Below are positions 1-64,000 of a DNA stretch of 64,000 nt, piece by piece. Position 1 is the stretch's first letter; each line of letters starts with the position of its first letter. The translations under genes were made by a program, and so were the position numbers. The stretch lies in NCBI GenBank assembly GCA_050952645.1, contig JBMNLI010000017.1, positions 32,001-96,000 of the forward strand, read 5' to 3'. The notes below the pieces were generated by a model. It saw only the letters and a program-made list of their open reading frames with translations, was not told the origin of the DNA and did not search any database. The stretch is from Bdellovibrionota bacterium. GTDB taxonomy: Bacteria > Bdellovibrionota_C > UBA2361 > CAKMMH01.

Positions 1-72
1 TCAGGATTGTCTTTGTAAATCTCATCAATAATCTTAGGATAACTATTAAAATTTATCATGTAAACTTATTAT

Positions 73-1803
73 TTATTTATTTTCACTTAAATTAACTGCT
101 AATATATTTGCTTGAATTTCATCCATGCCAAGATAATTCGACAGCACTGGTTTAAAAGCTATATCCACCTTTCTTCCTTCCTTTAATAGTGGATGCGAAG
201 TTTGCCTCCAAAGCATACCAGTTATCATTTTATTATATTCATCTAAAAAAACAACTTTCAAATGTGCATTTTTAAGAATATACAATTTACTAACTTCTAA
301 ATCTTTACATAGCACCGTAGGAGATGGATTGCTAATGCCAAATGGGGAAAAAAGCTCAAGCTCATTTATTACATCTTTAGTAATTTCTCCTATTTTTACT
401 TCGGTATCTGCATAAACCTTATAAGTCGTATCTATATACTTGAACTTTCTTTCGCAATATTGATTAAAAGCCACTGCAAAAACTTTTATATTTTCTCTTT
501 TTATAGAAAATCCCCCCGCCATTTCATGCCCTCCAAATTTCTCTAAATACGAAGAAAGCGTTTCTAAACATTCTATAACACTAAAATTTTCAACGCCTCT
601 AATAGAGCCTTTAAAAACTCCTGCTTTATCTAGACCTAAAACTATAGAGGGTTTGTAGTACATTTCCACTAATCTTTGAGCTACTATGCCTATAATCCCA
701 GTATGAAAATCTGGATGGTAAACACAAATTCCACTTGGAATATAATCAAGATTCTCTATCTGTTTTATAGCTCCTTTTTTAACTTGTTCTTCTATCTTTT
801 GACGCTCTGAATTTAATTTTTCTAATTTTTGAGCGATTTTTTTTGCTCTTTTTTCATCTTTAGTAGTTAAAAGCTCTGAAACTATCTCACCTGAAAGCAT
901 TCTTCCAGCAGCATTTAACCTTGGTCCTATACTAAACGATACATCATAAGTAGATACTCTCTTTGTAATCCCGATAGAGTTTTTTAAAGCTACTAGCCCT
1001 ACCCTTTTAGTGTAATTTAAAAACTCTAATCCCTTTTTAGCTATAACTCTATTTGCACTAAACAGAGGCACCATATCACAAATAGTCCCAATGGAAGCTA
1101 GGTCTAAAAACTCTTTAGGGTCTAGGACATCTTTAAAACCTTTTTCTTCTAATTTATTCTTTAAAACTATAATGAAATACCAAACTAAACCTGCTGTGCA
1201 AAGCTCATACTTAGAAAATCCGCAGCCTTTTTGTTTAGGATTTACAAATACATCTGCCTTAGGGTCGTTATTTCCAACGTGATGATGATCTATTAGGACA
1301 ATTTTGAGCCCTAAATTCTTAGCATATAATATCTCTTTTTGATTAGTCGTTCCGTAATCTAAAGACAAAAGTAGCGAGGCTCCGTCTTTTTTCGCTTCAT
1401 CTATCATTCTATTGTTTAGTCCGTAGCCCTCATTAAATCTATCTGGAACATAAACTTTCGATTTCACATCTAGTGCATCTAAAAAACTTTTTATTTGCGC
1501 CGATGATGTTAACCCATCGACATCAAAATCTGAGCATATAGCTATAATCTCATTTGCAATTATTGCATCTTTAATAAGATTAGCAGCTTCATTTAAACCT
1601 ATCATATTTTTAGGATTAGGAAGTCCCGTTTTTAGTGTAGGGTTTAAAAAGTTATCTAGTTCTTCATTAGCTTCAAAACCTCTTGCTGCTAATACATTCG
1701 AGGTAATCGTTGATAGATTAAATTTTTCACTTATTTTTTTAGCTACATCTTCTTTCTGTTCTTTTAAAATTATTTTTCTTTTAGGAGCTGCAAGTAATAC
1801 CAT
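73..1803 (-). CDS. recJ: Single-stranded-DNA-specific exonuclease RecJ
   Basis: DHH-family motifs SDFDVDG, DHH(H), GTICDMVPL, GPRLNAAGR, FGGHEMAGG; 576 aa. Confidence 0.96.
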   Translation of the reverse strand: MVLLAAPKRKIILKEQKEDVAKKISEKFNLSTITSNVLAARGFEANEELDNFLNPTLKTGLPNPKNMIGLNEAANLIKDAIIANEIIAICSDFDVDGLTSSAQIKSFLDALDVKSKVYVPDRFNEGYGLNNRMIDEAKKDGASLLLSLDYGTTNQKEILYAKNLGLKIVLIDHHHVGNNDPKADVFVNPKQKGCGFSKYELCTAGLVWYFIIVLKNKLEEKGFKDVLDPKEFLDLASIGTICDMVPLFSANRVIAKKGLEFLNYTKRVGLVALKNSIGITKRVSTYDVSFSIGPRLNAAGRMLSGEIVSELLTTKDEKRAKKIAQKLEKLNSERQKIEEQVKKGAIKQIENLDYIPSGICVYHPDFHTGIIGIVAQRLVEMYYKPSIVLGLDKAGVFKGSIRGVENFSVIECLETLSSYLEKFGGHEMAGGFSIKRENIKVFAVAFNQYCERKFKYIDTTYKVYADTEVKIGEITKDVINELELFSPFGISNPSPTVLCKDLEVSKLYILKNAHLKVVFLDEYNKMITGMLWRQTSHPLLKEGRKVDIAFKPVLSNYLGMDEIQANILAVNLSENK

Positions 1804-1940
1804 AAAATACCTATATTTTCATATAAAACTTTATCTTTAATAATAAAACAAATTCTTTGTTAAGTAAATTATGAAGCCTTAAGCTTTTAAGTAAATTTTA
1901 AGTAAATTTAAAGTAAATTAAAAGAAATTAAAAATAAATT

Positions 1941-3479
1941 TTAAGCAAAATAGCGAGCAACCATATTAGCAGATATTTTTCTTTCCTTTAATAGATTAAA
2001 AAGATACTGTTTAAATGAATAGTAATTTTTTATATCTTTAATATTTTCTTTAGTTAAAATCGAGGCATTTAACAATATTTCCCTAACCTTACTATCGATA
2101 GTAAGCGTTTCAAAAGTTAATATTTGCCCTTGCACTCCCGTGTTATTACACTTAACACAACCACTCGAAGAAAATACATCTATCCCTAACGCCTTGCTTG
2201 CTTCATCTTCCCTAGCTGTGCAACTTGCACACATCCTTGGAAGCAATTCTTGGTATGATAAAAACTTTAGGGCTTGTGCCATATCTATCGTGTTTACATT
2301 TAAAGATTTTAACCTTAAAAAAATCTCTACTATATCTCCTGCATGTATTGTAGATATTACTTTATGTCCACTAAATACGGCTTGCAAAAGATAATTAGCA
2401 CTAGTCTCATCTCTTACTTCACCTAACATTATAACATCTGGGTCTTGCCTTAAAACTGCTGGAAGTGCGTCCTTATAATCAAAGCCCTTGCTAGTATTTA
2501 GTGAGGTCTGCGATATGCCATCTATTACTAACTCAACAGGGTCTTCTATAGTTAAAACGTTTAGTCCTTTATTTTTTAAATAATTAAGCATCGCATAAAG
2601 CGTCGTAGTTTTTCCAGACCCAGTAGGCCCAGCGCAAAGCATAGCCCCCCCAACCGCATCTAAAAAATTTTTTATTTGATACATAACATCATCTATAATT
2701 CCAAGAGAGGAAATATCGCTTACAGATTGACACGAATGAAACCTTAGCACCGCTTTTTCCCCAAAAATAGTCGGCATCAAACTTACTCTAACTGAAATAT
2801 TTTTAAGCTCTGGAATTATAAAACTTCCATCTTGCGGAAAATCTTTCTTATCTAACTCTAACGAAGATAAAATTTTTATTCTTCTTATTAAAACTACGTG
2901 TTGATTCTTAGACAATTTAAAATCATTTAAATGTGCAAACTCTCTATTTACTCTAAGTTTAATAGATGTAGTCGAGGCAGTAGGAATTATATGTAAATCT
3001 GAAGCTCCAATAGAAATAGCATACTTTATAATATCTTCTAAAAACTTTCCCTCATCGTTAGTAGCATTTTCGAAAAAACTTTTTTTATTTTCTAGTTTTT
3101 CTTCTTCCTTGCTAGCTTCTTTTTCTAAATTCTGAACGCTTGCTCTTATTACAGTCTCGTCTGCATGGTATACTGAAAAAATAATATTTGAAAAATTACT
3201 ACTCTTAACTAGAATATCTTTAATATCATGGTCGGTTAAAAACTTTAACGCTTCTAATTCATCTTTTTTAAGCTTGCTATTAGTTGCAACCGTTAAAACC
3301 GTCTGATAATTATTTTTTAAGATAGTAAGTGGAAGAACATTAAAATTTTTTGCATCACTATATTTTATTAGAGCTCTCGCTTCTTTATCAGAATTCTTCT
3401 TCATCAAACTAAGAAGCTCTTCTTCTAAAACATTATCTAGTAATTCATTGTTGTTTTTTATGATTAATTCTTCAGGCAT
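1941..3479 (-). CDS. GspE/PilB-family secretion/pilus assembly ATPase
   Basis: ASDLHI, PQDG, Walker A GPTGSGKTTT, TIEDPVE, LRQDPDVIMLGEVRD, STIHA, two CxxC zinc motifs. Confidence 0.92.
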   Translation of the reverse strand: MPEELIIKNNNELLDNVLEEELLSLMKKNSDKEARALIKYSDAKNFNVLPLTILKNNYQTVLTVATNSKLKKDELEALKFLTDHDIKDILVKSSNFSNIIFSVYHADETVIRASVQNLEKEASKEEEKLENKKSFFENATNDEGKFLEDIIKYAISIGASDLHIIPTASTTSIKLRVNREFAHLNDFKLSKNQHVVLIRRIKILSSLELDKKDFPQDGSFIIPELKNISVRVSLMPTIFGEKAVLRFHSCQSVSDISSLGIIDDVMYQIKNFLDAVGGAMLCAGPTGSGKTTTLYAMLNYLKNKGLNVLTIEDPVELVIDGISQTSLNTSKGFDYKDALPAVLRQDPDVIMLGEVRDETSANYLLQAVFSGHKVISTIHAGDIVEIFLRLKSLNVNTIDMAQALKFLSYQELLPRMCASCTAREDEASKALGIDVFSSSGCVKCNNTGVQGQILTFETLTIDSKVREILLNASILTKENIKDIKNYYSFKQYLFNLLKERKISANMVARYFA

Positions 3480-3614
3480 AAACCTTTAAGCTATTTTTAA
3501 AAGAAAAATATTATTTATTATTTATTACTAATAACGCCATAAAATGCGTTTGCAACTTATAAATAGCTTATCGAAGATTTTGTAAAAAATGCCAATTTTA
3601 AATTTTAAAAGAAC

Positions 3615-4457
3615 TTAAAATTCTCGAATTAAAGGATCGGTCCCATTTATAAATTCTCTATAATCTGAAATCCCATCATTATCAGTATCTAAAGCAAAAG
3701 GATTAGTCCCTAACAATCGCTCGAGTTCATCGTTTAAACCATCATTGTTAGTATCTTTTGCATTAGCAGAAGAGCTCAGAACCTCGTTTATTAAATCTTG
3801 AGATATCCTATCGTGTAATCTAGTTTTTGCCACATAAGGAAAAGATGCAGATGAATGTGGGTTCGTGTCTAACTCTAACTCTAATATATCTGAATATCCA
3901 TCATTATCAGAATCTACGAAATCTATATCATCATTTTCTTCATTAGAACCACTATCGTTATCTTTATCTATAAACGCTCTTCCTAGCCAATTAAGGTCTT
4001 TAGTTTCTTCTGAAAGAGTTTCTAACTCTGCTAACAAATCGTTCATATCTACATTAGCCTTTACATCTTCACTATCATCATTATCTTCTTTATTTAAATC
4101 TTCTTTATTTGAATCTTCTTTATTTGAATTTTTTCTAAAAGTGCTTTTTATTATGGCCTCAGTTTGAGCTTCATCTTCATCATTACCATCATTATTACTA
4201 TCATTAGTATTATTTTCATCATCATCAACTACAATGCCATCACTACTAGTCGCATCATCTATATCTTCCGTATCATCATTTACATCCTCATCTATATCGT
4301 CATCTATATCATCATCTATAGTCTCGGTAGGCTCAACGGTTTCGGTTGGGGTTGGCGTTGCTTGTTTAAGAATAACGTAATCTTCACGACAACCTTTAGC
4401 GGCGCTTAATGAAATATAACAAAACATTAAAAGAGAAATGGTAATAAATTTTTTCAT
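3615..4457 (-). CDS. Secreted acidic protein with thrombospondin type-3-like Ca-binding repeats
   Basis: N-terminal signal peptide; Asp-rich linker; three DxD/NxDGxxD-x-x-E repeats (DSDNDGYSD, DTNNDGLND, DTDNDGISD), each followed by a [DG]T[ND]P motif. Confidence 0.7.
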   Translation of the reverse strand: MKKFITISLLMFCYISLSAAKGCREDYVILKQATPTPTETVEPTETIDDDIDDDIDEDVNDDTEDIDDATSSDGIVVDDDENNTNDSNNDGNDEDEAQTEAIIKSTFRKNSNKEDSNKEDLNKEDNDDSEDVKANVDMNDLLAELETLSEETKDLNWLGRAFIDKDNDSGSNEENDDIDFVDSDNDGYSDILELELDTNPHSSASFPYVAKTRLHDRISQDLINEVLSSSANAKDTNNDGLNDELERLLGTNPFALDTDNDGISDYREFINGTDPLIREF

Positions 4458-4701
4458 ACAAAAACCTTTATATTTTATTTAAAAAAACTCTAATAAAAAG
4501 AACTTTGGCAATCTTTTATATATTTGATTACAATTTTTATATAAAGGATTTAAAAAAAATAAGATTTTTTATATTATTTATATAATTTTTTTGTAAATTA
4601 TTGGAAACTAAACAGATTTAATTATATCTAACATATATGGACACGAATAATTTAATAAGGAATTTAAAGAATAATTTAAAATAATTTAACGAATAATTTA
4701 T

Positions 4702-4929
4702 ATGAATAACTTAGAAGAAAAGAAAAAACAGTGGCAAGAGTGTGCTAGTAAAAAGTCTGCGATAGTCCCTATGTATTTCGAGGTCTTCCCTTATAAGGTA
4801 GATATCGTTTGCGGCAATTGTGAACATTTTTTTTCAAGAACGCTTATCCCTAATCTTGACGAACCTACTTTTGTGTGTCCTAATTGCAATATTAAAAATT
4901 GGGTTCCTGTAAGATACGATTTAAGATAA
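4702..4929 (+). CDS. Small zinc-ribbon protein
   Basis: CGNC...CPNC pair in 75 aa. Confidence 0.65.
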   Translation: MNNLEEKKKQWQECASKKSAIVPMYFEVFPYKVDIVCGNCEHFFSRTLIPNLDEPTFVCPNCNIKNWVPVRYDLR

Positions 4930-5055
4930 CCTGTTTATCTATTCTTCTCTTCTATTATTATATTATATTATTATATTTTATTTTATTATTTTACATTCTT
5001 TAAAAAATAGTAAAAACTTTAAAAAGATAATAAAAAAAGGTGCAAATATAAAAAA

Positions 5056-5655
5056 ATGAGTTTTGTTGATGGCTTTTACACATTTAATATAGACTTAGTA
5101 AATGTTGAAAACAACATTTATGATAAGCTATTTTTTAAATTAGCTAAGCACCCAAATGAATCTTTTGAAATGCTTCTAAATAAAGCTTTAGCCTATTGTC
5201 ATGCTTATAAAAAGGAGCTTACATTTTCAGAAGGATTTTATTCTCCCGAAGATCCAACGATTTGGGAAAAAGACGTTATAGGAAATATTATCTCTTGGAT
5301 ACAAGTCGGAGTTCCATCGTATAAAAAAACAAGTAGAGCAATAAAGCAAAACAAACAGGCTTCTTTTAAAATCTATTTTTGCTCGAACGAAGAGCCGAGA
5401 AATTTTTGCTACGACTTTCGCTCGGTAAAAACTAAAAGTTTTAATAAAATTAAATTTTTCTCAATAGATAGCAATTTTGTAGAAAATCTTGCCCTCCATA
5501 TATCTTCAAGAATAAATTGGCAAATTAGTTTTATCGATAATTTACTATATCTTCATCAAGATAAGCTCGAGTTTGAAAGTAAAATAGAAGAGGTAGATAT
5601 TTGGAAAATTTATCAAGAAACTATAAGCGAGGTTCAAAGTAAAGCGGTCTTATAA
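5056..5655 (+). CDS. yaeQ: YaeQ family protein
   Basis: LAKHPNE..E, LAYC, EDPTIWEKD..G.I..WIQVG.P pattern typical of YaeQ. Confidence 0.85.
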   Translation: MSFVDGFYTFNIDLVNVENNIYDKLFFKLAKHPNESFEMLLNKALAYCHAYKKELTFSEGFYSPEDPTIWEKDVIGNIISWIQVGVPSYKKTSRAIKQNKQASFKIYFCSNEEPRNFCYDFRSVKTKSFNKIKFFSIDSNFVENLALHISSRINWQISFIDNLLYLHQDKLEFESKIEEVDIWKIYQETISEVQSKAVL

Positions 5656-5660
5656 AAAGA

Positions 5661-6356
5661 CTAACTTAAAAACTTAACTTTAAAAATCGAAAAAAACATT
5701 TTTATAGGGTCAGCAATAAGTCTTACTTTAGTGCCTAAAACATTATTCCAAACTATAGGAACCTCTTTAATAGCAAACCCATTTTTTTTAGCCTTATATA
5801 AAATTTCTATATCGAATGCAAAGCCATCTAGCGTTTGTTCTAAAAAAACTATATCGGCGGCCTTTTTGCTAAAAAGCTTAAAACCGCATTGCAAATCATT
5901 TATCTTAAGCCCAAGAATTTGATTTACTAAAAAATTAAACACTCGACCTCTTACTTTATAAAAAAGCGTAGTCTTGGTTTTAGAATCTTTCATTGCACGA
6001 GAGGCTATAACGACATCGTTTCCCTTATCTAACTCAGGAAGCATTTTTAAAATCTCTGAAAATGGGGTGGCTCCATCTGCATCGGCAAAAATTTTACGCT
6101 CACCTACAGCTTCTAACATTCCAGTTTTTACAGCGTAGCCCTTTCCTTTGTTTTCTAAAATATTTATTAATCTTATATTAGAGAAATCTTTATAAAAATC
6201 TTTTACTACATTAGCGGTATCATCTTTGCTACCATCATTTACAACGATTATTTCATAACTATAATCATTTTTCTTAAAGAAATTTTTTAAGTCTAGTAGC
6301 ATCGCTGGCAATCTTTCCGCTTCGTTATATGCTGGTATTATAATCGATAAAACCAT
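5661..6356 (-). CDS. GT2 glycosyltransferase (polyprenyl/dolichyl-phosphate glucosyltransferase-like)
   Basis: LSIIIPAYNEAERL, VNDGSKD, NKGKGYAV, DADGAT, DLQCGFKLF, FAFDIE. Confidence 0.9.
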   Translation of the reverse strand: MVLSIIIPAYNEAERLPAMLLDLKNFFKKNDYSYEIIVVNDGSKDDTANVVKDFYKDFSNIRLINILENKGKGYAVKTGMLEAVGERKIFADADGATPFSEILKMLPELDKGNDVVIASRAMKDSKTKTTLFYKVRGRVFNFLVNQILGLKINDLQCGFKLFSKKAADIVFLEQTLDGFAFDIEILYKAKKNGFAIKEVPIVWNNVLGTKVRLIADPIKMFFSIFKVKFLS

Positions 6357-6521
6357 AAATTAAATAATTCTTTAAAAAAACTACTAACAAGTATATTTTT
6401 AACATTTTTTTTTATTCTTTAATAGCTAAAACTTACTATTTAATACTTACTATTTAATGCCTACTCTCCTAACTTCCCTTTCTAGACATTTTTTTTTATA
6501 TAAGTTAAAATTTCAACCATT

Positions 6522-7565
6522 ATGTTTTTACTTACTCCACTTAACGATAAATTAAAAGAAAAAATTGCTACGCTAGAGGGTCTTGCTTTACTAACTTTGC
6601 AAAGTAGTAATTACCAAAAAATAAGCATAATAGAGAGCATCTTTTCCCTTTTAGATGATAACGCTAGTGATATTATTAAAATTAACTCAGAAGAGATTTC
6701 TCTAAAAAAACTAGAAGCCCTTAGCGTTAATCTTTTTGAGCTCTCCCTTTTTTCTCCTATTAGAGTTTTTATTATTAATGATATAGAAAAAATAAAAGCA
6801 GATTTGCAAAAAAAACTATTTGAAATTTTAGAAAACATCCCAAAGCACACTCTAGTTATTCTAACAGCGAAATCTTTAAATAAAACTAACATATTTTATA
6901 AGCACCACTTAAAAAACGAGACATTAGTCGATTCGACCTCTATTAAAGAAGCAGATATTAAAAACCAAATAAAAGAAGAGTTAAAGCAAATAAATTTAAC
7001 TAAATACCCAGTAGCTCTTATCGATGCTATATGTGAAGCTAGCAAAAACAATATAAATAATACTAATATAGTTAATACTAATATAGATAATATTAACATA
7101 GATAATATTAAAGAGATTATTGAATATCTTGCTATCTACGTAAAAGAAGGCACTATAACGCTAGCAGAGTTTGAAAAACTTTTTCCACGAGTGAGAAGCG
7201 TTAGCGATTTTAAAATTCTAGACCCAATATATAGCTCTAATTACCTAGAATATATGACACTTTTAAAGCAAATATTAAGAAATAAAAATGAGTTCTTGTT
7301 AATTTCTATTTTTTATAGAACTTTTTCTAAGCTTTTAGAAATAAAATATTTTCAAATGCAAAAACTAACTATAAAAGAGATCACTTCAAAAACAGGGATG
7401 CAAAATTGGCTAATTAAAAAAAACTTATTAGTAGTTTCTAAATATTCTACTCAAAAATTAAAAGATTGCATCAATCACATACTAAAAGCTGAGGCTAAAT
7501 TAAAAGATAGAAATTTAGGAACGACTAGCGTCTTTGAAGAATTATTTTTTAATTTAAGTGCATAA
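6522..7565 (+). CDS. holA: DNA polymerase III delta subunit (divergent)
   Basis: SLFS motif, C-terminal helical pattern ending 'AEAKLK', 347 aa, upstream of tmk-holB. Confidence 0.75.
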   Translation: MFLLTPLNDKLKEKIATLEGLALLTLQSSNYQKISIIESIFSLLDDNASDIIKINSEEISLKKLEALSVNLFELSLFSPIRVFIINDIEKIKADLQKKLFEILENIPKHTLVILTAKSLNKTNIFYKHHLKNETLVDSTSIKEADIKNQIKEELKQINLTKYPVALIDAICEASKNNINNTNIVNTNIDNINIDNIKEIIEYLAIYVKEGTITLAEFEKLFPRVRSVSDFKILDPIYSSNYLEYMTLLKQILRNKNEFLLISIFYRTFSKLLEIKYFQMQKLTIKEITSKTGMQNWLIKKNLLVVSKYSTQKLKDCINHILKAEAKLKDRNLGTTSVFEELFFNLSA

Positions 7566-7637
7566 GAATATTTCAGTGAAGAATATTTAAGTGAAAAAAT
7601 ATATGTAAAATATAAATTAAATATAAAGGAAATATTT

Positions 7638-8291
7638 ATGATTTTTGATAAAAATAATTTACCTAAAAAATTAAATAAGTTTATCGTAATCGAAGGGATA
7701 AACGGCAGTGGCAAAACTACGCTCTTAAATAATTTAAAAAAATTTTTTACTAAAAATAATCTAGATTTTTCATTCGGGAAAGAGCCTGGGGGGACTCAAA
7801 TAGGAGATAAACTTAGAGATGTAGTGCTTTCAGCTAGCGACTTAGAAAATGAAACCGAGTTTTTTATAATGTCTGCAAGTCGCACTGAGTATATAAAAAA
7901 AGTTATTTTACCTACGATAAATAGTGGAAAGTTTTTTATATCCGATAGATATTATTATTCATCTCTAGCATTTCAATCTTATGCTGGAGGGTTGGATTTT
8001 AGTTTTGTCCATGCTATATCTAAAATTATCGTAAATGACTGCATCCCAGATATAACATTTATTTTAGATGTCGATTTAGAAACCGCATTTAAAAGGATTG
8101 CTTTACGAAACCAAACAGAGCTAGATGCATTTGAGAGCAAAAAACTTGAATACCATACTAAAGTTAGAAATGGCTACTTAGATATTACTAAAAAACTAGG
8201 AGAAAGATTTTATATAATCGATGCTTCAAAAGATGAGGACTATATCGCTAACGCGGCAGCTAACGTATTAAAAGAAATATATAAAATATGA
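7638..8291 (+). CDS. tmk: Thymidylate kinase
   Basis: FIVIEGINGSGKTT, EPGGT, SDRYYYSSLAFQ, PDITFILDVD. Confidence 0.96.
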   Translation: MIFDKNNLPKKLNKFIVIEGINGSGKTTLLNNLKKFFTKNNLDFSFGKEPGGTQIGDKLRDVVLSASDLENETEFFIMSASRTEYIKKVILPTINSGKFFISDRYYYSSLAFQSYAGGLDFSFVHAISKIIVNDCIPDITFILDVDLETAFKRIALRNQTELDAFESKKLEYHTKVRNGYLDITKKLGERFYIIDASKDEDYIANAAANVLKEIYKI

Positions 8292-9256
8292 AGATTATAG
8301 GACACGAAAAACAAAGAGAGCTACTTTCAAAATTAGTGCAAACAAGAGAAGTTCCCCACGCCATGCTATTTAATGGAGATGCGGGAATAGGAAAAAAACT
8401 TGTAGCACTAGAGTTTGCTAGGACTTTTTATTGTGAAGATTACAGCAAAGAACAAGTTACCTTTAAACTTGGGGGTTGCAATGAGTGCAAATCGTGCAGA
8501 TTATTTAATGATTTTGCTATTCCTGATTTTTACTTTGTTGAATGTGGCGATAAGGAGCAAGTAAAAACTGAAAATATAAGAGAGCTATTATATAATCTTA
8601 ATTTAAAAAATTTCTCTTCAAAGTATAAGTTTATTATCTTTAATGATGCACATTTAATAAGAGAACAAAGCGCTAATATATTATTAAAAACCTTAGAAGA
8701 ACCTAAAAGTGATACTTACTTTATTTTAATAACATCAAACTTTTCTAAACTTCCTATAACTATTACATCGAGATGTCATATGTGGCACTTTAGCACGCTT
8801 ACTAACGATGAAATATTAGAAATTTTAAAAGAAAAAAACTTATCCTTAAAATCTAAAAACGATATTGAACTTTTAGAAGGAAGCCTTATAAACCTTGAGC
8901 TAATATTAAATAATGAAAATAAAACTAGAGAGTTTGAAGAAAAAATAAATTTAATTTTAAAGGGCGATATTTACGTATTAAATTTGTTTGCTAGTGAACT
9001 TGCGAAAAATAAAAATAAAGATGAGTTAAAGTACGACATTCACATCTTAAGAAATATTATAAGAAAAAAGATGACTAACGAAACCGATTTAAAGTTAAAA
9101 AGCATCTTTGCTATAACTCTTGAAGCGTTAATATCGTGTGAATATTTAATATTCGATAGATATCTTAATGCCGAAAGCACTCTTTGCAATATCTTTTTTA
9201 ACTTACTGCCTACTAATAAGCTAAACAAAAGCTATTCTTTACCCCTACTATATTAA
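8288..9256 (+). CDS. holB: DNA polymerase III delta-prime subunit
   Basis: IIGH, HAMLFNGDAGIGK, zinc motif CxxCxxC, ANILLKTLEEP, TITSRC; ATGA overlap with tmk. Confidence 0.93.
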   Translation: MKIIGHEKQRELLSKLVQTREVPHAMLFNGDAGIGKKLVALEFARTFYCEDYSKEQVTFKLGGCNECKSCRLFNDFAIPDFYFVECGDKEQVKTENIRELLYNLNLKNFSSKYKFIIFNDAHLIREQSANILLKTLEEPKSDTYFILITSNFSKLPITITSRCHMWHFSTLTNDEILEILKEKNLSLKSKNDIELLEGSLINLELILNNENKTREFEEKINLILKGDIYVLNLFASELAKNKNKDELKYDIHILRNIIRKKMTNETDLKLKSIFAITLEALISCEYLIFDRYLNAESTLCNIFFNLLPTNKLNKSYSLPLLY

Positions 9257-9416
9257 ATTCTAGCTAATATACGCTTTTATAAAACGCTGTTTTTTACTAA
9301 ATTATTTAAATTTTTATCTAATTAAATTAGTTTAACTATCCGATAATTTTAATTATAAGTGCTATACTTTATATATGTTATAATAATTATAAATAGAATT
9401 ATAAATAGTAAGATAA

Positions 9417-10925
9417 GTGTATATGTCGTTAGAAAAAATTGTAATAAAAGAACTATCTAGCAATGCTGAGATTATAAATATATTTAATTGCCTAGCAGGA
9501 AAAATCACCGTGCTTAGTGGCTCTAATACCTCTATCGATTCTCTTGAAAGGGCATTTAGTGGAATTTATGAAAAGAATGATTTAAAAATCTTTATCAACG
9601 ACGCTCTGCAATTCGACCCAGCTATGCACTCTTTAGTAGGTTATAATCACATATTAAAAGATGTAGCGCTATCTGTCGGGGAGCTTTTTAAAACTTACGG
9701 ATTCGATGAAAGCGATATAGAAATTATTCTCAATACTTTCGGGCTTCATAATACTAAAGGGCTTAAAATTTATGAGCTAGATGATGATAAGAAAAAGAGA
9801 TTAGAGTACGCTATCTCACTTCAAGAGAGCAATAAAGCGCTTATTATAAAAGAGCCTTTTAAAGACTTACTCCCACAATGGAAAGAGCCTATCGCTAAAA
9901 ACATTCATACTTATGCTAGTAAAAAAAATTTACCAGTTATAATAACTAAACTCGATTATGACGCCTCGTTTTGGAATGATTCAAACTTGATAAAAAAATT
10001 TAAACTTGGAATTTCTAGAACTAAGACTATTGGCTTTGGCTCAAATAATCAGGATTTAAAAGATTTTCTATCACAAGTTAGAAATGAAATTGAAAATCAA
10101 GATATAATAAATAAAAATATAACTAATATAGATTTAACTAAAAAAGATATAGAAAATAAAGATAAAGAAAATAGAGATAATAAAAATACTGCTCTTTTAG
10201 CAGACTCTTTAGAAATAAAGGAAAAATTACGAGAAACTAGAGACCCAATTCCTATTCCCCCTATCGCTTCTCAAATGAAAAAAAGAGAGGATTTTAAACC
10301 AGAAGTGTTTGAAGATGCTAAAGTAAAAAACGAAACTCAACATACCGATGAAACGCTAAAAAAATATAGTGAAAGAGAACTTAAAAATATACATAGAATA
10401 TTGTTTACAATCGGCTTTTTATTAATCGTATCATCTCTTCTTATCGTAGGTTTTTTATTTAAAAGAAAAAGCGATAGTAATTATGAGGAAATTAAAACAC
10501 GTCAGGAAATTTTTCTAAAAAATATAAATGAGAAATCTAGAAAAGTTGAAAATAAGAATTTTGATAATTTATATATTCTCGATAATTATCCAGAGTGGAT
10601 AAAACACACGATAGAACTACAATTTAAGAAAAAAGAAATTTTACAATCGAAAACTTTTATGCCTTTAACTAAAAATAGCAAGCAAGCAGATGCTAAAAAG
10701 ACCGACGGAAACTTGTTTCAATTACTAGAGGGCTTAAGTGGAACGGGGAAAAACTTACCAGATAGCACTATTATGAGCAATAATGAGCAACCTAATAGAG
10801 GCTATGGTGAAAACAGTGCTAACGCTAACCAAAACCAAATTTCTAAGAGCGATGCTGAAGCTAAAAGACGACTTCTATACCAAAGATTTCAAGAAGCTAT
10901 AAAGCGAAGTAGAGAAAAACAATAA
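9417..10925 (+). CDS. Membrane-anchored protein with degenerate ABC-ATPase-like N-terminal domain
   Basis: ELDDDKKKRLEYAISL..KALIIKEPFKDL resembles the ABC signature/Walker B region without catalytic residues; one TM helix near residue 330-348. Confidence 0.55.
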   Translation: MYMSLEKIVIKELSSNAEIINIFNCLAGKITVLSGSNTSIDSLERAFSGIYEKNDLKIFINDALQFDPAMHSLVGYNHILKDVALSVGELFKTYGFDESDIEIILNTFGLHNTKGLKIYELDDDKKKRLEYAISLQESNKALIIKEPFKDLLPQWKEPIAKNIHTYASKKNLPVIITKLDYDASFWNDSNLIKKFKLGISRTKTIGFGSNNQDLKDFLSQVRNEIENQDIINKNITNIDLTKKDIENKDKENRDNKNTALLADSLEIKEKLRETRDPIPIPPIASQMKKREDFKPEVFEDAKVKNETQHTDETLKKYSERELKNIHRILFTIGFLLIVSSLLIVGFLFKRKSDSNYEEIKTRQEIFLKNINEKSRKVENKNFDNLYILDNYPEWIKHTIELQFKKKEILQSKTFMPLTKNSKQADAKKTDGNLFQLLEGLSGTGKNLPDSTIMSNNEQPNRGYGENSANANQNQISKSDAEAKRRLLYQRFQEAIKRSREKQ

Positions 10926-11204
10926 AAACAAAACTAATAATAAAGCTAATAATAATTGCTAAAAATAAAGCTAAATAAAGCTAAAATAAGGCTTAAAATA
11001 AGTAAAAATAAAGTTAATATAAGCTAATAAATAGCCTTAATTTCTTTTATTATTTTTAAAATATGTTATCATCAAGCTTAAGATTTTATCAGATTAAAAA
11101 ATTAGCTTAAACTCGCTTTTTATTTATTACTATTTTTTTATTTTTACATTTTTTTTTATTTATTATTTATTATTATTTTTTTATAGCTTTAAAACAATTT
11201 TTAA

Positions 11205-12305
<1,101 letters not shown>

Positions 12306-12384
12306 CAAACACATCAAACAATTATGTATATAACATAAATAATAATATGTAATTATATAACAATTAAGGTAAAAATAAAACGAA

Positions 12385-13275
12385 ATGAAACTTACGTATT
12401 CAAACAGAATAAAAATTGCACTATGTTCATTAGTTTTATTTTTACTATCGACAATGTTATTACATCATACTTCTAAAGATAAAACGCTTATCGAGTATTC
12501 TTATAAAATTGTTTACGAGATATTGTACCCTTTTCAAAACTTCACAAATAGCTCCATTAATTTTGTTCATAATGCTTATGATAATTACGTAAATTTAGTA
12601 AATTTAAAATCTGAAAATGAAAAATTAAAATTTAAAATTGCGAAATTAAAAAAACGTAATTTAAAATTAAATGAAGAAAAACGTGAGAATAAAAGCTTAA
12701 AAAGACTTTTAAAAATAAAAAGAAAAACTAAGCTTAGCTCCATAGGGGCAGAAATAATAGGATATAATCCTGCAAAATGGGGACATATGCTTCTTATAAA
12801 CAGAGGAAGCAATGATAGCGTAGCCGTAGGAGACCCCGTTATAAGCCATGAAGGGGTTGTCGGGCAAGTAGTTTCGGCAAGCCCTCACACGGCAAGAGTC
12901 CTTGTGCTAATAGATAGGATAAGTGCAACGCACGTTTTCTTACATCAAAGCAGAGCTAGGGGCGTTCTAGTAGGCGGTGGAAAAGAACTTTGCGAACTTA
13001 AATATATCCTAAAAAATAGTGATGTAAAAATTGGTGATAAAGTTTTAACTAGCGGTCTAGATGGAGTATTCCCAAAAGGGCTTCTCGTAGGATATATAGC
13101 CGACATCTCCCCTACTTCCTCTAGTTTATTTAGCGCTATAAAAGTTAAGCCAGCTGTGAATTTTTCTAAGCTAGAGTTTGTAATAGTTTTAAAAACTAAA
13201 TTAAATACAAAATTAAAAAAAGAAATTAAAAACGAGATTAAAAAAGAAGAAAAGAAAGAAAAAAATAATTTATGA
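12385..13275 (+). CDS. mreC: Rod shape-determining protein MreC
   Basis: TM, coiled coil, GVVGQV, TSGLDGVFPKGLLVG; follows mreB. Confidence 0.95.
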   Translation: MKLTYSNRIKIALCSLVLFLLSTMLLHHTSKDKTLIEYSYKIVYEILYPFQNFTNSSINFVHNAYDNYVNLVNLKSENEKLKFKIAKLKKRNLKLNEEKRENKSLKRLLKIKRKTKLSSIGAEIIGYNPAKWGHMLLINRGSNDSVAVGDPVISHEGVVGQVVSASPHTARVLVLIDRISATHVFLHQSRARGVLVGGGKELCELKYILKNSDVKIGDKVLTSGLDGVFPKGLLVGYIADISPTSSSLFSAIKVKPAVNFSKLEFVIVLKTKLNTKLKKEIKNEIKKEEKKEKNNL

Positions 13276-13760
13276 ATACAACTAAAAAAATTTTTATCAT
13301 ACTAATTTTAGCATTTATAATGTTATTTTTAATAAGTAATATTTTAAAGCCTTTTTTACCTAATGCTTTTATACCTAATATTATCCTTATATTCGTTATC
13401 TTTTTAAGTTTTAATGAAACTAATATTTTTGGCTTAGTTTTAAGCTTTTTTCTAGGACTTCTTTTAGATATTTCTACTAGCACTTTGCTTGGGCCTTGGA
13501 GCGCATCATTCGTTATTATTTACACGATGTTTGCGATCCTTTCGGGAAGAATTTTTATAGATACAACGATTTCTCTAATAATTATTACGGCGATCTCCTC
13601 TATCATTTGCGATATCGTTTACACTGTTTTAATTTTTACATTTTTAGCTAACACTAATAATTTTAGTTTTGATATATTAATTGGGAGCATAGTTACTGCC
13701 ATTTTTAGTCCATTTATAGTGTATATATTAAGAAAATATTACCCAATTAAAAATAGATAA
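13272..13760 (+). CDS. mreD: Rod shape-determining protein MreD
   Basis: Hydrophobic 162 aa, FFLGLLLD motif, position between mreC and mrdA. Confidence 0.88.
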   Translation: MNTTKKIFIILILAFIMLFLISNILKPFLPNAFIPNIILIFVIFLSFNETNIFGLVLSFFLGLLLDISTSTLLGPWSASFVIIYTMFAILSGRIFIDTTISLIIITAISSIICDIVYTVLIFTFLANTNNFSFDILIGSIVTAIFSPFIVYILRKYYPIKNR

Positions 13761-13804
13761 AAATAAACAATAAAAAATAAATTAAAGGAGTATTTAAAAA
13801 AATA

Positions 13805-15730
13805 ATGCTTATTTTTGAACGAAGCTTTATAAATATTAAAAAAAGGGTAAATATTTATACTATTTTTATTATTATAATATTTTTTATAATAATAATGAGA
13901 CTAGTGTATCTGCAACTTTTTAATTCTGAATATTTTAAAGATCGCTCAGAAAACAATCTACTTCGCACAGTTTACGTTCAAGCCCCAAGAGGAAATATTT
14001 ACGATAGAAATGGCAAAGAGCTAGTAGGAAGTCGCCCTGCGTTTAATATCGAAATCACCACTGAGGATTGCCCAGATATAAAGAAAGTTTTAAAGAAACT
14101 TTCTAAAATATCAAACATTCCATATGAAACCTTAAAGCAAAAAACCACGGATCATAGCAAACGAAGACGCTTTGAACCAAAAGTATTGATAAAAGATATC
14201 GATAGTAAATTACTAGCTAAAATAGTGGCTCACAAATATGAACTTCCTGGTGTTATAGTAAACGTAATTCCGACTAGAGAGTATAAATATAATAATTTTG
14301 CTTCTCACGTTTTAGGATACGTAAGGGAACTTACTCAAGAGCAATTAAAAAGCGAAAGGTTTTCAAAGTCGGGATATATTATGGGAGATATCGTTGGGCA
14401 GTACGGCATTGAAGAAAAATGGGAAGAATATCTTCAGGGCAAAAAAGGAGTAAAGCTAGTAAAGGTTAATGCTAACGGTATTAGAATAAGCGAAGAATCG
14501 TTCGATGCTGAAATAGCTGGGCATGATATTTATTTAACGCTAGATAAAAATGTGCAGCTAGCAAGCGATAAAGCTCTAGAGGATAAAAAAGGTGCGATCG
14601 TGGCGCTAGACCCAAACAATGGTGAAATTTTAGCCATGTCATCTGCCCCATCTTTTGACCCAAATATTTTTACTAAGGAATTATCTACTGAAACTTGGCA
14701 AGACTTAAATGGCCCTTTAAAGAAGCTTCACAATAGAGCTATACAAGGAGCATACCCTCCAGGTTCAGTCTTCAAGGCAGTTATGGCAGTAGCGGGGCTT
14801 TCTGAAGGAGTGATTACTCCTAATACTAAAATAAATTGCGTTGGGCATTTGCCGTTTGCAGGGAGACGCTACCATTGTCATAAACGTGTAGGACATGGGG
14901 CTCTTAATTTAGAACTAGCAATGGCGCAATCTTGCGATGTATATTTTTACGTTCTTGGGCAGCGTTTAGGTGTAGATAGAATACATGAATATGCGTATAA
15001 ATTTGGTTTCGATAGAAAAAGTGGCATCAATTTAGCTAATGAAAACAAAGGGCTAATTCCATCTACAACGTGGAAGAAAAGGTATTATAAAAGCACACCA
15101 TCACAGCAAAAATGGTTCCCTGGCGAAACTCTATCTGTGGCTATCGGACAAGGTGCTAATTTAGTAACTTCGCTTCAGCAAGCAAATATGATAGCGACTA
15201 TAGTAAATGGTGGTACTTTATATGAACCGTATTTAGTAAAAAAAATCGTTTCTAATGACAAAAAATTTATAGATGATAAATTCGATAAGAAAGTTATAGA
15301 CACTTTAGATGTTTCAAAAGATATTTTAGAAGAGGTAAAAAATAGCTTAATATCAGTTGTAAATCATGAAAAAGGAACTGGCAAAAGAGCTAAGATAGAT
15401 GAAAGATTTAATATTACAGTAGGAGGAAAATCTGGAACATCGCAAGTAGTAGGATTAAACTATAAAATAAAGGATGAGATGCATAAAGATCACGGTTGGT
15501 TTGTAGGCTTTGCACCTGCACAAAAACCTGAAATAGTAGTAGCAGTTCTTCTAGAAAATGGAGGAAGCGGAGGTGCCGTTGCTGCTCCTTTAGTAAAAAC
15601 CGTGCTAGAAGCCTATTTTAATAAAAAGTACCCCGAAGTTTTAAAAGAAGATAGAGAAAAAGAAAAAAACAAAAATAGAGATAAAAAGAAAGATAAAGAT
15701 AAAGGCAAAAAGAAAAAACGACTAAGTTAA
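13805..15730 (+). CDS. mrdA: Penicillin-binding protein 2
   Basis: APRGNIYDRNG, YPPGSVFK (SxxK), SCD (SxN variant), KSGT. Confidence 0.96.
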   Translation: MLIFERSFINIKKRVNIYTIFIIIIFFIIIMRLVYLQLFNSEYFKDRSENNLLRTVYVQAPRGNIYDRNGKELVGSRPAFNIEITTEDCPDIKKVLKKLSKISNIPYETLKQKTTDHSKRRRFEPKVLIKDIDSKLLAKIVAHKYELPGVIVNVIPTREYKYNNFASHVLGYVRELTQEQLKSERFSKSGYIMGDIVGQYGIEEKWEEYLQGKKGVKLVKVNANGIRISEESFDAEIAGHDIYLTLDKNVQLASDKALEDKKGAIVALDPNNGEILAMSSAPSFDPNIFTKELSTETWQDLNGPLKKLHNRAIQGAYPPGSVFKAVMAVAGLSEGVITPNTKINCVGHLPFAGRRYHCHKRVGHGALNLELAMAQSCDVYFYVLGQRLGVDRIHEYAYKFGFDRKSGINLANENKGLIPSTTWKKRYYKSTPSQQKWFPGETLSVAIGQGANLVTSLQQANMIATIVNGGTLYEPYLVKKIVSNDKKFIDDKFDKKVIDTLDVSKDILEEVKNSLISVVNHEKGTGKRAKIDERFNITVGGKSGTSQVVGLNYKIKDEMHKDHGWFVGFAPAQKPEIVVAVLLENGGSGGAVAAPLVKTVLEAYFNKKYPEVLKEDREKEKNKNRDKKKDKDKGKKKKRLS

Positions 15731-15759
15731 GAAAATAAAATAAAACAAGGAAAGATTAA

Positions 15760-16902
15760 ATGCTTATCGATAGAAGATTTTTTACAAATTTTGACTGGAA
15801 GTTAGTGCTTTGTGTTTTAGCGATACCAATTTTTGGACTAGTCGTTCTTTATAGTGCTGGTTATGACCCAGTAGATACGGTAAAGCTAATTGAAGGAAAG
15901 TTATTTAATTTAGAGATAAAGAGCATACCAGCTATGAAACAGTTTTTATATTTAATAGCAGGGCTTTTTATAATGATACTAGTTTCTTTAATTCCGACTG
16001 ATTTTTTAAAAAAGTATGCTTATTTAATCTATTTTTTAACTATTCTTTTGCTTATCGTTGTTATGGTTTATGGTAGTATTTCTAAAGGTTCTAGGAGATG
16101 GATAGACTTTGGAATTTTAAAATTACAGCCATCTGAGATTGCGAAAATTTCTACGATGCTTGCAGTAGCAAGATATTTATCGCAAGTGGCAACAAGAGAA
16201 TTATTAAGCTTAAAGCATTTATTTGTCCTTAGTCTTTTAGTGCTTTGTCCATTTTTACTAATAGTAGCGCAACCCGATTTAGGAACTAGTTTAGCTGTGG
16301 TGTTTCCAGCGGTAGCAATGATTCTATTTATTGGAGTAAAGTTTAAAATTTTAATTACTACTTTTCTGTTAGGCATCGCTTCTATATTTCCGCTTTGGAG
16401 TTTTTTAGCTCCTTATCAAAAAAGGAGAGTAATGGCTTTACTAAATCCAGACTTTGACCCGTTAGGTGCAGGGTATCATATTATACAATCGAAGATTGCA
16501 GTAGGCTCAGGGGGATTATGGGGCAAGGGATTTTTAAAAGGCACTCAAACTCAGCTTTCATTTTTGCCAGAGCATACTACAGATTTTATTTTTTCAGTTT
16601 TAGCTGAGGAATGGGGGTTTGTAGGGTGTTTAGTATTACTTTTTTTATATTTTATTTTACTATATAAACTTTTATACATTGCGAGTAAAAGTAGTAGTCT
16701 ATTTGCCACTTTAATTTGTGTTGGCGTCACGTCTTATATTTTTTTTCATGTATTAGTAAATATCGGCATGGTTATAGGTCTTCTTCCAGTAGTTGGAATC
16801 CCACTGCCACTTTTTAGCTACGGTGGCTCATCGATGCTAAGCACCATGGCAGCCTTAGGAATAGTGCTAGGAATTAGTATAAGAAAGAATTTTTTTAAGT
16901 AA
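15760..16902 (+). CDS. rodA: Rod shape-determining protein RodA (SEDS glycosyltransferase)
   Basis: QPSEIAK, QPDLGT, QSKIAVGSGG, FLPEHTTDFIF, PLFSYGGSS. Confidence 0.96.
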   Translation: MLIDRRFFTNFDWKLVLCVLAIPIFGLVVLYSAGYDPVDTVKLIEGKLFNLEIKSIPAMKQFLYLIAGLFIMILVSLIPTDFLKKYAYLIYFLTILLLIVVMVYGSISKGSRRWIDFGILKLQPSEIAKISTMLAVARYLSQVATRELLSLKHLFVLSLLVLCPFLLIVAQPDLGTSLAVVFPAVAMILFIGVKFKILITTFLLGIASIFPLWSFLAPYQKRRVMALLNPDFDPLGAGYHIIQSKIAVGSGGLWGKGFLKGTQTQLSFLPEHTTDFIFSVLAEEWGFVGCLVLLFLYFILLYKLLYIASKSSSLFATLICVGVTSYIFFHVLVNIGMVIGLLPVVGIPLPLFSYGGSSMLSTMAALGIVLGISIRKNFFK

Positions 16903-17207
16903 AAAATCTAAATTTCCCATTTGTATAATAACGCTTTTTAGGTTAAAATATTAGTTTCGCTTAAAAGATTTAAAAAAAATCTTTTAGCTAATATACAATT
17001 TATATCGAGTAGAAGATAAGACTAATTTTAGTTTTTTATTTATATAACTTAACCTTAAAAGTTTATTCTTTAGAAATACTTATATATATATATAAAGCTT
17101 TCGTGATGACTTACATATTTTGTGAGCATATTTTGTGAGCATATTTTATATAAGCTTGCAAGATGCATCTCTATCAACTTTTTTTTCATATAGTAAAGGA
17201 GCTAAAT

Positions 17208-17417
17208 ATGAGCGAGCAACCAGCGGGTAACTTAGCAGATAACGAGCAAGCAGGTTGTGAAATTCCATTTAAACTTGCTGAGGCATTAAAAGAAGGGAAT
17301 TGCGGAAACCAAGGTAGGCAAGGAGACGTTCCTAACGATGGAAACACTCTTACTCCTTCTTCGTTTTCTCCTTCAGAAGCCGCAACTAATGAAGAAGGTG
17401 GCGAAGCAGGACTTTGA
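17208..17417 (+). CDS. Orphan acidic micro-protein (69 aa)
   Basis: AAGGAG RBS 6 nt before ATG 17208; ORF is locally GC-richer than its flanks; MSEQPAGNL...GEAGL. Confidence 0.65.
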   Translation: MSEQPAGNLADNEQAGCEIPFKLAEALKEGNCGNQGRQGDVPNDGNTLTPSSFSPSEAATNEEGGEAGL

Positions 17418-17521
17418 AACGATTGCTTAAAGCGAGTTTAATTACTAACTAACAAAAATCAAGAAATTTTTAAGTAAACCTCTTTTTATTTAAAATTATT
17501 AAAAAAAGAAAGGGCTTTAAA

Positions 17522-17703
17522 ATGGCTGATGAAAAATTACCTCTAGATTTTGACCCAACAAACCCAACGGAAAGTAGTAAGCCTGTGGCGGAGATTCAAA
17601 AGCAGAAACTCCAAAGCTAACTCGCATAGATGGCTATGATGATGTATCGCCTAACGGACACTGCCTCCCACCATCTGTTTACGGTGATGTACCTCCACTC
17701 TAG
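17522..17703 (+). pseudogene. Probable frameshifted orphan micro-protein (about 60 aa if repaired)
   Basis: ORF 17522-17620 (MADEKLPLDFDPTNPTESSK...) overlaps a -1 frame 17581-17703 (ACGGDSK...DVSPNGHCLPPSVYGDVPPL*) that carries the motif shared with neighbouring peptides. Confidence 0.45.
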
Positions 17704-17866
17704 TTCTTAACTCCTTGCTACTTGCTTCCCCTTTAGCCTTAATAATTAAACTAAAACTAAAGTGCTTAAAGCACAAAGCTTGCTTTAATGGAAAAATTTT
17801 CCTAAACTAGTTTTTTAGTTTTAACTTATTTAAGAAAGGAAAACTTTAAGAAAGGAAAACTTGCCT

Positions 17867-18574
17867 ATGGAAAGTAGCAAACATGGTGAGCCACGTAAAG
17901 ATATAAATTTACATTTAAAACATATCATTTTCGATTACAATGGCACTCTTATAAATGATGCTTTGGCTCAATACGAGCCTTGTGCTAAAGCTTTTAGAGA
18001 GCATGAACTCCCCCCTCTTTCATTCGATAGATTTCAAAAAGAGCTATGTTACCCAGTTAAGGACTTCTATATTGCAAATGGGTTCGATACTGAAAAATAT
18101 GATTTTGCAGAAATGATGGATGAATATCATAGGCGCTTTCTTTTACTCCTTGAAAAATGCGAGTTATTTAGCGATGTAAAAGAAACATTAGAGTTCTTCA
18201 AAAACAAAAATGTAAGTTTATCTATCCTGTCTTCTTTAGAGCATAATATGCTTATGAAAAATACTAAAGATAAAAGTATCGATGAGTTTTTTACTAATAT
18301 CACAGGAACTAAAGATACCCAGGCAGGTAGCAAAATAGACAATGCTAAAAAGTGGTTTCAAGAAAGTGGCTTCAAAAACCATGAGATCATAATGGTAGGA
18401 GATACTTTACACGATGCGGAAGTTGCAGAAGCTTTAAATATAACTTGTTTTCTTGTATCACGTGGCGTTCAGCACAAAGATGTTTTACGAAAATCTAAAT
18501 ATAGAGTTTTTGATTCATTAAAGGATATGGTCGAAAATATAAAGACTGCTAACTATATCAGTATAGCGTCTTAA
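17867..18574 (+). CDS. HAD-superfamily phosphatase (phosphoglycolate phosphatase-like)
   Basis: Motif I IIFDYNGTL, ILSS, K, motif IV MVGDTLHD; start placed at ATG 17867. Confidence 0.88.
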   Translation: MESSKHGEPRKDINLHLKHIIFDYNGTLINDALAQYEPCAKAFREHELPPLSFDRFQKELCYPVKDFYIANGFDTEKYDFAEMMDEYHRRFLLLLEKCELFSDVKETLEFFKNKNVSLSILSSLEHNMLMKNTKDKSIDEFFTNITGTKDTQAGSKIDNAKKWFQESGFKNHEIIMVGDTLHDAEVAEALNITCFLVSRGVQHKDVLRKSKYRVFDSLKDMVENIKTANYISIAS

Positions 18575-18674
18575 AAATGCATTCGCCTATATTAGCTAAC
18601 TATTATTATATTAGCTAAAATGAGTCAAATTTACTAAACTTCACGTTACTAATAACTTATGGAGCACTTTGAAA

Positions 18675-18860
18675 ATGTCTAATGAAAACACTAATCAACC
18701 TAATGGCGTTTCACCTGCAGCTAGCGACACGCTTACAAATGAGCTTGCAGATAGGCTTGCAGCTTGGAAAAGGGACAGTCGCGGAGAATCGCACAATGTT
18801 GGGCCTTTCGATCCTAATGGAGAACTACTGTCAGCCAGCTACCCTACTCAACAACTATAA
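18675..18860 (+). CDS. Orphan micro-protein (61 aa)
   Basis: GGAG at 18661-18664; MSNENTNQPNG...DPNGELLSASYPTQQL; locally GC-richer. Confidence 0.6.
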   Translation: MSNENTNQPNGVSPAASDTLTNELADRLAAWKRDSRGESHNVGPFDPNGELLSASYPTQQL

Positions 18861-18938
18861 GAGCTTTAAGCTAAGCGCTTGGCACTTAAAATTTTAAGTT
18901 CTAGTCGCTAGAAAAGAGTAGTCGTTGCTAGAAAAGAA

Positions 18939-19023
18939 TAAAAGAAAGGGAAGGTAAAAGGTTTTTCTTAAGGCTTTTTTTAAAAAGGCGAAAAAAAACT
19001 AGTCTTATCTTCACTTTCTTTTA
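18939..19023 (+). terminator. Long hairpin followed by T-rich tract downstream of the micro-protein gene
   Basis: TAAAAGAAAGgGAAGgTAA pairs with TTAtCTTCaCTTTCTTTTA; pyrimidine runs follow. Confidence 0.45.
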
Positions 19024-19208
19024 CGCTATCTTTACCTTTTCTTTTGCCTTTTCTTTTACATTTTCTTTTACCTTTAACATTTCCTTTTACTTTCCCTACA
19101 ATCCTTGCGTCTTTAAAAACTTGCGTCTTTGACAACTTACTTCTTGACAACTTAAGTGAGTTCTAGCAAAATTAAAAAATTAAGGATTAACCATAAACTT
19201 TTTTCCTT

Positions 19209-19292
19209 GCCTGGATGGTGGAATTGGTAGACACGTTGGACTCAAAATCCAATGCTAGAAATAGCGTGAGGGTTCGACCCCCTCTCTAGGCA
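19209..19292 (+). tRNA. tRNA-Leu (anticodon CAA)
   Basis: Acceptor stem GCCTGGA/TCTAGGC + A, D-loop GGAATTGGTAGAC, anticodon stem TTGGA/TCCAA with loop CTCAAAA, long variable arm, GGTTCGA T-loop; CCA not encoded. Confidence 0.96.
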
Positions 19293-19440
19293 TACTTTTT
19301 ATAAGTCATTAACAACAAACCTTAGCTTATATAAATTATAAATCTAAAATTTAATTAGTATATTAAAAAACCTTTCTTATTTTCTCTCTTACTATTTTTT
19401 CCTATTTAAAATTTTTATACTTTTGCTATAATCTTATCTT

Positions 19441-21681
19441 ATGATTAAGACGATAAAATCCTTTTTTTGCTTTATTTATAGCAAAATAAACACTAAATCT
19501 TGTTATTCCGTATTAAACACATTTTTAATAGGAGTTTTACTATCTCTCCTACTCTACGAAGATATAACATTTAATACCTTTAAACTCCAAGGGAAATATT
19601 TTTACTTAACTTTATTAGGCTCTATAACTTTACTTCCCTTTAGCCTTTATAAATCAAAATTTAGCATAGACCCCATAGGCTCTGCATTCGTGCTAATTAT
19701 TTTACTTTTCTCAAACGCTCTTAATAAACCTTATAATCTTTTAGCAGGCCCCGATATAAAAGGTGAAATAATACTATTTACAATACTTTTTTACACACTT
19801 TTAAAAATAAAAAAAACAAAATTCATATATACCCTTTTCATCCTCTCCCCTATTATCCTTTCGTGCATCTTTCTATATGAGGGACATAGGGGAATAGTTT
19901 GGTCGGATGATAATCCTACATTTATATATAGGCTTGAAGCTTTAAAAAAATTTTTCCCTAATATCCCATTTTATTACACTGGCTGGAACTCAGGGCTAGA
20001 TGCAAGGGACTTTTTCGCTACGGGTGCTTTAAATATTTTCTTTTTAGCATACCCGATAATAAAATTTTTAGATGTTCCTAGTAATTACAATATTATTATA
20101 GCTTATTTGCTTTTTATTATTCCTCCACTTTGCACGATACTCGCTTGTAAAATTTTAAAAAAAGATTTTAAATTTATTAGCATCGCAACTCTTCTTACGA
20201 TTACTAACTCTCTTGTTTGGTATCGCTGGACTCTAAAATACGGAACGCTAGGCTTTATAACTAGCGCAAGCTTATCTCCTCTAGTATTCGTGCTTACTCA
20301 AAAATTTTTAAGCAAAGATGAAAAATTAACTAATGGAGAAGCCATTTTGCTAGTCTTATCGACTACCCTTTTGCTTTTTTGGAGTGCAGCTGGGCTAGTG
20401 TTTATCCCTTGTATAATCTACGGGTTATTTTTTATAAAACGTATTTTCAGAAAAAAATATACAATTAAAATCATTTTAAGTTTACTGCTAATAAATATTC
20501 CTTGGATAGTTATCTTCTGGTCTGCCTCAAATGTTGGTAGTTTTATTAAAGTTGAAAAAGAAACTAAAAAAATTGAAAATGTAGCACTAGATAAAATGCC
20601 TAATAAAGCTTCGAGTAGTACGCTTAGCAATAATACACTTAGCAATAAAGAAAAATTAGTAAAAGCAAAAGTAAATAATATTACATTAGAAAGAGTGTTA
20701 AAGAATTTTAGAGAAACTTTCATCTCTATAAATCCTCTCATATATTTATTTACAATCCCTAGTATTTTTCTACTAAATGGCACTTACAGAGTTTTATATA
20801 TTTTAACATCGCTGTGGCTATTATTTTTAGGAACTGCCGTATCAGAACTAAAACCACAAATGGAATTCAACAGAATGTTAATCATATTAACTTTATTAAG
20901 CGTTATCCCTGCTACTAAAAGCATATGTAATATTTTAAAAAATAATTCTACTAATTTGCTAGTAAAAATTTCTAAAGCTCTTATCTTATCGGTCTTATTT
21001 GTAGGTATATTTTCAACTGGTAGCATTTTTAAAAATAGAACTCTTGAGAATTATCACCATAAAAATGAAAATGTCGATAACTTAATAACATTTTTAAAAG
21101 ATTATAAAACTACCGGGCGAGTGCTATTTGTAGGTTTTGTTCTTCACGAATATGGAGAAGGACATATTGCACCCACCCCATTTTTAACGGGCAAACAAAT
21201 GATAGCTTCTAGCCCATTTCACAATATTTGGAAATACACTGAGGTTATACCCATAGAGTTTTTAAGCAAAAACTATAATTACAATTTAATTAAACAATAT
21301 TTAGACTTACAAAACGTTGAACTTCTAGTCGCTCATGAAAGAAAATGGAAAGAATTTCTTTCTAATAATGAAAATTTTGAAGAAGTTTATGCATTTTATA
21401 ATTATAAAGTATATAGATATAAGAATTACGTTAACTCATATTTAATTTCAGGCAATCTGATTGATTTAAAAATTTATGATAACAAATTAGTTTTCACTCC
21501 GCTTACTAAAGAAGTAGTTTTAAAATTTAATTATTTTCCTTTTTTACAAACTAATAATTGTAAAATTACGGAGTTTAAACCTTCAAGATCTATAAAATTT
21601 ATAAAACTTTACGATTGTAATATAAATAAAGAAACCACTTTGGAAGCTAAAAACGCTTTTTTAAGAGTGCTAAACAACTAA
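19441..21681 (+). CDS. Polytopic membrane protein, probable GT-C superfamily glycosyltransferase-like
   Basis: Many TM helices; WSDD acidic loop followed by W..G after the first TM bundle; soluble C-terminal domain. Confidence 0.5.
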   Translation: MIKTIKSFFCFIYSKINTKSCYSVLNTFLIGVLLSLLLYEDITFNTFKLQGKYFYLTLLGSITLLPFSLYKSKFSIDPIGSAFVLIILLFSNALNKPYNLLAGPDIKGEIILFTILFYTLLKIKKTKFIYTLFILSPIILSCIFLYEGHRGIVWSDDNPTFIYRLEALKKFFPNIPFYYTGWNSGLDARDFFATGALNIFFLAYPIIKFLDVPSNYNIIIAYLLFIIPPLCTILACKILKKDFKFISIATLLTITNSLVWYRWTLKYGTLGFITSASLSPLVFVLTQKFLSKDEKLTNGEAILLVLSTTLLLFWSAAGLVFIPCIIYGLFFIKRIFRKKYTIKIILSLLLINIPWIVIFWSASNVGSFIKVEKETKKIENVALDKMPNKASSSTLSNNTLSNKEKLVKAKVNNITLERVLKNFRETFISINPLIYLFTIPSIFLLNGTYRVLYILTSLWLLFLGTAVSELKPQMEFNRMLIILTLLSVIPATKSICNILKNNSTNLLVKISKALILSVLFVGIFSTGSIFKNRTLENYHHKNENVDNLITFLKDYKTTGRVLFVGFVLHEYGEGHIAPTPFLTGKQMIASSPFHNIWKYTEVIPIEFLSKNYNYNLIKQYLDLQNVELLVAHERKWKEFLSNNENFEEVYAFYNYKVYRYKNYVNSYLISGNLIDLKIYDNKLVFTPLTKEVVLKFNYFPFLQTNNCKITEFKPSRSIKFIKLYDCNINKETTLEAKNAFLRVLNN

Positions 21682-21703
21682 TAAATATAAAATAAATATT
21701 AAA

Positions 21704-23630
21704 ATGAATAATAAAACAAATAATAATATAAGCGATAACATGAGTAAAAAACAGACAAATAAAAATATAAGTTTTTTAATGATAGCCTTAAAGGCTCTAT
21801 TTTTTGCAGTATTTATAGCTATATTTTATATAGCGATTAAATCTTACACTACAGATAGTTCATTAGAGTTTTTATATAGGCAAGGAGAAATAACCTCTAA
21901 CGTTTGGCGTTTTTTACTCGATTACACGTCAAACTCTTTTTACTCTTGGAGATTTTATAGTAAGCTTTTTAAATTTACATTATTTATTTCTAATGTATTT
22001 TCTATAAATTTTAATACCTGCTTTTACTATATAAACTTATCGTTATTTTTTATTTTCCTTATTCCACTAATAAAACTATTAAATAAGAATTTAAATTTGG
22101 CTACTTCGAGTTTTTTATCATTAAATTTTGTAGTGATGATAATGCTTTTTTTCGGCAATAAAACTTTCTTAATAAGTAGCATTACATTTTTACCATTATT
22201 TATATTCTCATTATTATCGCTATATAAATATAAAGACGAAAAACACGTAATTTTAAATACCCTACTTTTTATATTATCAACGATACTACTAGTAAGGTCG
22301 GCCTACGGGCTATCGTTTTTTTTACATTATTTTCTCTTGCCTAATTTTGCTTTGCCTAACTAGCACTAATACTGCTACTAATGATACTACTAATACCAAT
22401 ACTACTACTAATAATAATACTTATTTAAGAATTGCTAATTTTTTACTAATATTAAGTTTTTGTTATGCCCTTTATTACATTACTTTCTCTGTGCCTTACT
22501 TACCTTCATTTAATTTTCCGTGGTATGCAACTGTAGTTAAAGACGATGGGCTTCTTGGAGTTTTAAGACCTCTTCTTATTGAAAGTAGCCAAATACCTTT
22601 CGTAGATGAAATGAAAGAAAAGAAATTATATGCCCCTTTTCTCCTTTTTCTTTCGTTATATATTTTATTCGTTATCGCTAGATATCTTAAATCTAATGTA
22701 AGCGAAAACAAATATCTTTCTTATTTACTTATATTCTTTCTACTATCTTTTTTAATCGAATGTTTTTTACCTATAAACATTTCTATTATAATGCCATTTA
22801 AGGCCATTTGGCGAACTGTGCCTAGTATTTATACTTTTTCGTTATACCCAATATTTTTATTTTTTATATTATTTACTTTTTTTATTTTTACTATTTTAAA
22901 TTTAAAAAATTTCATATTTATTTATTTATTAAATATTATTTTATCTGTACTCGTTTCTTTTAATAACTTTAAGCCTCTACTTATAAGTGATACTGCAACG
23001 AATTTTATGAGTAATGTTATAAAAGGAGATTTATTAAACTCAGAGTTTAAAAATATAATTCTATCTCCTAGTTCATCGACTATAAAAGCACTAGGATTTC
23101 AATATTTAACTAAAAAGGATATAGTTTTTAATAAAAGAATGCAAAGAAACATAAAAATATTAAACCCTACATTATCTTCTAACTATGGAGAAAACACTTT
23201 AAAACAAATCTTAGATAGAAATCCGAAAAGTCGCTACTCAACATTGAAAACTAGGCAAGATGGAGATGAGTGGATAAAAATAAGTCTTCCTAAATCTTAC
23301 AGCATTCATGGCGTTATACTCGATACGGGAGATTATAGAACCGATTTTCCGACCTCTATTTTAATAACTACTTGTGATGATAAAAAAATAGCAGAGCAAG
23401 TAAACTTAGGTCAGATTGAATACACGAGCTTAGGCTACCCTTATTACGGCGGTCAAAGCAATATGAAAATAGTTTTTGAAGATATCGTAAAGACGGATTG
23501 TATAAAAATATACCAAACGGGCAAAAATAAACATTACGAATGGTCCATAGCTAAAATAAAATTTATTCTTCCAGATATGGAAAGAAAGAAAAATAAAAAA
23601 GATAAAGAAAAAAATAAGAAAGAAAAATAA
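21704..23630 (+). pseudogene. Polytopic membrane protein with C-terminal F5/8 type C (discoidin) domain, split by a frameshift in a T8 tract
   Basis: ORFs 21704-22363 and 22347-23630 join into one 641-aa frame if T8 at 22316-22323 is T7; discoidin-like 'DRNPKSRYST...EWIKISL...GVILD...DFP'. Confidence 0.65.
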
Positions 23631-23655
23631 AAGAAATATCCCCTTTTTCTAAGTC

Positions 23656-26058
23656 TTAACTCTTAGGTCTTTTAAATGATGATACTACGCCTTTAACTCT
23701 AGACTTAGAAGATGAAGTTAATTTAAATTTTCCCTTGCTTTCTTTTTGTTCTTCAGGTTTTGATTTTTTATCGTTTTTATTTTGACTATCTTTATTATCA
23801 TTATCTTTATTATTATCTTTATTATTATCTTTATTATTATCTTTACTATTATCTTTTTTATTATCTTTATTTTTATTCGATTTTGCTACACTTACAACCG
23901 TTACGCTTTCTTTAACTTCATCATTTTCAGGATAACTTTCAGGATAACTTCCAAAATTATCTGTAATATCTTTAGAAGAAGGAGCCTCTTTAAAATTTTC
24001 ATTATTAGCACTTGCTACTCTAGTAACGTTTCCTTGAAATTTAATCCCTCCTACTAATCCACGCTTAAAACTCGTCTCAGATAAATTTACTGTTTTCTCC
24101 GTTTGTTTCCTTGTTCTATTTTGAGAAGCTTTAGGTTTATCGCTACTACTGCTGCCCCCACTACTCCCCTTATCTTTCTTTTCTTTATTAGTATTTCTTG
24201 AAGGTTTTTTGCTTCTCTCTTGATTATCGCTACTTTCTAACTCTAAGTCTGCCTGTTCTAATGAATAAATTTTTTCATCTACCCATTCTGCTAAACCTAT
24301 CTCATCATTTTCTATTTTTTCAAATTGATTGATGTACTCTCTTCCCTCCCAAGTAGGTGGAAGTTCAGCATTAAACCAAAACGAACGCCCTTTAACTATT
24401 TCTCCATTTCCTAAATCGAAATATGCTAAACCTTTTTCAGCAGACATCTCGTGTTTTAACTCTTCTGCGCTTACTAAATCAGTTTCAGCTTCAGTTATAC
24501 TATAATTTTGAGACTCTCCTCCGCTTTCCTTTACACCAAACCCAGAACTCGCAACGCTAGAGGAAACTCCACTTCCGATAGATCTTTTAACCGTAGTAAT
24601 TTTACCTATCCAGTTAGACATATCATCGGCAGTTTGATTATCTCCTAAACGCATCATAACTTTTAAGTTTACGTTTGCCATAACACGCTCATAAAATGAT
24701 TGGCTAAGCCCGAGAGAGTTATCCATTAAACCACCAGTCGATTGCGCCCCGAATATAAGAGAAAATCTTCCTTTTCTTGCTAGCTCAAATAAGTTTGCCC
24801 AAGTAGGACCAAATGTTGAGGAGCCCTCATCTATAATAACTAAGTGTGGGTCTTCTAAGTGATGTTGCCTAGATGATGTAATTTCACCTATGGACACCTC
24901 TAAATCCTCTCTAAAAAGTTTTACCATTCTCGCAGCACTTTCTGCATCTTCAAGTCTTGGAAGCATAAAATATATAAGTTTTCCTCTTAAAATTGCGTCC
25001 GTTAAATTTAAGTCGGTATAATTAGTGCAAAATATCCCTCCCATAGAAGAACCGCTTATCGCATGAAGCTCAGATGAGATACCTCTTAAGTTATCAGTAA
25101 TTTTTGAAGTATCGAGTATTCCTTTTTTATCTCTATAACTTGTGGCTAAGTGGCCTAACTCGACTACTGCCTGTTTCGCACCTATTTTTTCAAGCATAGC
25201 CTTTAAGTGAGGATACGCTAAATTAAAAGCTGAAAGTGCCATGGCAACATCTTTTATAGACCAAGCAAGCCCGAAGCTTTCTAGAGCTCTAATCATTCTA
25301 TTGATCGAGTCGGAAGCTAGCCTATCGTAGTGCTTAGTGGCGCTTTGATCTGATGTTGGCGGAAGCCCAGCACGGAGAACTTTTCTTGCCTTTACATCTG
25401 CTCTTTGATTCGTTAGCACAAAATTATATGAGTGAATAGTATCGAAAGGATCGATAACTATTAAATCTTCTATCCTTCCAGTTATTAGCGCCATTAAAAT
25501 AATATCTGCTAAAACTCCCGAGTCACGCTTTGCATCTATAAATGTAAAACCGCTAGCTCTTCCTCTAGCCATTTGTTGAAACATTAAGGATTCTACCCAA
25601 AGAGTTTTACCAACGCCAGTTTTAGCAAATACGCACCCGTGGCTACACATATCATTATCGCTTAACCACAAAGGCTCTCCAGAGTCTAAACTAAAACCTA
25701 CTAAATATTTATCTATTATTTTCTTTCCTTTCGCTCTCGCCTCATCTAGCGCTATTTTAAAGCAATTCCTTTCAGGGGGCATTCCTAAAACATCTCTTCC
25801 CCCTCTTAAAATTACTTCACTTTCTCTATGTCGCTCTACGGCGTAATCTGTTGCTATCTCTTTAACTATGTTACAATAAAAAAATACGGGTAGAAAAGAG
25901 CCAATTAAAAATAAAACGAACGCATTTATTCCTTCCCATATAGGCAATAAAACTATAATAATTAAAATAATAGTTGCAAAAACTGCTCGTTTTATAAGCG
26001 TATCTCGCAAGTGTTCTTTCTTTTCATCGTATGTTATCTTATCGTACTGCCTAGCCAT
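23656..26058 (-). CDS. Type IV coupling protein (TraD/VirD4 superfamily; DotL/TrbC-like)
   Basis: Two N-terminal TMs, Walker A AKTGVGKT, FIDAK.D, GRIEDL, Walker B LVIIDE, AR..RFSLIFGAQS, AN.NLKVMMRLGD..TA; long charged tail. Confidence 0.85.
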   Translation of the reverse strand: MARQYDKITYDEKKEHLRDTLIKRAVFATIILIIIVLLPIWEGINAFVLFLIGSFLPVFFYCNIVKEIATDYAVERHRESEVILRGGRDVLGMPPERNCFKIALDEARAKGKKIIDKYLVGFSLDSGEPLWLSDNDMCSHGCVFAKTGVGKTLWVESLMFQQMARGRASGFTFIDAKRDSGVLADIILMALITGRIEDLIVIDPFDTIHSYNFVLTNQRADVKARKVLRAGLPPTSDQSATKHYDRLASDSINRMIRALESFGLAWSIKDVAMALSAFNLAYPHLKAMLEKIGAKQAVVELGHLATSYRDKKGILDTSKITDNLRGISSELHAISGSSMGGIFCTNYTDLNLTDAILRGKLIYFMLPRLEDAESAARMVKLFREDLEVSIGEITSSRQHHLEDPHLVIIDEGSSTFGPTWANLFELARKGRFSLIFGAQSTGGLMDNSLGLSQSFYERVMANVNLKVMMRLGDNQTADDMSNWIGKITTVKRSIGSGVSSSVASSGFGVKESGGESQNYSITEAETDLVSAEELKHEMSAEKGLAYFDLGNGEIVKGRSFWFNAELPPTWEGREYINQFEKIENDEIGLAEWVDEKIYSLEQADLELESSDNQERSKKPSRNTNKEKKDKGSSGGSSSSDKPKASQNRTRKQTEKTVNLSETSFKRGLVGGIKFQGNVTRVASANNENFKEAPSSKDITDNFGSYPESYPENDEVKESVTVVSVAKSNKNKDNKKDNSKDNNKDNNKDNNKDNDNKDSQNKNDKKSKPEEQKESKGKFKLTSSSKSRVKGVVSSFKRPKS

Positions 26059-26098
26059 TTAATTTTTTTATATTCTAAACCTTTAAATTTATATTTAT

Positions 26099-28009
26099 TT
26101 AATTTACATCTATCTTCATTTCAGTTGCTTTAGTAATTACTACTCTTTTTACTTTCTCTATCTCATCTGCCCATCTTATGCCTAGAAAATCTACAAGCTT
26201 AGAGGTTCTAAATAAAACTACTCCAGCAACATCTTTTATTTCATCTTCGTTAGTTAAAAATTTACAATCTATTACAGCATTATAAGGAACGTATCTATCC
26301 GATACCATTTTTCCAAGCCAGCTAAATGAATTTAAACAAGAGCGTAAATTTTGCCATACCTTTACATCGCTCTCATTGGGTAGAAATTTTAGCATTTCTT
26401 CTTTCGTTTCTTCAGAAAATTCTTTTAAAAATAAATTATTATCATCAGATAAAGTTTTTTGCTCTACTAAAGATAGTAGATTATCAGTTTCCCTTTTATT
26501 GTATACACGTTTTATAAGCTCTGTCATTTCTATTAAATCATTTTTCATCGCATCATTTAACAAACTAACTATAATCTCAATTTTAACGAACAATTGTCCG
26601 CTCTCTGTAGTATAAAAATTATCTTTAAGAGCATCGCTATTTTCTATATGTTCTACAAATATTTTAGTCCAAGCTTTATGAATTTCTGTGGATTTTGCAA
26701 AAAACAAAAGTTCATCGATAGCGTCATCGATTTCATCAAAGTGTAGTATTAGCTCTAGCCATTGCCTTAGAGTATAAGATTGGATATTCATTTTAAGTGG
26801 CATTCTAATTTCTAGAAAATCACTCTTTCTTTCTGCAAACACTATCGCCTTTCTTATCATTTCTCGCTCATCAAATGAATATTCGTCGCCATAATCTGGG
26901 CAAGAGTGGAGCACTGCCCGAGCGCAAAGATGCGGATAATTAGAGTGGCTTGCCCATCTATTTTTTGCGATATGATCGTATGCTAAAATTCTTCCCGCTT
27001 CTAGAGCCATAATTGCAGTTCCAATGCTTTTAGGGGAAATATTTTTTAATGCGTCTTTCATATTTTCAGTTAAAGAATTTATCATATTTACTTTTCTTTT
27101 GTTATCTTTAGGCACTCCTATATTTTTATTTCCATTATTAGATTTGTTTTCGCTTAAATTATCTTGATTTAAACTTGCTTGAATTTCAAAAGCACTTTTT
27201 AAAAATTCATAAGTATCTTCAAATAAATTCCCTTTCCCTTCTCCATCATCTATACTTGTAGGATAATTGTAATAGTGAAGAATAATAGAAGCTAAATATT
27301 TATTAGTTAAATTGCTAGCATTGTATCTCTCTAAGAGCACACAAAAAACAGACTTGTTATAAAACGTATCAGATACTTTCTCTAAGCAAGTAAGCCCAGG
27401 GACGTGGAGTGTTGGATTGCCATTTTTATCGCATTTTTTAATATCTGCCCTAGCACCAGAATAGAACAAGCGACCATTTCCAGAAACTCCTAGAAAATCT
27501 TTTGCCTTATATGGTTTTACATTTAATGTAGCGCGCACTGCAGCGTATATAACACATACTGCCCAAACTTTCCAACATGCAAGCATTACAAAAATTATTT
27601 GCAAAATAGAATTTGATATAATCACAAACGATGAAATTAGCAACGGGGATGATGGGAATATTTTACATATAGATAGAAATAAATTAAATATAAAAAGCGA
27701 AATTAAAGAAAAAAACGAAAGCTCTCCTTTAGTGCCGAACTTTGAAAGCCAAATATAGTATTTTTCAAATGAATCAACGATTGAAATATTTTTCCCTATC
27801 TCTTGTATTTCATGTAGGCTATCGAAAGCCTTGTTTATAATATTAGTAGTATTTGAGAATAAAGGTAATAATTCTATAACGAATATTAAAACTGCAAAAA
27901 AAGCTAAAAATATATACGAATAGTATGTAGACTTTTTCTCGTCCATAAGAGAAACAATATCTTTTGTCTCTGCATCATACTTGATATTTTTAACCATAAA
28001 AAACGACAC
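26099..28009 (-). CDS. Membrane protein co-oriented with the coupling protein gene (possible DotM/TrbA-like partner)
   Basis: N-terminal TM helices plus a large helical soluble domain; directly upstream of the T4CP gene; family assignment weak. Confidence 0.45.
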   Translation of the reverse strand: MSFFMVKNIKYDAETKDIVSLMDEKKSTYYSYIFLAFFAVLIFVIELLPLFSNTTNIINKAFDSLHEIQEIGKNISIVDSFEKYYIWLSKFGTKGELSFFSLISLFIFNLFLSICKIFPSSPLLISSFVIISNSILQIIFVMLACWKVWAVCVIYAAVRATLNVKPYKAKDFLGVSGNGRLFYSGARADIKKCDKNGNPTLHVPGLTCLEKVSDTFYNKSVFCVLLERYNASNLTNKYLASIILHYYNYPTSIDDGEGKGNLFEDTYEFLKSAFEIQASLNQDNLSENKSNNGNKNIGVPKDNKRKVNMINSLTENMKDALKNISPKSIGTAIMALEAGRILAYDHIAKNRWASHSNYPHLCARAVLHSCPDYGDEYSFDEREMIRKAIVFAERKSDFLEIRMPLKMNIQSYTLRQWLELILHFDEIDDAIDELLFFAKSTEIHKAWTKIFVEHIENSDALKDNFYTTESGQLFVKIEIIVSLLNDAMKNDLIEMTELIKRVYNKRETDNLLSLVEQKTLSDDNNLFLKEFSEETKEEMLKFLPNESDVKVWQNLRSCLNSFSWLGKMVSDRYVPYNAVIDCKFLTNEDEIKDVAGVVLFRTSKLVDFLGIRWADEIEKVKRVVITKATEMKIDVN

Positions 28010-28745
28010 CTAAATACATTTAAATTATAGATAATAACAAGTTTAGCACAAAAAGTCTTCTTATATCAAAAAATTTTTAAAAAGACCTATTTTCTTCTAT
28101 TTGTTATTACTTGTATAAGATATCGGATTTTTATAAAATAAAATAAATACGTTATTTAAAATAAAAATATGGCTTATCTTAGTTTTCTTATTGTTGTTTA
28201 AACTTTGTTGTTTAAACTCTAAGCTCAAGTTTTGTATCTCAATATTAAAAAGAGTTTAAGCTGCCTTAAAACGTGGAGAGTTAGAAATATCTATAACAGC
28301 GTTTTATACATCTATCTTATATTCTACTTGTGGTACATAAGTAATTTTATATAATAAAATCAATTTGTTATAGCTAATATATTTAACAAAAAACTCCTAA
28401 GTTAGTACCACTCGTTTAGAAAAAATTAAGATATTAAAAAATATTAAAAAGGTAGAAGCAAAATAGCCTCGCACGCTGATAAAGATTATGATGAATTTCT
28501 AAGCAAAATTCTATCAAGGTTTTGTAAAAAATGTACGAACATTACATTACAAGATTTTTTATTTAAAAATGGAGTTCTTATATAAGTAAATATAAAAATA
28601 AAGCGAAAAACTATTATAGTTTACATTATAATTTATGAATAATTTATGAATAATTTACAAATAATTTATGAATAATTTATAAAATTTTAGCTATAATTAA
28701 AAATTTATTATTAAGGAACACCTGTGCGAAAAGGAGAATTTTTGT

Positions 28746-29135
28746 ATGAGACTTAAGGTATTTAATTTATTGGTTGCAACTTTGTTATTTTTATCAACGT
28801 TATTTATATCAACATTATTTATATCAACTTTTTTATCAGCAAATGCATTCGCAGATAATGCACCTTTCATAGAACAAGCAACTGATGCTCAAGTTAAAAA
28901 ATCGCAAGGTCATTACGCTAGAGCACGTTCGCTCCTTATTGCAGCAATAAACGAATTCGATAGAGGCACTAGCGTTGCAAACCCAGAGTCACTACTAGAT
29001 GTAAGCAGATTCCGCTCTACTTTAATAGATAGAGCAGAAGAGCTAGAAAGAATTTTAGACCCACAACCTAGAACTTCTAAAGAGGGAGTTAGATTCTCGC
29101 CTGATACTAGGCTATTAGGTGAGGCTGTAAATTAA
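28746..29135 (+). CDS. Secreted hypothetical protein, first gene of the T4SS operon
   Basis: AAGGAG RBS; signal peptide ending ANAFA. Confidence 0.7.
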   Translation: MRLKVFNLLVATLLFLSTLFISTLFISTFLSANAFADNAPFIEQATDAQVKKSQGHYARARSLLIAAINEFDRGTSVANPESLLDVSRFRSTLIDRAEELERILDPQPRTSKEGVRFSPDTRLLGEAVN

Positions 29136-29259
29136 GATGGCTAAATTTAAAATGGCTGAATTTAAGATGGCTAAAATTAAGATGATTAGGTTTAATAAAA
29201 TAATTAAAAATGATACTAAAAACGATATTAAAAACGATATTAAAAACTAAGGAGTGTTA

Positions 29260-29664
29260 ATGGATAATGGAGAGGTTATTCCAAATTTAGATAAGCCTTG
29301 GGAGTTCTTAATGGCAAGAATTCACGAATGGCTTTCAGGAATGATATTCGCTTTAATAGTTAATGAGATTTTTCTAACGGACGCCATAAATGCGATGCCT
29401 CTTATCTTTGGAATTATGGTTCTCTCTACTTATGGATTAGCAAGCGCAAGATTAAAATTTCCAGATGGGACAAGGGGCTTTGTAAATTGGTGCTCAGTAA
29501 AAATAGTTGGAAAAGCACCAAATAGCATTCCTGCCCCTAGCGAGTTGCAACCAGTTTGGAGCGGTGCTCCCGTAAGAAGAATGAAGGAAAACACTTTGTT
29601 TATGCAGTTAGGGTTTGATGAGTTTTTTTTAGAAAAGAAAAAACAAAAAATGACAGATAATTAA
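29260..29664 (+). CDS. TraL-like (VirB3-like) inner membrane protein
   Basis: IPNLDKP..L....E motif then two TMs; AAGGAG RBS before ATG 29260; position before traE. Confidence 0.65.
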   Translation: MDNGEVIPNLDKPWEFLMARIHEWLSGMIFALIVNEIFLTDAINAMPLIFGIMVLSTYGLASARLKFPDGTRGFVNWCSVKIVGKAPNSIPAPSELQPVWSGAPVRRMKENTLFMQLGFDEFFLEKKKQKMTDN

Positions 29665-29677
29665 GGAAGGTTATAAA

Positions 29678-30337
29678 ATGGCAAATTTAAGAGAAAAAAG
29701 TCAAAAAGTTTTAGATAAAGCTAACGTTCAACCTCATAGAAAAGGGGATGACACTATAAGAATATGGGAAGGATATAGACAACAGGCAGTAATGTGGAGA
29801 GCACTATCTATTATACAGCTTCTTGCTACTACTGCTATCTCTATCTTATGTATTATATTATGGCAAACTCGCCAAATCACATTAAAAGTCCCACAAAGAC
29901 CAGTCCCTGGGCAATATAACACGCAAGAAATTCCTGATGCAGATTTTGTCGAAGCTGCAAACTCATTTGTAAGTTTAATAGCAACATTTCAACCATATAC
30001 ATCGGAAGAGCAATTTAAAAGAGCAGCAGCTTTAATCCATAGCAATCTTTTAGAAAGATTTACAGATGAGTTTTTAGACAATGAGTTAAAGGCGATAAAT
30101 GCTACATCTCTTTCACAAGTATTTTTTGTCGACCCATCGAAAACTACCATTGAAAGGTTTAGCAATAATACTGTAAGAGTAACTTTATACGGAGTAAGAC
30201 ATAAATATATAGGCGGTAGAGAGATAGAGCCAGTTAAGTCTAAGTATGTAGTTATTTTAACTACACTTCCTAGAAACGATCTTAATCCTTTAGGAATTGT
30301 AGTTACGGATGTAATTTTAGAAAAGGTGCAGAATTAA
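29678..30337 (+). CDS. TraE/VirB8-like T4SS protein
   Basis: Single TM, periplasmic domain ending NPLGIVVTDV (VirB8-like NPLG motif). Confidence 0.7.
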   Translation: MANLREKSQKVLDKANVQPHRKGDDTIRIWEGYRQQAVMWRALSIIQLLATTAISILCIILWQTRQITLKVPQRPVPGQYNTQEIPDADFVEAANSFVSLIATFQPYTSEEQFKRAAALIHSNLLERFTDEFLDNELKAINATSLSQVFFVDPSKTTIERFSNNTVRVTLYGVRHKYIGGREIEPVKSKYVVILTTLPRNDLNPLGIVVTDVILEKVQN

Positions 30338-30413
30338 AAAAAATTATATAAACGATTTTAAAAGTAATTATTTTAAAGTAATTATTTAAAAATAATTAAG
30401 AGAGATAAAAACT

Positions 30414-31238
30414 ATGAAAAAAGATACAAACTTATATAACTTATATAAAATATCACTTTTAATAATTTGCTCATTATTCATAGTAGTAAATGAATTCCTA
30501 GTAGTAAGTGATGCTTTTGCACGAGATGTCGAGTATAGAGGAAGCGAGCTAGATGTATTTGTAGCCCCTGGGGAGCCTACTCAAGTTCAATTCCCCTCGA
30601 AAGTGTTAGGAGGATTTAAAAAGAAAATCTCAGCAATATCACTCGATAAAAAAGGCTACGACTTAGTAATTTTTGCTACTGAGCAATTAACTGAAACTGG
30701 CGAGTCTATGATTATTAGGCTCGATGACGGAAGGTCTTACACATTAAGAATTAAAAAAGCTTCAGAAAATGAGAGAGATACTTTAGTAAGAGTAATAGAC
30801 AAAAGTCAATCTATTTTAACTAGTTCAGGAGAGGAAGTAAGCGATGCTGCAAAAAGTGCTTCTTCCCTTACATTTGCTCCGCCTACTAAAGTTTCAGGTC
30901 TTATGAGAGAAATGGTTTTAGCTTCTGAGTTTGGAAAAGGTTCTATAAATGGATATAGAGCGACAGACAAATATAGAGGCGAAACCGTAATAAATGATGG
31001 CGCTATACACGCTACCATAGATACGATATTTACCGGCACTAATCTGTGGGGGTATGTTCTCGATGTAAAAAATCTTTTAGATGTTTCTCAAAAACTAAAC
31101 CCTGCTACGTTTAGGCTAGATGGCACTAGAGCAATTTCCTTTGAAAAGTGGGAATTGTCTCCGCAACCATTAAATATTGAAGAGCAAATTGCTAAAGGGC
31201 ATAAAACAAAGGTTTATATAGTAACTAAAGCTAGATAA
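30414..31238 (+). CDS. TraK-like (VirB9-like) T4SS core protein
   Basis: Signal peptide, PTQVQFP, C-terminal GTRAISFE..EL.P...G.KTKVYIV typical of F-type TraK. Confidence 0.72.
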   Translation: MKKDTNLYNLYKISLLIICSLFIVVNEFLVVSDAFARDVEYRGSELDVFVAPGEPTQVQFPSKVLGGFKKKISAISLDKKGYDLVIFATEQLTETGESMIIRLDDGRSYTLRIKKASENERDTLVRVIDKSQSILTSSGEEVSDAAKSASSLTFAPPTKVSGLMREMVLASEFGKGSINGYRATDKYRGETVINDGAIHATIDTIFTGTNLWGYVLDVKNLLDVSQKLNPATFRLDGTRAISFEKWELSPQPLNIEEQIAKGHKTKVYIVTKAR

Positions 31239-31257
31239 ATTTTAAAAGGTAAAAAAA

Positions 31258-32439
31258 ATGGCTCAAAAGTTAGATGATATAAAAATGCTAGTATCGAAAG
31301 ATAGAAAGACGCAATTTATAATAATTGCAGTCTTGCTATGTGTCGGCTTGGTGTGGATGACAATGACCTCTGATAAGTATGCTGTAAGAGAAAGACAGCA
31401 AGTAGCAGAAGTAACTAAAATGGCACCTAGAGATGAACACTTAGATGATTTCGTTAAAAGCTTTAGAACAGATTTAAATAAAATTCAAAAAGACCAAATA
31501 GCCGCTAAAAAAGATATGCAAGAGCTAGGAAACAGATTAGATGTTTATGAACAAAGAACATCAGATATCTTTAAGAAAATCTTAGAAAAAATTTCAGACC
31601 TTGAAGTTGGTGGCGCAGGAAGTGGCTACGATGTTAATAATACTTCAGTAGTAACGGACGATTTAATGGTAGAAGATGAAATTGTAGACGATGGCGAAAA
31701 TTTAGCAGGAAAAGATCAACTAGAATCGTTCTTCGATGATAAAGAAAACGTTAAGCCAGTAGAAAAAGACGTTAAAAAGAAAGTGGCTTTCGTTGCCCCT
31801 GGGGATACGGTAAGAGTAAAATTACTAGGTGGTGTAAACGCTCCTACAGATGGAACGCCTTACCCAGTTATCTTTAAACTAATTTCCCACGTTGCAGGAC
31901 CAGATAACTCACAACTGCCTTTAGGAGAAGCAAGACTAATAGCAGCGGCTCAAGGCTCTATCGTAGATCAAAGAGCTTTATTTAGGCTTACCAAACTTAG
32001 CATTAGGCTTCCAAATGGAGAAAGAAAGGTTGTAGATGTAGACGGCTGGATAGTCGGAGAAGATGGTATTAGAGGACTTAAGGGAATTTTAATAGACCCT
32101 ATCGGAAAGGCTATTGCAGGTGGAATGATGATCGGGGGCATTGCAGGTGCAGGAGAAGCTATCTCGGACGCAAACTCTACTGTAAGGCATGGTTACAATA
32201 GCGATAGCAGAATTATAACTGGAGATACCGCCGAGTATGCTTTAGGCGAAGGCTTATCTAGAGGCTCTGAGGTTTGGACAGATGTGCTAAAAGATAGACT
32301 AAAAGAAATGGTTCCCGTTGTTCAAATTCTTTCTGGTAGAGAAGCTACCGCTACTTTTGCAAATGAGGTAACTATTGAAGATTTATATGAGCAACTAGAA
32401 GATGATAATACTGCTGAGCAATATAGCGGTTTAGATTAA
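31258..32439 (+). CDS. traB: TraB (VirB10-like) T4SS core protein
   Basis: TM, coiled coil, GVNAPT, AQGSIVDQRALFRL, VDGWIVGEDGIRGLKG, PVVQILSGR. Confidence 0.85.
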   Translation: MAQKLDDIKMLVSKDRKTQFIIIAVLLCVGLVWMTMTSDKYAVRERQQVAEVTKMAPRDEHLDDFVKSFRTDLNKIQKDQIAAKKDMQELGNRLDVYEQRTSDIFKKILEKISDLEVGGAGSGYDVNNTSVVTDDLMVEDEIVDDGENLAGKDQLESFFDDKENVKPVEKDVKKKVAFVAPGDTVRVKLLGGVNAPTDGTPYPVIFKLISHVAGPDNSQLPLGEARLIAAAQGSIVDQRALFRLTKLSIRLPNGERKVVDVDGWIVGEDGIRGLKGILIDPIGKAIAGGMMIGGIAGAGEAISDANSTVRHGYNSDSRIITGDTAEYALGEGLSRGSEVWTDVLKDRLKEMVPVVQILSGREATATFANEVTIEDLYEQLEDDNTAEQYSGLD

Positions 32440-32471
32440 TTTTTATTAGGAGCATTTAAAAGGTAAATACT

Positions 32472-32957
32472 ATGTTTGAAGTTATATTTAAAGTTAAGTT
32501 TAAAAACGTATTTAAAAAATTTATACTACTAGCTTTTTTAAGCATGTGTTTTAGTGGTTGCTATGCACTACAAAATATTTTCAATCCTTTTTACGAGCCA
32601 CCAACAGAGCACGCTCTAAAAGGAGAACTTAGCGACCTTGCTATCCAAGAAGGAACGACTAGCACGGGTAGTAGCGCTAGAGATGCCCTAGAGAGTATGG
32701 CAACGTACCAAAGAGCGCATCTACCGCAGCCAAACAACCCTGTTATGAGACCTGCGGTAGTAAGACTTATGTGGATACCAGATCACTTAAACACTCACGG
32801 CGATTTAGTTCCTGCTCACTATTATTATTTAAAAGTTTTAAGTGAAAGATGGGCAGTAACTGATGCGTTCGATTTAGAAAGACAATTAAATACGGGAAGC
32901 AAAGATACATCTAACATACCGTACATAAGTCAAACTGAGAATAAAGGGTATAATTAA
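32472..32957 (+). CDS. traV: TraV-like lipoprotein
   Basis: Lipobox FSGC; P.V.RLMWIPDH...GDL..AHYYYL.V...RW matches the TraV C-terminal motif. Confidence 0.8.
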   Translation: MFEVIFKVKFKNVFKKFILLAFLSMCFSGCYALQNIFNPFYEPPTEHALKGELSDLAIQEGTTSTGSSARDALESMATYQRAHLPQPNNPVMRPAVVRLMWIPDHLNTHGDLVPAHYYYLKVLSERWAVTDAFDLERQLNTGSKDTSNIPYISQTENKGYN

Positions 32958-33005
32958 ATTTTTGCTAGTAAAGTTTTTGTTAGTAAGTTTTTATTAGGTG
33001 CTAAT

Positions 33006-33467
33006 ATGATAAAAAATAATATAAAAATATTTATTTTAATTTTAAGTTTGCTCTTACTAGTAAGTTGCACTCCTAAATATAAAAAACCTTACAATGCTAA
33101 CGATAGAAGAGTTCATATCTTTGCAGTAAGAAAGCACCCACTTCCTCCTACATACAATAGGATAAAAACTGTGCATTTAGCTTCCCCACTTCCTAGTAGA
33201 AGCGAGCACCCGGTGTCTAACAAAGTAATTACTCCAGTTTTTCAATTTGAAGCGCAAGACTCTACTTTTGAAGAGGTTGCTTTAATTTTAGCAAACACTG
33301 CTAAATACTCGGTTTATTGCGACCCGAGTATCGCTAAAAAAGAGGTTTCAATAGTGACTTTAGGAACTATCGATGAAATTGCAGCGGAAATTGAAAGAGA
33401 ACACGGAATTAGAGTAAGAATCGATCACGTAGATAAAGAGGTAAGGTTTTTAGGACGTGGAGAATAA
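33006..33467 (+). CDS. Lipoprotein with secretin N0/STN-like (DotD-like) domain
   Basis: Lipobox LVSC; 'FEAQDSTFEEVALILA....VYCDPSIAKKEVSI...GTIDEI' resembles the N0 beta-alpha pattern. Confidence 0.5.
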   Translation: MIKNNIKIFILILSLLLLVSCTPKYKKPYNANDRRVHIFAVRKHPLPPTYNRIKTVHLASPLPSRSEHPVSNKVITPVFQFEAQDSTFEEVALILANTAKYSVYCDPSIAKKEVSIVTLGTIDEIAAEIEREHGIRVRIDHVDKEVRFLGRGE

Positions 33468-33518
33468 ATGGAAAAGAACTCTAAACTTAGAAAGGTTTTA
33501 TAAAGGAGATTTTTTAAT

Positions 33519-36230
33519 ATGAGTATCTCAAGACTTCAGAAAGAACGATTATTTCATGATGAAGAGTTGTTTAATGATTTACTAACGTATGCAGAGTATG
33601 ATGAAGATTATAGAATTTTCTTTCATTCAGACACATCTTTTTGGGCCATATTTAGGCTCCAACCTCTAGGAATAACTAAAGTATCTGATAGCGATGCTTT
33701 TGCTACCGCTGATGCAATAAAAGAACTCTTTGATACATTCGATAAGAATATGGCAGTGCAAGTAAACTGGATTACAAGTTTTGAAATCGAAGCTCTTCTT
33801 AAAGAGAACCTAAACTCTTATCCTTTAACGGGGCCTGCTGGTTGGATGGCAAGGCGTTGGATTAGAGCCATTAGAAATGCTTCAAATAGTGCAGAGTTTT
33901 CTCTAAGACCTAAAAAATTAGACTTACTATTTTGTTTTAGATACGACCCACAGTGGAAAAGAAGAGACATAGCTGGGCAACTTGCAGAGGGTATGAGATC
34001 TATTTTTTCATTTTCTTCAAATAATATGTCCGCAGATAGAAGAAGACTAGAATATACAGAGCATGCTAATAAATTTAAAGGGATTATGGAAGGAACTGCT
34101 GCGAAACTTTCAGATTTAGGGTTTAGACCTTATCAATTTGAAGCACAAGATTTAATAGACTTAATGTTCCCTCTTTTAAATAGAAGAAGCACAAAGGGCG
34201 GAAAATACAAACGTGGCAGAAATACTAATGTAGCAGTGCCAGTCTATGACCCATTAGAAATACTTTCAAATCAAATTTCAGAAACTAAAGTTGAGCATCC
34301 TGAAAATGGAATTATAAAGAAAGATGGTAGAGTTTACAGAACTGTTTCTATGGTTCAAACACCTAAACAATGTTTACCTCTTATGATAGCTCCGCTTCAA
34401 TCTGCCTCTTATGAAAATATTTTAAGCGTAACTTACTCTAAAGACACTCAAGAAAAACAATTAAAAAAATTAGACCAAAGAGATGCGATGTTAGGATTTA
34501 GAGAACGAACTGCAAGGGGTAGAGCTAACCAAAAAGTTTTACATCAAATTTCTGCTATTCGTGCAGCTAGAGCAGAACTCTACGCTTCACGTTCTCAAAT
34601 AGTGCGAGTTGGTGTGCACCAAACTTTTATTAGCCAAAACGAAGATGAGGCTAAAAGGGCTTCCGCTGAGGCGATAGCTACAATATCTCAGTTAAATGGA
34701 GCTAGAGGTATGGTGCATGATATTTCAGATTTAGCGACCTTTATCCACTCTCTCCCTGCTATGTACGACCCAGAAATGGATGGCGAAGGCTGGACAGTTA
34801 CTATGCGTTCGTCTAGAGCTGCTAGACTGTTTCCTATTTATGGAAACTGGAGAGGGACTAAAGGAAAACAATTTTTGCTTCCGTCTTTATGGAATAGAGA
34901 ACTAGTAGGATTTGATTTATACGATTCTAACATAGCTCCAAACGTTTTAATAAGTGGAGTTTCAGGTTCTGGAAAAAGTTATTTGCTTTGCTATATGCTT
35001 ATAACGCTAGGCAGAGGGCACTTTGCTTCTCTTCCTAATGGAAGAATGGTTGAAAAACCTCCTATTATATTCGTTTTTGACAAAGGCATGACTGGGCAAC
35101 CTTGCGGCTTTGAAAAAGTTGCAAAATTATTTGGAGGAAGAATTTACGAAGCTACTCCATCAAAAGCACCTGCTATGAACTTTCTTGCTAGACTAGGAAG
35201 AACTGCTCCCGACCCTAGGAATGAAGACTACAAAGACTTAATAGATATGTGTGCAGATATTATATGCAACATGGCAGTCGAGGGAGCTAAGCAACCAGGA
35301 AGACTTGAAAAAAACGTAGTGATAGCCTCTCTAGTTGAAGCGCACAGGCTGTATAGAAACGGCCCTATGAGAAGAGAGTTTATTTTAAGTGATGCCGTTG
35401 CGGTGCTTAGAGCCCCTAAAAGAGTCGATGAAGATGAAGATACTGCAAAACGCAGACAACTAGTAGCGATGCTTATCGCCGATTATTACGGCGATGGAAC
35501 TTACGCAAGGTTCTTTGATAGACCTGGCGCTTTAAAATTACAAGAACGCTTTATAGTATTCGATTTAAAAGCGTTAAGTAGAAACCCAGACCTACAAAGA
35601 GTGTTTTTACAAGTAGCGATGCTTTGGGCAGATACCGTGATGAATGACCCTATGGAATTAGACTCGAGAAAAATATTAGTATTCGACGAGGCACACGACC
35701 TGATAGGTAAAACCGCTTCGGGAACCGTGGAAACTGCATTTAGACTTTACAGAAAAAGAAAAGGTATAGTTATAGCTGCATCTCAATCTGGTGAAGACTT
35801 TTATTTAGGAGAAGGTGGGCAAGCGATAGTTCAAAACAGTGCTCATAAAATTTTCTTAAAACAAGACCCTAGTAAATTTCATATGACTGCAAAGGCTTTT
35901 AATTTAACTCCGCAACAAGCAGACGTAATATTAAGGCTTCATACGATAAAAGGATTAGAGTCGCAATTTTATTTAATATCAGACATAGGCGAGTCGGCTC
36001 TCGTGCTTCCATTAGAGCCAGCATTTTATTGGGTAAGCACCAACAATGGTGATGATAACCAAATGTTTGCAGATATGTTAAAACAAAACAATGAAAACTT
36101 TTTAAAAACATTAGAGCAAATAGTTGCTACTGCTCCAAATGGAGCACACGTTTTTAAAAGCAGAATGGATTTAAATAGAGAAAATAGAATAAACAATTTA
36201 AACAGTTATATTGATGATATGGAGAGATAA
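33519..36230 (+). CDS. traC: TraC/VirB4 ATPase
   Basis: FDLYDS..APNVLISGVSGSGKS (Walker A), VFDKG, G.YARFF, FIVFDL, LVFDEAH (Walker B), R.YRK.KG...ASQS, NSAHKIFLKQ. Confidence 0.93.
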   Translation: MSISRLQKERLFHDEELFNDLLTYAEYDEDYRIFFHSDTSFWAIFRLQPLGITKVSDSDAFATADAIKELFDTFDKNMAVQVNWITSFEIEALLKENLNSYPLTGPAGWMARRWIRAIRNASNSAEFSLRPKKLDLLFCFRYDPQWKRRDIAGQLAEGMRSIFSFSSNNMSADRRRLEYTEHANKFKGIMEGTAAKLSDLGFRPYQFEAQDLIDLMFPLLNRRSTKGGKYKRGRNTNVAVPVYDPLEILSNQISETKVEHPENGIIKKDGRVYRTVSMVQTPKQCLPLMIAPLQSASYENILSVTYSKDTQEKQLKKLDQRDAMLGFRERTARGRANQKVLHQISAIRAARAELYASRSQIVRVGVHQTFISQNEDEAKRASAEAIATISQLNGARGMVHDISDLATFIHSLPAMYDPEMDGEGWTVTMRSSRAARLFPIYGNWRGTKGKQFLLPSLWNRELVGFDLYDSNIAPNVLISGVSGSGKSYLLCYMLITLGRGHFASLPNGRMVEKPPIIFVFDKGMTGQPCGFEKVAKLFGGRIYEATPSKAPAMNFLARLGRTAPDPRNEDYKDLIDMCADIICNMAVEGAKQPGRLEKNVVIASLVEAHRLYRNGPMRREFILSDAVAVLRAPKRVDEDEDTAKRRQLVAMLIADYYGDGTYARFFDRPGALKLQERFIVFDLKALSRNPDLQRVFLQVAMLWADTVMNDPMELDSRKILVFDEAHDLIGKTASGTVETAFRLYRKRKGIVIAASQSGEDFYLGEGGQAIVQNSAHKIFLKQDPSKFHMTAKAFNLTPQQADVILRLHTIKGLESQFYLISDIGESALVLPLEPAFYWVSTNNGDDNQMFADMLKQNNENFLKTLEQIVATAPNGAHVFKSRMDLNRENRINNLNSYIDDMER

Positions 36231-36235
36231 GAAAA

Positions 36236-36529
36236 ATGAGATTAAATATAAAAAATATTATTTGTGCTATATTGTTAATGCTACTATGTGCTTGCACTGC
36301 GACTACGCAAAAGCAATCTTCACAAGCATTAGAAATAAAGCATGAAGATAAGCAATACTTAAAAGAAGACCCTGCGGTAGTAGATTATATTTGGGAAGAG
36401 CCGATGGTTGATGTAGTAAAGGTTCCTCCAGGATTAGACCCTGAGGGGATTTATTATAGACCAGAGCATAAGGAAGTTATTGAAATTAGGCAAGGCAAAT
36501 GGCAATATTATAAAAAGCCACAAGAATAA
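36236..36529 (+). CDS. Small lipoprotein, second TraV-like protein
   Basis: Lipobox LCAC; P.V.VV.VP...D.EG..Y.P.H.....I..G.W parallels the TraV motif. Confidence 0.55.
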   Translation: MRLNIKNIICAILLMLLCACTATTQKQSSQALEIKHEDKQYLKEDPAVVDYIWEEPMVDVVKVPPGLDPEGIYYRPEHKEVIEIRQGKWQYYKKPQE

Positions 36530-36699
36530 GAAAATGCTACTAATTATAGTATAAACTTAAAAAAAGGTTTATAATATAAAATTTTATTCGCAATAATTTT
36601 TAAGTTAATATATTTTTTAAGTTAATATATTTTTTAAGTTAATATGGTTGCAAGTTTTTTTTATTATAAAAACGAACTTGCGCTTAAAGGGAATTTAAT

Positions 36700-37047
36700 A
36701 TGGGACTTATAAAAACTGTTTTTTCGCCTTTTACTAACACGACGCCACTAGTAACGATTATTTTAGTAGTTATACTAGTAGCAGTTTTTAGATTTTCAAA
36801 TGGAGGCATAAAGGTAGAAGATGCTAAGAATGTAAATGCTATAAAGGCTCAAAACGTAAAAATGGTAAAAGAAACTAAAAGAAATGATAGTTTGCCTAGC
36901 GAAGGGACTATAAAAATAGATGCCAAAGAGTTTGAAAGCATGTTAAGGCTTAGGAAACCTAAAGAACGTGTAGAAAACAATGTAGAAAAGGAGGATAAGC
37001 CTGTAAACACATTCGACTCCATAGAGGCAGATTTAGGCTTAAGGTAA
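36700..37047 (+). CDS. Hypothetical single-pass membrane protein
   Basis: N-terminal TM, 115 aa, AAGGG RBS-like sequence. Confidence 0.6.
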   Translation: MGLIKTVFSPFTNTTPLVTIILVVILVAVFRFSNGGIKVEDAKNVNAIKAQNVKMVKETKRNDSLPSEGTIKIDAKEFESMLRLRKPKERVENNVEKEDKPVNTFDSIEADLGLR

Positions 37048-37110
37048 TTAACTTTAAATAATTAAATTTAGATAATTAACTTAAGAAAATTGATTTTGAT
37101 AATATAAAAT

Positions 37111-37638
37111 ATGAATGAAAAGAGATTTATAATATACAAAACTTGGAAAAGTGAATATAAGCTCGTCATACTATCGTTTGTTAGTATGTTTCTTTCTATA
37201 TTTTTATCGAACCAATTTCCTGCAACAGTGCTTACTGTAAAGCTATTTCAAATAGGAAAAGAGATGCTAATTTTATCGATCCCTATTTTTTGGTTGCCAG
37301 CAGCTTTTTTTCTTCTTTGGGCACTTATTAGAATTTATAATGTTAGATATAGCATGACTGCAAAAGGCTTAGAAATAATAGTCGGCATTTTAGCTATAAC
37401 TAAGCGTTCAGTGAAAATAAGATATGAAGATATTAGAAGTGTTGAAACTGAGCAAACTATAATAGAAAGGATTTTAAATATTGGCACCGTTGAAGTTGGA
37501 ACCTCAGCAACGGGCGGTATTGAAATCGTATTTGAGGGAGTCGACTCTCCGCAGGAGCTACAAATACTTATACAAAAAGAAAAAGGGAGACGTTTAGCGC
37601 TTCACCAATCTAGCAAAGGATTTACATCTAATGAATAA
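37111..37638 (+). CDS. Membrane protein with bacterial PH (bPH_2) domain
   Basis: Two TMs then Y.MT...L.I..GIL.....I.YEDIRSV...Q.IIERILNIGTVEV.TSA. Confidence 0.85.
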   Translation: MNEKRFIIYKTWKSEYKLVILSFVSMFLSIFLSNQFPATVLTVKLFQIGKEMLILSIPIFWLPAAFFLLWALIRIYNVRYSMTAKGLEIIVGILAITKRSVKIRYEDIRSVETEQTIIERILNIGTVEVGTSATGGIEIVFEGVDSPQELQILIQKEKGRRLALHQSSKGFTSNE

Positions 37639-37689
37639 GATTGATGAATAAGATTGATGAGTAGGATTGATGAGTAGGATTTAAAAAAA

Positions 37690-38811
37690 ATGAATAGAGT
37701 GTTTATATATAAAATATTAGTTATTTGTAATTTAGTAAGCATACCGCTCGTACTCTCTATTGCAAATGCTCAAGAAAATATCGACTTAGAGCGAACCTTA
37801 AGCGAAGAAAGAAGAATTTTAGAGCAACTAAATATTTTAAAGAAAAATAATATAAATAACGATTCAAATAATAATTTAAATAATAATGCTTTAGATAACG
37901 CTCCTCCTCAACCTACACTAAATTTAAAAGAAATAAATGTTAAAGACTTAGATAAAGAAAGCATAAATAAAAAAGACACAAATTTAAAAAATACAAAAGC
38001 TACTCCTAAGCCTACAAAAGTTATAAAAATAGAAACACCAACGAAAAACGATGCAAGCGTTAGTAAAAATATCGTTAATAAAAATAAAAATATAGCGACG
38101 CCATTTCCACAAAAAGTTATAACTCCTAGTAATACGGATATTAGTAATATAAATACTAATAACACGAATACTAATAGTGCCAATACTAATAATGCTAATA
38201 ATAATAATACTAATAATATAGCTACAAACCAAGTTTTAGGTGAGCAAAATTTTAAAGAAAACGATTGCATTAAAGAAAATAAGCAACTAGAGCTAGCAAA
38301 TCAAAAAATAATAGAGCTTACTTCGGAACTAGAAAACAAGAAGAGGCAACTTATTTTAGTTGAGACCGAGGTTGAAAGACTATCTGAAATTATCGAAAAA
38401 AGAAATCGAGCTCAGTTAGGAAGTGCTACTAATAATCGCCCGTCTACTACCACTCAAAGCATTCCCGATAAACAAAAGCAGATAAGCGATATAAGAAAAT
38501 CACTAAGTGAGATAGATGCAGAGAGAGCAGATATGCCGATAATAGTAGTAAATGTAAGCAAAGCAAATTTAAGAGCAGGTCCTAGCTTAAGGGATTCCCC
38601 TTTACTAGAAGTATCTAAAGGAACTAGGCTAGTCGTTGAAACTAGGCAAGGCTCTTGGTATAGGGTAATAGCTCCAAATGGAAAGCGTGCATGGGTTTCC
38701 TCGGATGTGGTCGATTTTGGCCCTACTTCAAGCTCTAGACCATCTTATACAACGAGAATAAAAGGATATAACCAAGATGTTGAGGATAGGACGGAAAGTA
38801 TATTTAGATAA
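37690..38811 (+). CDS. Secreted coiled-coil protein with C-terminal SH3b domain
   Basis: Signal peptide, Asn-rich linker, coiled coil, ANLRAGPS....GSWYRV..PNGKRAWVS. Confidence 0.82.
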   Translation: MNRVFIYKILVICNLVSIPLVLSIANAQENIDLERTLSEERRILEQLNILKKNNINNDSNNNLNNNALDNAPPQPTLNLKEINVKDLDKESINKKDTNLKNTKATPKPTKVIKIETPTKNDASVSKNIVNKNKNIATPFPQKVITPSNTDISNINTNNTNTNSANTNNANNNNTNNIATNQVLGEQNFKENDCIKENKQLELANQKIIELTSELENKKRQLILVETEVERLSEIIEKRNRAQLGSATNNRPSTTTQSIPDKQKQISDIRKSLSEIDAERADMPIIVVNVSKANLRAGPSLRDSPLLEVSKGTRLVVETRQGSWYRVIAPNGKRAWVSSDVVDFGPTSSSRPSYTTRIKGYNQDVEDRTESIFR

Positions 38812-39277
38812 AATTATTTATATTTTCTTATTAGCCATATTTACTACTAACTATTCTTATAGTTCGGAACCTTTCGTAAATCCCATAATGAGTGCAAGAC
38901 TATCTTCTAATTACGGACTACGTATACATCCAATAAAAAAATATAGCTCTTCTCATAGGGGCATAGACTTAGCAGCTCCTATGGACTCTCCTATTAGAGC
39001 AGCACAAAAAGGCATAGTCGTTTTTGCAGATAGGTATGCAGGATATGGTAATTTAGTAGTTATTCGCCATAAAGACGGCTTAACTACCCATTATGGACAT
39101 TGCTCTACGCTTTTAGTAGAACCGGGAACTTTCGTAAGGGCTGGTGCTATTATAGCTAGAATAGGTAGCACTGGAACTTCAACGGGGCCTCATTTACATT
39201 TTGAAACGAGAAAGAACGGCATCCCTTTAAATCCGCTAAAAGTTTTTCCCGATTTACTTACTCCTGCTAAAGGGTAA
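38777..39277 (+). CDS. M23 family metallopeptidase
   Basis: HRGIDLAAP, GYGNLVVIRH, THYGH, STGPHLHFE. Confidence 0.93.
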   Translation: MLRIGRKVYLDKIIYIFLLAIFTTNYSYSSEPFVNPIMSARLSSNYGLRIHPIKKYSSSHRGIDLAAPMDSPIRAAQKGIVVFADRYAGYGNLVVIRHKDGLTTHYGHCSTLLVEPGTFVRAGAIIARIGSTGTSTGPHLHFETRKNGIPLNPLKVFPDLLTPAKG

Positions 39278-39278
39278 G

Positions 39279-39743
39279 TTTTGGTTCTTCACGTTTTAGG
39301 TGGGTTAGCTTAAAAGAAAATTGGAGCTAGCTTTAGCTAGCGGAGATTTTCTTTTGGGCTTCGTCGATAAGTGATACTAATTTTAAGATCTAAAACCCAC
39401 CCTTAAACGTGAGGAAGCATTTTGGTTCTTCATGTTTTAGGTGGGTTAGAAAAATTGTTTTGGGGTTAGCTTAAAAGAAAATTGGAGCTAGCTTTAGCTA
39501 GTGGAGATTTTCTTTTGGGCTTCGTCGATAAGTGATACTAATTTTAAGATCTAAAACCCACCCTTAAACGTGAGGAAGCATTTTGGTTCTTCATGTTTTA
39601 GGTGGGTTAGAAAAATTGTTTTGGAGGTTAGCTTAAAAGAAAATTGGAGCTAGCTTTAGCTAGCGGAGATTTTCTTTTGGGCTTCGTCGATAAGATGGCA
39701 CTAATTTTTTAGAATTTAAAACCACCCTAAAACGCACAAGAAC
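39279..39743. repeat. Three tandem copies of a 141-163 bp palindromic (MITE/REPIN-like) unit
   Basis: Units start at 39279, 39420 and 39581 (TTTTGGTTCTTCAYGTTTTAGGTGGGTTAG); each has imperfect terminal inverted repeats and an internal AAAAGAAAAT..GCTAGC-TTTA-GCTAG..ATTTTCTTTT hairpin. Confidence 0.9.
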
Positions 39744-41475
39744 GTTTTTTTATTTCTTCTTTTAATTTTACAATAAAATCTTCTAAAGGAATAGTTTCTT
39801 GTATTTCCTTTCCTCTTTCACGCACAGTTACGGAGTTTTCTTCTAGTTCCTTAGCGCCTAATATAAGCGTGTATTGCACTCTTTTTGGGATACTAGCTCT
39901 AATCTTATATCCTATTTTTTCATTAGAAAAATCTTTTTCAATGTAAAATCCCTCATTTCTTAAAGCATCGTATACTTTTTGCCCATAATCGTTAAAACTT
40001 TCAGATACTGTAAGGATATTTACTTGACAAGGTGCAAGCCACAAAGGGAATTTCCCTTCACAGTTTTCTATAAGAATTCCTAAAAATCTTTCGACGGAGC
40101 CAAATAGGGCTCTATGAATCATTACAGGTCTATGTTTTTGATTATCTTCACCGACATAAGAGATATCAAACCTTTCTGGCAAGCTCATATCTACTTGCAC
40201 AGTTCCACATTGCCAGCTTCTTTGCAAAGTGTCTTTTAAATGAAACTCTAATTTAGGACCATAAAAAGCGCCTTCTCCCTTACTAATTTCAAACTTAAAA
40301 TTATGTTTAGTAAGTGCATCTAAAAGTGCCTTTTCCGTGGTATCCCATATTTCATCGGAGCCTATCCTATTTTCAGGTCTAGTAGCTAAATAAATTGAAA
40401 CATCATTAAAACCAAAATCTTTATAAATATCTAAAATTAGTTTCGTTGTATCTATGCATTCTTTTTCTAGTTGCTCTAAAGTGCAAAAAATATGTGCATC
40501 ATCTTGAGTAAACTCTCTTAAACGCATCAAACCTGCGAGCGTTCCGCTAGCTTCATATCTGTGAACTTTTCCAAACTCTGCCATTTTTAAAGGTAAATCT
40601 TTATAAGATTTTAATCCTTGTTTATATATAAGCACTCCGCCAGGGCAATTCATAGGCTTTATACAAAACACTCTCCCATCTTGAGTAGTTCCTGAGTAAT
40701 TATGAGCTCCGTATTTTTCCCAATGTCCCGAAGTTTCCCAAAGCACTCTATCCATTACAGATGGAGTTGCAACTTCTATATACCCATTTTCTTCCTGTCT
40801 TTTTCTCATATATTCTATAAGCGACCTAAATATTCTAAGGCCATTATTATGCCAGAAGATAGCCCCTGGAGCGTATTCGGGATCGAAATGAAATAGCCCC
40901 ATTTCCTTTCCTATTTTTCTATGATCTCTTTTTTTAGCTTCTTCTAGCATAAATAAGTAAGCATCTAAATCTTTCTGAGAGTGAAAAGCTACTCCGTAAA
41001 TACGTGTAAGCATTTTATTGTTAGAATCCCCGTGCCAGTAGGCTCCAGCGACGCTCATAAGTTTAAAGGCTTTGATCTCTTGAGTGTTATCTACGTGAGG
41101 CCCTTGACATAAGTCTACGAAACTTTCACCAGTATAATAAAGAGACGCTTTCTCTCCTCTTTTTTCTATCTCATTTATCCAGTCTAGTTTATATTCATTA
41201 TTTTTGAAAATTTCTCTAGCTTCATTTACAAATACTTCTTTTCTTATAATTTTATCTTTTCTTTCGATAATTTTTCTCATTTCTTTTTCGATTTTTTGCA
41301 AATCTTCTAAGCCTATCGACACGCCTTCTTCAAACTCGAAATCACCATAAAAGCCATCTTCCGTAGCAGGTCCCATAGCCATTTTAGTATTAGGATAAAT
41401 TTTTAGTATCGCCTCTGATAACACGTGTTCGCAAGAGTGTCTAAGCGCCATAAGCTCATTATTTTTACTTTTCAT
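39727..41475 (-). CDS. thrS: Threonine--tRNA ligase (short form without N-terminal TGS domain)
   Basis: RHSCEH editing motif, DLCQGPH, RDHRKIG, KPMNCP, FTQDDAH, AFYGPK, MIHRA. Confidence 0.97.
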   Translation of the reverse strand: MKSKNNELMALRHSCEHVLSEAILKIYPNTKMAMGPATEDGFYGDFEFEEGVSIGLEDLQKIEKEMRKIIERKDKIIRKEVFVNEAREIFKNNEYKLDWINEIEKRGEKASLYYTGESFVDLCQGPHVDNTQEIKAFKLMSVAGAYWHGDSNNKMLTRIYGVAFHSQKDLDAYLFMLEEAKKRDHRKIGKEMGLFHFDPEYAPGAIFWHNNGLRIFRSLIEYMRKRQEENGYIEVATPSVMDRVLWETSGHWEKYGAHNYSGTTQDGRVFCIKPMNCPGGVLIYKQGLKSYKDLPLKMAEFGKVHRYEASGTLAGLMRLREFTQDDAHIFCTLEQLEKECIDTTKLILDIYKDFGFNDVSIYLATRPENRIGSDEIWDTTEKALLDALTKHNFKFEISKGEGAFYGPKLEFHLKDTLQRSWQCGTVQVDMSLPERFDISYVGEDNQKHRPVMIHRALFGSVERFLGILIENCEGKFPLWLAPCQVNILTVSESFNDYGQKVYDALRNEGFYIEKDFSNEKIGYKIRASIPKRVQYTLILGAKELEENSVTVRERGKEIQETIPLEDFIVKLKEEIKKRSCAF

Positions 41476-41700
41476 ACGAATATATGCTCCTAAATATATG
41501 CTCTAAAAAATATATGCTGTAAGAATTATTTTTTGACAAACAATCTTTATTTTACTACTTTAAAGACTTATATTGCAAGATAGAACAAAGACTAAAATTG
41601 TATAAATTAAACTAGACAGAAAAATTTATTTATCTAGAATCTATTTGTCTAGAATTTATTTATATTAAATAATTTTTTTGATAATGAGAGCTATTTTAAA

Positions 41701-41910
41701 ATGCGTAAATATAAAACTTATGATATAGAATTTAAGAAGGGTCTAGTTAAAATAGTTGAACAAGGCAAAACAATTAGTGAAGTAAGCAAAGAGTACAACA
41801 TTGCCTGTTCTACATTAAAGGAGTGGGTTAAGCGCTACTCAACAATAAAAATAAATGGTGAAGAATTAACATTAGATAAGTTTAAGGAGATAACTTCAAA
41901 GACTATTTAA
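41701..41910 (+). mobile_element. IS3-family transposase OrfA (HTH) remnant; no OrfB
   Basis: YDIEFKK.LV.....GKTISEVSKEYNI..STLKEWVKRY matches the IS3 OrfA HTH; TG...ACTAGACA at 41599-41618 may be a left end; no DDE ORF follows. Confidence 0.72.
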
Positions 41911-42377
41911 CTTACGATTCACGCATTTATACTTAAGAATAAAAAACTTTAGGAAGTTAAAAAATAAATTAACTTAACCTATTTCTAGCCTTATCTTCTA
42001 CCCGATATATATATAAACATTTAAGTATTACACTTAATATTTAGCTAAAAAATTATTTTTTAATTTCTTAACTAAGTACTAAATAATAGCTTTTAAACGA
42101 TTTATAAACAAACTATAATATTGAAATATTATTTATTGTTAGCGAATTGTCAAATTAAACTAGATTCTTAAAATTATAAGAAATGATAAAACTTTTAAAT
42201 TAAGAAAACAAATTATTATAGAAAGAGAGAAGATAAAACTTAAGGCAGGTAGCCACAAACCCTATTCTCTCTCTTTACTTATATCGACTTATACCGTGGC
42301 GCTTACGCTTGGGCAATTAGGCGAAGTCGTACTTGTCCCCGTCTCGTCGTCTAGCGAAGTCGGCAATCGGCAAAGGG

Positions 42378-42611
42378 CTAGACGAAAACACGCACCGCTT
42401 GTTCACTTGCTGCGAGCAAAGCGGCAATCTGAGGATCATCTAAATTATGCCCATGCTTGCCTGGAACCAGAGAACTAAGCGAAACCTCCAATCGGTTAGG
42501 CGGCTCGTCGCAAGGACTGGAAAGCACTTCCAAAATTTTCAAACTATTTTCGTTGCCTTCCAATAATTTTGCCAATTCTGCAGGCGGCAGCTTGTCAACG
42601 TTTGTATCCAT
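42378..42611 (-). CDS. Orphan acidic micro-protein (77 aa)
   Basis: AGGAG RBS 7 nt before ATG 42611 (MDTNVDKLPP...); locally GC-rich. Confidence 0.55.
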   Translation of the reverse strand: MDTNVDKLPPAELAKLLEGNENSLKILEVLSSPCDEPPNRLEVSLSSLVPGKHGHNLDDPQIAALLAASEQAVRVFV

Positions 42612-42710
42612 ATCGATACTCCTGTCTAATGGGGGGGGGAATTCTTTTGCAAGGCACTTTAGGCACCTTGTAATATTGTTAACTATAGAAAAACTCAAAA
42701 TACAAAATGA

Positions 42711-42790
42711 GTTCTTCCACAATAAACTTGATAGATTAAAACTTGATAGATTAAAAATAGCGATATCTTACAAGCTTATTGTGGAAGAAC
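42711..42790 (-). other. 5' leader hairpin, copy C
   Basis: GTTCTTCCACAATAAACTTG / CAAGCTTATTGTGGAAGAAC; the only mismatch is G-U on the minus strand. Confidence 0.7.
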
Positions 42791-43290
42791 CCTAAATTTT
42801 AAGTTTTTAGTATTAACAAAAGCTTCCCCTCTTTTAAGAACTTTGTCTAAAATAACGACACCCTAAAGACGATATAAGCATGCGAAAGTTTTAAAGTTAA
42901 ACTAAAATCAAACCTTAAAGTAAACCTTTAAAAAGTTTTATCTTCTACTTAAGTATATAATCTTGTAAAGAATTAAATATACTTCAGTTTTTTTATTTAA
43001 AAAAGAGAAAAACTTCTAACATCTTTAAATTAAACTTAAACTTTCCCTTCTTTTACGTATAAAATTTAATTTTAACTTTATAACCTACCCAAAATAATTT
43101 AAAAAAGCTAAGAAACACTCACATAAATTATCAAAAATAGCATACGTAAATACGTATGCACAAAGAAACAACAAATAACAAGTCTTTAAGCTCAAGTTTT
43201 AGCTCTTAAAAACATAGTATACGTAAAACAAGGGAAAATTTAGGTAAAAAAATAGAAAAAGAAAAGAAAAGATTAAAGAAAAGAAATAAG

Positions 43291-43374
43291 AAAAAAATGG
43301 GAAAGAAGATAAGGCAAGGGAGATAACAATATCTCTAAATAAAAAACCTTCTCTTTGCTCTTCCCCATTTTTTT
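43291..43374 (-). terminator. Terminator-like hairpin with U tract
   Basis: AAAAAAATGGGAAAGA / TCTTCCCCATTTTTTT; the mismatch is G-U on the minus strand. Confidence 0.6.
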
Positions 43375-43413
43375 ATTTTGACACCCTCTACCTTAAGTGA
43401 TGACTCTTAAGAG

Positions 43414-43542
43414 TTATTCGTCGTCGTCGTCGTCTTTGTCGCCATAAAAATCAGATCTCCAATCTTCTACGCTAGGGTATTTGTCATCAGACACATCGAC
43501 GCCATATAAAGTTGATGGGGGACATAAAGTTGATTTGCTCGT
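43414..43542 (-). CDS. Orphan highly acidic peptide (42 aa; ACG at the expected start position)
   Basis: AGGAG-7nt-ACG AGC AAA...; product SKSTLCPPSTLYGVDVSDDKYPSVEDWRSDFYGDKDDDDDE; alternative TTG at 43596 has no clear RBS. Confidence 0.45.
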   Translation of the reverse strand, partial: TSKSTLCPPSTLYGVDVSDDKYPSVEDWRSDFYGDKDDDDDE

Positions 43543-43639
43543 TAGATTTCTCCTAATGTCGTTGTTGTTGTTTTTTAAGCCACTAACAAATAACAAAAGT
43601 TAGCTACGATAAATGTTCTTTTCTAGCTAGGCTAGAGTT

Positions 43640-43697
43640 AAAAGAAACATTCTTAGTAAACTCTAATATTTTAAAGCTTACTTAGAATGCTTCTTTT
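43640..43697 (-). other. 5' leader hairpin, copy B
   Basis: AAAAGAAACATTCTTAGTAAACT / AGCTTACTTAGAATGCTTCTTTT; A-C mismatches read as G-U on the minus strand. Confidence 0.7.
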
Positions 43698-43972
43698 TTT
43701 ATTAAAAACATATAGTTTAAAAAATGCAAACTTTTAAAAGGAAAAACACTAGAAATAAAAGTAATGAAGCTATGAGCAAAGTAAATTTTAAAAAAAATTT
43801 TTACTCAAATGTTTTTTTTAAGGAAACTATATTTTTCGTAGGCTATAAAATCGTAAAATAAAATTTAAGCAATCTTAAAAACATAAATATCAAAAATGAT
43901 AATCAAAGACGATTAAAAAAGACGATTAAGGACGATTAAGTAAGAGAAATATTAAATAGAAAAAATATATTT

Positions 43973-44043
43973 AAAAAAACGGGAGAAGCACTAAGCATTT
44001 TTGCACGAGTGGCATATAACCTTTTTACTTCTCCCATTTTTTT
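43973..44043 (-). terminator. Terminator-like hairpin with U tract
   Basis: AAAAAAACGGGAGAAG / CTTCTCCCATTTTTTT; similar to the 43291-43374 hairpin. Confidence 0.62.
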
Positions 44044-44107
44044 TTATTCTTCTAGAGCAACTTTATTTAATTCATTATTTACCTGTCTTGCCACAGAACT
44101 ATAAAAC

Positions 44108-44518
44108 TCACAATCTCCCGTTCGTGCTCCTGTTCGTGTCAAAATGGTATAACGCATCCGCCAGCTTCGCAAGTCTCCTCAAGAACAACGGATTGCCGTA
44201 GGCGACAAGGGAAACTTTGCCAGCATCACCTTCTGCAGCTTGAATAGATGCACCTGCATCACTGCCGTTTTTAGAAATTTCGCCTGCTTTGGTTTCAGAA
44301 ACGTTACTAAGCAAATCTGAATCAGGGAATTCTTCAGGGAATTGTTTAGGGAATTCTTCAGGGGGTTCATTAGTGTTTTCATTAGAACCCACATTTGGCT
44401 CGTTTGCAACATTTGGAACGCTAGTAGTATAGTCGCTAATTGAAACACTCTCGCTACTACGCATACTGTCGAAATGTTTAGCAAAGAAAGCGAAGATTTT
44501 ACTAATTAGCTTTTTCAT
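44108..44518 (-). CDS. Orphan acidic, largely low-complexity protein (136 aa)
   Basis: AAGGAG RBS before ATG; amphipathic N-terminus MKKLISKIFAFFAKHF; PEEF repeats. Confidence 0.68.
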   Translation of the reverse strand: MKKLISKIFAFFAKHFDSMRSSESVSISDYTTSVPNVANEPNVGSNENTNEPPEEFPKQFPEEFPDSDLLSNVSETKAGEISKNGSDAGASIQAAEGDAGKVSLVAYGNPLFLRRLAKLADALYHFDTNRSTNGRL

Positions 44519-44582
44519 GAAATTCTCCTTTTGTTCTAGGAATTCTTTTTTAAATTTTCATACAAATTATTGAATTTGTATA

Positions 44583-44643
44583 AAAGGAAACATCTTAAAA
44601 TAAACTTTATGCATTTAAAAGCTTATTTTAAGATGCTTCCTTT
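44583..44643 (-). other. 5' leader hairpin, copy A
   Basis: AAAGGAAACATCTTAAAATAAACTTT / AAAGCTTATTTTAAGATGCTTCCTTT; both mismatches are G-U on the minus strand. Confidence 0.72.
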
Positions 44644-45083
44644 CGTTAGTTTTTCATAAAAATACAAGACTTTGAAAATGCAAACTTAAAAAAAAATTAG
44701 CAAGAATATCTAAGAAAAATCTGCGTCTTAATTTTAAGGAATAAAAAATTTAGGAAATTTAAGTAAAAAAAAATTACCTTAACCTAATTTATTAAGCCTA
44801 GTCTTCTACCCTGATACAAATTAGAGTGAAAAAGGAGAAATTAAACGACTCTCCCCTCTTCAAACTAATTTATATATCTGTAATTAAACGAATAATGCTT
44901 CAATAACTTTATTAAAAAATCTTTAACTTACTCTAAATTAAAGCTTTCACAAATATAAATTACTTTTAATATAGCTATGAACGTAAAAAAAAATCTTTCA
45001 CTAGTTCTTCGCTAAAGTCAATTTTCTTTTAAGCGAACTAAAAAAATTTCTTACCGCCTTAAAACGCCCAAAAGATAAACTCT

Positions 45084-46331
45084 TTAATCCTCATTAAGCC
45101 AAGACATTCTTTCCTTTATCACTTTCTCATACCCCCTACTAGATGGCTTATAAAACTCTTCTCCCTTTAATCTCTCTGGTAAATATTGCTCGTTTGGCAC
45201 GTAAGCTTTCGGGAAATCATGCGGATATTTATAGTCTTTCGCATACCCTAAATCTTGCATAAGCTTCGTTGGAGCATTTATCAAATGAAGTGGCACCTTT
45301 TCATTTGGATATTTCTTAACCATCTCTAATGCCCGCCCCATCGCTAAATAACTCCTATTAGATTTAGGAGCAGTAGCTAAATAAGTAATACATTGAGAAA
45401 TAGGAATACGCCCTTCTGGCATACCAACCTTTTCAAACGCATGAAGCACTGAAACCGCTAACTCTAACGCCCTAGGGTCTGCATTGCCGATATCCTCCGA
45501 TGCAAAAAGTATCATACGCCTAATTAAAAACCTAGGGTCTTCACCAGATTCTAAAATTCTAAATCCCCAATATAACCCCCCCGATGGCGAAGAACCTCTT
45601 AGACTTTTTATAAACGCAGAAATTAAATTATAATGCTCATCGCCCTGCTTATCATAAATAAAAGATATCGCATTCTTTAAAAACCTTTTTACATCTTCTA
45701 AAGAAGAACCCTTAGTTTTACTAAAAGCTTCTACTAAATTTAAAAGCTTTCTAGCATCCCCTAACGATGCATCTGCAAATAGACTTTTAGCTTCATCGCA
45801 AAGCTTAATTCCTAAATAATTTAAAGCATTATCTAAAACCTCAATCAAACTCGCCTTAGATAGACTTTCAAGCTTTAATACCCTTACCCTAGAAAGCAAA
45901 GCAGAGTTAACTGAAAATGATGGATTCTCAGTAGTAGCCCCTATTAAAATTATAGTCCCATCTTCTACATGCGGTAAAAGTGCATCTTGCTGAGCCTTGT
46001 TAAACCTGTGTATCTCATCTATAAAAAGCACAGTCGTGCCATTGTAGCTTTTAGCCCTGTCTACTATCTCCCTAATATCCTTTACCCCACCTAATACCGC
46101 AGAAAATGAGACGAAAGAGCAATTAAAAGTACTCCCTATAAGACGGGCAAGAGTAGTTTTCCCACACCCTGGAGGTCCCCATAAAATAAGAGACGGAAGC
46201 ACCCCTTGCCCTTTCTTTAACATTTCTAAAAATAAAGGATCGATACTCTCTAACCCCTTTATATTCTCCCACGCATTCGGACGTAAAATATCGGCTAACG
46301 GCCTAGTTTTATTATTTAAAAAATTTGACAT
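45084..46331 (-). CDS. rarA: Replication-associated recombination protein A (MgsA/RarA)
   Basis: PLADILRP, WGPPGCGKTT, FIDEIHRFNKAQQD, GATTENPSF, ISAFIKSLRGS, ASEDIGNADP. Confidence 0.96.
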   Translation of the reverse strand: MSNFLNNKTRPLADILRPNAWENIKGLESIDPLFLEMLKKGQGVLPSLILWGPPGCGKTTLARLIGSTFNCSFVSFSAVLGGVKDIREIVDRAKSYNGTTVLFIDEIHRFNKAQQDALLPHVEDGTIILIGATTENPSFSVNSALLSRVRVLKLESLSKASLIEVLDNALNYLGIKLCDEAKSLFADASLGDARKLLNLVEAFSKTKGSSLEDVKRFLKNAISFIYDKQGDEHYNLISAFIKSLRGSSPSGGLYWGFRILESGEDPRFLIRRMILFASEDIGNADPRALELAVSVLHAFEKVGMPEGRIPISQCITYLATAPKSNRSYLAMGRALEMVKKYPNEKVPLHLINAPTKLMQDLGYAKDYKYPHDFPKAYVPNEQYLPERLKGEEFYKPSSRGYEKVIKERMSWLNED

Positions 46332-46679
46332 ATTTTATTCACCTTTCTTTACTAGTCTCTTCTTTACTAGTTATTTCTTTACTAGTTTTTTTCACTAGTT
46401 TTTTCCCTACTTAACTTTTTAAAAAAATTATTTTTCTTTACAAGTTTTTTCCTTACTAGCTTCTTCTTTACTAATTTCTTAACTTTTACATTTATTTCTT
46501 TTACATTCTTTTTTACTCGTCTCTTATTTATTCGCTAATTACTCGCTAATTAAATTTTAGCTTTTTACATTTCTAATAAAACCTAATAACACATGCTAAT
46601 AACACTTAAGTAGAAAACCTAAAAAGAAAATTTTTTTAACCCCCTAGAAAATAGACTTAAAGAACAAAAGCTTTCTCTC

Positions 46680-48125
46680 TTAACTTCCTAAAAAAACATA
46701 CGAAAACAAAAATCCTTTTCTAAACTGCTCTATACTAAAAGACTCATTGTCTGCATGAATATTATCCTCATCTAACCCAAACCCTACGAGAATTGGTGCA
46801 TTTTTAACGTATTTAGCAAACTTTGCAATAATAGGAATAGAACCCCCCTCATACCAATACTTAACATCTTCACATAAAACATTTAAAACCTCTAAGGCTT
46901 TTTGTATTCCATCACTCTTAGTAGACATCACAAATGAAGACGCCCCACTGCCCTCTCCAATAATTTCTAGTTTTAATCCCGATTTATTATGCTTTTCAAG
47001 ATGTTCTTTTACCTTTAAAAATACGTCTCTAGGGTCTTGCTCCCCTACTAGCCTACAAGATATTTTAGCCTTTGCAAATGGGGGTATCGAGTTCGTAATA
47101 TCCTTTTCATTGCTAGCGCCAGCCTGTAAATATAGTATATCGAGCGTCGGTCTAAGCCCCGAGCGAACATTAGCGTTCGTTATATAAGTCTCGCCCCCTG
47201 TCGGATATACTCCCGTAATTTCAAAACACTTCTTGTTATCAAACTTAGAAATTTTATCGTAAGGAATGTCTTTTAAGTCTAATACTCCATCATAAAAACC
47301 ATCTACCGCCACACGCCCGTCTTCTAAGTGTAAAGTCCCTATAAGTCTGCATAACTCCACTGCAGGATTTTTTAAAACTCCGCCAAAAGTTCCAGAATGG
47401 AAGCCAGAGTTAGCACCCATTAGCTTTACGTCCATAGACATTATTCCTCGAAGCCCTACTACTATGCCACCAATTTTTTCACTCACTGCTCCAGTATCGC
47501 AAGCTAATAAATAATCGCTCTTTAAATCATCTTTAATGCTCTCTAAAACATTAGCAGTATTTTCGCTCCCACACTCTTCTTCACCATCTATAAAAATTTT
47601 CACATTATAATTCAATTTCCCTTCTTTAATTAAACTTTCTAATGCACAAAGAACGTAGCAAAGCTGCCCCTTGTTGTCTTGAGCTCCCCTAGCATACATT
47701 CTTCCATCGATAATTATAGGCTCAAATGGCTCCGTAAGCCAACTACTCTCTATTACAGGTTGCACATCGTAGTGGCCATAAATTAAAATCGTAGGTTTCT
47801 CTTTAGAAACTACACGCTCGCCAAACACTGAAAAATTACCTCTAGTTTCTATAAGTTTGCTTTTAAAGCCCATTTTTATAAGGTAATCGCTAAACTTATT
47901 AGCACAAGCGTCGCACTCAGCCCTATAAGAAGCATCTAAACTTATACTAGGAATTTTTAAAAAATCACTTAATACATTTAAAAAGGAATATTGATTATCC
48001 TTAAAAATTTCATCCGCTTTGCTAAAAAGTTTTTTAAGAATAATTTCATCTATTATTTTACTAGTTATATTATTTGTGGTTTTATTTATCGTCTTATTTA
48101 TCGTCTCCATATTCCCTAACTCCAT
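46680..48125 (-). CDS. M20/M25/M40 family metallopeptidase (dipeptidase-like)
   Basis: YGHYDVQP, ARGAQDNKG, GEEECGS, GGSIP, IHADNE. Confidence 0.92.
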   Translation of the reverse strand: MELGNMETINKTINKTTNNITSKIIDEIILKKLFSKADEIFKDNQYSFLNVLSDFLKIPSISLDASYRAECDACANKFSDYLIKMGFKSKLIETRGNFSVFGERVVSKEKPTILIYGHYDVQPVIESSWLTEPFEPIIIDGRMYARGAQDNKGQLCYVLCALESLIKEGKLNYNVKIFIDGEEECGSENTANVLESIKDDLKSDYLLACDTGAVSEKIGGIVVGLRGIMSMDVKLMGANSGFHSGTFGGVLKNPAVELCRLIGTLHLEDGRVAVDGFYDGVLDLKDIPYDKISKFDNKKCFEITGVYPTGGETYITNANVRSGLRPTLDILYLQAGASNEKDITNSIPPFAKAKISCRLVGEQDPRDVFLKVKEHLEKHNKSGLKLEIIGEGSGASSFVMSTKSDGIQKALEVLNVLCEDVKYWYEGGSIPIIAKFAKYVKNAPILVGFGLDEDNIHADNESFSIEQFRKGFLFSYVFLGS

Positions 48126-48268
48126 ATTTAAAAACTCGCAAAAGAAAGCAAAGCTCTATTTTTTTTATATTTTTAACATTTTATATATCTTACTTGTTGT
48201 CGAAATAAAGTTAAAGATGTAATATAATTGTATTGTATGTTTTAATAAGTTTTAGGAGCATTTAGAAG

Positions 48269-48799
48269 ATGAAAAAATTTTTGTGTATAGCATTATCATT
48301 AGTATTAAGTTTTAATTTAAGCGGTTGTTCCCTATTCGGTTCAAGTTCAGGCTCAGATGATGGCATGAACGGAAATAGAATCGACTCCATTTCAGAACAA
48401 GAGCTTAATAGTAAATTTGCAAACCGCTTTGGTGATGGCTCAGTTCCATCTGCCGAGGGGAATGATCTTTTTAGAGACTTAAGATTTGGCTACGATTCCT
48501 CTAAAATTTCAGACGCATCTAGACAAGATTTAGATTACAATATCGAAATTTTAAAAAGCAATCCAAATATTTACGTTCAACTAGAGGGACATTGCGACGA
48601 AAGAGGAACTGCTGAATATAATATGGCTTTAGGAGAAAAAAGAGCAAACTCAGTATATGAAGCATTAGTTATGTACGGCATAGCACCAAATAGATTAACT
48701 ACTATTAGCTACGGAGAAGAGGTTCCTTTAGATAATGGTCAAACTGAAGAAGCGTATGCAAAAAATAGAAGAGTTCACTTTTCTGCATATACTAAATAA
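48269..48799 (+). CDS. pal: Peptidoglycan-associated lipoprotein Pal (OmpA-like domain)
   Basis: Lipobox LSGC; FGYDSS, EGHCDERGTAEYNMALGEKRA, SYGEE.P, KNRRV. Confidence 0.93.
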   Translation: MKKFLCIALSLVLSFNLSGCSLFGSSSGSDDGMNGNRIDSISEQELNSKFANRFGDGSVPSAEGNDLFRDLRFGYDSSKISDASRQDLDYNIEILKSNPNIYVQLEGHCDERGTAEYNMALGEKRANSVYEALVMYGIAPNRLTTISYGEEVPLDNGQTEEAYAKNRRVHFSAYTK

Positions 48800-49013
48800 A
48801 AATAATTAAAATAAATAATTAAATAAATCTAAGCAGACAATAATTTTTAAAAAAATAATTTTAAAAAATTTAAATTTCTAAAACTAGAGTTTAATGAGTT
48901 GTCTGCTTTTTGATTTATAATTCATAGATTTATAATTACTAATTTATAATTAGTTATAGTTAATTATTTTGCTCGTTTGACTAAAGTTATTTTAGTGCTT
49001 ATTATCATCACTT

Positions 49014-51002
49014 ATGTTTAAAAATAAGAAAAATAAAACCAAAAATATAAAAAACATAATTATTAAAAACGAAAATATTAACGACACTAGTATCAAAACT
49101 AGATTACTAGACGAAGTAGATTACCCAAAAGACATTAAAAATTTTAGCATTCTTAAATTAACTAAATTAGCTTCAGAATTAAGAAGAGAGCTTATAGATA
49201 AAATATCTCTCTGTGGCGGACATTTCGCATCAAGCCTAGGAGCTACCGAACTTACGGTAGCCTTACACCACTTCTACGACACTCCACACGATAAACTTAT
49301 TTGGGATGTAGGTCATCAAGGTTATATCCATAAACTACTTACAGGAAGAAAAAATGATATCGGAAACATAAGAAAAAAAGGACATATTAGTGGCTTTTTA
49401 AAACGAGAAGAAAGCCCGTTCGATACCTTTGCTAGCGGACACGCTGGAAATAGCATTTCAGCTGGAGTTGGAATAGCCGAAGCATTTAAAAAAAATAATA
49501 ACCCACATACCGTTATTTCTATAATCGGCGATGCTTCGATTTCTTCTGGAATGTCATTCGAGGCGTTAAATAACGCTGGGGCATTGAAACTAGATAATTT
49601 TATCGTAATATTAAACGATAACGAAATGTCTATCTCAGAAAATGTTGGCGCTATAAAATGGATACTTAACAAAGGAAGCGTATCTAATATCCCTACAAAG
49701 TTAAGAACGAGAATAAAAAGATTACACACTAAAGGCATACTACCAACGTTTATTTATAAAATTTTTGCTAGATTAGAACTCGCCTTTAAAGGCATTATCT
49801 CCACACCTGCTATGCTTTTTGAAAGCTTTGGATTTAGATATATAGGTCCTGTAGATGGACATAATATAGAAAAACTTCTTAACGCTTTTACGATGGCAAA
49901 AAATCAAGACTCACCAGTTCTCCTCCACGTAAAAACCATAAAAGGTAAAGGCTTTAAAGAGGCAGAAGAAAACCCTACCGCTTGGCATGCTTGCAATCCA
50001 TTTTACCCAGCAAATGGAAAGGCTAGAAATATAAAGGATAAACTTACGCCAACGTATACAGAGGTTTTTGCTCATACCGTAAAAAATCTTATAAAAAATG
50101 ACAAAAATATTATCGCCATAACCGCCGCAATGCTAACTGGAACGGGGCTAAATAACGTTAAAAATAAATACCCAGAGAACGTATACGATGTCGGTATTGC
50201 AGAAGAACACGCAGTAACTTTTGCAGGAGGTCTCGCAACTGAAGGAAAAAAACCCATTGTAGCCATCTACTCAACATTTATGCAACGTGCATTCGACCAA
50301 ATTTTACACGACATAGCACTCCAAAATTTACCAGTAGTATTTGCACTAGATAGAGCTGGCGTAGTAGGAGCAGATGGAGAAACTCACCAGGGAGCATTCG
50401 ATGTTTCATACTTAAGATTTATTCCTAATATGGTTTTAATAGCTCCAAAAGACGGAAATGAGCTTCAAGATATGGTATATTCCGCTACTAAGTATAATAA
50501 ACCCGTGGCTATAAGGTATAAGCGAGGAGAAGCAGAAAATACAAAATTAAGCGAAAACTTTAACAATATTCCTTTAGGCAAGGCTGAAATTTTACAGAGA
50601 GGAGAAAAAGTTCTAATCATTTTTTATGGTCAAGTTTATGATTTAGTAAAAGCAGCAAGCTTGCGTCTATACAATGAAACTAACGTATATCCTACCATTG
50701 TAAATGCAAGGTTTGCTAAACCACTAGATGAAAAGTTGCTAATTAGCGAAATGAAAAAACACGATATAATATGCACAGTAGAAGATCAAAGCTTAATAGG
50801 AGGCTTTGGAAGCGCCGTAGTGGAGCTAGCATCTGATAATAATTTAAATATCTCTATAAAAAGGTTCGGGATTAAAGATCTGTTCGTTCCTCACGGAACT
50901 CAAAAAGAACAATACGATTTTTGCGGATTTTCCGAAGATCATATATACAATTACTTACAAAGCAAGGTAAGAAACTTTGTTTTATATAAGAAAGCTAATT
51001 AA
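49014..51002 (+). CDS. dxs: 1-deoxy-D-xylulose-5-phosphate synthase
   Basis: GGHFASSLG, WDVGHQ, GHAGNSIS, GD...FEALN, LNDNEMSI, DVGIAEEHAV, DGETHQG. Confidence 0.97.
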   Translation: MFKNKKNKTKNIKNIIIKNENINDTSIKTRLLDEVDYPKDIKNFSILKLTKLASELRRELIDKISLCGGHFASSLGATELTVALHHFYDTPHDKLIWDVGHQGYIHKLLTGRKNDIGNIRKKGHISGFLKREESPFDTFASGHAGNSISAGVGIAEAFKKNNNPHTVISIIGDASISSGMSFEALNNAGALKLDNFIVILNDNEMSISENVGAIKWILNKGSVSNIPTKLRTRIKRLHTKGILPTFIYKIFARLELAFKGIISTPAMLFESFGFRYIGPVDGHNIEKLLNAFTMAKNQDSPVLLHVKTIKGKGFKEAEENPTAWHACNPFYPANGKARNIKDKLTPTYTEVFAHTVKNLIKNDKNIIAITAAMLTGTGLNNVKNKYPENVYDVGIAEEHAVTFAGGLATEGKKPIVAIYSTFMQRAFDQILHDIALQNLPVVFALDRAGVVGADGETHQGAFDVSYLRFIPNMVLIAPKDGNELQDMVYSATKYNKPVAIRYKRGEAENTKLSENFNNIPLGKAEILQRGEKVLIIFYGQVYDLVKAASLRLYNETNVYPTIVNARFAKPLDEKLLISEMKKHDIICTVEDQSLIGGFGSAVVELASDNNLNISIKRFGIKDLFVPHGTQKEQYDFCGFSEDHIYNYLQSKVRNFVLYKKAN

Positions 51003-51025
51003 CATTAGCGTACACAAAGAAATAA

Positions 51026-52600
51026 TTAAAAGCTAGTTCTTGTGAGCAATTTTACGACTTTATAATTTGACACTTTATAGCCACTTTCTTTTGCTAGCCT
51101 TTGTAAATTATCCCCTTTATCTCTATATCCTAAAATAAGGTATCTTAAAGTTCTGCTTTCTATAAGTTTTGATAAATCTTCATTAGAATAAAAAATCTTA
51201 TACCTTTCTATTTCCTCTTTAGTTAATTTATGCGCTATATTTCTAGCAAAATGATTCTCTAACCCTTGCAAGCTTAAAACATCCATACCTATTAAATACC
51301 CTGGCCAAGATGAAAATATTAGTAGTTTCTCATTTCCTTTTCTCTTCCCATCTTCTAAATACACATAGCTAGCTACATTTTTTATTTGCTCATCTAAATT
51401 TTTAGGGCGCCAAAGTGTCGGTTCTTTTCTCGTGTATATCCCCGATACATTTATGCCAGTTAATGTATATCTTTGAAACTCTACTACTGAGTTTATTAAA
51501 TAAAAAGCTAGCACTAGGCTAAATAAAAACTTATAAACTTGCATATTTAAAAAATTTTTTTCATTTATACATATGTAAATTATAAGAAACGGAATCACTA
51601 CTACGAAATACTGCGCAAATACTGGAGTAGGTAAAAATGATACTAAAAACAATAATATTATTAAATATAGATATATACTTTTAAAATCTATTTTTTTAAG
51701 ACACATTAAGAAAAACAAAAGAGCAAACTGCAAGCTTATATCCCCAGTGTTTTCAACTCCTGAAAAAAAAGAATAAAATTTTTTTATCTTTTGATGAAAT
51801 CCAGAGATAAGCCCTGCTCTATTTCTTAGAGCGTGGTACGTTAAATTATTAAAAATAAACTCATTAAAATGCACAATCATTACGTAAAGCGTTGGAATAA
51901 ATCCTACTAAATTACCTAAAAGCAATAACTTTACTAACCTAGTAAATTCTTTTTTATCAAGCTCGTTATCAAGCTCGTTATCAAGCTTGTTATCAAGCTT
52001 GTTATCAAGCTTATTTCTATTATCAAAATATAAGAATGCTAAAAATATAAACTCGCAAAGAACTACATAACTTCTAATTTGAAAAGCTATAGATAGGAAA
52101 AAGCCTATAAGAAAATATTTATACTTAAGCTTACTTTCATAAACTCTTAAAGCTAATAGTAAAAATAAAATTGCTAAGGAATAATTTTTTATAATTGAAA
52201 AATATGCTATTACTAAATCACTCGATATATAAAGCAATACACCTAAAAGCCCACTTAATATATTTCTCTTTACCCTTATTATATCAAAGATTAAATATCC
52301 AATTAACGCTGCTACTAGAGCAGAAAATAATCTTAAAATTTGCCAAGATTCTCCTAAAACATAACTCCAAGCGGCAAGAAAATATGGGTATAAAAATGCT
52401 TGAGGAAAAAAGAAATCTTTATAAGGAGTTTGTCCTTGCAACACGGCCTTACCTGCATAAGCAAAATAGCCCTCATCTCCTGCGATAAAACGAAGGTCGA
52501 CCGCTACTACATAAAAATATATAAGTAAAAATATTACGACAAGATTTGAAGATAAAGCCGTAGCATGCTTTTTATTTAATGTTTTCATTAAATTTTTCAT
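51026..52600 (-). CDS. ArnT/PMT-like (GT-C) membrane glycosyltransferase
   Basis: DEG.F motif after the first TM, G..PYKDFF, many TMs; start moved to ATG 52600 (AAGGA upstream), overlapping the sufU end. Confidence 0.72.
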   Translation of the reverse strand: MKNLMKTLNKKHATALSSNLVVIFLLIYFYVVAVDLRFIAGDEGYFAYAGKAVLQGQTPYKDFFFPQAFLYPYFLAAWSYVLGESWQILRLFSALVAALIGYLIFDIIRVKRNILSGLLGVLLYISSDLVIAYFSIIKNYSLAILFLLLALRVYESKLKYKYFLIGFFLSIAFQIRSYVVLCEFIFLAFLYFDNRNKLDNKLDNKLDNELDNELDKKEFTRLVKLLLLGNLVGFIPTLYVMIVHFNEFIFNNLTYHALRNRAGLISGFHQKIKKFYSFFSGVENTGDISLQFALLFFLMCLKKIDFKSIYLYLIILLFLVSFLPTPVFAQYFVVVIPFLIIYICINEKNFLNMQVYKFLFSLVLAFYLINSVVEFQRYTLTGINVSGIYTRKEPTLWRPKNLDEQIKNVASYVYLEDGKRKGNEKLLIFSSWPGYLIGMDVLSLQGLENHFARNIAHKLTKEEIERYKIFYSNEDLSKLIESRTLRYLILGYRDKGDNLQRLAKESGYKVSNYKVVKLLTRTSF

Positions 52601-53078
52601 TACATTCCTTACCGCAATGCTCACAGTTAGGTTTTTTATAATGCCCAGATTTATAATCAACAAGGGCCCGCTTTACGGCTTCCCACCCTAACATTGCACA
52701 TTTTATTCTAGCAGAAAATTTCCTAACGCCTGAAAGCGAAGTTAAATCACCTAGCTTTTCTAGCTCTTCCTCTCTTTTTTCACCTTTTAGCATATTTTGA
52801 TAAAGTTCAAAAAGAGCTTCGGCAGTTTCTATGTCTTTTCCCTCTAATAACTCGCACATCATAGAAGCGGCAGCTTGGCTTATCGAACACCCTTTCCCAG
52901 AAAAAGCGATCTTTTTGATTTTACTATCTTCTATTTTCACACACACATTTATTTGATCACCACATAAAGGATTATACAAATTAGCACTAGTGTTAGAATC
53001 ATCTAAAGAGCCAAAACATCTAGGGTTTTTAAAATGATCAACTATTACCTCTTGGTACAACTCATCTAACTCAGACAT
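52572..53078 (-). CDS. sufU: SufU/NifU-family Fe-S assembly protein
   Basis: LYQEVIVDH..NPR, NPLCGD, GCSISQA.ASMM, RIKCAML.WEA. Confidence 0.92.
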   Translation of the reverse strand: MSELDELYQEVIVDHFKNPRCFGSLDDSNTSANLYNPLCGDQINVCVKIEDSKIKKIAFSGKGCSISQAAASMMCELLEGKDIETAEALFELYQNMLKGEKREEELEKLGDLTSLSGVRKFSARIKCAMLGWEAVKRALVDYKSGHYKKPNCEHCGKECNEKFNENIK

Positions 53079-53267
53079 CTGCTACCTACTATTAAAATTA
53101 AATTAAAATTTCTTGTTTACTTATAATACGCTATTAGTTTATTACTTATTATTTTAATAATCAAGTAACAAACTAAAGGATGTTAAGCCTTTTAAAATTA
53201 TCTCTGTTTTATTATAATAATTTATTACGAAAGAAAAAGTTATTTGAAAAAATGGAGCATAAAAGCT

Positions 53268-53663
53268 ATGGATATACAAACCGATAACTCTTGCATCATA
53301 TGTGGGAAAAATAATAAACACGGATTAAATGTAAAATTTACTCTAGATAAAGAAAACAAGACCGCATTTACTAACGTTACGATTGGCAAAATGTTTAACG
53401 GATATGATGGTATCGTTCACGGTGGGATAGTTTGCGCTCTGCTAGATGAGGCCGGATTTTACGCAGCTAGAACTCTCGATGTTATCACGGTAACTATGAG
53501 TTTAAACACTAAATTTAAAAAACCCACCCCTATAAATACAGAACTATACTTAGAGGGAAAGGTTCTAGAGAGACGCTCTAGAAGCGTTATCACTCATTCT
53601 AAAATTATGCTAGGTAGCAATGTTTTAGCTGAAGCTAAAGGAGAGTTTTTTATTAAAAAATAA
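53268..53663 (+). CDS. PaaI-family hot-dog thioesterase
   Basis: CIICG..N.HGL, GYDGIVHGGIVCALLDE; GGAG RBS before ATG 53268. Confidence 0.88.
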   Translation: MDIQTDNSCIICGKNNKHGLNVKFTLDKENKTAFTNVTIGKMFNGYDGIVHGGIVCALLDEAGFYAARTLDVITVTMSLNTKFKKPTPINTELYLEGKVLERRSRSVITHSKIMLGSNVLAEAKGEFFIKK

Positions 53664-53693
53664 TTTTTTTAAGAAACTTACTAAAATTTATAT

Positions 53694-54245
53694 TTAAAGC
53701 ATTTTGTAAAATAAATATTTTAGAATCATAAATGATGTAGATTTTTGACTAGTACCAATGACGCTAAGTTCGCAAAGGACTTTTTCTTTATTTACCTCTT
53801 GCTTCCTTTTGCTTTTTATACAAACACCTCGCCTTACATTATTATTTTTAGGAATGTTTCTAAGAGACATAAATGGCAATTTTTTAAATCTAATCTTATC
53901 TATAAGATTATCTCGTTTAATATAATTTTCAACGCATCCTTCATCGTCTACAATTACGTAAGCTATATCATCTTTTTGTTGTTTTAAGTCTGTAAATAAT
54001 TTATTGTAAAAAGCCTTATCTTTCTTATCTAAAAAACTAACTTTTACATTTTGACGTTTAGTCCCGTTTTTAACATCTGCCTTAACATCTACTATAAATC
54101 CCCTATCGCACTTTCCATTTTTGCAATATAAGTGTGCTTGATAGCCCTCAAGAAGATCTTCTTCTTGCATATATGCTGGAAAAGCAATAATAGAAATTAG
54201 AAACAATACACTAATGTAAGATAATAAAAATAATAACCGTTTCAT
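53694..54245 (-). CDS. Hypothetical exported protein
   Basis: Signal peptide-like N-terminus, AGGA RBS, several Cys. Confidence 0.55.
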   Translation of the reverse strand: MKRLLFLLSYISVLFLISIIAFPAYMQEEDLLEGYQAHLYCKNGKCDRGFIVDVKADVKNGTKRQNVKVSFLDKKDKAFYNKLFTDLKQQKDDIAYVIVDDEGCVENYIKRDNLIDKIRFKKLPFMSLRNIPKNNNVRRGVCIKSKRKQEVNKEKVLCELSVIGTSQKSTSFMILKYLFYKML

Positions 54246-54464
54246 ATAATATCCTAAAATATTAGCTCTAAAATATTTAATCTACACTCAAATATTTAAG
54301 ATTATAAAAAACTGCGATAAGTTTCACTTTTTTTCGATTTTACTTGATTTTACTTGATTTTATAGCCTAAAAAAGGGTAAAATGATTAACTTGTGTTGTA
54401 TTTTTTTTGAAATATTTTAGTAAAATTTTAAGAGATAATAAACAAAACAAAAAAAACAAAAAAA

Positions 54465-56510
54465 ATGACTCTATCAGATATAGCAAAAAACATAATCGGC
54501 AATGAAGAAAAAATCTTAAGCGATACTTTAGCTAAAATTAAGGAAAGTAGCGTAGATATGGCGAGAAGAACCGATATAGAAAAAGAAAGGGCTAGCGAGC
54601 TTACGAAAGCCTTAGTAAATGCTAAAACTGACGAAGATAGACAACTTTTAGCATCTGATGAGAGCGTTTCTCATAGCCTAGTAGGAAAAAAGTTAGAGCA
54701 AATAGATATATTACATAAGCAATACGACAAACCATACTTTGCAAGGTTTGAGCTTGAAGAGGAGATAAAGGGGCAAAAAACGACCGTTGAATATAAACTA
54801 GGCTTTTATGGAAACACGGATTGCAGAATTATCGATTGGCGAAAAGCTCCCATTTCAAAGCTTTACTATGAATATAAAGAGGGAGAAGAGTTTTTTGAAA
54901 TTATTCAGGGAAAAGAAAGACAAGGCATCGTAAAATTAAAAAATAAATTAGAAATAGAAAAATCAGTTTTAAATAGGATATCTAGTTCAAAAGGAAATTT
55001 TATCAAGAAAGATGGCTCGTGGGAAGAGATGCAAGGTTCGTTTAGAAGCTATGAACAAGGTAGCCAATCGTATCTTCCAAACGTTATTTCTTTAATCACA
55101 GCAGAACAATTTCAAATGATAACAGAGGATGCAAAAACAGCAGTGCTTATTCAAGGAGTTGCAGGTTCTGGGAAAACTACCGTTGCACTTCATAGACTTG
55201 CTTGGCTTTTACATGAGGATAACTCAGACCTGAAAGCACACGAGGTAGTAGTAATAGTGCTTCATAACTCACTAAAATCATTTATCCTTGAAACTTTGCC
55301 ATCTATGGCAATTCATAATGTTAGAATCTTAACTTTCACCGAATGGGCAACAGAGACTATAAAAAACGAACTCCCAGAGCTTTGCAGAGTTGAGGAACAT
55401 ACTCAAAAAACTTACTTAAAAATCGCCACTTCTCCTTGTCCTATTTCTATATCTAGAGTAAAAAGCTCAATGGCGATGCTTAAATCTCTAGAAAGCCACT
55501 TGCTTTATAAAAAATCATCAGGGCAAAAAATAGCCGACCCATTAAAAGAGATCTTAAATTTATTAGCTAATCCTGAAGATTTAATTTCTAGAGATACCAC
55601 TAAACTAATCTCTAGAGAGATTATAAAACAAAGCTATGAGAGAAGTGTAGTAAATTTTCAAAACAATCAAATCGATGAATCAGATATTCCACTTATACTA
55701 AGACTTTTACAAATTAAAAACGATGGAGTTTACTTGCCATCAAGGTTAGTAGGAAAATACAAGCATATAGTAGTAGATGAGATACAAGATTTTAGTGCTA
55801 CTAATCTTGCCTGCATAATAGGTGGAGTAGAGACTACGAACGACTTAACTTTAGTAGGCGATATAGCACAAAGTGCAAACGAGGCTTCCTTATTTCCTGG
55901 CTGGGATACGCTAAAAAAAGAGTGGAATTTTAGAGATTCTATGTCTAGGTATATTAGTTTAACTGTAAGCCATCGCTCGACGCTCCCTATTATGAAGCTA
56001 GCAGATTACGTTCAAAACAGGCACCTTGTCAAAACTGGAAGAGCTGGAAGAACTCCTATTTGGTTTCAATCTTTTAGAGAGCAAAAAGGACTTAAGGCTA
56101 TAATAAATTGGCTTTTGCAAGCTACTGAAAAGTATCCATCTGCAACGACTTGTGTAATATGCAGAGATGCGAAAGAAGCAAAGTATGCTTTTTCTTTATT
56201 AGAGCCTACCTTTGGTTCAATAATAAGAGTTGGTGATAAGGATAATTTTTCATTCGCTGAAGGGATTATCGTTACGGAAATATCGGAAATTAAGGGATTA
56301 GAGTTTTGCAATGTTGTGATATGGAATCCTACGACGAAAAGTTATCCAAACGATGAAATATCTAGGAATTTACTTTATATAGCGATTACTAGAGCACAGG
56401 AAAATTTAAATATTACCACTTGGGGCAAGCCCTCTTTACTACTTCCTAATATCAACTCAAAACTCGTTAGAGGCGTTCTTTTAAGCGATGAGATTTTAGA
56501 AGAAAAATGA
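54465..56510 (+). CDS. helD: HelD-like UvrD/SF1 helicase (RNA polymerase recycling ATPase family)
   Basis: PYFAR, IIDWR.APISKLYY, QGVAGSGKTTVALHRLAWLL, VVDEIQD, GDIAQ, KGLEF, LYIAITRA. Confidence 0.78.
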   Translation: MTLSDIAKNIIGNEEKILSDTLAKIKESSVDMARRTDIEKERASELTKALVNAKTDEDRQLLASDESVSHSLVGKKLEQIDILHKQYDKPYFARFELEEEIKGQKTTVEYKLGFYGNTDCRIIDWRKAPISKLYYEYKEGEEFFEIIQGKERQGIVKLKNKLEIEKSVLNRISSSKGNFIKKDGSWEEMQGSFRSYEQGSQSYLPNVISLITAEQFQMITEDAKTAVLIQGVAGSGKTTVALHRLAWLLHEDNSDLKAHEVVVIVLHNSLKSFILETLPSMAIHNVRILTFTEWATETIKNELPELCRVEEHTQKTYLKIATSPCPISISRVKSSMAMLKSLESHLLYKKSSGQKIADPLKEILNLLANPEDLISRDTTKLISREIIKQSYERSVVNFQNNQIDESDIPLILRLLQIKNDGVYLPSRLVGKYKHIVVDEIQDFSATNLACIIGGVETTNDLTLVGDIAQSANEASLFPGWDTLKKEWNFRDSMSRYISLTVSHRSTLPIMKLADYVQNRHLVKTGRAGRTPIWFQSFREQKGLKAIINWLLQATEKYPSATTCVICRDAKEAKYAFSLLEPTFGSIIRVGDKDNFSFAEGIIVTEISEIKGLEFCNVVIWNPTTKSYPNDEISRNLLYIAITRAQENLNITTWGKPSLLLPNINSKLVRGVLLSDEILEEK

Positions 56511-56624
56511 TTATAGAAAAATGATTATAGAAAGAGAGAGAGAAAAAAAAGAGAGAAAAAAAAAGAAAGAGTACCAACAAGACTCCCTACAAATATAATT
56601 TTCTTTAATTTTAAATTTAATTTC

Positions 56625-59600
56625 TTAAAATATCACTATTAACCCTTTCATAGTAGCCTTTAACTGCTCGGCTGTGGCTTCATCGATAAGAGTGCCTCTA
56701 ATATCTAAAACATCTAAGTTTTTTATTTTGCAAAAATATTGGGCAGCATCATTAGTAATATTAGTATTTCTTAAAGATAAATTTTCAATAGAAAGCCAAG
56801 TTAAATAATAAATTCCCTTATCATCTATCTCAGTATCGTTTAAACTTAATAAGTCTAGACTTCTTAACTTTATTAAATTTTTTAAACCTCTAGATGTAAT
56901 ATTCGTTCCATCTAACTTTAACTCTAAAAGCTCAGGGAGCATACGTAAATACTTTAACGCATCATCACTAATGCTAGTTCCCTTTAAGTCTAACTCCTCT
57001 ACTTTACTAAACGCATTATCACTAAATACTTCGAGCATATCATCACATATACCTAAATAAGATAATAAAAGTACCGTGCCATAACATCTTAAATTTCTCT
57101 TAAAATCATTTTTAATATTATTACTAAAATTTTCACTAAGATTACTGCTAAGATTACTGCTAAGATTATTGCGCTTGCTTTTTATATTTATATTCTTATT
57201 TACATCTTCATTTACATCTTCTAAATAATTACTTTGCTCATTAACGCTTTCAACGCTTTCAAAACTTTCATCATAATCTTCTTTCTCATCTTCCTTTAAA
57301 TCTTCTTTATAATATTCTTTATAATATTCTTCATAATCTTCATCGCTGTAATCTTCTTCGTAATCTTCGTTATTATCTTCGCTGTAATCTTCTTTATAAT
57401 CTTCGCTATAATCTTCATCGTAATCTTTAGTGCGAACTTTAGCGTAATCTTTATCTCCATCTATTTTGCCGTATAACTTTTCTACATCCTCTTTGCTAAG
57501 TGAATAATTTTTTCTACTATACGCTATACATTCTTTTGAAAAATCTCTTTTACTAAACTTAGCTACATCTAAAGTAGTAGCTGAAAACGGCGCAGACACT
57601 TCGCTGTTTATAGACATCTTTACATAAATACTTCTTGGTGCTAGGTTCATAATATCATTTTCAGAAACTATCGGAGCTAACTCTTTTGCAAGCCTTGAAG
57701 CATCATCAGCCCCAGTTCCAAATACGACAATATTTGCTATATTTCCAAAAATCGTATCGACAACCTCCACTGGAAGTTGCTTTAAATACTGATTAGCCAT
57801 CGTTAAATTTAATTTATATTTTCTTGCTTCACTTAAAATCTGATTAACAGACTCAGTCATAAAAGAATGAAACTCATCTATATAAAAATAAAAATCTCTT
57901 CTTCTATGTTCAGGAATATCTGCTCTAGACATAGCCGCATGGTATATTTTAAATACGAGCATAGAACCTAGCAAAGATACGTTTTCATCGCCTAAAATTC
58001 CCTTTGGAAGCTTTAAAAGTAGTATTTTATTATTATCTATAATTTCTCTAAAATTAAATTTACTATCTTTTTGTAAAAAAATATTTTCTAAATACTCATT
58101 AGAAACGAAACTATCAATCTTTTCTAGTAGTGGCAAAACGGCTTCATTGTAGAATTTATGTTGCCACTTGTCGAATTCGTTTATAAAAAAATTGCTAGCT
58201 GCACTATCTGGCGTCTTTTTAGCTAAAGCTAACCTAAAATCCTTATCCGTTAATAATTTTTTTATAGATAAAAGCCCTTCATTTTTCGATGATAATACGG
58301 CTAATAATGCACATCTTAAAAGATGTTCAAGATTATCGTTCCAAATAGATGAAAAAATTTTCTTAAACACTTCTATAAACGATGATACAAATGGCAAACG
58401 ATTTCCATTTGAAACATCGTAAAAAGGATTAAACACTACTGGATAATCTATATCTGTAGGGTCGAATATTATAACATCTTTAATTCTATCTCTAGGAATT
58501 ATAGTAAGTAAATTATCTATTAAATCACCATGAGGGTCTAAAACGCAAAGACCAGCTCCACTCATAATATCATTTTTTGCTAAAAGATTTATTAAAGACG
58601 ATTTGCCATTCCCAGATTTACCTAATATGTAAAGATGCCTCCTCCTATCTTCCTTTCTTATTCCAAAATTAATTTTTACATCTCGATAGTCGGTAGTGCC
58701 AAAATATGCAATATTAGGGTCGTATATATCTATAGGCAAATCTTTCGGAGGCGCTACTTTTACCGAAAGAACCGTAGGAATATTAGTTATATTTTCTATA
58801 CTAGGTATATGCCAAATGGTTGCTAGCTCACTAGTTGAAAATAATGAATATTGCTTATCGATTATTCTCTTAAAAAACTTACTTAAATTATCTGCACCAT
58901 ATTTAATAACTCCCATTTTAAACCCATTTAGATCGTGATTATAAGATTTAAACGCATCGGAAATAAGCGACATATTATTATACAATCTTCTAACCGACCT
59001 TTCTCTAGGAGCTAAGCCTTTAGGAATAAACGCTGCCACTCTTATATTAACTGCACATAAAGACGATTTAAAACATTTTTGCTCTGCACTTTTTAAATAC
59101 TCTTCATGTGGCGTATCGTTAATCCAATACTTAACAGTCGTAAGCATTCTTTTTAATCTATCACGCCTAACTTTAGTATTAAATATCCTAGTAAAAAATG
59201 AGCCAACCTTAAAAGGCTTGCACACTATTTGTATTAAAGCACTATCTTCTAATGAAAAACTAGCTAGTTGATTTATTAAATTAGTAAGCGAGTCGGATAA
59301 GAACTCTTGATAACACTTTATAGGGAAAATACTATTTCTTTTTAACTTTAAATTTGCACTTAAAACTTCAAAATTATCTGCATCTATATTCGATAAATAA
59401 TCGGAAATTTCTCTTATATCACAATACGGACTTGCGGCATATAAAACGCCTTTAATATGATTAGCTATATTTTCATTACAAGCAAAAGTAAAATATATTA
59501 TCTGTTTATAACAAAAAATCTCGAATGAAAAAAAATCATTCTTATTTAAAACACTAAAAGTTTCTGCTAAAAGCCCATCAAGAAGCTTAGCAGCATTATT

Positions 59601-59669
59601 TGCACTCTCTGCCACTCCCCCACCGTTTAAATGAGCACTTCTTGGTATATGTATACAAAAGACTTTCAT
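56625..59669 (-). CDS. VirD4/TraG-like (DUF87/TrwB-type) ATPase fused to an acidic linker and leucine-rich repeats
   Basis: DRRRHLYILGKSGNGKS, DPHGDL, YIDEFHSF, LSEARKY.L.LTMANQY, IFGNI, APFSATTL; C-terminal LxxLxLxxTxIxD repeats. Confidence 0.85.
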   Translation of the reverse strand: MKVFCIHIPRSAHLNGGGVAESANNAAKLLDGLLAETFSVLNKNDFFSFEIFCYKQIIYFTFACNENIANHIKGVLYAASPYCDIREISDYLSNIDADNFEVLSANLKLKRNSIFPIKCYQEFLSDSLTNLINQLASFSLEDSALIQIVCKPFKVGSFFTRIFNTKVRRDRLKRMLTTVKYWINDTPHEEYLKSAEQKCFKSSLCAVNIRVAAFIPKGLAPRERSVRRLYNNMSLISDAFKSYNHDLNGFKMGVIKYGADNLSKFFKRIIDKQYSLFSTSELATIWHIPSIENITNIPTVLSVKVAPPKDLPIDIYDPNIAYFGTTDYRDVKINFGIRKEDRRRHLYILGKSGNGKSSLINLLAKNDIMSGAGLCVLDPHGDLIDNLLTIIPRDRIKDVIIFDPTDIDYPVVFNPFYDVSNGNRLPFVSSFIEVFKKIFSSIWNDNLEHLLRCALLAVLSSKNEGLLSIKKLLTDKDFRLALAKKTPDSAASNFFINEFDKWQHKFYNEAVLPLLEKIDSFVSNEYLENIFLQKDSKFNFREIIDNNKILLLKLPKGILGDENVSLLGSMLVFKIYHAAMSRADIPEHRRRDFYFYIDEFHSFMTESVNQILSEARKYKLNLTMANQYLKQLPVEVVDTIFGNIANIVVFGTGADDASRLAKELAPIVSENDIMNLAPRSIYVKMSINSEVSAPFSATTLDVAKFSKRDFSKECIAYSRKNYSLSKEDVEKLYGKIDGDKDYAKVRTKDYDEDYSEDYKEDYSEDNNEDYEEDYSDEDYEEYYKEYYKEDLKEDEKEDYDESFESVESVNEQSNYLEDVNEDVNKNINIKSKRNNLSSNLSSNLSENFSNNIKNDFKRNLRCYGTVLLLSYLGICDDMLEVFSDNAFSKVEELDLKGTSISDDALKYLRMLPELLELKLDGTNITSRGLKNLIKLRSLDLLSLNDTEIDDKGIYYLTWLSIENLSLRNTNITNDAAQYFCKIKNLDVLDIRGTLIDEATAEQLKATMKGLIVIF

Positions 59670-60159
59670 TATATTATTTAATTATTTGATTATATTATCT
59701 AATTATATTAGATAATTATATTTATACAGTTATATTGCATAATTATTAAATTAAATTTTTATACTCTTTTCTCTATTAAATTTTTTTGTACTAATTTTTT
59801 TCTTTACTAATCTTTACTAAAGAGATTTTTATAATAAATTCTCGAAAATTTTATATAAAAATAACTTCTTTTTACGAATAATATATAAAAAAAAGTATTA
59901 TGAATCAGAATATTGATAGAAAAACTTTGATATAACCTTTGAAAACCGAAAAAATGCTTGAAGACTTATTTTGATTCAATTGAAATTTAAAATACACAAC
60001 TAAACGTTAGTTTACATATAAATTAAAAGTTATTCAATAGAGCCACCCCGAAAAATAAAATTTTTAAAAGAAAATATGACTAAAAATACCTTTAAAAACA
60101 AGGGAAGACATCTTTTAAAAGAGCTTAATAAATAACTTATAAAAAAACTTAGAAAAAAC

Positions 60160-63100
60160 TTAGAAATTATTTTTTTGCAACTCGGAAGCTTTGCCCATAT
60201 TTTTCATCTTTTCATCTATCAAGCCTTTAAGCTCTAGTGCATTTTTAAAATCCTTATCGAATATAAAGATCTTTGATAAAACGTCTAAAGCTTCTTCATA
60301 TTCCTGCTTTGCATAATAGCATGCGGCTAAGGAGTATAGAAAATTTAAATCTCCTGGGTGCAAGTCTAAATAATTTTTAAGCACTACCTCTAAATCATCT
60401 AACCTAGAAAGCTTATAAGATAAATCTATTACGCCTAAAAGCGCCCTAACGTTTTCAGGATTAACCTTTAGAGATTTCATATAGTACTTGTAGGCCATAT
60501 CAAAATTATTTTCTTCGATATAACATAACCCTAAACCTGAAAGAGCGACATCATACTTATCATTTATGCTTAATGATAAATTAAATTTTTCTTTAGCTTC
60601 TTCCCACGCACCAGAGGTTGCCATTAAAATTCCTAGGTCAGCTATCGCTCTATAAGATGATGGATTTTTATTTATAACTTGCTCTAGAATTTCAAGAGAA
60701 GAATTGTTATCTCCCTTTAGCATTAAACATTCTGCTTTTAAAATATTTACGTATTCTCTATGATTAGAATTTAGTGAGGTGTTTTGCATTAGCTCATCTA
60801 AACCACTTTCTAGCTCTTTAAAATCCCTATTTTTTTTAGCTTCTTCTAAAGATGCAAGCCTAGCGTCGATAGAGTCAAACATAGGAAAGCTTCCTTCTTT
60901 ACTTTCTAATATTTCAGTTTTACATTTTGAAGCTTCAGATTTTGAAGTTTCAGATTTTGAAGTTTCAGATTTTGAAGCTTCACATTGCGTGCTTTTCTCC
61001 CTAGCATCTTTTAGCGATTTTGCCGCATCTATCTTTTCTTGCATTTCAGCTACACCATTATATAAAGGAGAGATCTCTTTTATCTTATCTAAAGCCTCCT
61101 TAGCGTTAAGAAGGTCATCAGACTTATAACAAATTCCCGCATAAGAAAATAGCATATGAACATTGCTATCATTATTTGCTAAATAAGTTTCTAAAGCCTT
61201 TTTTATATCCTTATACTTATCGGTTAAAAATGAACACTCCATAAGATGCAATAGTGCCACTTCGTTATAAGGGTCAAGCTTTAGCGATTTAATAAATAGC
61301 TCCATCGCTTCATTATAATCTTCACGGCGCATCAAACAGATTCCTAACCCCGATAAAGATTTAACATCACTGCCATCTACCATAAGCGCTTTTTCAAAAT
61401 ATTTTTTCGCTTCACTAACATCTTCTTTAGCTAGAGATACTGCACCGATGCTTCTAAAAAGTTTTAAAGAAGAGCCTACATTTTGCTTAAGTGCAAAGTA
61501 TATTTCTAAAGCTTCATCATACTTATTATTTTCTGCTAAATTTTGTGCTTTTTTAAATTCTTCTTCTTGAAGCAAACTAAGCTCGTTATCTATACCACAC
61601 ACTTCATCTGCTTCTTTTGATATTATATTTTCTTTTATAGTATTATTAAAAGTAGTATCATTAAAAGTAGTATTGTTTAAATTAAAATTACATACTTGAT
61701 TATAAGCAAAAACCGTTTCCCTAGTGCATCGCTCCCAAGAATAGTTTTTTACTAACTCTTTTAGCTCGCCTTTAACGGGACTATAATAAGCTGCCATTAC
61801 AGCATTTTTTATACTATCTAAAGAATACGGGTCGCAATAATATACGGCATCTTTTAAGTAATCAGATATGCTTCCATTTTTGCCTGTTACAACGTTTGCA
61901 CCATAAAAAGCGGCTTCTAACGATACTAGCCCTGGTAGTTCATAGAAACTAGCAAGAGCATGAACCTTACAAGCAGCATAAGCGTCTGCTAAATCTTGTA
62001 AAGGAAGTTTATCTAGAACGATAGTTTCCCCTTTTCTTTTAAAATTTCTAACGGCTTTTGCGTATTCTTTTTGGTATGTAAAACCTCCACTAGCTAACAC
62101 TACTGGTATATCTACATCCTCTAAAGCACTTAGAAGCATTAGCTGATTTTTTCTCGACTCTAATCTTCCAACACAAAATATAAAATCTTTAACATTATAT
62201 TTTTCAAAAAATCTTTCTTTATTTCCCTTTATAGTAGTATTTAAACCAAAATGCGTTTCAAATATTTTTGCTTTTGGAGCATATACTCTTTTTAAATTCT
62301 CGGACTCAGAAGAGCCGCTAGTTAATAGTGCATCGGCATTTTCACATAGCCAAGACACATCGAACGTTTTCGATGGCGTTATAGATTTAATATCTAATTT
62401 TTGATTATTTAAAAACTCTTTGCTCTGCCCATTTTGAACGTATTTCATCATATAATCTGCTACCGCAATAGATTGATTATGAAAAGATTGCACATCTTCA
62501 AATAGAGTAGTTACTACGAAAGGAACGCCGCTCGATTTAGCCTTTACTCCTGCAAGCGTTGAAAAAGTAGGTATAGCAAAATTAAAAATATGCACTAGGT
62601 CGTAATCTTTAAAATTTGTAGCATCTATATTTTCACAAATACCTACAAAAAAACCCATTTGCTCTAAATGCTCTTTTAGTTTTTCCATAACTACTGTATC
62701 TCCCCCACGCTCTAGAAAAGCATTAGGTCTATTAACAAATAGTATTTTCTTTGTTTTATTATTACTCGTATTGTTGTTTATATCTTGATTCATATTTTGG
62801 TTCATATTTTGATTCATATTTTGATTCCTCTTGTTTTCTTTAGTCTTTCCTTTAGTTTCTTTTTTAACTAGCTTGCTAGCCTTACTATCTTCATTTAACT
62901 TAGCTATAACATCTTTAATCTTTTTATACGCTACATTAAACGAATTGTTTTTAATAAATAGTTTGGATTTAGTTTTTAAGTATTCTCTAAGCCTGCTATC
63001 CGTTAGTAAAATCTTTGTAGACTCTCCTACTTTCATGCCTAAAGTTATATGCCATACGCAATCTTCATACTTATTAAACATTGGTGCTAGAGACGTCATT

Positions 63101-64000
63101 AAAACTGCACCATTAGAAAGCGCTAAGTTTGCAGCCCCTGAGCTTTCATAATAGGAAGATTGGTAATTTAACATTACTAAATCTGCACTTTGTATATACT
63201 CATTTAATTTTTCATCTGAAATAAACTCACTTATAACTTTTATATTATTTTCTAAATTAAAATTTTTAATAATATTTTTTATCTCCCTTAAGTAGCTTTC
63301 ACTTTTAACATCATCTTTTCTAGTAGAGCCAGCTATTACGCCCTTTACTTTTATGCCTCTATTTAAACAGTAATGAACTCCTTCAATTACTGCTTCTTGT
63401 CCTTTATGAGGTTGCATAAAACCAAAAGTTAATATTAGCTTTTCATCGCCTTTAACTCCTAAATCTTTTCTTACCTGTTCTTTTCTTTCCTCGCTAATTT
63501 GCTCTATCTCTTTTAAGCCTAAAGGAACTACGAAAATCTTAGAGCTTTCAGTGCCATTTGCGATAATTTGAAGCTTATTTTCAGGAGTATGAACAAATAT
63601 TCCATCTGCTATATCACAAAAACTTTTAAGTGAAAGGTCGAACGTGTTATGAAAATGAATTATTATTTTTAAGCCAAACTTTTTTTGCTCATTAAGTAGC
63701 TCTATAAGATTAGTTTTTATAAAAACGTGTGGGTGAAAATATATATATAGCGTATCTATATTATTATCATTAATTGCTTTTATTAAGCGTGAAAAATCTT
63801 CATCGTTTCTATTCCAACATCTAACTACATTTTTATTATCTAAACTTTTATCTGCATCTAGTGCATCTTCACCTAAAATGGTTATGTTTAAATCCTTAAA
63901 TTCTTCTAATAGAAATTTTGAATATTTAGCAATACCACAAGGCTGTTCCCACGTTGTAAGAAAACCTATCTTATTATTTATTTTATTATTTACTTTATTA
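60160..64000 (-). CDS. Large glycosyltransferase with at least two GT4 domains and C-terminal TPR repeats (5' end outside the window)
   Basis: Frame is open from 63999 (IGFLTTWEQPCGIAKYS...TFGFMQPHKG); second GT4 domain (GGDT, VGRLESRKNQ, ELPGLVSLEA); multiple TPRs. Confidence 0.88.
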   Translation of the reverse strand, partial: NKVNNKINNKIGFLTTWEQPCGIAKYSKFLLEEFKDLNITILGEDALDADKSLDNKNVVRCWNRNDEDFSRLIKAINDNNIDTLYIYFHPHVFIKTNLIELLNEQKKFGLKIIIHFHNTFDLSLKSFCDIADGIFVHTPENKLQIIANGTESSKIFVVPLGLKEIEQISEERKEQVRKDLGVKGDEKLILTFGFMQPHKGQEAVIEGVHYCLNRGIKVKGVIAGSTRKDDVKSESYLREIKNIIKNFNLENNIKVISEFISDEKLNEYIQSADLVMLNYQSSYYESSGAANLALSNGAVLMTSLAPMFNKYEDCVWHITLGMKVGESTKILLTDSRLREYLKTKSKLFIKNNSFNVAYKKIKDVIAKLNEDSKASKLVKKETKGKTKENKRNQNMNQNMNQNMNQDINNNTSNNKTKKILFVNRPNAFLERGGDTVVMEKLKEHLEQMGFFVGICENIDATNFKDYDLVHIFNFAIPTFSTLAGVKAKSSGVPFVVTTLFEDVQSFHNQSIAVADYMMKYVQNGQSKEFLNNQKLDIKSITPSKTFDVSWLCENADALLTSGSSESENLKRVYAPKAKIFETHFGLNTTIKGNKERFFEKYNVKDFIFCVGRLESRKNQLMLLSALEDVDIPVVLASGGFTYQKEYAKAVRNFKRKGETIVLDKLPLQDLADAYAACKVHALASFYELPGLVSLEAAFYGANVVTGKNGSISDYLKDAVYYCDPYSLDSIKNAVMAAYYSPVKGELKELVKNYSWERCTRETVFAYNQVCNFNLNNTTFNDTTFNNTIKENIISKEADEVCGIDNELSLLQEEEFKKAQNLAENNKYDEALEIYFALKQNVGSSLKLFRSIGAVSLAKEDVSEAKKYFEKALMVDGSDVKSLSGLGICLMRREDYNEAMELFIKSLKLDPYNEVALLHLMECSFLTDKYKDIKKALETYLANNDSNVHMLFSYAGICYKSDDLLNAKEALDKIKEISPLYNGVAEMQEKIDAAKSLKDAREKSTQCEASKSETSKSETSKSEASKCKTEILESKEGSFPMFDSIDARLASLEEAKKNRDFKELESGLDELMQNTSLNSNHREYVNILKAECLMLKGDNNSSLEILEQVINKNPSSYRAIADLGILMATSGAWEEAKEKFNLSLSINDKYDVALSGLGLCYIEENNFDMAYKYYMKSLKVNPENVRALLGVIDLSYKLSRLDDLEVVLKNYLDLHPGDLNFLYSLAACYYAKQEYEEALDVLSKIFIFDKDFKNALELKGLIDEKMKNMGKASELQKNNF

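What the first reader, a model, noticed from the sequence alone, without database searches (positions are those of the whole stretch)
17001..44818. Dispersed family of inverted-repeat-bounded cassettes carrying orphan micro-proteins
Seen: the motif TATATC(A)GRGT-AGAAGATAARRCT occurs on the coding strand upstream of orphan genes at 17001-17023 (+), 42934-42958 (-) and 44795-44818 (-). A fourth copy at 41990-42009 (-) is 19/20 identical to 17001-17020. The reverse complement of the core occurs at the far end of each cassette: 19000-19012 (13 bp perfect), 42228-42241 (14 bp perfect), 43304-43315 (10/12). Paired ends covary between cassettes (AAGACT/AGTCTT, AAAACT/AGTTTT, AGGC/GCCT), and each 3' copy overlaps a terminator-like hairpin. 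Cargo is acidic Pro/Asn/Ser-rich small ORFs with strong RBSs. Inference: either non-autonomous mobile cassettes, or transcripts whose 5' and 3' ends pair (long-range RNA switch). I know of no described system that matches.
Basis: partly seen in the sequence, partly recalled or inferred. Interest (0 to 1): 0.82.

Follow-up and report, generated by a model that had tools for sequence, protein, structure and literature searches.

The report
Small gene units with complementary ends
A few small orphan-gene units in an uncultured bacterium and its sister species each start with a short box that exactly complements one arm of the hairpin at their far end, so the two ends probably pair, but they are not a genome-wide mobile family.

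Summary
The family is not dispersed. The 5' element (L, core GTAGAAGA + 7 variable nt) has 4 copies in 1.95 Mb, all in two intergenic hot spots 25 kb apart. One more copy lies at the orthologous ThrRS-MgsA spacer of the congener G001. None was found in 89 other genomes of the order. Each inverted copy (R) is the descending arm of a local purine/pyrimidine hairpin whose own ascending arm (L') fits it less well than the distant L. L-R matches are unit-specific: 13, 14 and 13 nt perfect, with two-sided differences at 5 positions. The G001 pair encloses an unrelated ORF. Cargo ORFs have no homologues, and some are frameshifted. There are no target duplications, no shared termini, no further copies and no nearby transposase. 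The real MITEs of this genome behave differently.

Best reading (about 0.38): L and R pair within one transcript, in competition with the terminator's own arm. Rivals are a DNA inversion switch, relics of insertion into a hairpin, and a promoter motif. No RNA or read data could be obtained, so the mechanism is inferred. The 44795/43304 pair is weak; 43304 matches the orphan copy at 41990 better.

The parts
16961..17031 (+). 5' frame of unit 1: weak hairpin block shared with the 41990 copy (16961-16991), TATATC (17001-17006), L core (17009-17024)
17208..17417 (+). s1, 69-aa acidic orphan ORF (pI 4.1; RBS AAAGGAG)
17522..17703 (+). s2, small ORF broken by a frame change (32-aa first part; 40-aa stop-to-stop continuation in the +1 frame)
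17861..18574 (+). HAD-family hydrolase gene inside unit 1; paralogue on contig C10 (69% nt identity)
18675..18860 (+). s3, 61-aa acidic orphan ORF; shares 22/23 nt with an internal stretch of s6
18925..19029 (+). 3' frame of unit 1: A-rich box, ascending arm L', loop, descending arm R (core 19000-19012), followed by 12-bp pyrimidine tandem repeats
19208..19293 (+). tRNA-Leu(CAA), the conserved right border of hot spot 1
41926..42071 (-). orphan 5' frame (c2): upstream block 42041-42071, L core 41990-42002, 84-nt leader homologous to the 44795 leader; cut off by a transposase-HTH remnant (41701-41910, +)
42213..42292 (-). 3' frame of unit 2: L'-loop-R hairpin, R core 42228-42241
42378..42611 (-). 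s4, 77-aa acidic orphan ORF; GC-rich tail 42290-42377 is open only in other frames
42711..42790 (-). 26-nt-arm hairpin in the leader of unit 2, unique in the genome
42934..42958 (-). 5' element of unit 2 (c3), L core 42934-42947
43288..43378 (-). 3' frame R3: hairpin plus U-run, core 43304-43315; best complement is c2, not c4
43414..43596 (-). s5, 60-aa acidic ORF with no RBS; doubtful as a gene
43973..44043 (-). internal terminator after s6, same hairpin family (GGGAGAAG...CTTCTCCC plus U-run); alternative partner of c4
44108..44518 (-). s6, 136-aa orphan ORF (pI 5.0)
44795..44818 (-). 5' element c4 (core AGAAGACTAGGCT), directly after the MgsA terminator hairpin

Best explanation
These are lineage-restricted expression units for small orphan genes, not transposons. 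Each unit has a conserved frame. On the coding strand a 5' box L (GTAGAAGA plus about 7 unit-specific nt) sits 185-320 nt before the first ribosome-binding site. The unit ends in a purine-arm/pyrimidine-arm hairpin (L'-loop-R). R, the descending arm, exactly complements the distant L, while its neighbouring arm L' pairs with it imperfectly through G-U pairs.

I infer that L is transcribed, either at or close to the RNA's 5' end (a TATAYC box lies 2-4 nt upstream) or within the 5' UTR. I infer that L then competes with L' for R. One outcome would be a transcript closed end to end, which could protect it or create a double-stranded processing site. The other would be loss of the terminator hairpin and read-through into the next unit, the tRNA-Leu gene or thrS.

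Shown: the anatomy, the restriction to two loci, the unit-specific complementarity and its conservation across two species. Inferred: transcription of L, the pairing itself and its effect.
For: (1) Unit-specific exact complementarity: unit 1 has 13 nt, unit 2 has 14 nt and G001 has 13 nt. The pairs differ from each other on both sides at core positions 7, 10, 11, 12 and 14.
(2) In G001 the 12-mer GAAGACAAGATT occurs exactly twice in 2.3 Mb. These are the two ends of one unit, 552 bp apart and inverted. The unit sits in the same ThrRS-MgsA spacer as in G000 but holds an unrelated ORF.
(3) Housekeeping proteins of the two genomes are only 77-83% identical. The surrounding spacer gave no alignment beyond short patches, yet L and the R hairpin are retained.
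(4) R lies in a hairpin that uses G-U pairs (9 of 89 pairs), so it is shaped at the RNA level.
(5) L has no stable local partner; the leaders alone fold no better than shuffles (z +0.7, -0.9, +0.8, +1.0, +0.5).
(6) L:R and L':R are close in energy: -22.4 vs -20.9, -17.1 vs -17.5 and -23.7 vs -26.3 kcal/mol, as expected of alternative partners.
(7) In folds of hypothetical full-length RNAs the L:R helix is in the minimum-energy structure for unit 1 (2031 nt) and unit 2 (748 nt, also in the centroid).
(8) Each of the 4 in-unit L boxes binds its own unit's R best among the 4 R regions.
(9) A second complementary box pair lies inside the first: TTTATTCTTT/AAAGAATAAA in unit 1 and CTTATATCG/CGATATAAG in unit 2.
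Against: There are no transcript data. No RNA run was listed, so the start site is unknown and L could be untranscribed promoter DNA.

The L:R helices are almost purely Watson-Crick (2 G-U in 91 pairs, against 9 in 89 for L':R). The perfect cores also end abruptly. Both points fit DNA-level identity better than RNA-level selection.

In G001 and unit 3 the local hairpin wins in the full-length fold.

Purine-rich L boxes bind many CU-rich tracts about as well. For c4, 27 of 6396 background windows reach -20 kcal/mol, and c2 reaches -30.3 elsewhere.

The orphan copy c2 has kept a perfect match to R3, while the in-unit copy c4 has drifted by 2 nt. Selection on pairing predicts the opposite.

There are only 5 L and 4 R instances from 2 genomes. 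The second box pairs are short, AT-rich and absent in G001.
Confidence: 0.38

Rival explanations
1. DNA inversion switch (inverton-like). L and R are crossover sites, a promoter lies just outside L, and flipping the segment brings L'-loop next to L. That creates a terminator directly behind the promoter and turns the unit off.
For: The arms are perfect Watson-Crick copies with sharp edges and unit-specific sequence around a shared core. Sequence outside L is conserved (TATATC...). One inner end carries a good partner (L') and the other only a poor one; the local L-to-leader duplexes are only -8 to -12 kcal/mol. A terminator-type switch needs exactly that asymmetry. c2 and R3 match 12/12 although they do not bracket one unit.
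Against: No recombinase gene lies in the 64-kb window. The genome has 1 tyrosine recombinase and 2 large serine recombinases, all on other contigs. The sites show no dyad-symmetric binding-arm layout. The segments are 0.55-2 kb and contain whole genes, whereas over 75% of 10,983 catalogued invertons are under 300 bases (PMC11602134, passage read). Both assemblies show the same orientation.
Confidence: 0.2
2. Relic of insertion. L and R are the two arms of one former terminator or palindrome, and the cargo was inserted into its loop. The complementarity is inherited and has no present function.
For: L resembles a hairpin's purine arm that lacks a partner. Both sites are variable-content spacers: empty in G002 and different in G001. 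Cargo G+C (0.39-0.54) exceeds that of the neighbouring genes (0.28-0.38). Arms of an unsplit hairpin would covary in the ordinary way before the insertion.
Against: This needs at least 3-4 independent insertions into loops of one hairpin family, by an unknown mechanism. No unsplit copy of the hairpin was found in either genome. s1 and s3 have native third-position G+C (0.26, 0.32). The prediction that the inner arms (L' and the leader box) match each other holds only for unit 2.
Confidence: 0.17
3. Ordinary shared promoter or operator motif of a small paralogous gene family, with the inverted copies arising from purine-rich low-complexity sequence next to terminators.
For: L copies belong to longer homologous leaders: c2/c4 share 84 nt at 75%, and c1/c2 share an upstream block of 31 nt at 84%. 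R cores abut purine/pyrimidine tandem tracts that are common in this genome. Promoter-like hexamers lie nearby: TTAAAA-18-TACAAT ends at 16999, and TTGACA-16-TAATAT lies at 42153-42126.
Against: It does not explain the matched unit-specific bases, above all the G001 pair with two derived bases shared by both arms and no third copy in 2.3 Mb. L is an inverted copy of R, not a direct copy of L'.
Confidence: 0.1
4. Non-autonomous transposons (MITE or mobile-insertion-cassette type) moved in trans by a transposase.
For: Inverted ends enclose passenger ORFs. The units sit in variable spacers. A transposase remnant and a MITE lie next to them.
Against: No target-site duplication. The ends differ between units. 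There are 4 L copies, all local, and none elsewhere. The whole units are unique sequence. No intact cognate transposase is evident.
Confidence: 0.05

Closest known systems
5'-3' long-distance interaction in type I toxin mRNAs (hok/Sok; aapA/IsoA of Helicobacter)
   Same: A small-ORF transcript whose 5' and 3' ends pair. The pairing is conserved across loci and species, competes with local metastable hairpins, and yields a stable, inert full-length RNA (PMC6733600, introduction and model passages read).
   Different: There the 3' element masks the ribosome-binding site, the ORF encodes a small hydrophobic toxin and an antisense RNA is part of the system. Here L lies 185-320 nt upstream of the binding site, the ORFs are hydrophilic (acidic in G000, basic in G001), no antisense gene is evident, and R is a terminator arm.
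Invertible DNA segments (invertons; terminator-type switches such as cwpV of C. difficile, the latter recalled, not read)
   Same: Inverted repeats share a core, with perfect copies within each pair. A hairpin partner sits next to one repeat.
   Different: No invertase is nearby, the segments are much longer than is typical and hold whole genes, and there is no evidence of two orientations (PMC11602134 passage).
MITEs of this genome
   Same: Intergenic, bounded by inverted repeats. One copy lies between units 2 and 3 (43027-43250).
   Different: The MITE has more than 30 copies or fragments with common ends. The units here are unique sequences with unit-specific ends.
Integron gene cassettes / attC arrays
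   Same: Small, often orphan ORFs in one orientation. Each has a hairpin at its 3' end, and the cassette's 5' boundary complements part of that hairpin.
   Different: No GTTRRRY/RYYYAAC core sites are seen by eye, there is no integron integrase, spacers of 220-350 bp separate the units, and the complementary stretch is 13-14 nt rather than 7.

Membership tests
MITE / mobile insertion cassette | Terminal inverted repeats shared by all copies | tested here: not met
   Only GTAGAAGA/AGAAGA is shared; the next 7 nt differ between units.
MITE / mobile insertion cassette | Target-site duplication flanking the ends | tested here: not met
   Flanks read directly: CGAGT.../...ACTTT (unit 1) and AGAG.../...ACTT (unit 2). 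No direct repeat.
MITE / mobile insertion cassette | Multiple dispersed copies | tested here: not met
   nhmmer finds 4 hits, all in the window. Whole units are unique by blastn. 91 genomes of the order were searched; only G000 and G001 are positive.
Type I toxin mRNA with 5'-3' long-distance interaction | Conserved pairing of the transcript's 5' and 3' ends, with covariation | tested here: inconclusive
   Exact unit-specific complementarity with 5 two-sided positions, but the transcript ends are unknown.
Type I toxin mRNA with 5'-3' long-distance interaction | Small hydrophobic toxin ORF | tested here: not met
   Cargo GRAVY is -0.11 to -1.54. Short hydrophobic ORFs across the R hairpins exist in only 2 of 4 units and follow from the pyrimidine tracts.
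Type I toxin mRNA with 5'-3' long-distance interaction | Sequestration of the ribosome-binding site by the 3' element; antisense RNA antitoxin | not testable with these tools
   L is 185-320 nt from the binding sites, and there are no RNA data.
Inverton | Inverted repeat pair flanking the segment | tested here: met
   13-14 nt perfect pairs.
Inverton | Both orientations present in sequencing reads | not testable with these tools
Inverton | Site-specific invertase, usually nearby | tested here: not met
   PF00589: 1 hit, on contig C11. PF00239: 2 hits, on C7 and C10, both large (569 and 641 aa frames). None in the window.
Integron cassette / attC | attC with R''/R' core sites, and an integron integrase | tested here: not met
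   No GTTRRRY core seen by inspection of the hairpins. No attC model was available, so this is inspection only. Single tyrosine recombinase on another contig.
Intrinsic terminator | G+C-containing hairpin followed by a U-run | tested here: inconclusive
   R3 and the post-s6 hairpin have clear U-runs. R1, R2 and G001 have CU-rich tails. The consensus scan called none of them.
Known RNA families (Rfam 15) | Match at the gathering score | tested here: not met
   Only tRNA-Leu passes. The units give only sub-threshold hairpin matches to miRNA models.

The most novel reading that the evidence does not exclude
A conserved 'expression frame' for fast-turning-over orphan genes. A 5' leader box acts as a long-range rival of the terminator's own ascending arm, docked by a second inner box pair. 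Each unit then toggles between a terminated state and a closed or read-through state. The frame persists across species while its cargo is replaced.
Probability: 0.28. Interest if true: 0.8.

Novelty: new variant of a known kind. Interest (0 to 1): 0.55.

Why it matters
If the ends pair in RNA, this extends long-distance 5'-3' control, known mainly from type I toxin mRNAs, to ordinary small-protein genes and to terminator function. The two loci, each in two species, would then be a compact and testable case of a frame that stays while its genes come and go. That bears on how orphan genes are born and expressed. If the repeats are inversion sites, it would be phase variation in a lineage (uncultured Bdellovibrionota, according to earlier notes) where I recall none being described; I ran no literature search on that. 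Either way, the 'mobile cassette family' reading should not be carried forward.

Tried and rejected
- RNA runs: none was listed for window:41900-45000.
- Metagenome scan with MgsA: 80 loci were kept, with best-segment identity 43-55%. No close relatives, so it was of no use for comparison.
- Pfam at E up to 1 on 14 cargo or alternative frames gave 4 hits at E 0.15-0.22 and nothing credible. The first Pfam pass also gave none for the cargo.
- Homologue searches: s1, s4 and s6 found only themselves. The G001 ORF found only 96-98% identical proteins.
- Rfam at E up to 1 gave only sub-threshold hairpin look-alikes.
- Direct-repeat model (two direct copies of one hairpin flanking the cargo): rejected. 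L matches the complement of R exactly but matches L' only about 60%.
- Loop-crossover model (inner arms should match each other): best only for unit 2 (-24.0 kcal/mol) and not for the others.
- Extended inverted flanks of 60-125 bp align at z 1.9-4.3, but most of the score comes from the core. Outward extensions look like AT-rich chance matches.
- Cargo paralogy: s2 vs s5 is not significant (E 0.08). s3 vs s6 share only 7/8 aa (22/23 nt).
- Reading L as a sigma-28-type -10 box, or as a PmrA- or CpxR-type site: checked by eye against consensus sequences recalled from memory. Spacing was inconsistent, so I dropped it.
- Dot/Icm test for a Legionellales identity: no DotB above cut-off.
- c4 partner: c4 binds the post-s6 hairpin (-21.5 kcal/mol) and R3 (-20.0) about equally. 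Neither stands out from the background.

Full report
SETTING
The window is contig C17:32001-96000 of a 1,947,914-bp, 17-contig assembly with about 31% G+C. Earlier notes of this scan call it an uncultured Bdellovibrionota. I did not test that label, apart from seeing several PilB/PilT-type ATPases and no DotB.

The finding spans two intergenic regions that flank a conserved block with F-type type IV secretion genes (TraD-, TraE-, TraB- and TraC-like).
- Hot spot 1 lies between rodA (15760-16902), which follows the mreBCD-PBP2 cluster, and tRNA-Leu(CAA) (19208-19293).
- Hot spot 2 lies between mgsA/rarA (45084-46331, -) and thrS (39727-41475, -).

OBSERVATION
All stated coordinates hold. The 5' elements (L) are c1 17001-17023 (+), c2 41990-42009 (-), c3 42934-42958 (-) and c4 44795-44818 (-). 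They are not just a 20-mer.
- c2 and c4 share 84 nt of leader at 75% identity.
- c1 and c2 share a 31-nt upstream block at 84% identity.
- A second small block (AGGT[TA]) follows the core in c2, c3, c4 and G001.

The inverted cores (R) are at 19000-19012, 42228-42241 and 43304-43315.

Statistics:
- A profile of the four L regions finds only those four in the genome (E 1.7e-20 to 1.3e-13; next best E 0.92).
- The exact 11-mer GTAGAAGATAA occurs 17 times against 7.3 expected. Only the 3 copies in the window carry the TATAT flank.
- GAAGATAA[AG][AG]CT occurs 11 times, 5 of them in the 27.8-kb span (P 2.6e-7).
- GAAGATAAGACTA occurs only as the unit-1 pair. AGAAGATAAAACTT occurs 3 times, and two of those are the unit-2 pair.
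- Exact inverted pairs of 13 nt or more, spaced 200-3000 bp, number 564 genome-wide. No single pair is therefore remarkable. The repeated use of one motif is.

NOT DISPERSED, NOT A TRANSPOSON
A sequence model of L was searched in 91 genomes of the order. It scored E below 1e-8 only in G000 (4 hits) and in the congener G001 (1 hit). All other rows had E of 1.2e-3 or worse. A degenerate pattern gave 3 hits in G001 and none in G002 or G003; of the 3, one is the unit and two lie inside coding sequence.

The units are unique sequence in the genome. The flanks carry no direct repeats. In contrast, a real MITE sits between units 2 and 3 (43027-43250), with more than 30 copies or fragments and common ends.

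COMPARATIVE ANATOMY
Synteny with G001 (same genus) and G002 (same family) is conserved around both hot spots.
- Hot spot 1 holds 2,305 bp in G000, 1,604 bp of unrelated sequence in G001, and about 50 bp in G002, where rodA runs almost straight into the tRNA gene.
- Hot spot 2 in G001 holds one unit. Its parts are a 3' hairpin with AGAAGACAAGATT (L029:7077-7089, +), a G+C-rich ORF on the minus strand (L029:7273-7455) and GTAGAAGACAAGATT on the minus strand (L029:7630-7644).
- The shared 12-mer occurs exactly twice in that 2.3-Mb genome.
- The ORF is unrelated to any G000 cargo. Its only database relatives are 96-98% identical proteins whose C-termini differ by frame.

THE KEY PATTERN
Read from the A of AGAAGA, the cores are as follows.

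| Element | L | Complement of R (Rc) |
|---|---|---|
| Unit 1 | AGAAGATAAGACTA | (T)GAAGATAAGACTA |
| Unit 2 | AGAAGATAAAACTT | AGAAGATAAAACTT |
| G001 | AGAAGACAAGATT | AGAAGACAAGATT |
| c2 (orphan L) | AGAAGATAAGGCT | - |
| c4 | AGAAGACTAGGCT | - |
| R3 | - | AGAAGATAAGGCA |

The perfect pairs differ from one another on both sides at positions 7, 10, 11, 12 and 14. R3 fits the orphan c2 (12/12) better than c4 (10/12). c4 also fits the post-s6 hairpin about equally (-21.5 vs -20.0 kcal/mol), but neither exceeds the background.

WHAT R IS
Each R is the descending arm of a local hairpin. The ascending arm L' is purine-rich, related to L, and pairs with R partly through G-U (9 of 89 pairs). L:R is almost purely Watson-Crick (2 G-U of 91 pairs). 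L is thus an inverted copy of R, not a direct copy of L'. The two partners of R are close in energy.

The leaders have no significant fold of their own. The hot-spot-2 units as wholes are unusually structured:

| Region | z-score |
|---|---|
| Unit 2 | -5.0 |
| Unit 3, two halves | -7.0 and -6.2 |
| G001 unit | -13.6 |
| Five control regions | +1.3 to -2.6 |
| Unit 1, two pieces | -1.8 and -0.1 |

In full-length folds L:R appears in the optimum for units 1 and 2 but not for unit 3 or G001.

CARGO
The G000 ORFs are acidic (pI 4.1-5.0) and hydrophilic. The G001 ORF is basic (pI 10.2). G+C is 0.39-0.54 against 0.28-0.38 for the neighbouring genes. s1 and s3 have native third-position G+C. No family or homologue was found. 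s2 is frameshifted, and the tails of s4 and s6 continue in other frames. Unit 1 also carries a HAD hydrolase paralogue.

INTERPRETATION
The matched, unit-specific ends, kept across two species in otherwise unalignable spacers, need one of three things:
- selection on pairing;
- a DNA process that keeps the two copies identical;
- repeated birth from single hairpins.

I rank RNA 5'-3' pairing that competes with the terminator's own arm first (0.38). Both boxes are on the coding strand, R is demonstrably part of an RNA-type hairpin, the two partners are balanced in energy, and a precedent with covariation exists in type I toxin mRNAs (PMC6733600, passages read).

The near absence of G-U pairs, the sharp core edges and the c2/c4 contrast pull towards a DNA-level process. 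An inversion switch (0.20) would fit the asymmetric hairpin layout neatly. It lacks a recombinase, a site architecture and any sign of two orientations, and the segments are far longer than most catalogued invertons (PMC11602134, passage read).

A relic of insertion into a hairpin (0.17), a plain promoter motif (0.10) and trans-mobilised cassettes (0.05) follow.

LIMITS
There are two genomes, five L boxes and four R boxes. I had no RNA or read data. Promoter calls in 31% G+C DNA are unreliable. I did not see the supplements of the cited papers.

Noticed in passing
window 43027-43250: Copy of a roughly 220-bp MITE with 28-nt inverted ends (89% complementary). More than 30 copies or fragments occur across the contigs.
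   Followed up: partly
window 39302-39734: A 161-bp unit repeated 2.7 times (95% matches) between the M23 peptidase gene and thrS. Parts of the unit (AGCCCAAAAGAAAAT, AGCTTTAGCTAGCTCC) recur as inverted pairs on contig C10 near 293.9-297.0 kb.
   Followed up: no
window 41701-41910 (+): A 69-aa ORF with an IS3-type transposase HTH domain (PF01527, E 1.1e-8). It is a remnant that abuts and truncates the orphan 5' frame c2.
   Followed up: partly
window 23656-36230: F-type type IV secretion genes (TraD-like coupling protein, TraE, TraB, TraC/VirB4) lie between the two hot spots. They are syntenic in G001 and partly in G002, so this is an old resident rather than a recent island.
   Followed up: partly
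genome contigs C1, C7, C10, C12, C14, C17 (e.g. C17:181498-183333): At least 8 places carry an 18-nt inverted pair CAAAAAAGTTCACCTAAA spaced about 1.8 kb. This looks like a multi-copy insertion sequence.
   Followed up: no
L029:7273-7455 (-) and proteins P0001-P0012: The G001 cargo ORF occurs in other samples at 96-98% identity with at least three different C-terminal frames after a CGC-rich run. This points to slippage or relaxed constraint at the tail.
   Followed up: partly
window 19015-19154: Downstream of R1 lie 12-bp pyrimidine tandem repeats (TTTCTTTTACCT, 5.2 copies). They are followed by 16-bp repeats (3.2 copies) that carry a TTGACA box upstream of tRNA-Leu. Similar purine/pyrimidine tracts recur in many spacers of the genome.
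   Followed up: no
window 18678-18700 vs 44364-44386: A 23-nt patch, 22/23 identical, is shared by the start of s3 and the interior of s6 (SNENTNQP/SNENTNEP). It is the only clear link between cargo of the two hot spots.
   Followed up: partly

Follow-up and report, generated by a model that had tools for sequence, protein, structure and literature searches.

A vertically inherited type IV secretion system of F-type descent, a possible effector translocator, in an uncultured bacterial lineage

The window analysed here, a stretch of 64,000 nucleotides, carries at positions 23656-39277 part of a type IV secretion system (T4SS) of F-type (MPF_F) descent. The system is inherited vertically across the lineage, and we lean towards reading it as an effector translocator. 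The lineage is uncultured, and its labels “Bdellovibrionota” and “predator or parasite” rest on record titles. The ORFs of the region were located at the positions given by an earlier reading of the letters (hereafter the sequence-only reading). As that reading had described, a tra operon on the forward strand diverges from a coupling-protein operon on the reverse strand. The AT-rich spacer between them (28010-28745, 736 bp) contains an 11-bp unit repeated 4.8 times (28628-28680) and no convincing long inverted repeat. A promoter scan of the spacer found 66 sites against 61 expected, which is uninformative in such composition.

The TraE, TraK, TraB, TraV and TraC homologues proposed by the sequence-only reading were all recovered by family matches, those of TraK and TraV being below the cut-off in the window. 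TraE (29678-30337), a bitopic VirB8-like protein, matched PF05309 (1.5e-6, 28.2 bits, above the cut-off) and TIGR02761 (1.5e-6) and was present in 47 of the 52 loci compared. TraB (31258-32439), bitopic and VirB10-like, matched TrbI above the cut-off (8.9e-13) as well as the F-type TraB model NF010289 (1e-11), and was found in 50 of 52 loci. The secreted, VirB9-like TraK (30414-31238; 49/52 loci) matched TraK_C at 1.3e-4, below the cut-off; among 27 family members, TraK_C was matched by 22 and TraK_N by six. The lipoprotein TraV (32472-32957) likewise matched PF09676 below the cut-off (7.3e-3), and 26 of 27 family members matched this model (best 2.5e-4), with an invariant lipobox cysteine. 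Both families are thus weak in the copy of the window and recurrent among relatives. The VirB4 ATPase TraC (33519-36230) is of F type: PF11130 was matched over its whole N-terminal model (1.1e-13), together with PF19044 (1.3e-9), and among VirB4 models the F-type TraC model TIGR02746 scored 192 bits (1.2e-56; below its 567-bit cut-off) versus 98 for VirB4_CagE, 46 for PFL_4706 and 23 for Bac_Flav_CT_G. Among the matches listed, all 45 obtained with the full-length protein and 59 of the 60 obtained with its P-loop part were TraC/TrhC or unannotated, and none in either set was annotated as VirB4 or TrbE. Its nearest plasmid relatives were all F-type, with identities of at most 31%.

Two small genes precede traE. 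The first gene of the operon, orf129 (28746-29135), encodes a small secreted protein with a signal peptide, visible as an N-terminal hydrophobic segment, and stands at the operon start in 47 of 52 loci. It had no Pfam or PDB match, and its counterparts in other orders are longer (about 300 aa). The second, orf136 (29254-29664; 47/52 loci), had been called TraL-like, a name that found no sequence support: none of 27 family members matched the TraL model, and hhalign probabilities against two plasmid TraL proteins were 7.3 and 0.1. Its position before traE, that of TraL/VirB3, and its two predicted transmembrane helices are weakly suggestive of TraL.

The operon extends past the core genes with an N0-domain lipoprotein, small lipoproteins and bacterial PH (bPH), SH3 and M23 genes. 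The lipoprotein encoded by orf153 (33006-33467; 51/52 loci) has a C-terminal domain (residues 79-149) predicted to adopt an N0/STN-type fold (AF2 pLDDT 83.7). In Foldseek searches, this model was similar to PupR (7e-4), the N0 domains of MxiD (3.1e-3) and PilQ (4.1e-3), chains of the Dot/Icm outer-membrane complex (5.0e-3 to 6.5e-3), DotD (3ady, 4.9e-2) and Xanthomonas VirB7 (6.4e-2), suggesting that orf153 is probably part of the outer-membrane core complex. Downstream of traC, orf97 (36236-36529; 49/52 loci) encodes a small lipoprotein with a lipobox visible in the sequence and no Pfam or NCBIfam family match; it is tandemly duplicated in other orders. It is followed by orf115 (36700-37047), a small membrane protein with one predicted transmembrane helix, which is poorly conserved (recognised in 13/52 loci), and by a membrane protein with a bPH domain (37111-37638; PF03703, 2.4e-9), found at the same operon position in 28 of 52 loci. 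A secreted protein combining an SH3b domain with a low-complexity linker (37690-38811; SH3_3, 2.4e-10) recurs in 43 of 52 loci. The last gene encodes an M23 peptidoglycan endopeptidase (38777-39277; Peptidase_M23, 3e-35), which closes the operon in 39 of 52 loci and has five paralogues elsewhere in the genome; it is a candidate wall-remodelling enzyme for the machine.

The divergent operon encodes a coupling protein (T4CP) of 800 aa, T4CP_800 (23656-26058), with matches to TraG-D_C (4.6e-8) and to the NCBIfam models TrbC_conju (1.1e-14) and SXT_TraD (1.5e-14). It consists of a membrane N-terminus, an ATPase core conserved up to about residue 600 and a variable tail with tandem repeats; the Walker A stretch was invariant in 20 sequences. 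T4CP_800 was found in 74 of 78 genomes as a single copy, mostly at 54-83% identity. Directly upstream lies orf636 (26099-28009), a lineage-specific membrane protein with a helical N-terminus (1-163) and cytoplasmic domains (195-636); its AF2 model has a pLDDT of 78.8. It had no sequence match in Pfam, NCBIfam or PDB and forms a closed family of 282 representative clusters. The two genes always occur as a pair, which adjoins tra in 25 of the 39 loci with enough flank, and in all six loci unlinked to tra orf636 also precedes the T4CP gene. In the predicted complex of the two proteins, ipSAE was 0.85, 0.86 and 0.86 in three runs against 0.00 for the best of three controls. Of 157 complexes with solved structures, 116 reach this mark, as do two of 215 mismatched pairs; these figures apply only roughly here because our own alignments were used. 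At least 81% of contacts agreed between runs, partner pLDDT was at least 81, and the predicted interface joins the most conserved motifs of orf636 to invariant T4CP residues 161-170. These models suggest that orf636 is a T4CP-binding subunit.

The same protein bears on the idea that the system transfers or releases chromosomal DNA, as in the gonococcal genetic island (GGI), with an unrecognised relaxase nicking chromosomal or plasmid DNA that the machine exports; the nicking could possibly be done by orf636 or by a protein that the VirD4-type T4CP described below recruits. Two T4CPs are conserved, and the order of orf636 and its T4CP gene matches that of mobH and traD on an MPF_F/MOBH plasmid. 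A related plasmid system, Pseudomonas koreensis p3, is likewise typed without a known relaxase. The orf636 model also bears a faint likeness to HD-domain folds and to the C-terminal domain of STY4665 (Z 9.9, 8.0, 7.9 and 7.1), a combination that corresponds to the architecture of MOBH relaxases. These values, including those for YhaM (9h3f_A; Z 9.9, rmsd 4.0, 161 residues aligned) and the STY4665 domain (2ipq_X; Z 7.1, rmsd 3.9, 115 aligned), lie in the range that is unreliable for the tool. However, the hhalign probability of the orf636 family against the MobH relaxase was 0.14, none of 16 family members matched any relaxase or HD Pfam model, and the HD-like region contains no invariant His or Asp. 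Its motif PHLxARAV[LI][HQ]S is placed in the T4CP interface by the complex model.

Searches for known relaxases also speak against DNA transfer. In this genome (93.75% complete), none of the five relaxase families searched (PF03432, PF08751, PF07514, PF03389 and PF01076) was matched, nor were TraU, TraH, TraN, TraW_N and the pilin TraA. Within the window, a Pfam scan of 47 ORFs gave no match to relaxase, integrase, pilin or TraF/H/N/U/W/G families, as the sequence-only reading had stated. Of the three Pfam relaxase families counted over 78 genomes of the lineage, PF07514 (MOBH) occurred in none, while PF03432 (15/78) and PF08751 (TrwC; 4/78) were patchy and did not track the system; TraU was found in none of 29. 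On balance, we regard DNA transfer as rather unlikely. No relaxase, pilin, TraU, TraW or TraN module was found, and the lineage carries the machine as a fixed trait; the favoured effector translocator would therefore most likely export proteins, delivered by contact into prey or host cells.

TraC was detected in 40 of 41 relatives and, within the phylum-level group defined by the tool, in 95 of 96 genomes, including all 73 high-quality ones, as a single copy with 55-90% identity; these counts are not independent because the genomes are related to one another. Of the 52 loci, 46 retained the order of the nine core genes; the remaining six are truncated by contig ends or consist of TraC alone. 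Housekeeping genes surround the locus, namely mreBCD-pbp2-rodA (11268-16902) on one side and thrS (39727-41475), mgsA and dxs on the other; thrS and mgsA are common flanks only within the genus, and the core is kept while the flanks differ. The system is therefore not mobile. A decaying integrative conjugative element, or a recent island without its former relaxase and integrase, might be suspected from a tRNA gene (19209-19292) 4.4 kb from the end of the T4CP gene, with lineage-restricted ORFs of unknown function filling the gap. However, TraC and its gene order are near-universal and syntenic across about 35 families defined by the tool, with open frames, the genes of the system lie at several separate, conserved loci, and no integrase family was matched among the 47 window ORFs scanned. 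The composition is host-like as well (GC of 0.26-0.385 in the region against 0.30-0.33 across all 17 contigs). Such a decaying element is thus close to refuted. The tandem repeats finder TRF returned 150 rows in the 64 kb, several of them inside the cluster. The housekeeping setting, host-like composition and short tandem duplications had all been pointed out from the letters, and the view of a domesticated system rather than a conjugative element is now strongly supported.

The description of this system as minimal, on the other hand, proved wrong. Its parts span at least four loci: the tra operon, the orf636-T4CP operon, a TraG_N/VirB6-like operon and a solitary gene for a second, VirD4-type T4CP, the last being present in 72 of 78 genomes. 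The unlinked operon encodes, in order, a thioredoxin-fold protein, a 595-aa protein and a TraG_N-like protein, an arrangement that recurs in seven further loci and mirrors traF-traH-traG of an MPF_F plasmid. The likeness of the first protein to TraF is that of a generic thioredoxin (hhalign probability 33.6), and PF13728 matched small thioredoxins only. For the 595-aa protein, the nearest clusters in a protein atlas carry TraH on 10-16% of their members (23 of 30 named hits, score 0.93), and its position hints weakly at TraH. The TraG_N-like protein occurs in 73 of 78 genomes; the TraG_N match of the VirB6-like protein (26.1 bits) is below the cut-off of 36.1. One to five such genes are found per operon, with five in tandem in two genomes of other orders.

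The expansion of these VirB6-like proteins, with their long variable C-terminal parts, and the conserved wall-active M23 and SH3 proteins of the tra operon would also suit a T4SS-derived machine with another role, such as a surface or adhesive structure, the uptake of DNA or the killing of competitors upon contact. T4SSs that kill bacteria occur in Xanthomonadales. However, the known T4SS for DNA uptake can do without a T4CP, whereas two are conserved in this lineage, and no pilin was found. Killing and feeding are indistinguishable at the sequence level, and this alternative overlaps the favoured one because killing would also act through injected proteins. We consider such another role quite unlikely.

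As an effector translocator, the machine most likely works as follows. An F-type T4SS would have entered an ancestor of the lineage; since then, vertical inheritance has maintained it as a core structure of the cell. TraK, TraB and TraV, together with the N0 lipoprotein, would form the outer-membrane core, and TraE, TraC, the protein in the TraL position and the VirB6-like protein the inner-membrane platform. A passage through the cell wall might be opened by the M23/SH3 pair. Substrate proteins would be selected by the two T4CPs, of which orf636 holds one, and handed on to the channel for contact delivery into prey or host cells.

Among known systems, the layout is most readily compared with MPF_F plasmids. 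The MOBH-linked, SXT/IncA-C-like Klebsiella plasmid NZ_AP023339.1 shows the same order of TraE, TraK, TraB, TraV and TraC. Shared features are the F-specific N-terminal domain of TraC, a gene preceding that of the T4CP (orf636 here, mobH before traD on the plasmid) and a separate three-gene operon shaped like traF-traH-traG. In contrast to such plasmids, relaxase, pilin, TraU, TraW, TraN, TrbC-type and DsbC-type genes were not detected here, TraC is no more than 31% identical, and the system resides on the chromosome at several loci, is inherited vertically and additionally includes an N0 lipoprotein, a second T4CP and M23/SH3/bPH genes. The MPF_F megaplasmid P. koreensis p3 (CP027480.1) encodes a T4CP 27% identical to T4CP_800 over residues 116-581; its T4CP operon also diverges from traL-E-K-B-V-C, traF-(traH)-traG lies directly downstream, and MOB-suite types it as MPF_F without a relaxase. 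It differs in being plasmid-borne, in keeping TraW, TraU and TrbC, and in having no orf636 homologue among its ORFs.

The sequence-only reading had proposed a hybrid with a Dot/Icm-like coupling module, which is weakly supported. On the one side, DotL (6sz9, 8.8e-16) was the only solved protein that T4CP_800 matched by sequence, an obligate membrane partner of the T4CP is encoded just upstream, recalling the dotM-dotL gene order of Legionella, and orf153 resembles DotD at the fold level. Dot/Icm (type IVB) is also inherited vertically lineage-wide, in Legionellales. On the other side, orf636 has no detectable likeness to DotM, the closest plasmid-borne relatives of the T4CP belong to MPF_F plasmids that share the divergent layout, the VirB4 is of TraC type, the core is TraK/B/V, and no other Dot/Icm-specific family was matched in Pfam and NCBIfam scans of the cluster.

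The GGI is likewise a chromosomal F-like T4SS that does not serve plasmid conjugation. It was, however, acquired horizontally, is patchy in distribution and encodes a MOBH relaxase together with the complete TraW/U/N/F/H/G set, whereas the present system is lineage-wide and PF07514 was matched in none of 78 genomes. The rvh T4SS of Rickettsiales is also core, chromosomal and scattered over several loci, with tandem proliferation of large VirB6-like proteins and no pilin found. Rvh is of the VirB/P type, whereas the system described here is of F type and includes two T4CPs, one of which has a novel partner.

The F-derived T4SS of this genome is a fixed, multi-locus and vertically inherited structure of a whole uncultured lineage labelled Bdellovibrionota, and this is the solid result of the analysis. 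In the window it is encoded by two divergent operons that sit between the cell-shape cluster mreB, mreC, mreD, pbp2 and rodA (11268-16902) and thrS (39727-41475). The plus-strand tra operon (28746-39277) starts with the secreted orf129 (28746-29135) and with orf136 (29254-29664), which has two membrane helices. It continues with TraE (29678-30337), TraK (30414-31238), TraB (31258-32439), TraV (32472-32957), the lipoprotein orf153 (33006-33467), TraC (33519-36230), the lipoprotein orf97 (36236-36529) and orf115 (36700-37047), and ends with a bPH-domain membrane protein (37111-37638), an SH3b protein (37690-38811) and an M23 peptidase (38777-39277). The first gene of the minus-strand operon is orf636 (28009-26099), and the second is that of an 800-aa coupling protein, T4CP_800 (26058-23656). 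The GC of the region agrees with that of the rest of the genome. The sequence-only reading had described a tra operon divergent from a coupling-protein operon among housekeeping genes, with host-like GC and window-wide repeats; this was confirmed by the ORF positions, the family matches, the host-like GC and the genome-wide tandem repeats.

The short tandem repeats, whose units are 12, 15 or a similar number of nucleotides long, lie inside coding regions throughout the window (150 TRF rows in 64 kb; for example 23776-23877, 28784-28836, 38126-38218 and 57273-57427); both the tail of the T4CP and the signal peptide of orf129 contain some. The pattern looks like slippage that is habitual across the genome and extends low-complexity stretches of proteins. 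A longer unit of 161 bp is repeated 2.7 times (95% matches) at 39302-39734, in the gap that separates the end of the M23 gene from that of thrS. Rfam gave no match to it, and a hairpin resembling a terminator is present in each unit on the minus strand (39574-39557 and 39413-39396). Promoter and terminator scans were uninformative in this 31% GC DNA (66 sites against 61 expected, and 13 against 9.5). On the other side of the system, three ORFs of 746, 219 and 427 aa fill the space from a tRNA gene (19209-19292) to the T4CP gene (region 19209-23630). They gave no family match except a weak F5/8 type C, and BLAST matches in other loci were confined to the 427-aa ORF and to the closest relatives. 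Further along, at 54465-59669, a UvrD-like helicase (681 aa) adjoins a 1014-aa HerA/FtsK/T4CP-like ATPase. The latter (56625-59669) was considered as a T4SS part and rejected, being patchy (49/78 genomes) and multicopy with defence-type matches. In PADLOC the ATPase hit mad8 (2.6e-14) and the helicase hit GajB-type UvrD helicases, and the two are probably a defence or accessory pair outside the T4SS.

One copy of each system gene is present in this genome, which is 1.95 Mb in 17 contigs and 93.75% complete. TraC was found in 40 of 41 relatives and in 95 of the 96 genomes, at least 85% complete, of the phylum-level group, which contains a single class. All 73 high-quality genomes have it, and the single exception among the 96 is 89% complete. 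The full-length TraC matches are 55-90% identical with open frames. Synteny is conserved in relatives: the nine-gene order from orf129 to orf97 is complete in 46 of 52 loci, a set that probably counts some places twice. Five of the six incomplete loci are cut by contig ends, and the sixth has TraC alone. This last locus (G041:C55), from an 85% complete, 1.8 Mb genome of another order, carries a 55% identical TraC apart from other tra genes and is the only broken synteny in the 52 loci. Downstream genes are in place less often (SH3 in 43 loci, M23 in 39, bPH in 28), and the flanking housekeeping genes are common to the closest relatives only. No integrase family was found among the window ORFs scanned. 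The universal distribution, the synteny, the host-like GC and this absence of integrase families support the earlier view that the locus is not a conjugative element. A decaying ICE, of which the tra operon would be a remnant lacking its relaxase, is close to excluded by the same evidence. No cultured member appeared among the records seen; all 34 named lineage records are metagenome-type assemblies, 24 of them labelled Bdellovibrionota or Bdellovibrionales and the others bearing vague or conflicting labels.

The core genes are of F type. TraC matches PF11130 (1.1e-13) over model positions 1-374 of 375, that is, the TraC_F_IV N-terminal domain, and TIGR02746 at 1.2e-56 with 192 bits, under the 567-bit equivalog cut-off. 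Competing VirB4 models scored lower (VirB4_CagE 98 bits, PFL_4706 type 46, Bacteroidetes type 23), and tblastn with the whole protein or its P-loop part matched only TraC/TrhC types on plasmids. TraE, TraB and TraC exceed the Pfam cut-offs. The window's own TraK and TraV fall under theirs, while 22 of 27 family members match TraK_C and 26 of 27 match TraV. TraE, TraK, TraB and TraV stand in MPF_F order, an order kept in 46/52 loci. The gene previously called TraL-like found no sequence support, since the TraL model matched none of 27 members and hhalign gave probabilities of 7.3 and 0.1; orf136 fits TraL by its position and two TM helices only. Profiles of orf129 and orf153 had no PDB sequence matches. 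The model of orf153 (pLDDT 83.7) shows a lipoprotein with an N0/STN-type domain that is DotD-like at fold level, for which Foldseek returned secretin N0 domains, PupR and Dot/Icm OMC chains (5.0e-3 to 6.5e-3), as well as DotD 3ady (4.9e-2, TM by target 0.55) and Xanthomonas VirB7 (6.4e-2); the fold is generic, as secretin N0 domains and PupR score equal to or better than the Dot/Icm chains. We know of no N0-domain lipoprotein part in the solved F-type cores.

T4CP_800 occurs as a single copy in 74 of the 78 genomes that are at least 90% complete, for the most part at 54-83% identity; its Walker A stretch is invariant and its tail variable. The sequence-only reading had seen in it a Dot/Icm-like coupling module. 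In its favour, DotL was the only solved-structure match in the PDB sequence search (8.8e-16, two short stretches). Against this, no DotM likeness was detected in orf636, and the closest plasmid T4CPs (about 27% identity) are those of Pseudomonas megaplasmids, which are MPF_F plasmids. NCBIfam gave equal, weak matches to TrbC_conju and SXT_TraD (about 54 bits). In plasmid p3 of P. koreensis, typed MPF_F and without relaxase, the T4CP operon stands head-to-head with traL-E-K-B-V-C, as in the window. Since the nearest plasmid T4CPs lie on MPF_F plasmids with this same layout, a hybrid origin need not be invoked. On plasmid p3 (CP027480.1; 283 kb), two T4CP-like genes lie side by side and divergent from the tra operon. 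The plasmid is typed "non-mobilizable"; having no recognised relaxase, it shares the window's absence of a known one. A further relative is an orphan T4CP beside a protelomerase on the linear plasmid pLBX of Leptolyngbya boryana (NZ_AP014640.1, 352855-354924), with no further T4SS gene annotated nearby. Its identity to T4CP_800, 60% over residues 45-601, is within the lineage's own identity range and suggests a gene transfer between the lineage and cyanobacteria.

The orf636 gene always lies upstream of the T4CP gene, including six of six loci in which the pair is unlinked from tra; of 39 loci with sufficient flank, 25 have the pair beside tra. The protein matched nothing in Pfam or NCBIfam and nothing in the PDB below E 0.3, and a profile search of 1.84 billion proteins showed its family to be closed, with 282 representative clusters (best 150 of 282 listed). 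In the protein atlas no usable feature match was found and structure matches all had TM ≤ 0.31, and the family profile recovered no homologue among the ORFs of three plasmid loci. Its model (pLDDT 78.8) consists of a helical membrane N-terminus and two cytoplasmic domains, with no Foldseek match at E ≤ 0.001. Weak fold hints pointed to HD-type domains (YhaM, Z 9.9, rmsd 4.0, 161 aligned; Cas3-HD, Z 8.0) and to the STY4665 C-terminal domain (Z 7.1, rmsd 3.9, 115 aligned), all with Z values in the range flagged as possibly mere common arrangement. An HD fold together with an STY4665 C-terminal domain is the architecture of MOBH relaxases. Because the hints resemble it, orf636 was tested as a relaxase, without support: hhalign against a MobH relaxase gave a probability of 0.14, and neither a His nor an Asp is invariant in the supposed HD motif.

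Complex prediction placed orf636 on the coupling protein. With T4CP residues 100-600 and orf636 residues 165-636, three runs gave ipSAE values of 0.85, 0.86 and 0.86, and the controls reached 0.00 (best of 3). The level reached by the pair is attained by 116 out of 157 solved complexes and by 2 out of 215 mismatched pairs, a calibration that is rough here, our own alignments having been used. The runs agreed in at least 81% of contacts, and the partner's pLDDT did not fall below 81. The predicted interface joins the most conserved orf636 motifs (198-210, 355-368 and 382-406) to invariant T4CP residues around 157-169. We read orf636 as a putative T4CP-bound subunit analogous to DotM in position and role. 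Its gene position is the analogous one and it is predicted to bind the T4CP; no sequence or fold match to DotM appeared among the matches listed (PDB sequence, Foldseek, VIA).

The system had also been called minimal, which does not hold, as a conserved TraG_N-like operon and a VirD4-type T4CP are encoded elsewhere in the genome. On contig C4, a 1037-aa ORF has a weak TraG_N match (26.1 bits, under the 36.1 cut-off), and its N-terminal half was found in 73 of 78 genomes. One or two copies of this gene exist in the order of the window genome, and tandem arrays of about five in other orders. Such arrays of TraG_N/VirB6-like paralogues of 600-1150 aa were seen at G047:C1:2769998-2781080 and G050:C2:314967-326496, in two genomes of other orders; what they have in common with the copy in the window genome is confined to a conserved stretch of some 80 residues. 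The TraG_N-like ORF is preceded by a 443-aa secreted protein with a thioredoxin-like C-terminus (Thioredoxin_8 in 6/8 members). Against plasmid TraF, hhalign gave it a probability of 33.6, and the family profile 3.4e-5 in a small ORF set; PF13728 is unspecific, ringing in 9 of 14 control genomes and matching only small thioredoxins in the lineage. Between these two ORFs lies a 595-aa secreted protein without a Pfam match. Its nearest protein-atlas clusters carry TraH on 10-16% of members (score 0.93, a lead only), and neither Pfam (0/78 genomes over the cut-off) nor hhalign supported the assignment. The order of thioredoxin-fold, 595-aa and TraG_N-like proteins mirrors traF-traH-traG of an MPF_F plasmid. 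The second coupling protein, of canonical VirD4 type (PF02534, 3.4e-38), is single-copy in 72 of 78 genomes and 55-82% identical. It has no conserved neighbour, hence none that could be a relaxase.

For the families searched, no relaxase was found to accompany the T4SS. None of five Pfam families matched in this genome, and three of them are patchy or absent across the lineage: PF03432 Relaxase, PF08751 TrwC and PF07514 TraI_2 in 15, 4 and 0 of 78 genomes, in contrast to TraC in 95/96, with PF03389 MobA_MobL and PF01076 Mob_Pre also unmatched in this genome. TraU was found neither here nor in any of 29 lineage genomes, and TraH, TraN, TraW_N and the TraA pilin had no match in this genome. DotO/DotB and the DotC/F/G/H families did not surface in Pfam or NCBIfam scans of the cluster. 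The Pfam absences come from a genome 93.75% complete and are no proof, as divergent forms may escape. DNA export by means of an unrecognised relaxase is the main rival explanation, which we consider unlikely. Repeat search in the spacer between orf636 and orf129 revealed no convincing oriT-like hairpin, only AT-rich pairs of low complementarity and an 11-bp tandem unit. Two substrate-recruiting ATPases are kept and no recognisable DNA-processing or pilus module was found, so that protein translocation is the most economical reading. We infer, with moderate confidence, a function in contact-dependent translocation of proteins into prey or host cells.

No description of the system was found in open-access full text on Bdellovibrionota, Silvanigrella, Oligoflexia, Spirobacillus and T4SS/conjugative VirB4, nor any mention of it in PMC12428579 or PMC12321486. 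Each single core part is of a known kind. New are the combination of parts, the lineage-wide fixation, the orf636 family, the dual T4CPs and the added N0 lipoprotein. The orf636 family offers a new candidate T4CP partner for study. Since the records include no cultured member, the universal secretion machine gives the best clue at hand to how the lineage lives, and a starting point in the search for its effectors and targets.

Tentatively, the system may be the first F-lineage T4SS turned into a core, lineage-defining injection organelle. Its inventions would then be the T4CP-bound orf636 subunit family, a dual-T4CP gate, an N0 lipoprotein on TraK/B/V and proliferating VirB6-like proteins. If this is true, the presence of the system throughout would point to an entire lineage of predators or parasites that cannot do without contact with other cells, and the 60% identical orphan T4CP on the cyanobacterial linear plasmid would hint at the identity of the target cells. 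To our knowledge, the T4SSs that translocate effectors are of P-type (VirB) or I-type (Dot/Icm) descent, and the roles of F-type systems are conjugation and, in a single case, the release of DNA. An F-derived system that is vertically fixed and lacks the conjugation modules would widen the known routes from conjugation to injection machines, and the organelle, if such it is, would stand as a third independent case beside Dot/Icm of the Legionellales and rvh of the Rickettsiales.

Follow-up and report, generated by a model that had tools for sequence, protein, structure and literature searches.

Two hairpins on the minus strand of the spacer between thrS and mgsA in a Bdellovibrionota genome are, by local alignment and profile search, clear paralogues: one module of ~116 nt has been duplicated locally ahead of two different small ORFs. 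We put at roughly 0.4 the probability that these hairpins (A and B), together with a third hairpin (C) in the same spacer, act as RNA stem-loops in 5' leaders that affect the fate of the mRNA, via RNase III cleavage or 5'-end protection. The A/B element, of which two copies were found, in one genome, is an uncatalogued but familiar kind of leader structure.

The hairpins lie within the 64,000-nt stretch of DNA analysed here (the window), in a 3.6-kb spacer flanked by two minus-strand genes, mgsA (45084-46331) and thrS (39727-41475). Minus-strand hairpins are present at all three sites where the first-pass annotation, which was made from the sequence alone, had placed them. Hairpin A (44582-44644, minus strand; catalogued as inverted repeat I5) has 27 pairs, three G.U wobbles and a 9-nt loop, and folds with a predicted free energy (dG) of -32.6 kcal/mol (z -11.8). 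Hairpin B (43640-43697, minus strand) is built of 14 and 12 pairs around one A.A mismatch, with a 4-nt loop (dG -28.9 kcal/mol, z -7.6), and hairpin C (42709-42792, minus strand; inverted repeat I8) of 22 pairs with a 40-nt loop that contains a 17-nt tandem duplication (dG -36.1 kcal/mol, z -9.0). For each of the three, none of 200 shuffles folded as well as the native sequence. Loop length varies as the annotation had stated, the measured values being 9, 4 and 40 nt.

In all three hairpins the minus (gene) strand is favoured by ~10 kcal/mol. The corresponding plus-strand folds reach -22.2 (A), -17.1 (B) and -26.7 kcal/mol (C), a loss that arises because the G.U pairs of the minus strand become C.A on the other strand. 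Wobble pairs on the minus strand number three in A, three in B and two in C, A.C mismatches are absent from it, and all but two of the non-Watson-Crick pairs in the three stems are G.U, in line with the earlier claim that nearly all mismatches are G-U on the coding strand only. The enrichment of G.U on the sense strand could partly reflect a C-to-T mutation bias on the non-template strand.

The relationship between A and B extends beyond the stems. Module A (44581-44696, minus strand) consists of a T-rich stretch, a 13-nt box, AAGTTTGCATTTT (44675-44687), and hairpin A, its limits being those of significant similarity, by local alignment and nhmmer, to its paralogue, module B (43639-43746, minus strand), in which the box (43721-43733) likewise precedes the hairpin. 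The local alignment of A with B scores 61, against 25.9±3.0 for dinucleotide shuffles (z ~11.6), over a span of ~116 nt that runs from the T-rich stretch ~50 nt upstream of the stem to a U-rich UUUUA tail after the hairpin. Outside the module, local alignments of the two units stay at the level of shuffles, scoring 17 against 16.4 for the leader after the hairpin, 14 against 16.9 for the ORFs and 24 against 27.1 for the upstream DNA; the terminators of units A and B are marginally similar, with 12 of 300 shuffles scoring equally well. The box that had been reported upstream of A and B is thus found before both. Its sole other exact copy in the genome lies within a coding region, and when one mismatch is allowed it has 28 matches genome-wide against 26 for a reversed control, with no recurrent motif.

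Along the 27-pair stem, A and B differ by four double compensatory changes (pairs 7-61, 15-53, 16-52 and 21-47), so that the compensatory changes claimed between the two copies are borne out as double substitutions that still pair. The remaining differences comprise one pair deleted on both sides, one U-A pair changed to U.G and two broken pairs, and the internal G.U pairs 11-57 and 25-43 are identical in both copies. These pairs were counted by hand on an alignment to a covariance model built from A, MAFFT having mis-registered the 3' arm of B. Unless pairing on the minus strand was under selection, the resulting pattern is difficult to account for; since there are just two homologous copies, covariation rests on one pairwise comparison.

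Hairpin C stands apart. The annotation had united the three hairpins in one covarying family, and C is not demonstrably homologous to A/B by local alignment, nhmmer, shared words or covariance model. Its local alignments with A and B score 23 and 24, with shuffle means of 23.4 and 22.8, and an nhmmer profile of A and B run over the 1.95-Mb genome at E<=10 finds A and B and does not find C. The covariance model built from A alone gives B 44.5 bits and C 29.5 bits; over all 105 genome tiles it also gives 34.4 bits to an unrelated palindromic hairpin (C17:369600-369658), and it gives 34.2 bits to a hairpin of the sister species (described below), so that C lies below two unrelated long AU-rich hairpins. 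Words of 9 nt are common to C and A in both arms, which ranks C second against 251 other strong hairpins, one unrelated member of the 251 sharing longer, 10-nt words with A. The core motif said to be shared by the three hairpins is not enriched in the 64-kb window (two matches against 1.22 expected for one form, one against 1.25 for the other). The outer 8 nt of C are GGTTCTTC, which the MITEs of this genome carry as their terminal inverted repeat, an 8-mer that occurs 111 times in the genome (~3.5 times the chance expectation by our estimate), and the basal stem of C resembles an inverted repeat upstream of a hyper-acidic gene on contig 12. Because of the shuffle-level alignment, the nhmmer miss, the low model score, the generic nature of the shared words and the GGTTCTTC end, we treat C as a separate element: probably a small palindromic element of separate origin, which is related to the MITEs with GGTTCTTC ends and inserted into the ORF C leader. 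Of the proposal of a cis-regulatory RNA, a sense-strand structure at the RNA level is supported for A/B, by the four double changes, the paired deletion, the fixed G.U pairs and the lack of an Rfam match; the family of three does not hold.

As a check, the annotation had proposed that a covariance model be used to find more copies in the genome and its relatives. None was found: blastn, nhmmer and the covariance model (all 105 tiles) detect no third copy of A/B type in the genome, and in a DNA search of 41 genomes (this genome, G000, and 40 relatives) six match at E<=0.001, none of the matches lying on a hairpin. The single match to the box region in one relative (G002) has no adjacent hairpin. 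The best score of the covariance model in the 40 relatives is 26.2 bits (E 0.04), a search that is weak evidence because its filter also missed B and C in G000. A pattern scan of metagenomes returned 64 loci, none of which adopts the fold of A or B (their structures differ, and the most stable reaches -21.3 kcal/mol), phage records gave no match, and a search of genome contigs with MgsA reached distant relatives only (43-56% identity), with no closer spacers. Among the entries listed by a full-text literature search, none pointed to such hairpins in Bdellovibrio-like organisms. Covariation is accordingly judged between A and B alone. Within the population, a variant contig that emerged from a comparison of four DNA runs covers 44454-44913 and carries seven differences, of which none falls inside hairpin A (about one would be expected in 63 nt, and the deficit is not significant) and the nearest lie at 44581 and 44654; a DNA-run contig over hairpin B shows no differences. 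A joint skipping 43149-45010 was considered as a cassette-free allele and rejected, its shorter side being 20 letters long and starting inside a MITE.

Downstream of each hairpin, on the same strand, lies a small ORF. ORF A (44108-44518) encodes 136 aa behind AGGAG-N6-ATG (GC 0.43, GC3 0.39), ORF B (43414-43542) comprises 42 codons behind AGGAG-N7-ACG (GC 0.42, GC3 0.39), and ORF C (42378-42611) encodes 77 aa behind AGGAG-N7-ATG (GC 0.47, GC3 0.45). The claim that an AGGAG-led ORF follows each hairpin at 65-100 nt holds for the spacing, which is 64-99 nt from hairpin to AGGAG and 6-7 nt from there to the start codon, and for the ATG of A and C; it falls short at ORF B, where no ATG, GTG or TTG stands at the proper distance from the Shine-Dalgarno (SD) sequence and ACG alone is found there. 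By its sequence, ORF B may be either a decayed gene that lost its start codon or a user of a non-ATG start. No Pfam family matches ORF A, B or C. ORFs A and C are orphans, with no paralogue in the genome, no homologue in three relatives (G001-G003) and none among 5.8 billion proteins, and for ORF A an exhaustive phmmer search of 1.84 billion representatives returned nothing besides ORF A itself. AlphaFold2, run on single sequences, models the two orphan ORFs with low confidence (pLDDT 59.5 and 51.1). The GC of 0.42-0.47 and GC3 of 0.39-0.45 of the three ORFs can be set against 99th percentiles of 0.412 and 0.37 for the genome's long ORFs and a GC of 0.24-0.27 in the spacer DNA around them; by this measure ORFs A-C are foreign in base composition. 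Terminator-like hairpins follow ORF A (43965-44051, minus strand; GGGAGAAG...CTTCTCCC and then a T run, 18 pairs, dG -28.0) and ORF B (43283-43382, minus strand; 17 pairs, dG -29.1).

We propose that the 13-nt box and the 27-bp stem-loop were copied locally ahead of two small ORFs of foreign composition, and that the stem would since have been maintained as a single-stranded structure of the sense strand, each small unit thus having an RNA stem-loop in its 5' leader. The likeliest role of the stem-loop would be to set how the mRNA fares: it could protect the 5' end against RNase E and the decay that begins there, and, alternatively or additionally, RNase III could cut it as a perfect duplex of two turns. 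Hairpin C, once transcribed, would physically behave like A and B despite its separate origin. We infer the promoter, the co-transcription with the ORFs and any nuclease action. A promoter scanner calls no sigma-70 promoter at A or B, and the -10 candidates of both are without the conserved A at position 2; if the promoter is TTGCAT-N17-TTTATG/TTTAAT, uncalled by the scanner, the predicted start falls 0-6 nt before the stems. When the complete leaders are folded, the long stems are retained with the SD sequence outside them, and in these models the leader hairpin does not occlude the ribosome-binding site. The genome encodes RNase III (TIGR02191, 226 bits against a cut-off of 166; G000:C4:26883-27518) and RNase E/G (484 bits). 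The three stems, with 27, 26 (one mismatch) and 22 pairs, all offer the continuous duplex of at least ~20 bp that RNase III calls for, and processing of such 22-27-bp stems is plausible, RNase III being encoded. A genome-wide count also speaks for the leader reading: of the strongly asymmetric non-repeat hairpins that lie at most 150 nt before an ORF start, 18 of 19 fold better on the sense strand, as do eight of nine once possible terminators of co-directional upstream genes are dropped. So does the sister species, where the same spacer has a different hairpin ahead of a different small, GC-rich ORF (see below).

A rather doubtful reading, and among the rivals the likeliest, explains the hairpins as palindromic DNA of selfish or accidental origin, in the form of MITE-like insertions or their remnants that accumulate in AT-rich spacers, have no dedicated role and affect the genes only incidentally. 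Palindromic repeat families abound in this genome: our own stem scan, at a threshold of -20 kcal/mol or better, finds 252 hairpins, many of them in repeat families. The spacer itself holds a MITE (43027-43265) with more than 40 genomic copies by blastn, and a 69-aa ORF with a stand-alone transposase helix-turn-helix (HTH_Tnp_1). Hairpin C begins with the MITE terminal repeat, which several other leader hairpins in the genome also carry. To judge by their distribution, comparable long leader hairpins in the genome are recent, genome-specific insertions and not conserved regulators; a 25-bp hairpin before the ribonucleotide reductase gene, for example, is absent from two relatives that have the gene. 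In the sole other genome of the genus, that of a sister species, thrS and mgsA are adjacent with a spacer of 1.36 kb that is unalignable with the 3.6-kb spacer studied here; a 21-bp hairpin unlike those described here lies in it, followed after ~55 nt by an ORF of 60 aa with an SD sequence (GC 0.54, GC3 0.67), an ORF known just from near-identical strain variants. Against selfish DNA, the A/B module has two copies only (by blastn, nhmmer and covariance model), its homology is asymmetric in that the box flanks just one side, and no target-site duplication is seen flanking A, B or C. The compensatory changes and fixed G.U pairs argue, moreover, for selection on pairing after the duplication, and no Y1/HUH transposase, the enzyme that would act on single-strand DNA hairpins of the REP/RAYT or IS200/IS605 type, is found in the genome (PF01797, no matches at 93.75% completeness; the control is positive in six of 14 reference genomes).

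It is also possible, if unlikely, that A and B are self-contained short units in which a promoter drives a hairpin RNA of ~65-70 nt that ends at its own U tail, as a small RNA gene or a leader attenuator. The A/B homology begins ~50 nt before the stem, ends with the UUUUA tail and covers nothing else in the cassettes, and this sharp boundary after the U-rich tail fits a self-contained short unit as well as it fits a leader. After the stems come UUUUAU (A), UUUUAA (B) and AUUUUGUAUUUU (C), and the A-rich 5' flank that pairs with the U tail recalls bidirectional terminators; the U-rich tails exist, however, only when the basal A-U pairs are opened. The first-pass annotation had named a match to a known Rfam or terminator class as evidence against its proposal, and neither turned up. 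A terminator scanner run over 41400-45200 calls one terminator-like site, which is not at A, B or C, and the evident terminators that follow ORFs A and B are far shorter and less AU-rich than the three stems. Nor does Rfam yield a small-RNA family: with Rfam 15 at gathering thresholds the sole family to pass in the whole window is tRNA (19209-19292), and over 42200-45100 at E<=10 the best models on the hairpins are those of eukaryotic microRNA precursors, which score 33.2 and 32.1 bits against thresholds of 70 and 83, such sub-threshold matches being as expected of any long hairpin. An attenuator would, furthermore, have only 0-6 nt upstream of the stem, with no room for an antiterminator fold, and a perfect 27-bp duplex would be a substrate of RNase III and not a stable small RNA.

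A broader scenario, which we regard as improbable, would give the leader stem-loops a role in gene acquisition. The thrS-mgsA spacer would be a landing zone in which native adaptor modules, each combining an AT-rich promoter region with a long hairpin on the sense strand and with an SD sequence at fixed distance, domesticate short foreign ORFs, the A/B module being a portable adaptor copied between captured ORFs and the hairpin being required for expressing or taming the acquired genes; the unrelated hairpin and GC-rich ORF at the same site in the sister species would be a parallel case. That the arms form a double-stranded DNA operator, with AAGCTT/AAGTTT half-sites bound by a dimeric regulator, is very unlikely. 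The core is common to both arms and a related AAGTTT word occurs in the upstream box, but the half-sites are spaced from 4 to 40 nt apart, which upholds the annotation's own argument against an operator of fixed spacing; the imperfections of the arms are strand-specific (G.T on one strand only), the compensatory changes are spread over all of the 27-bp stem, far past an operator footprint, and the core motif is not enriched. Hardly credible, finally, is a reading of the hairpins as attC-like sites for single-strand recombination in an integron-type cassette array. In its favour one could cite that three orphan ORFs share one orientation and have GC3 values beyond the 99th percentile of the genome, and that the imperfect palindromes are strand-specific with variable loops. 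Against it stand the facts that the RYYYAAC and GTTRRRY core motifs of attC sites are missing from the stem ends, that each ORF has its own SD sequence and terminator amid long AT-rich spacers, that the spacer contains no other ORF of at least 110 aa, and that the hairpins lie upstream and not downstream of the ORFs.

If the hairpins do control mRNA fate, as in the leader stem-loop reading that we prefer, they would represent an uncatalogued leader stem-loop on very young, foreign-looking genes of a little-studied, uncultured lineage and, together with the analogous but unrelated unit of the sister species, would hint at an association of long leader hairpins with genes of recent acquisition. 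Their value now is mainly that of a candidate with well-defined limits, suited to assays with a reporter or with RNase III.

Several known systems offer points of comparison. Phage morons are self-contained promoter-gene-terminator units of deviant composition. Akin to these, each small ORF here has its own leader, SD sequence and terminator, and its GC content departs widely from the host's, but the units sit in a chromosomal spacer between the housekeeping genes thrS and mgsA and match no phage record. The terminal repeats of the Correia/NEMIS elements of Neisseria, and of similar MITEs, fold into RNase III-sensitive hairpins in mRNA leaders. The present hairpins resemble them as palindromic insertions in 5' leaders, with C and several other leader hairpins bearing GGTTCTTC, and differ in that A/B is an asymmetric module of two copies, not a dispersed family, and shows no target-site duplication.

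A stem at the 5' end guards mRNAs of the ompA type against 5'-end-dependent decay (PMC3997798 and its references 92 and 93). Here too the stem would lie at, or a few nucleotides from, a predicted 5' end, and RNase E/G is encoded; unlike in the ompA type, that 5' end is predicted from a weak promoter match, and the stems are far longer than protection needs.

The early R sites of phage T7 are hairpins processed by RNase III, of which a perfect duplex of 22-27 bp is a textbook substrate. The leaders of E. coli rnc and pnp likewise carry RNase III-processed hairpins (PMC3997798). The hairpins studied here have no sequence relationship to the rnc, pnp or T7 sites, the genes downstream are orphans and not nuclease genes, and whereas many natural RNase III sites contain internal loops, the present stems are uninterrupted. 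They share with these leader sites a long, near-perfect duplex, at least about two helical turns in length, in the 5' part of the putative transcript and before the ribosome-binding site, a sequence that varies while its pairing is kept, and a genome in which the enzyme is encoded.

In the leader of ORF A, a second, perfect hairpin of 8-12 bp (AUACAAAU...AUUUGUAU; 44558-44579, minus strand) lies immediately 3' of hairpin A. The thrS-mgsA spacer that harbours these leaders also carries traces of mobile elements. Between the ORF B terminator and hairpin C lies a MITE-like repeat with inverted ends (43027-43265), which recurs across the genome at 73-97% identity in over 40 copies, some complete and some partial. 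A stand-alone ORF of 69 aa on the plus strand (41701-41907), placed between ORF C and thrS, matches the transposase helix-turn-helix (HTH) domain PF01527 (35.7 bits versus a cut-off of 24.1). Sequence variation was seen at the 3' end of ORF C, where a 64-nt patch (42340-42403) that spans this end and the sequence just beyond it holds 13 differences among those listed for contigs of two other metagenome runs, the surrounding sequence of these contigs diverging by a few percent. The differences in the patch are often spaced by 3 nt, yet they do not fall on ORF C third positions.

The syntenic spacer of the sister species (G001, locus L019) contains, on the minus strand, an unrelated 21-bp hairpin with one G.U pair (899-957), followed by a Shine-Dalgarno-led ORF of 60 aa (673-855; GC3 of 0.67) with a basic tail. 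The ORF is known only from variants that are 96-98% identical.

Elsewhere in the window, a hairpin with 26-nt arms (AGCTTAAAAGAAAATTGG...) occurs in three tandem copies spaced by 161-162 nt (39307-39683). Its family is the largest among the hairpins of this genome, with 20 members in our hairpin set and many further members with longer loops; in every member one strand is the more stable. Inverted repeat I6, with 30-nt arms (60923-60987), alternates GAAGCTTCA and GAAGTTTCA words, an AAGCTT/AAGTTT alternation that it has in common with the cores of hairpins A-C. In the same genome (G000:C11:44500-46050), an 18-bp palindrome, ATGTTC(C/T)ACGTGGAACAT, forms a dense array with a period of ~50 nt over roughly 1.5 kb.

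A further leader hairpin (25 bp, dG -37.2; G000:C14:68714-68816, plus strand) lies 37-44 nt 5' of a 931-aa ribonucleotide reductase gene and is missing from the corresponding leader in the sister species and in a second relative (G002). Farther 5' of it are palindromes that resemble NrdR boxes, a putative assignment.
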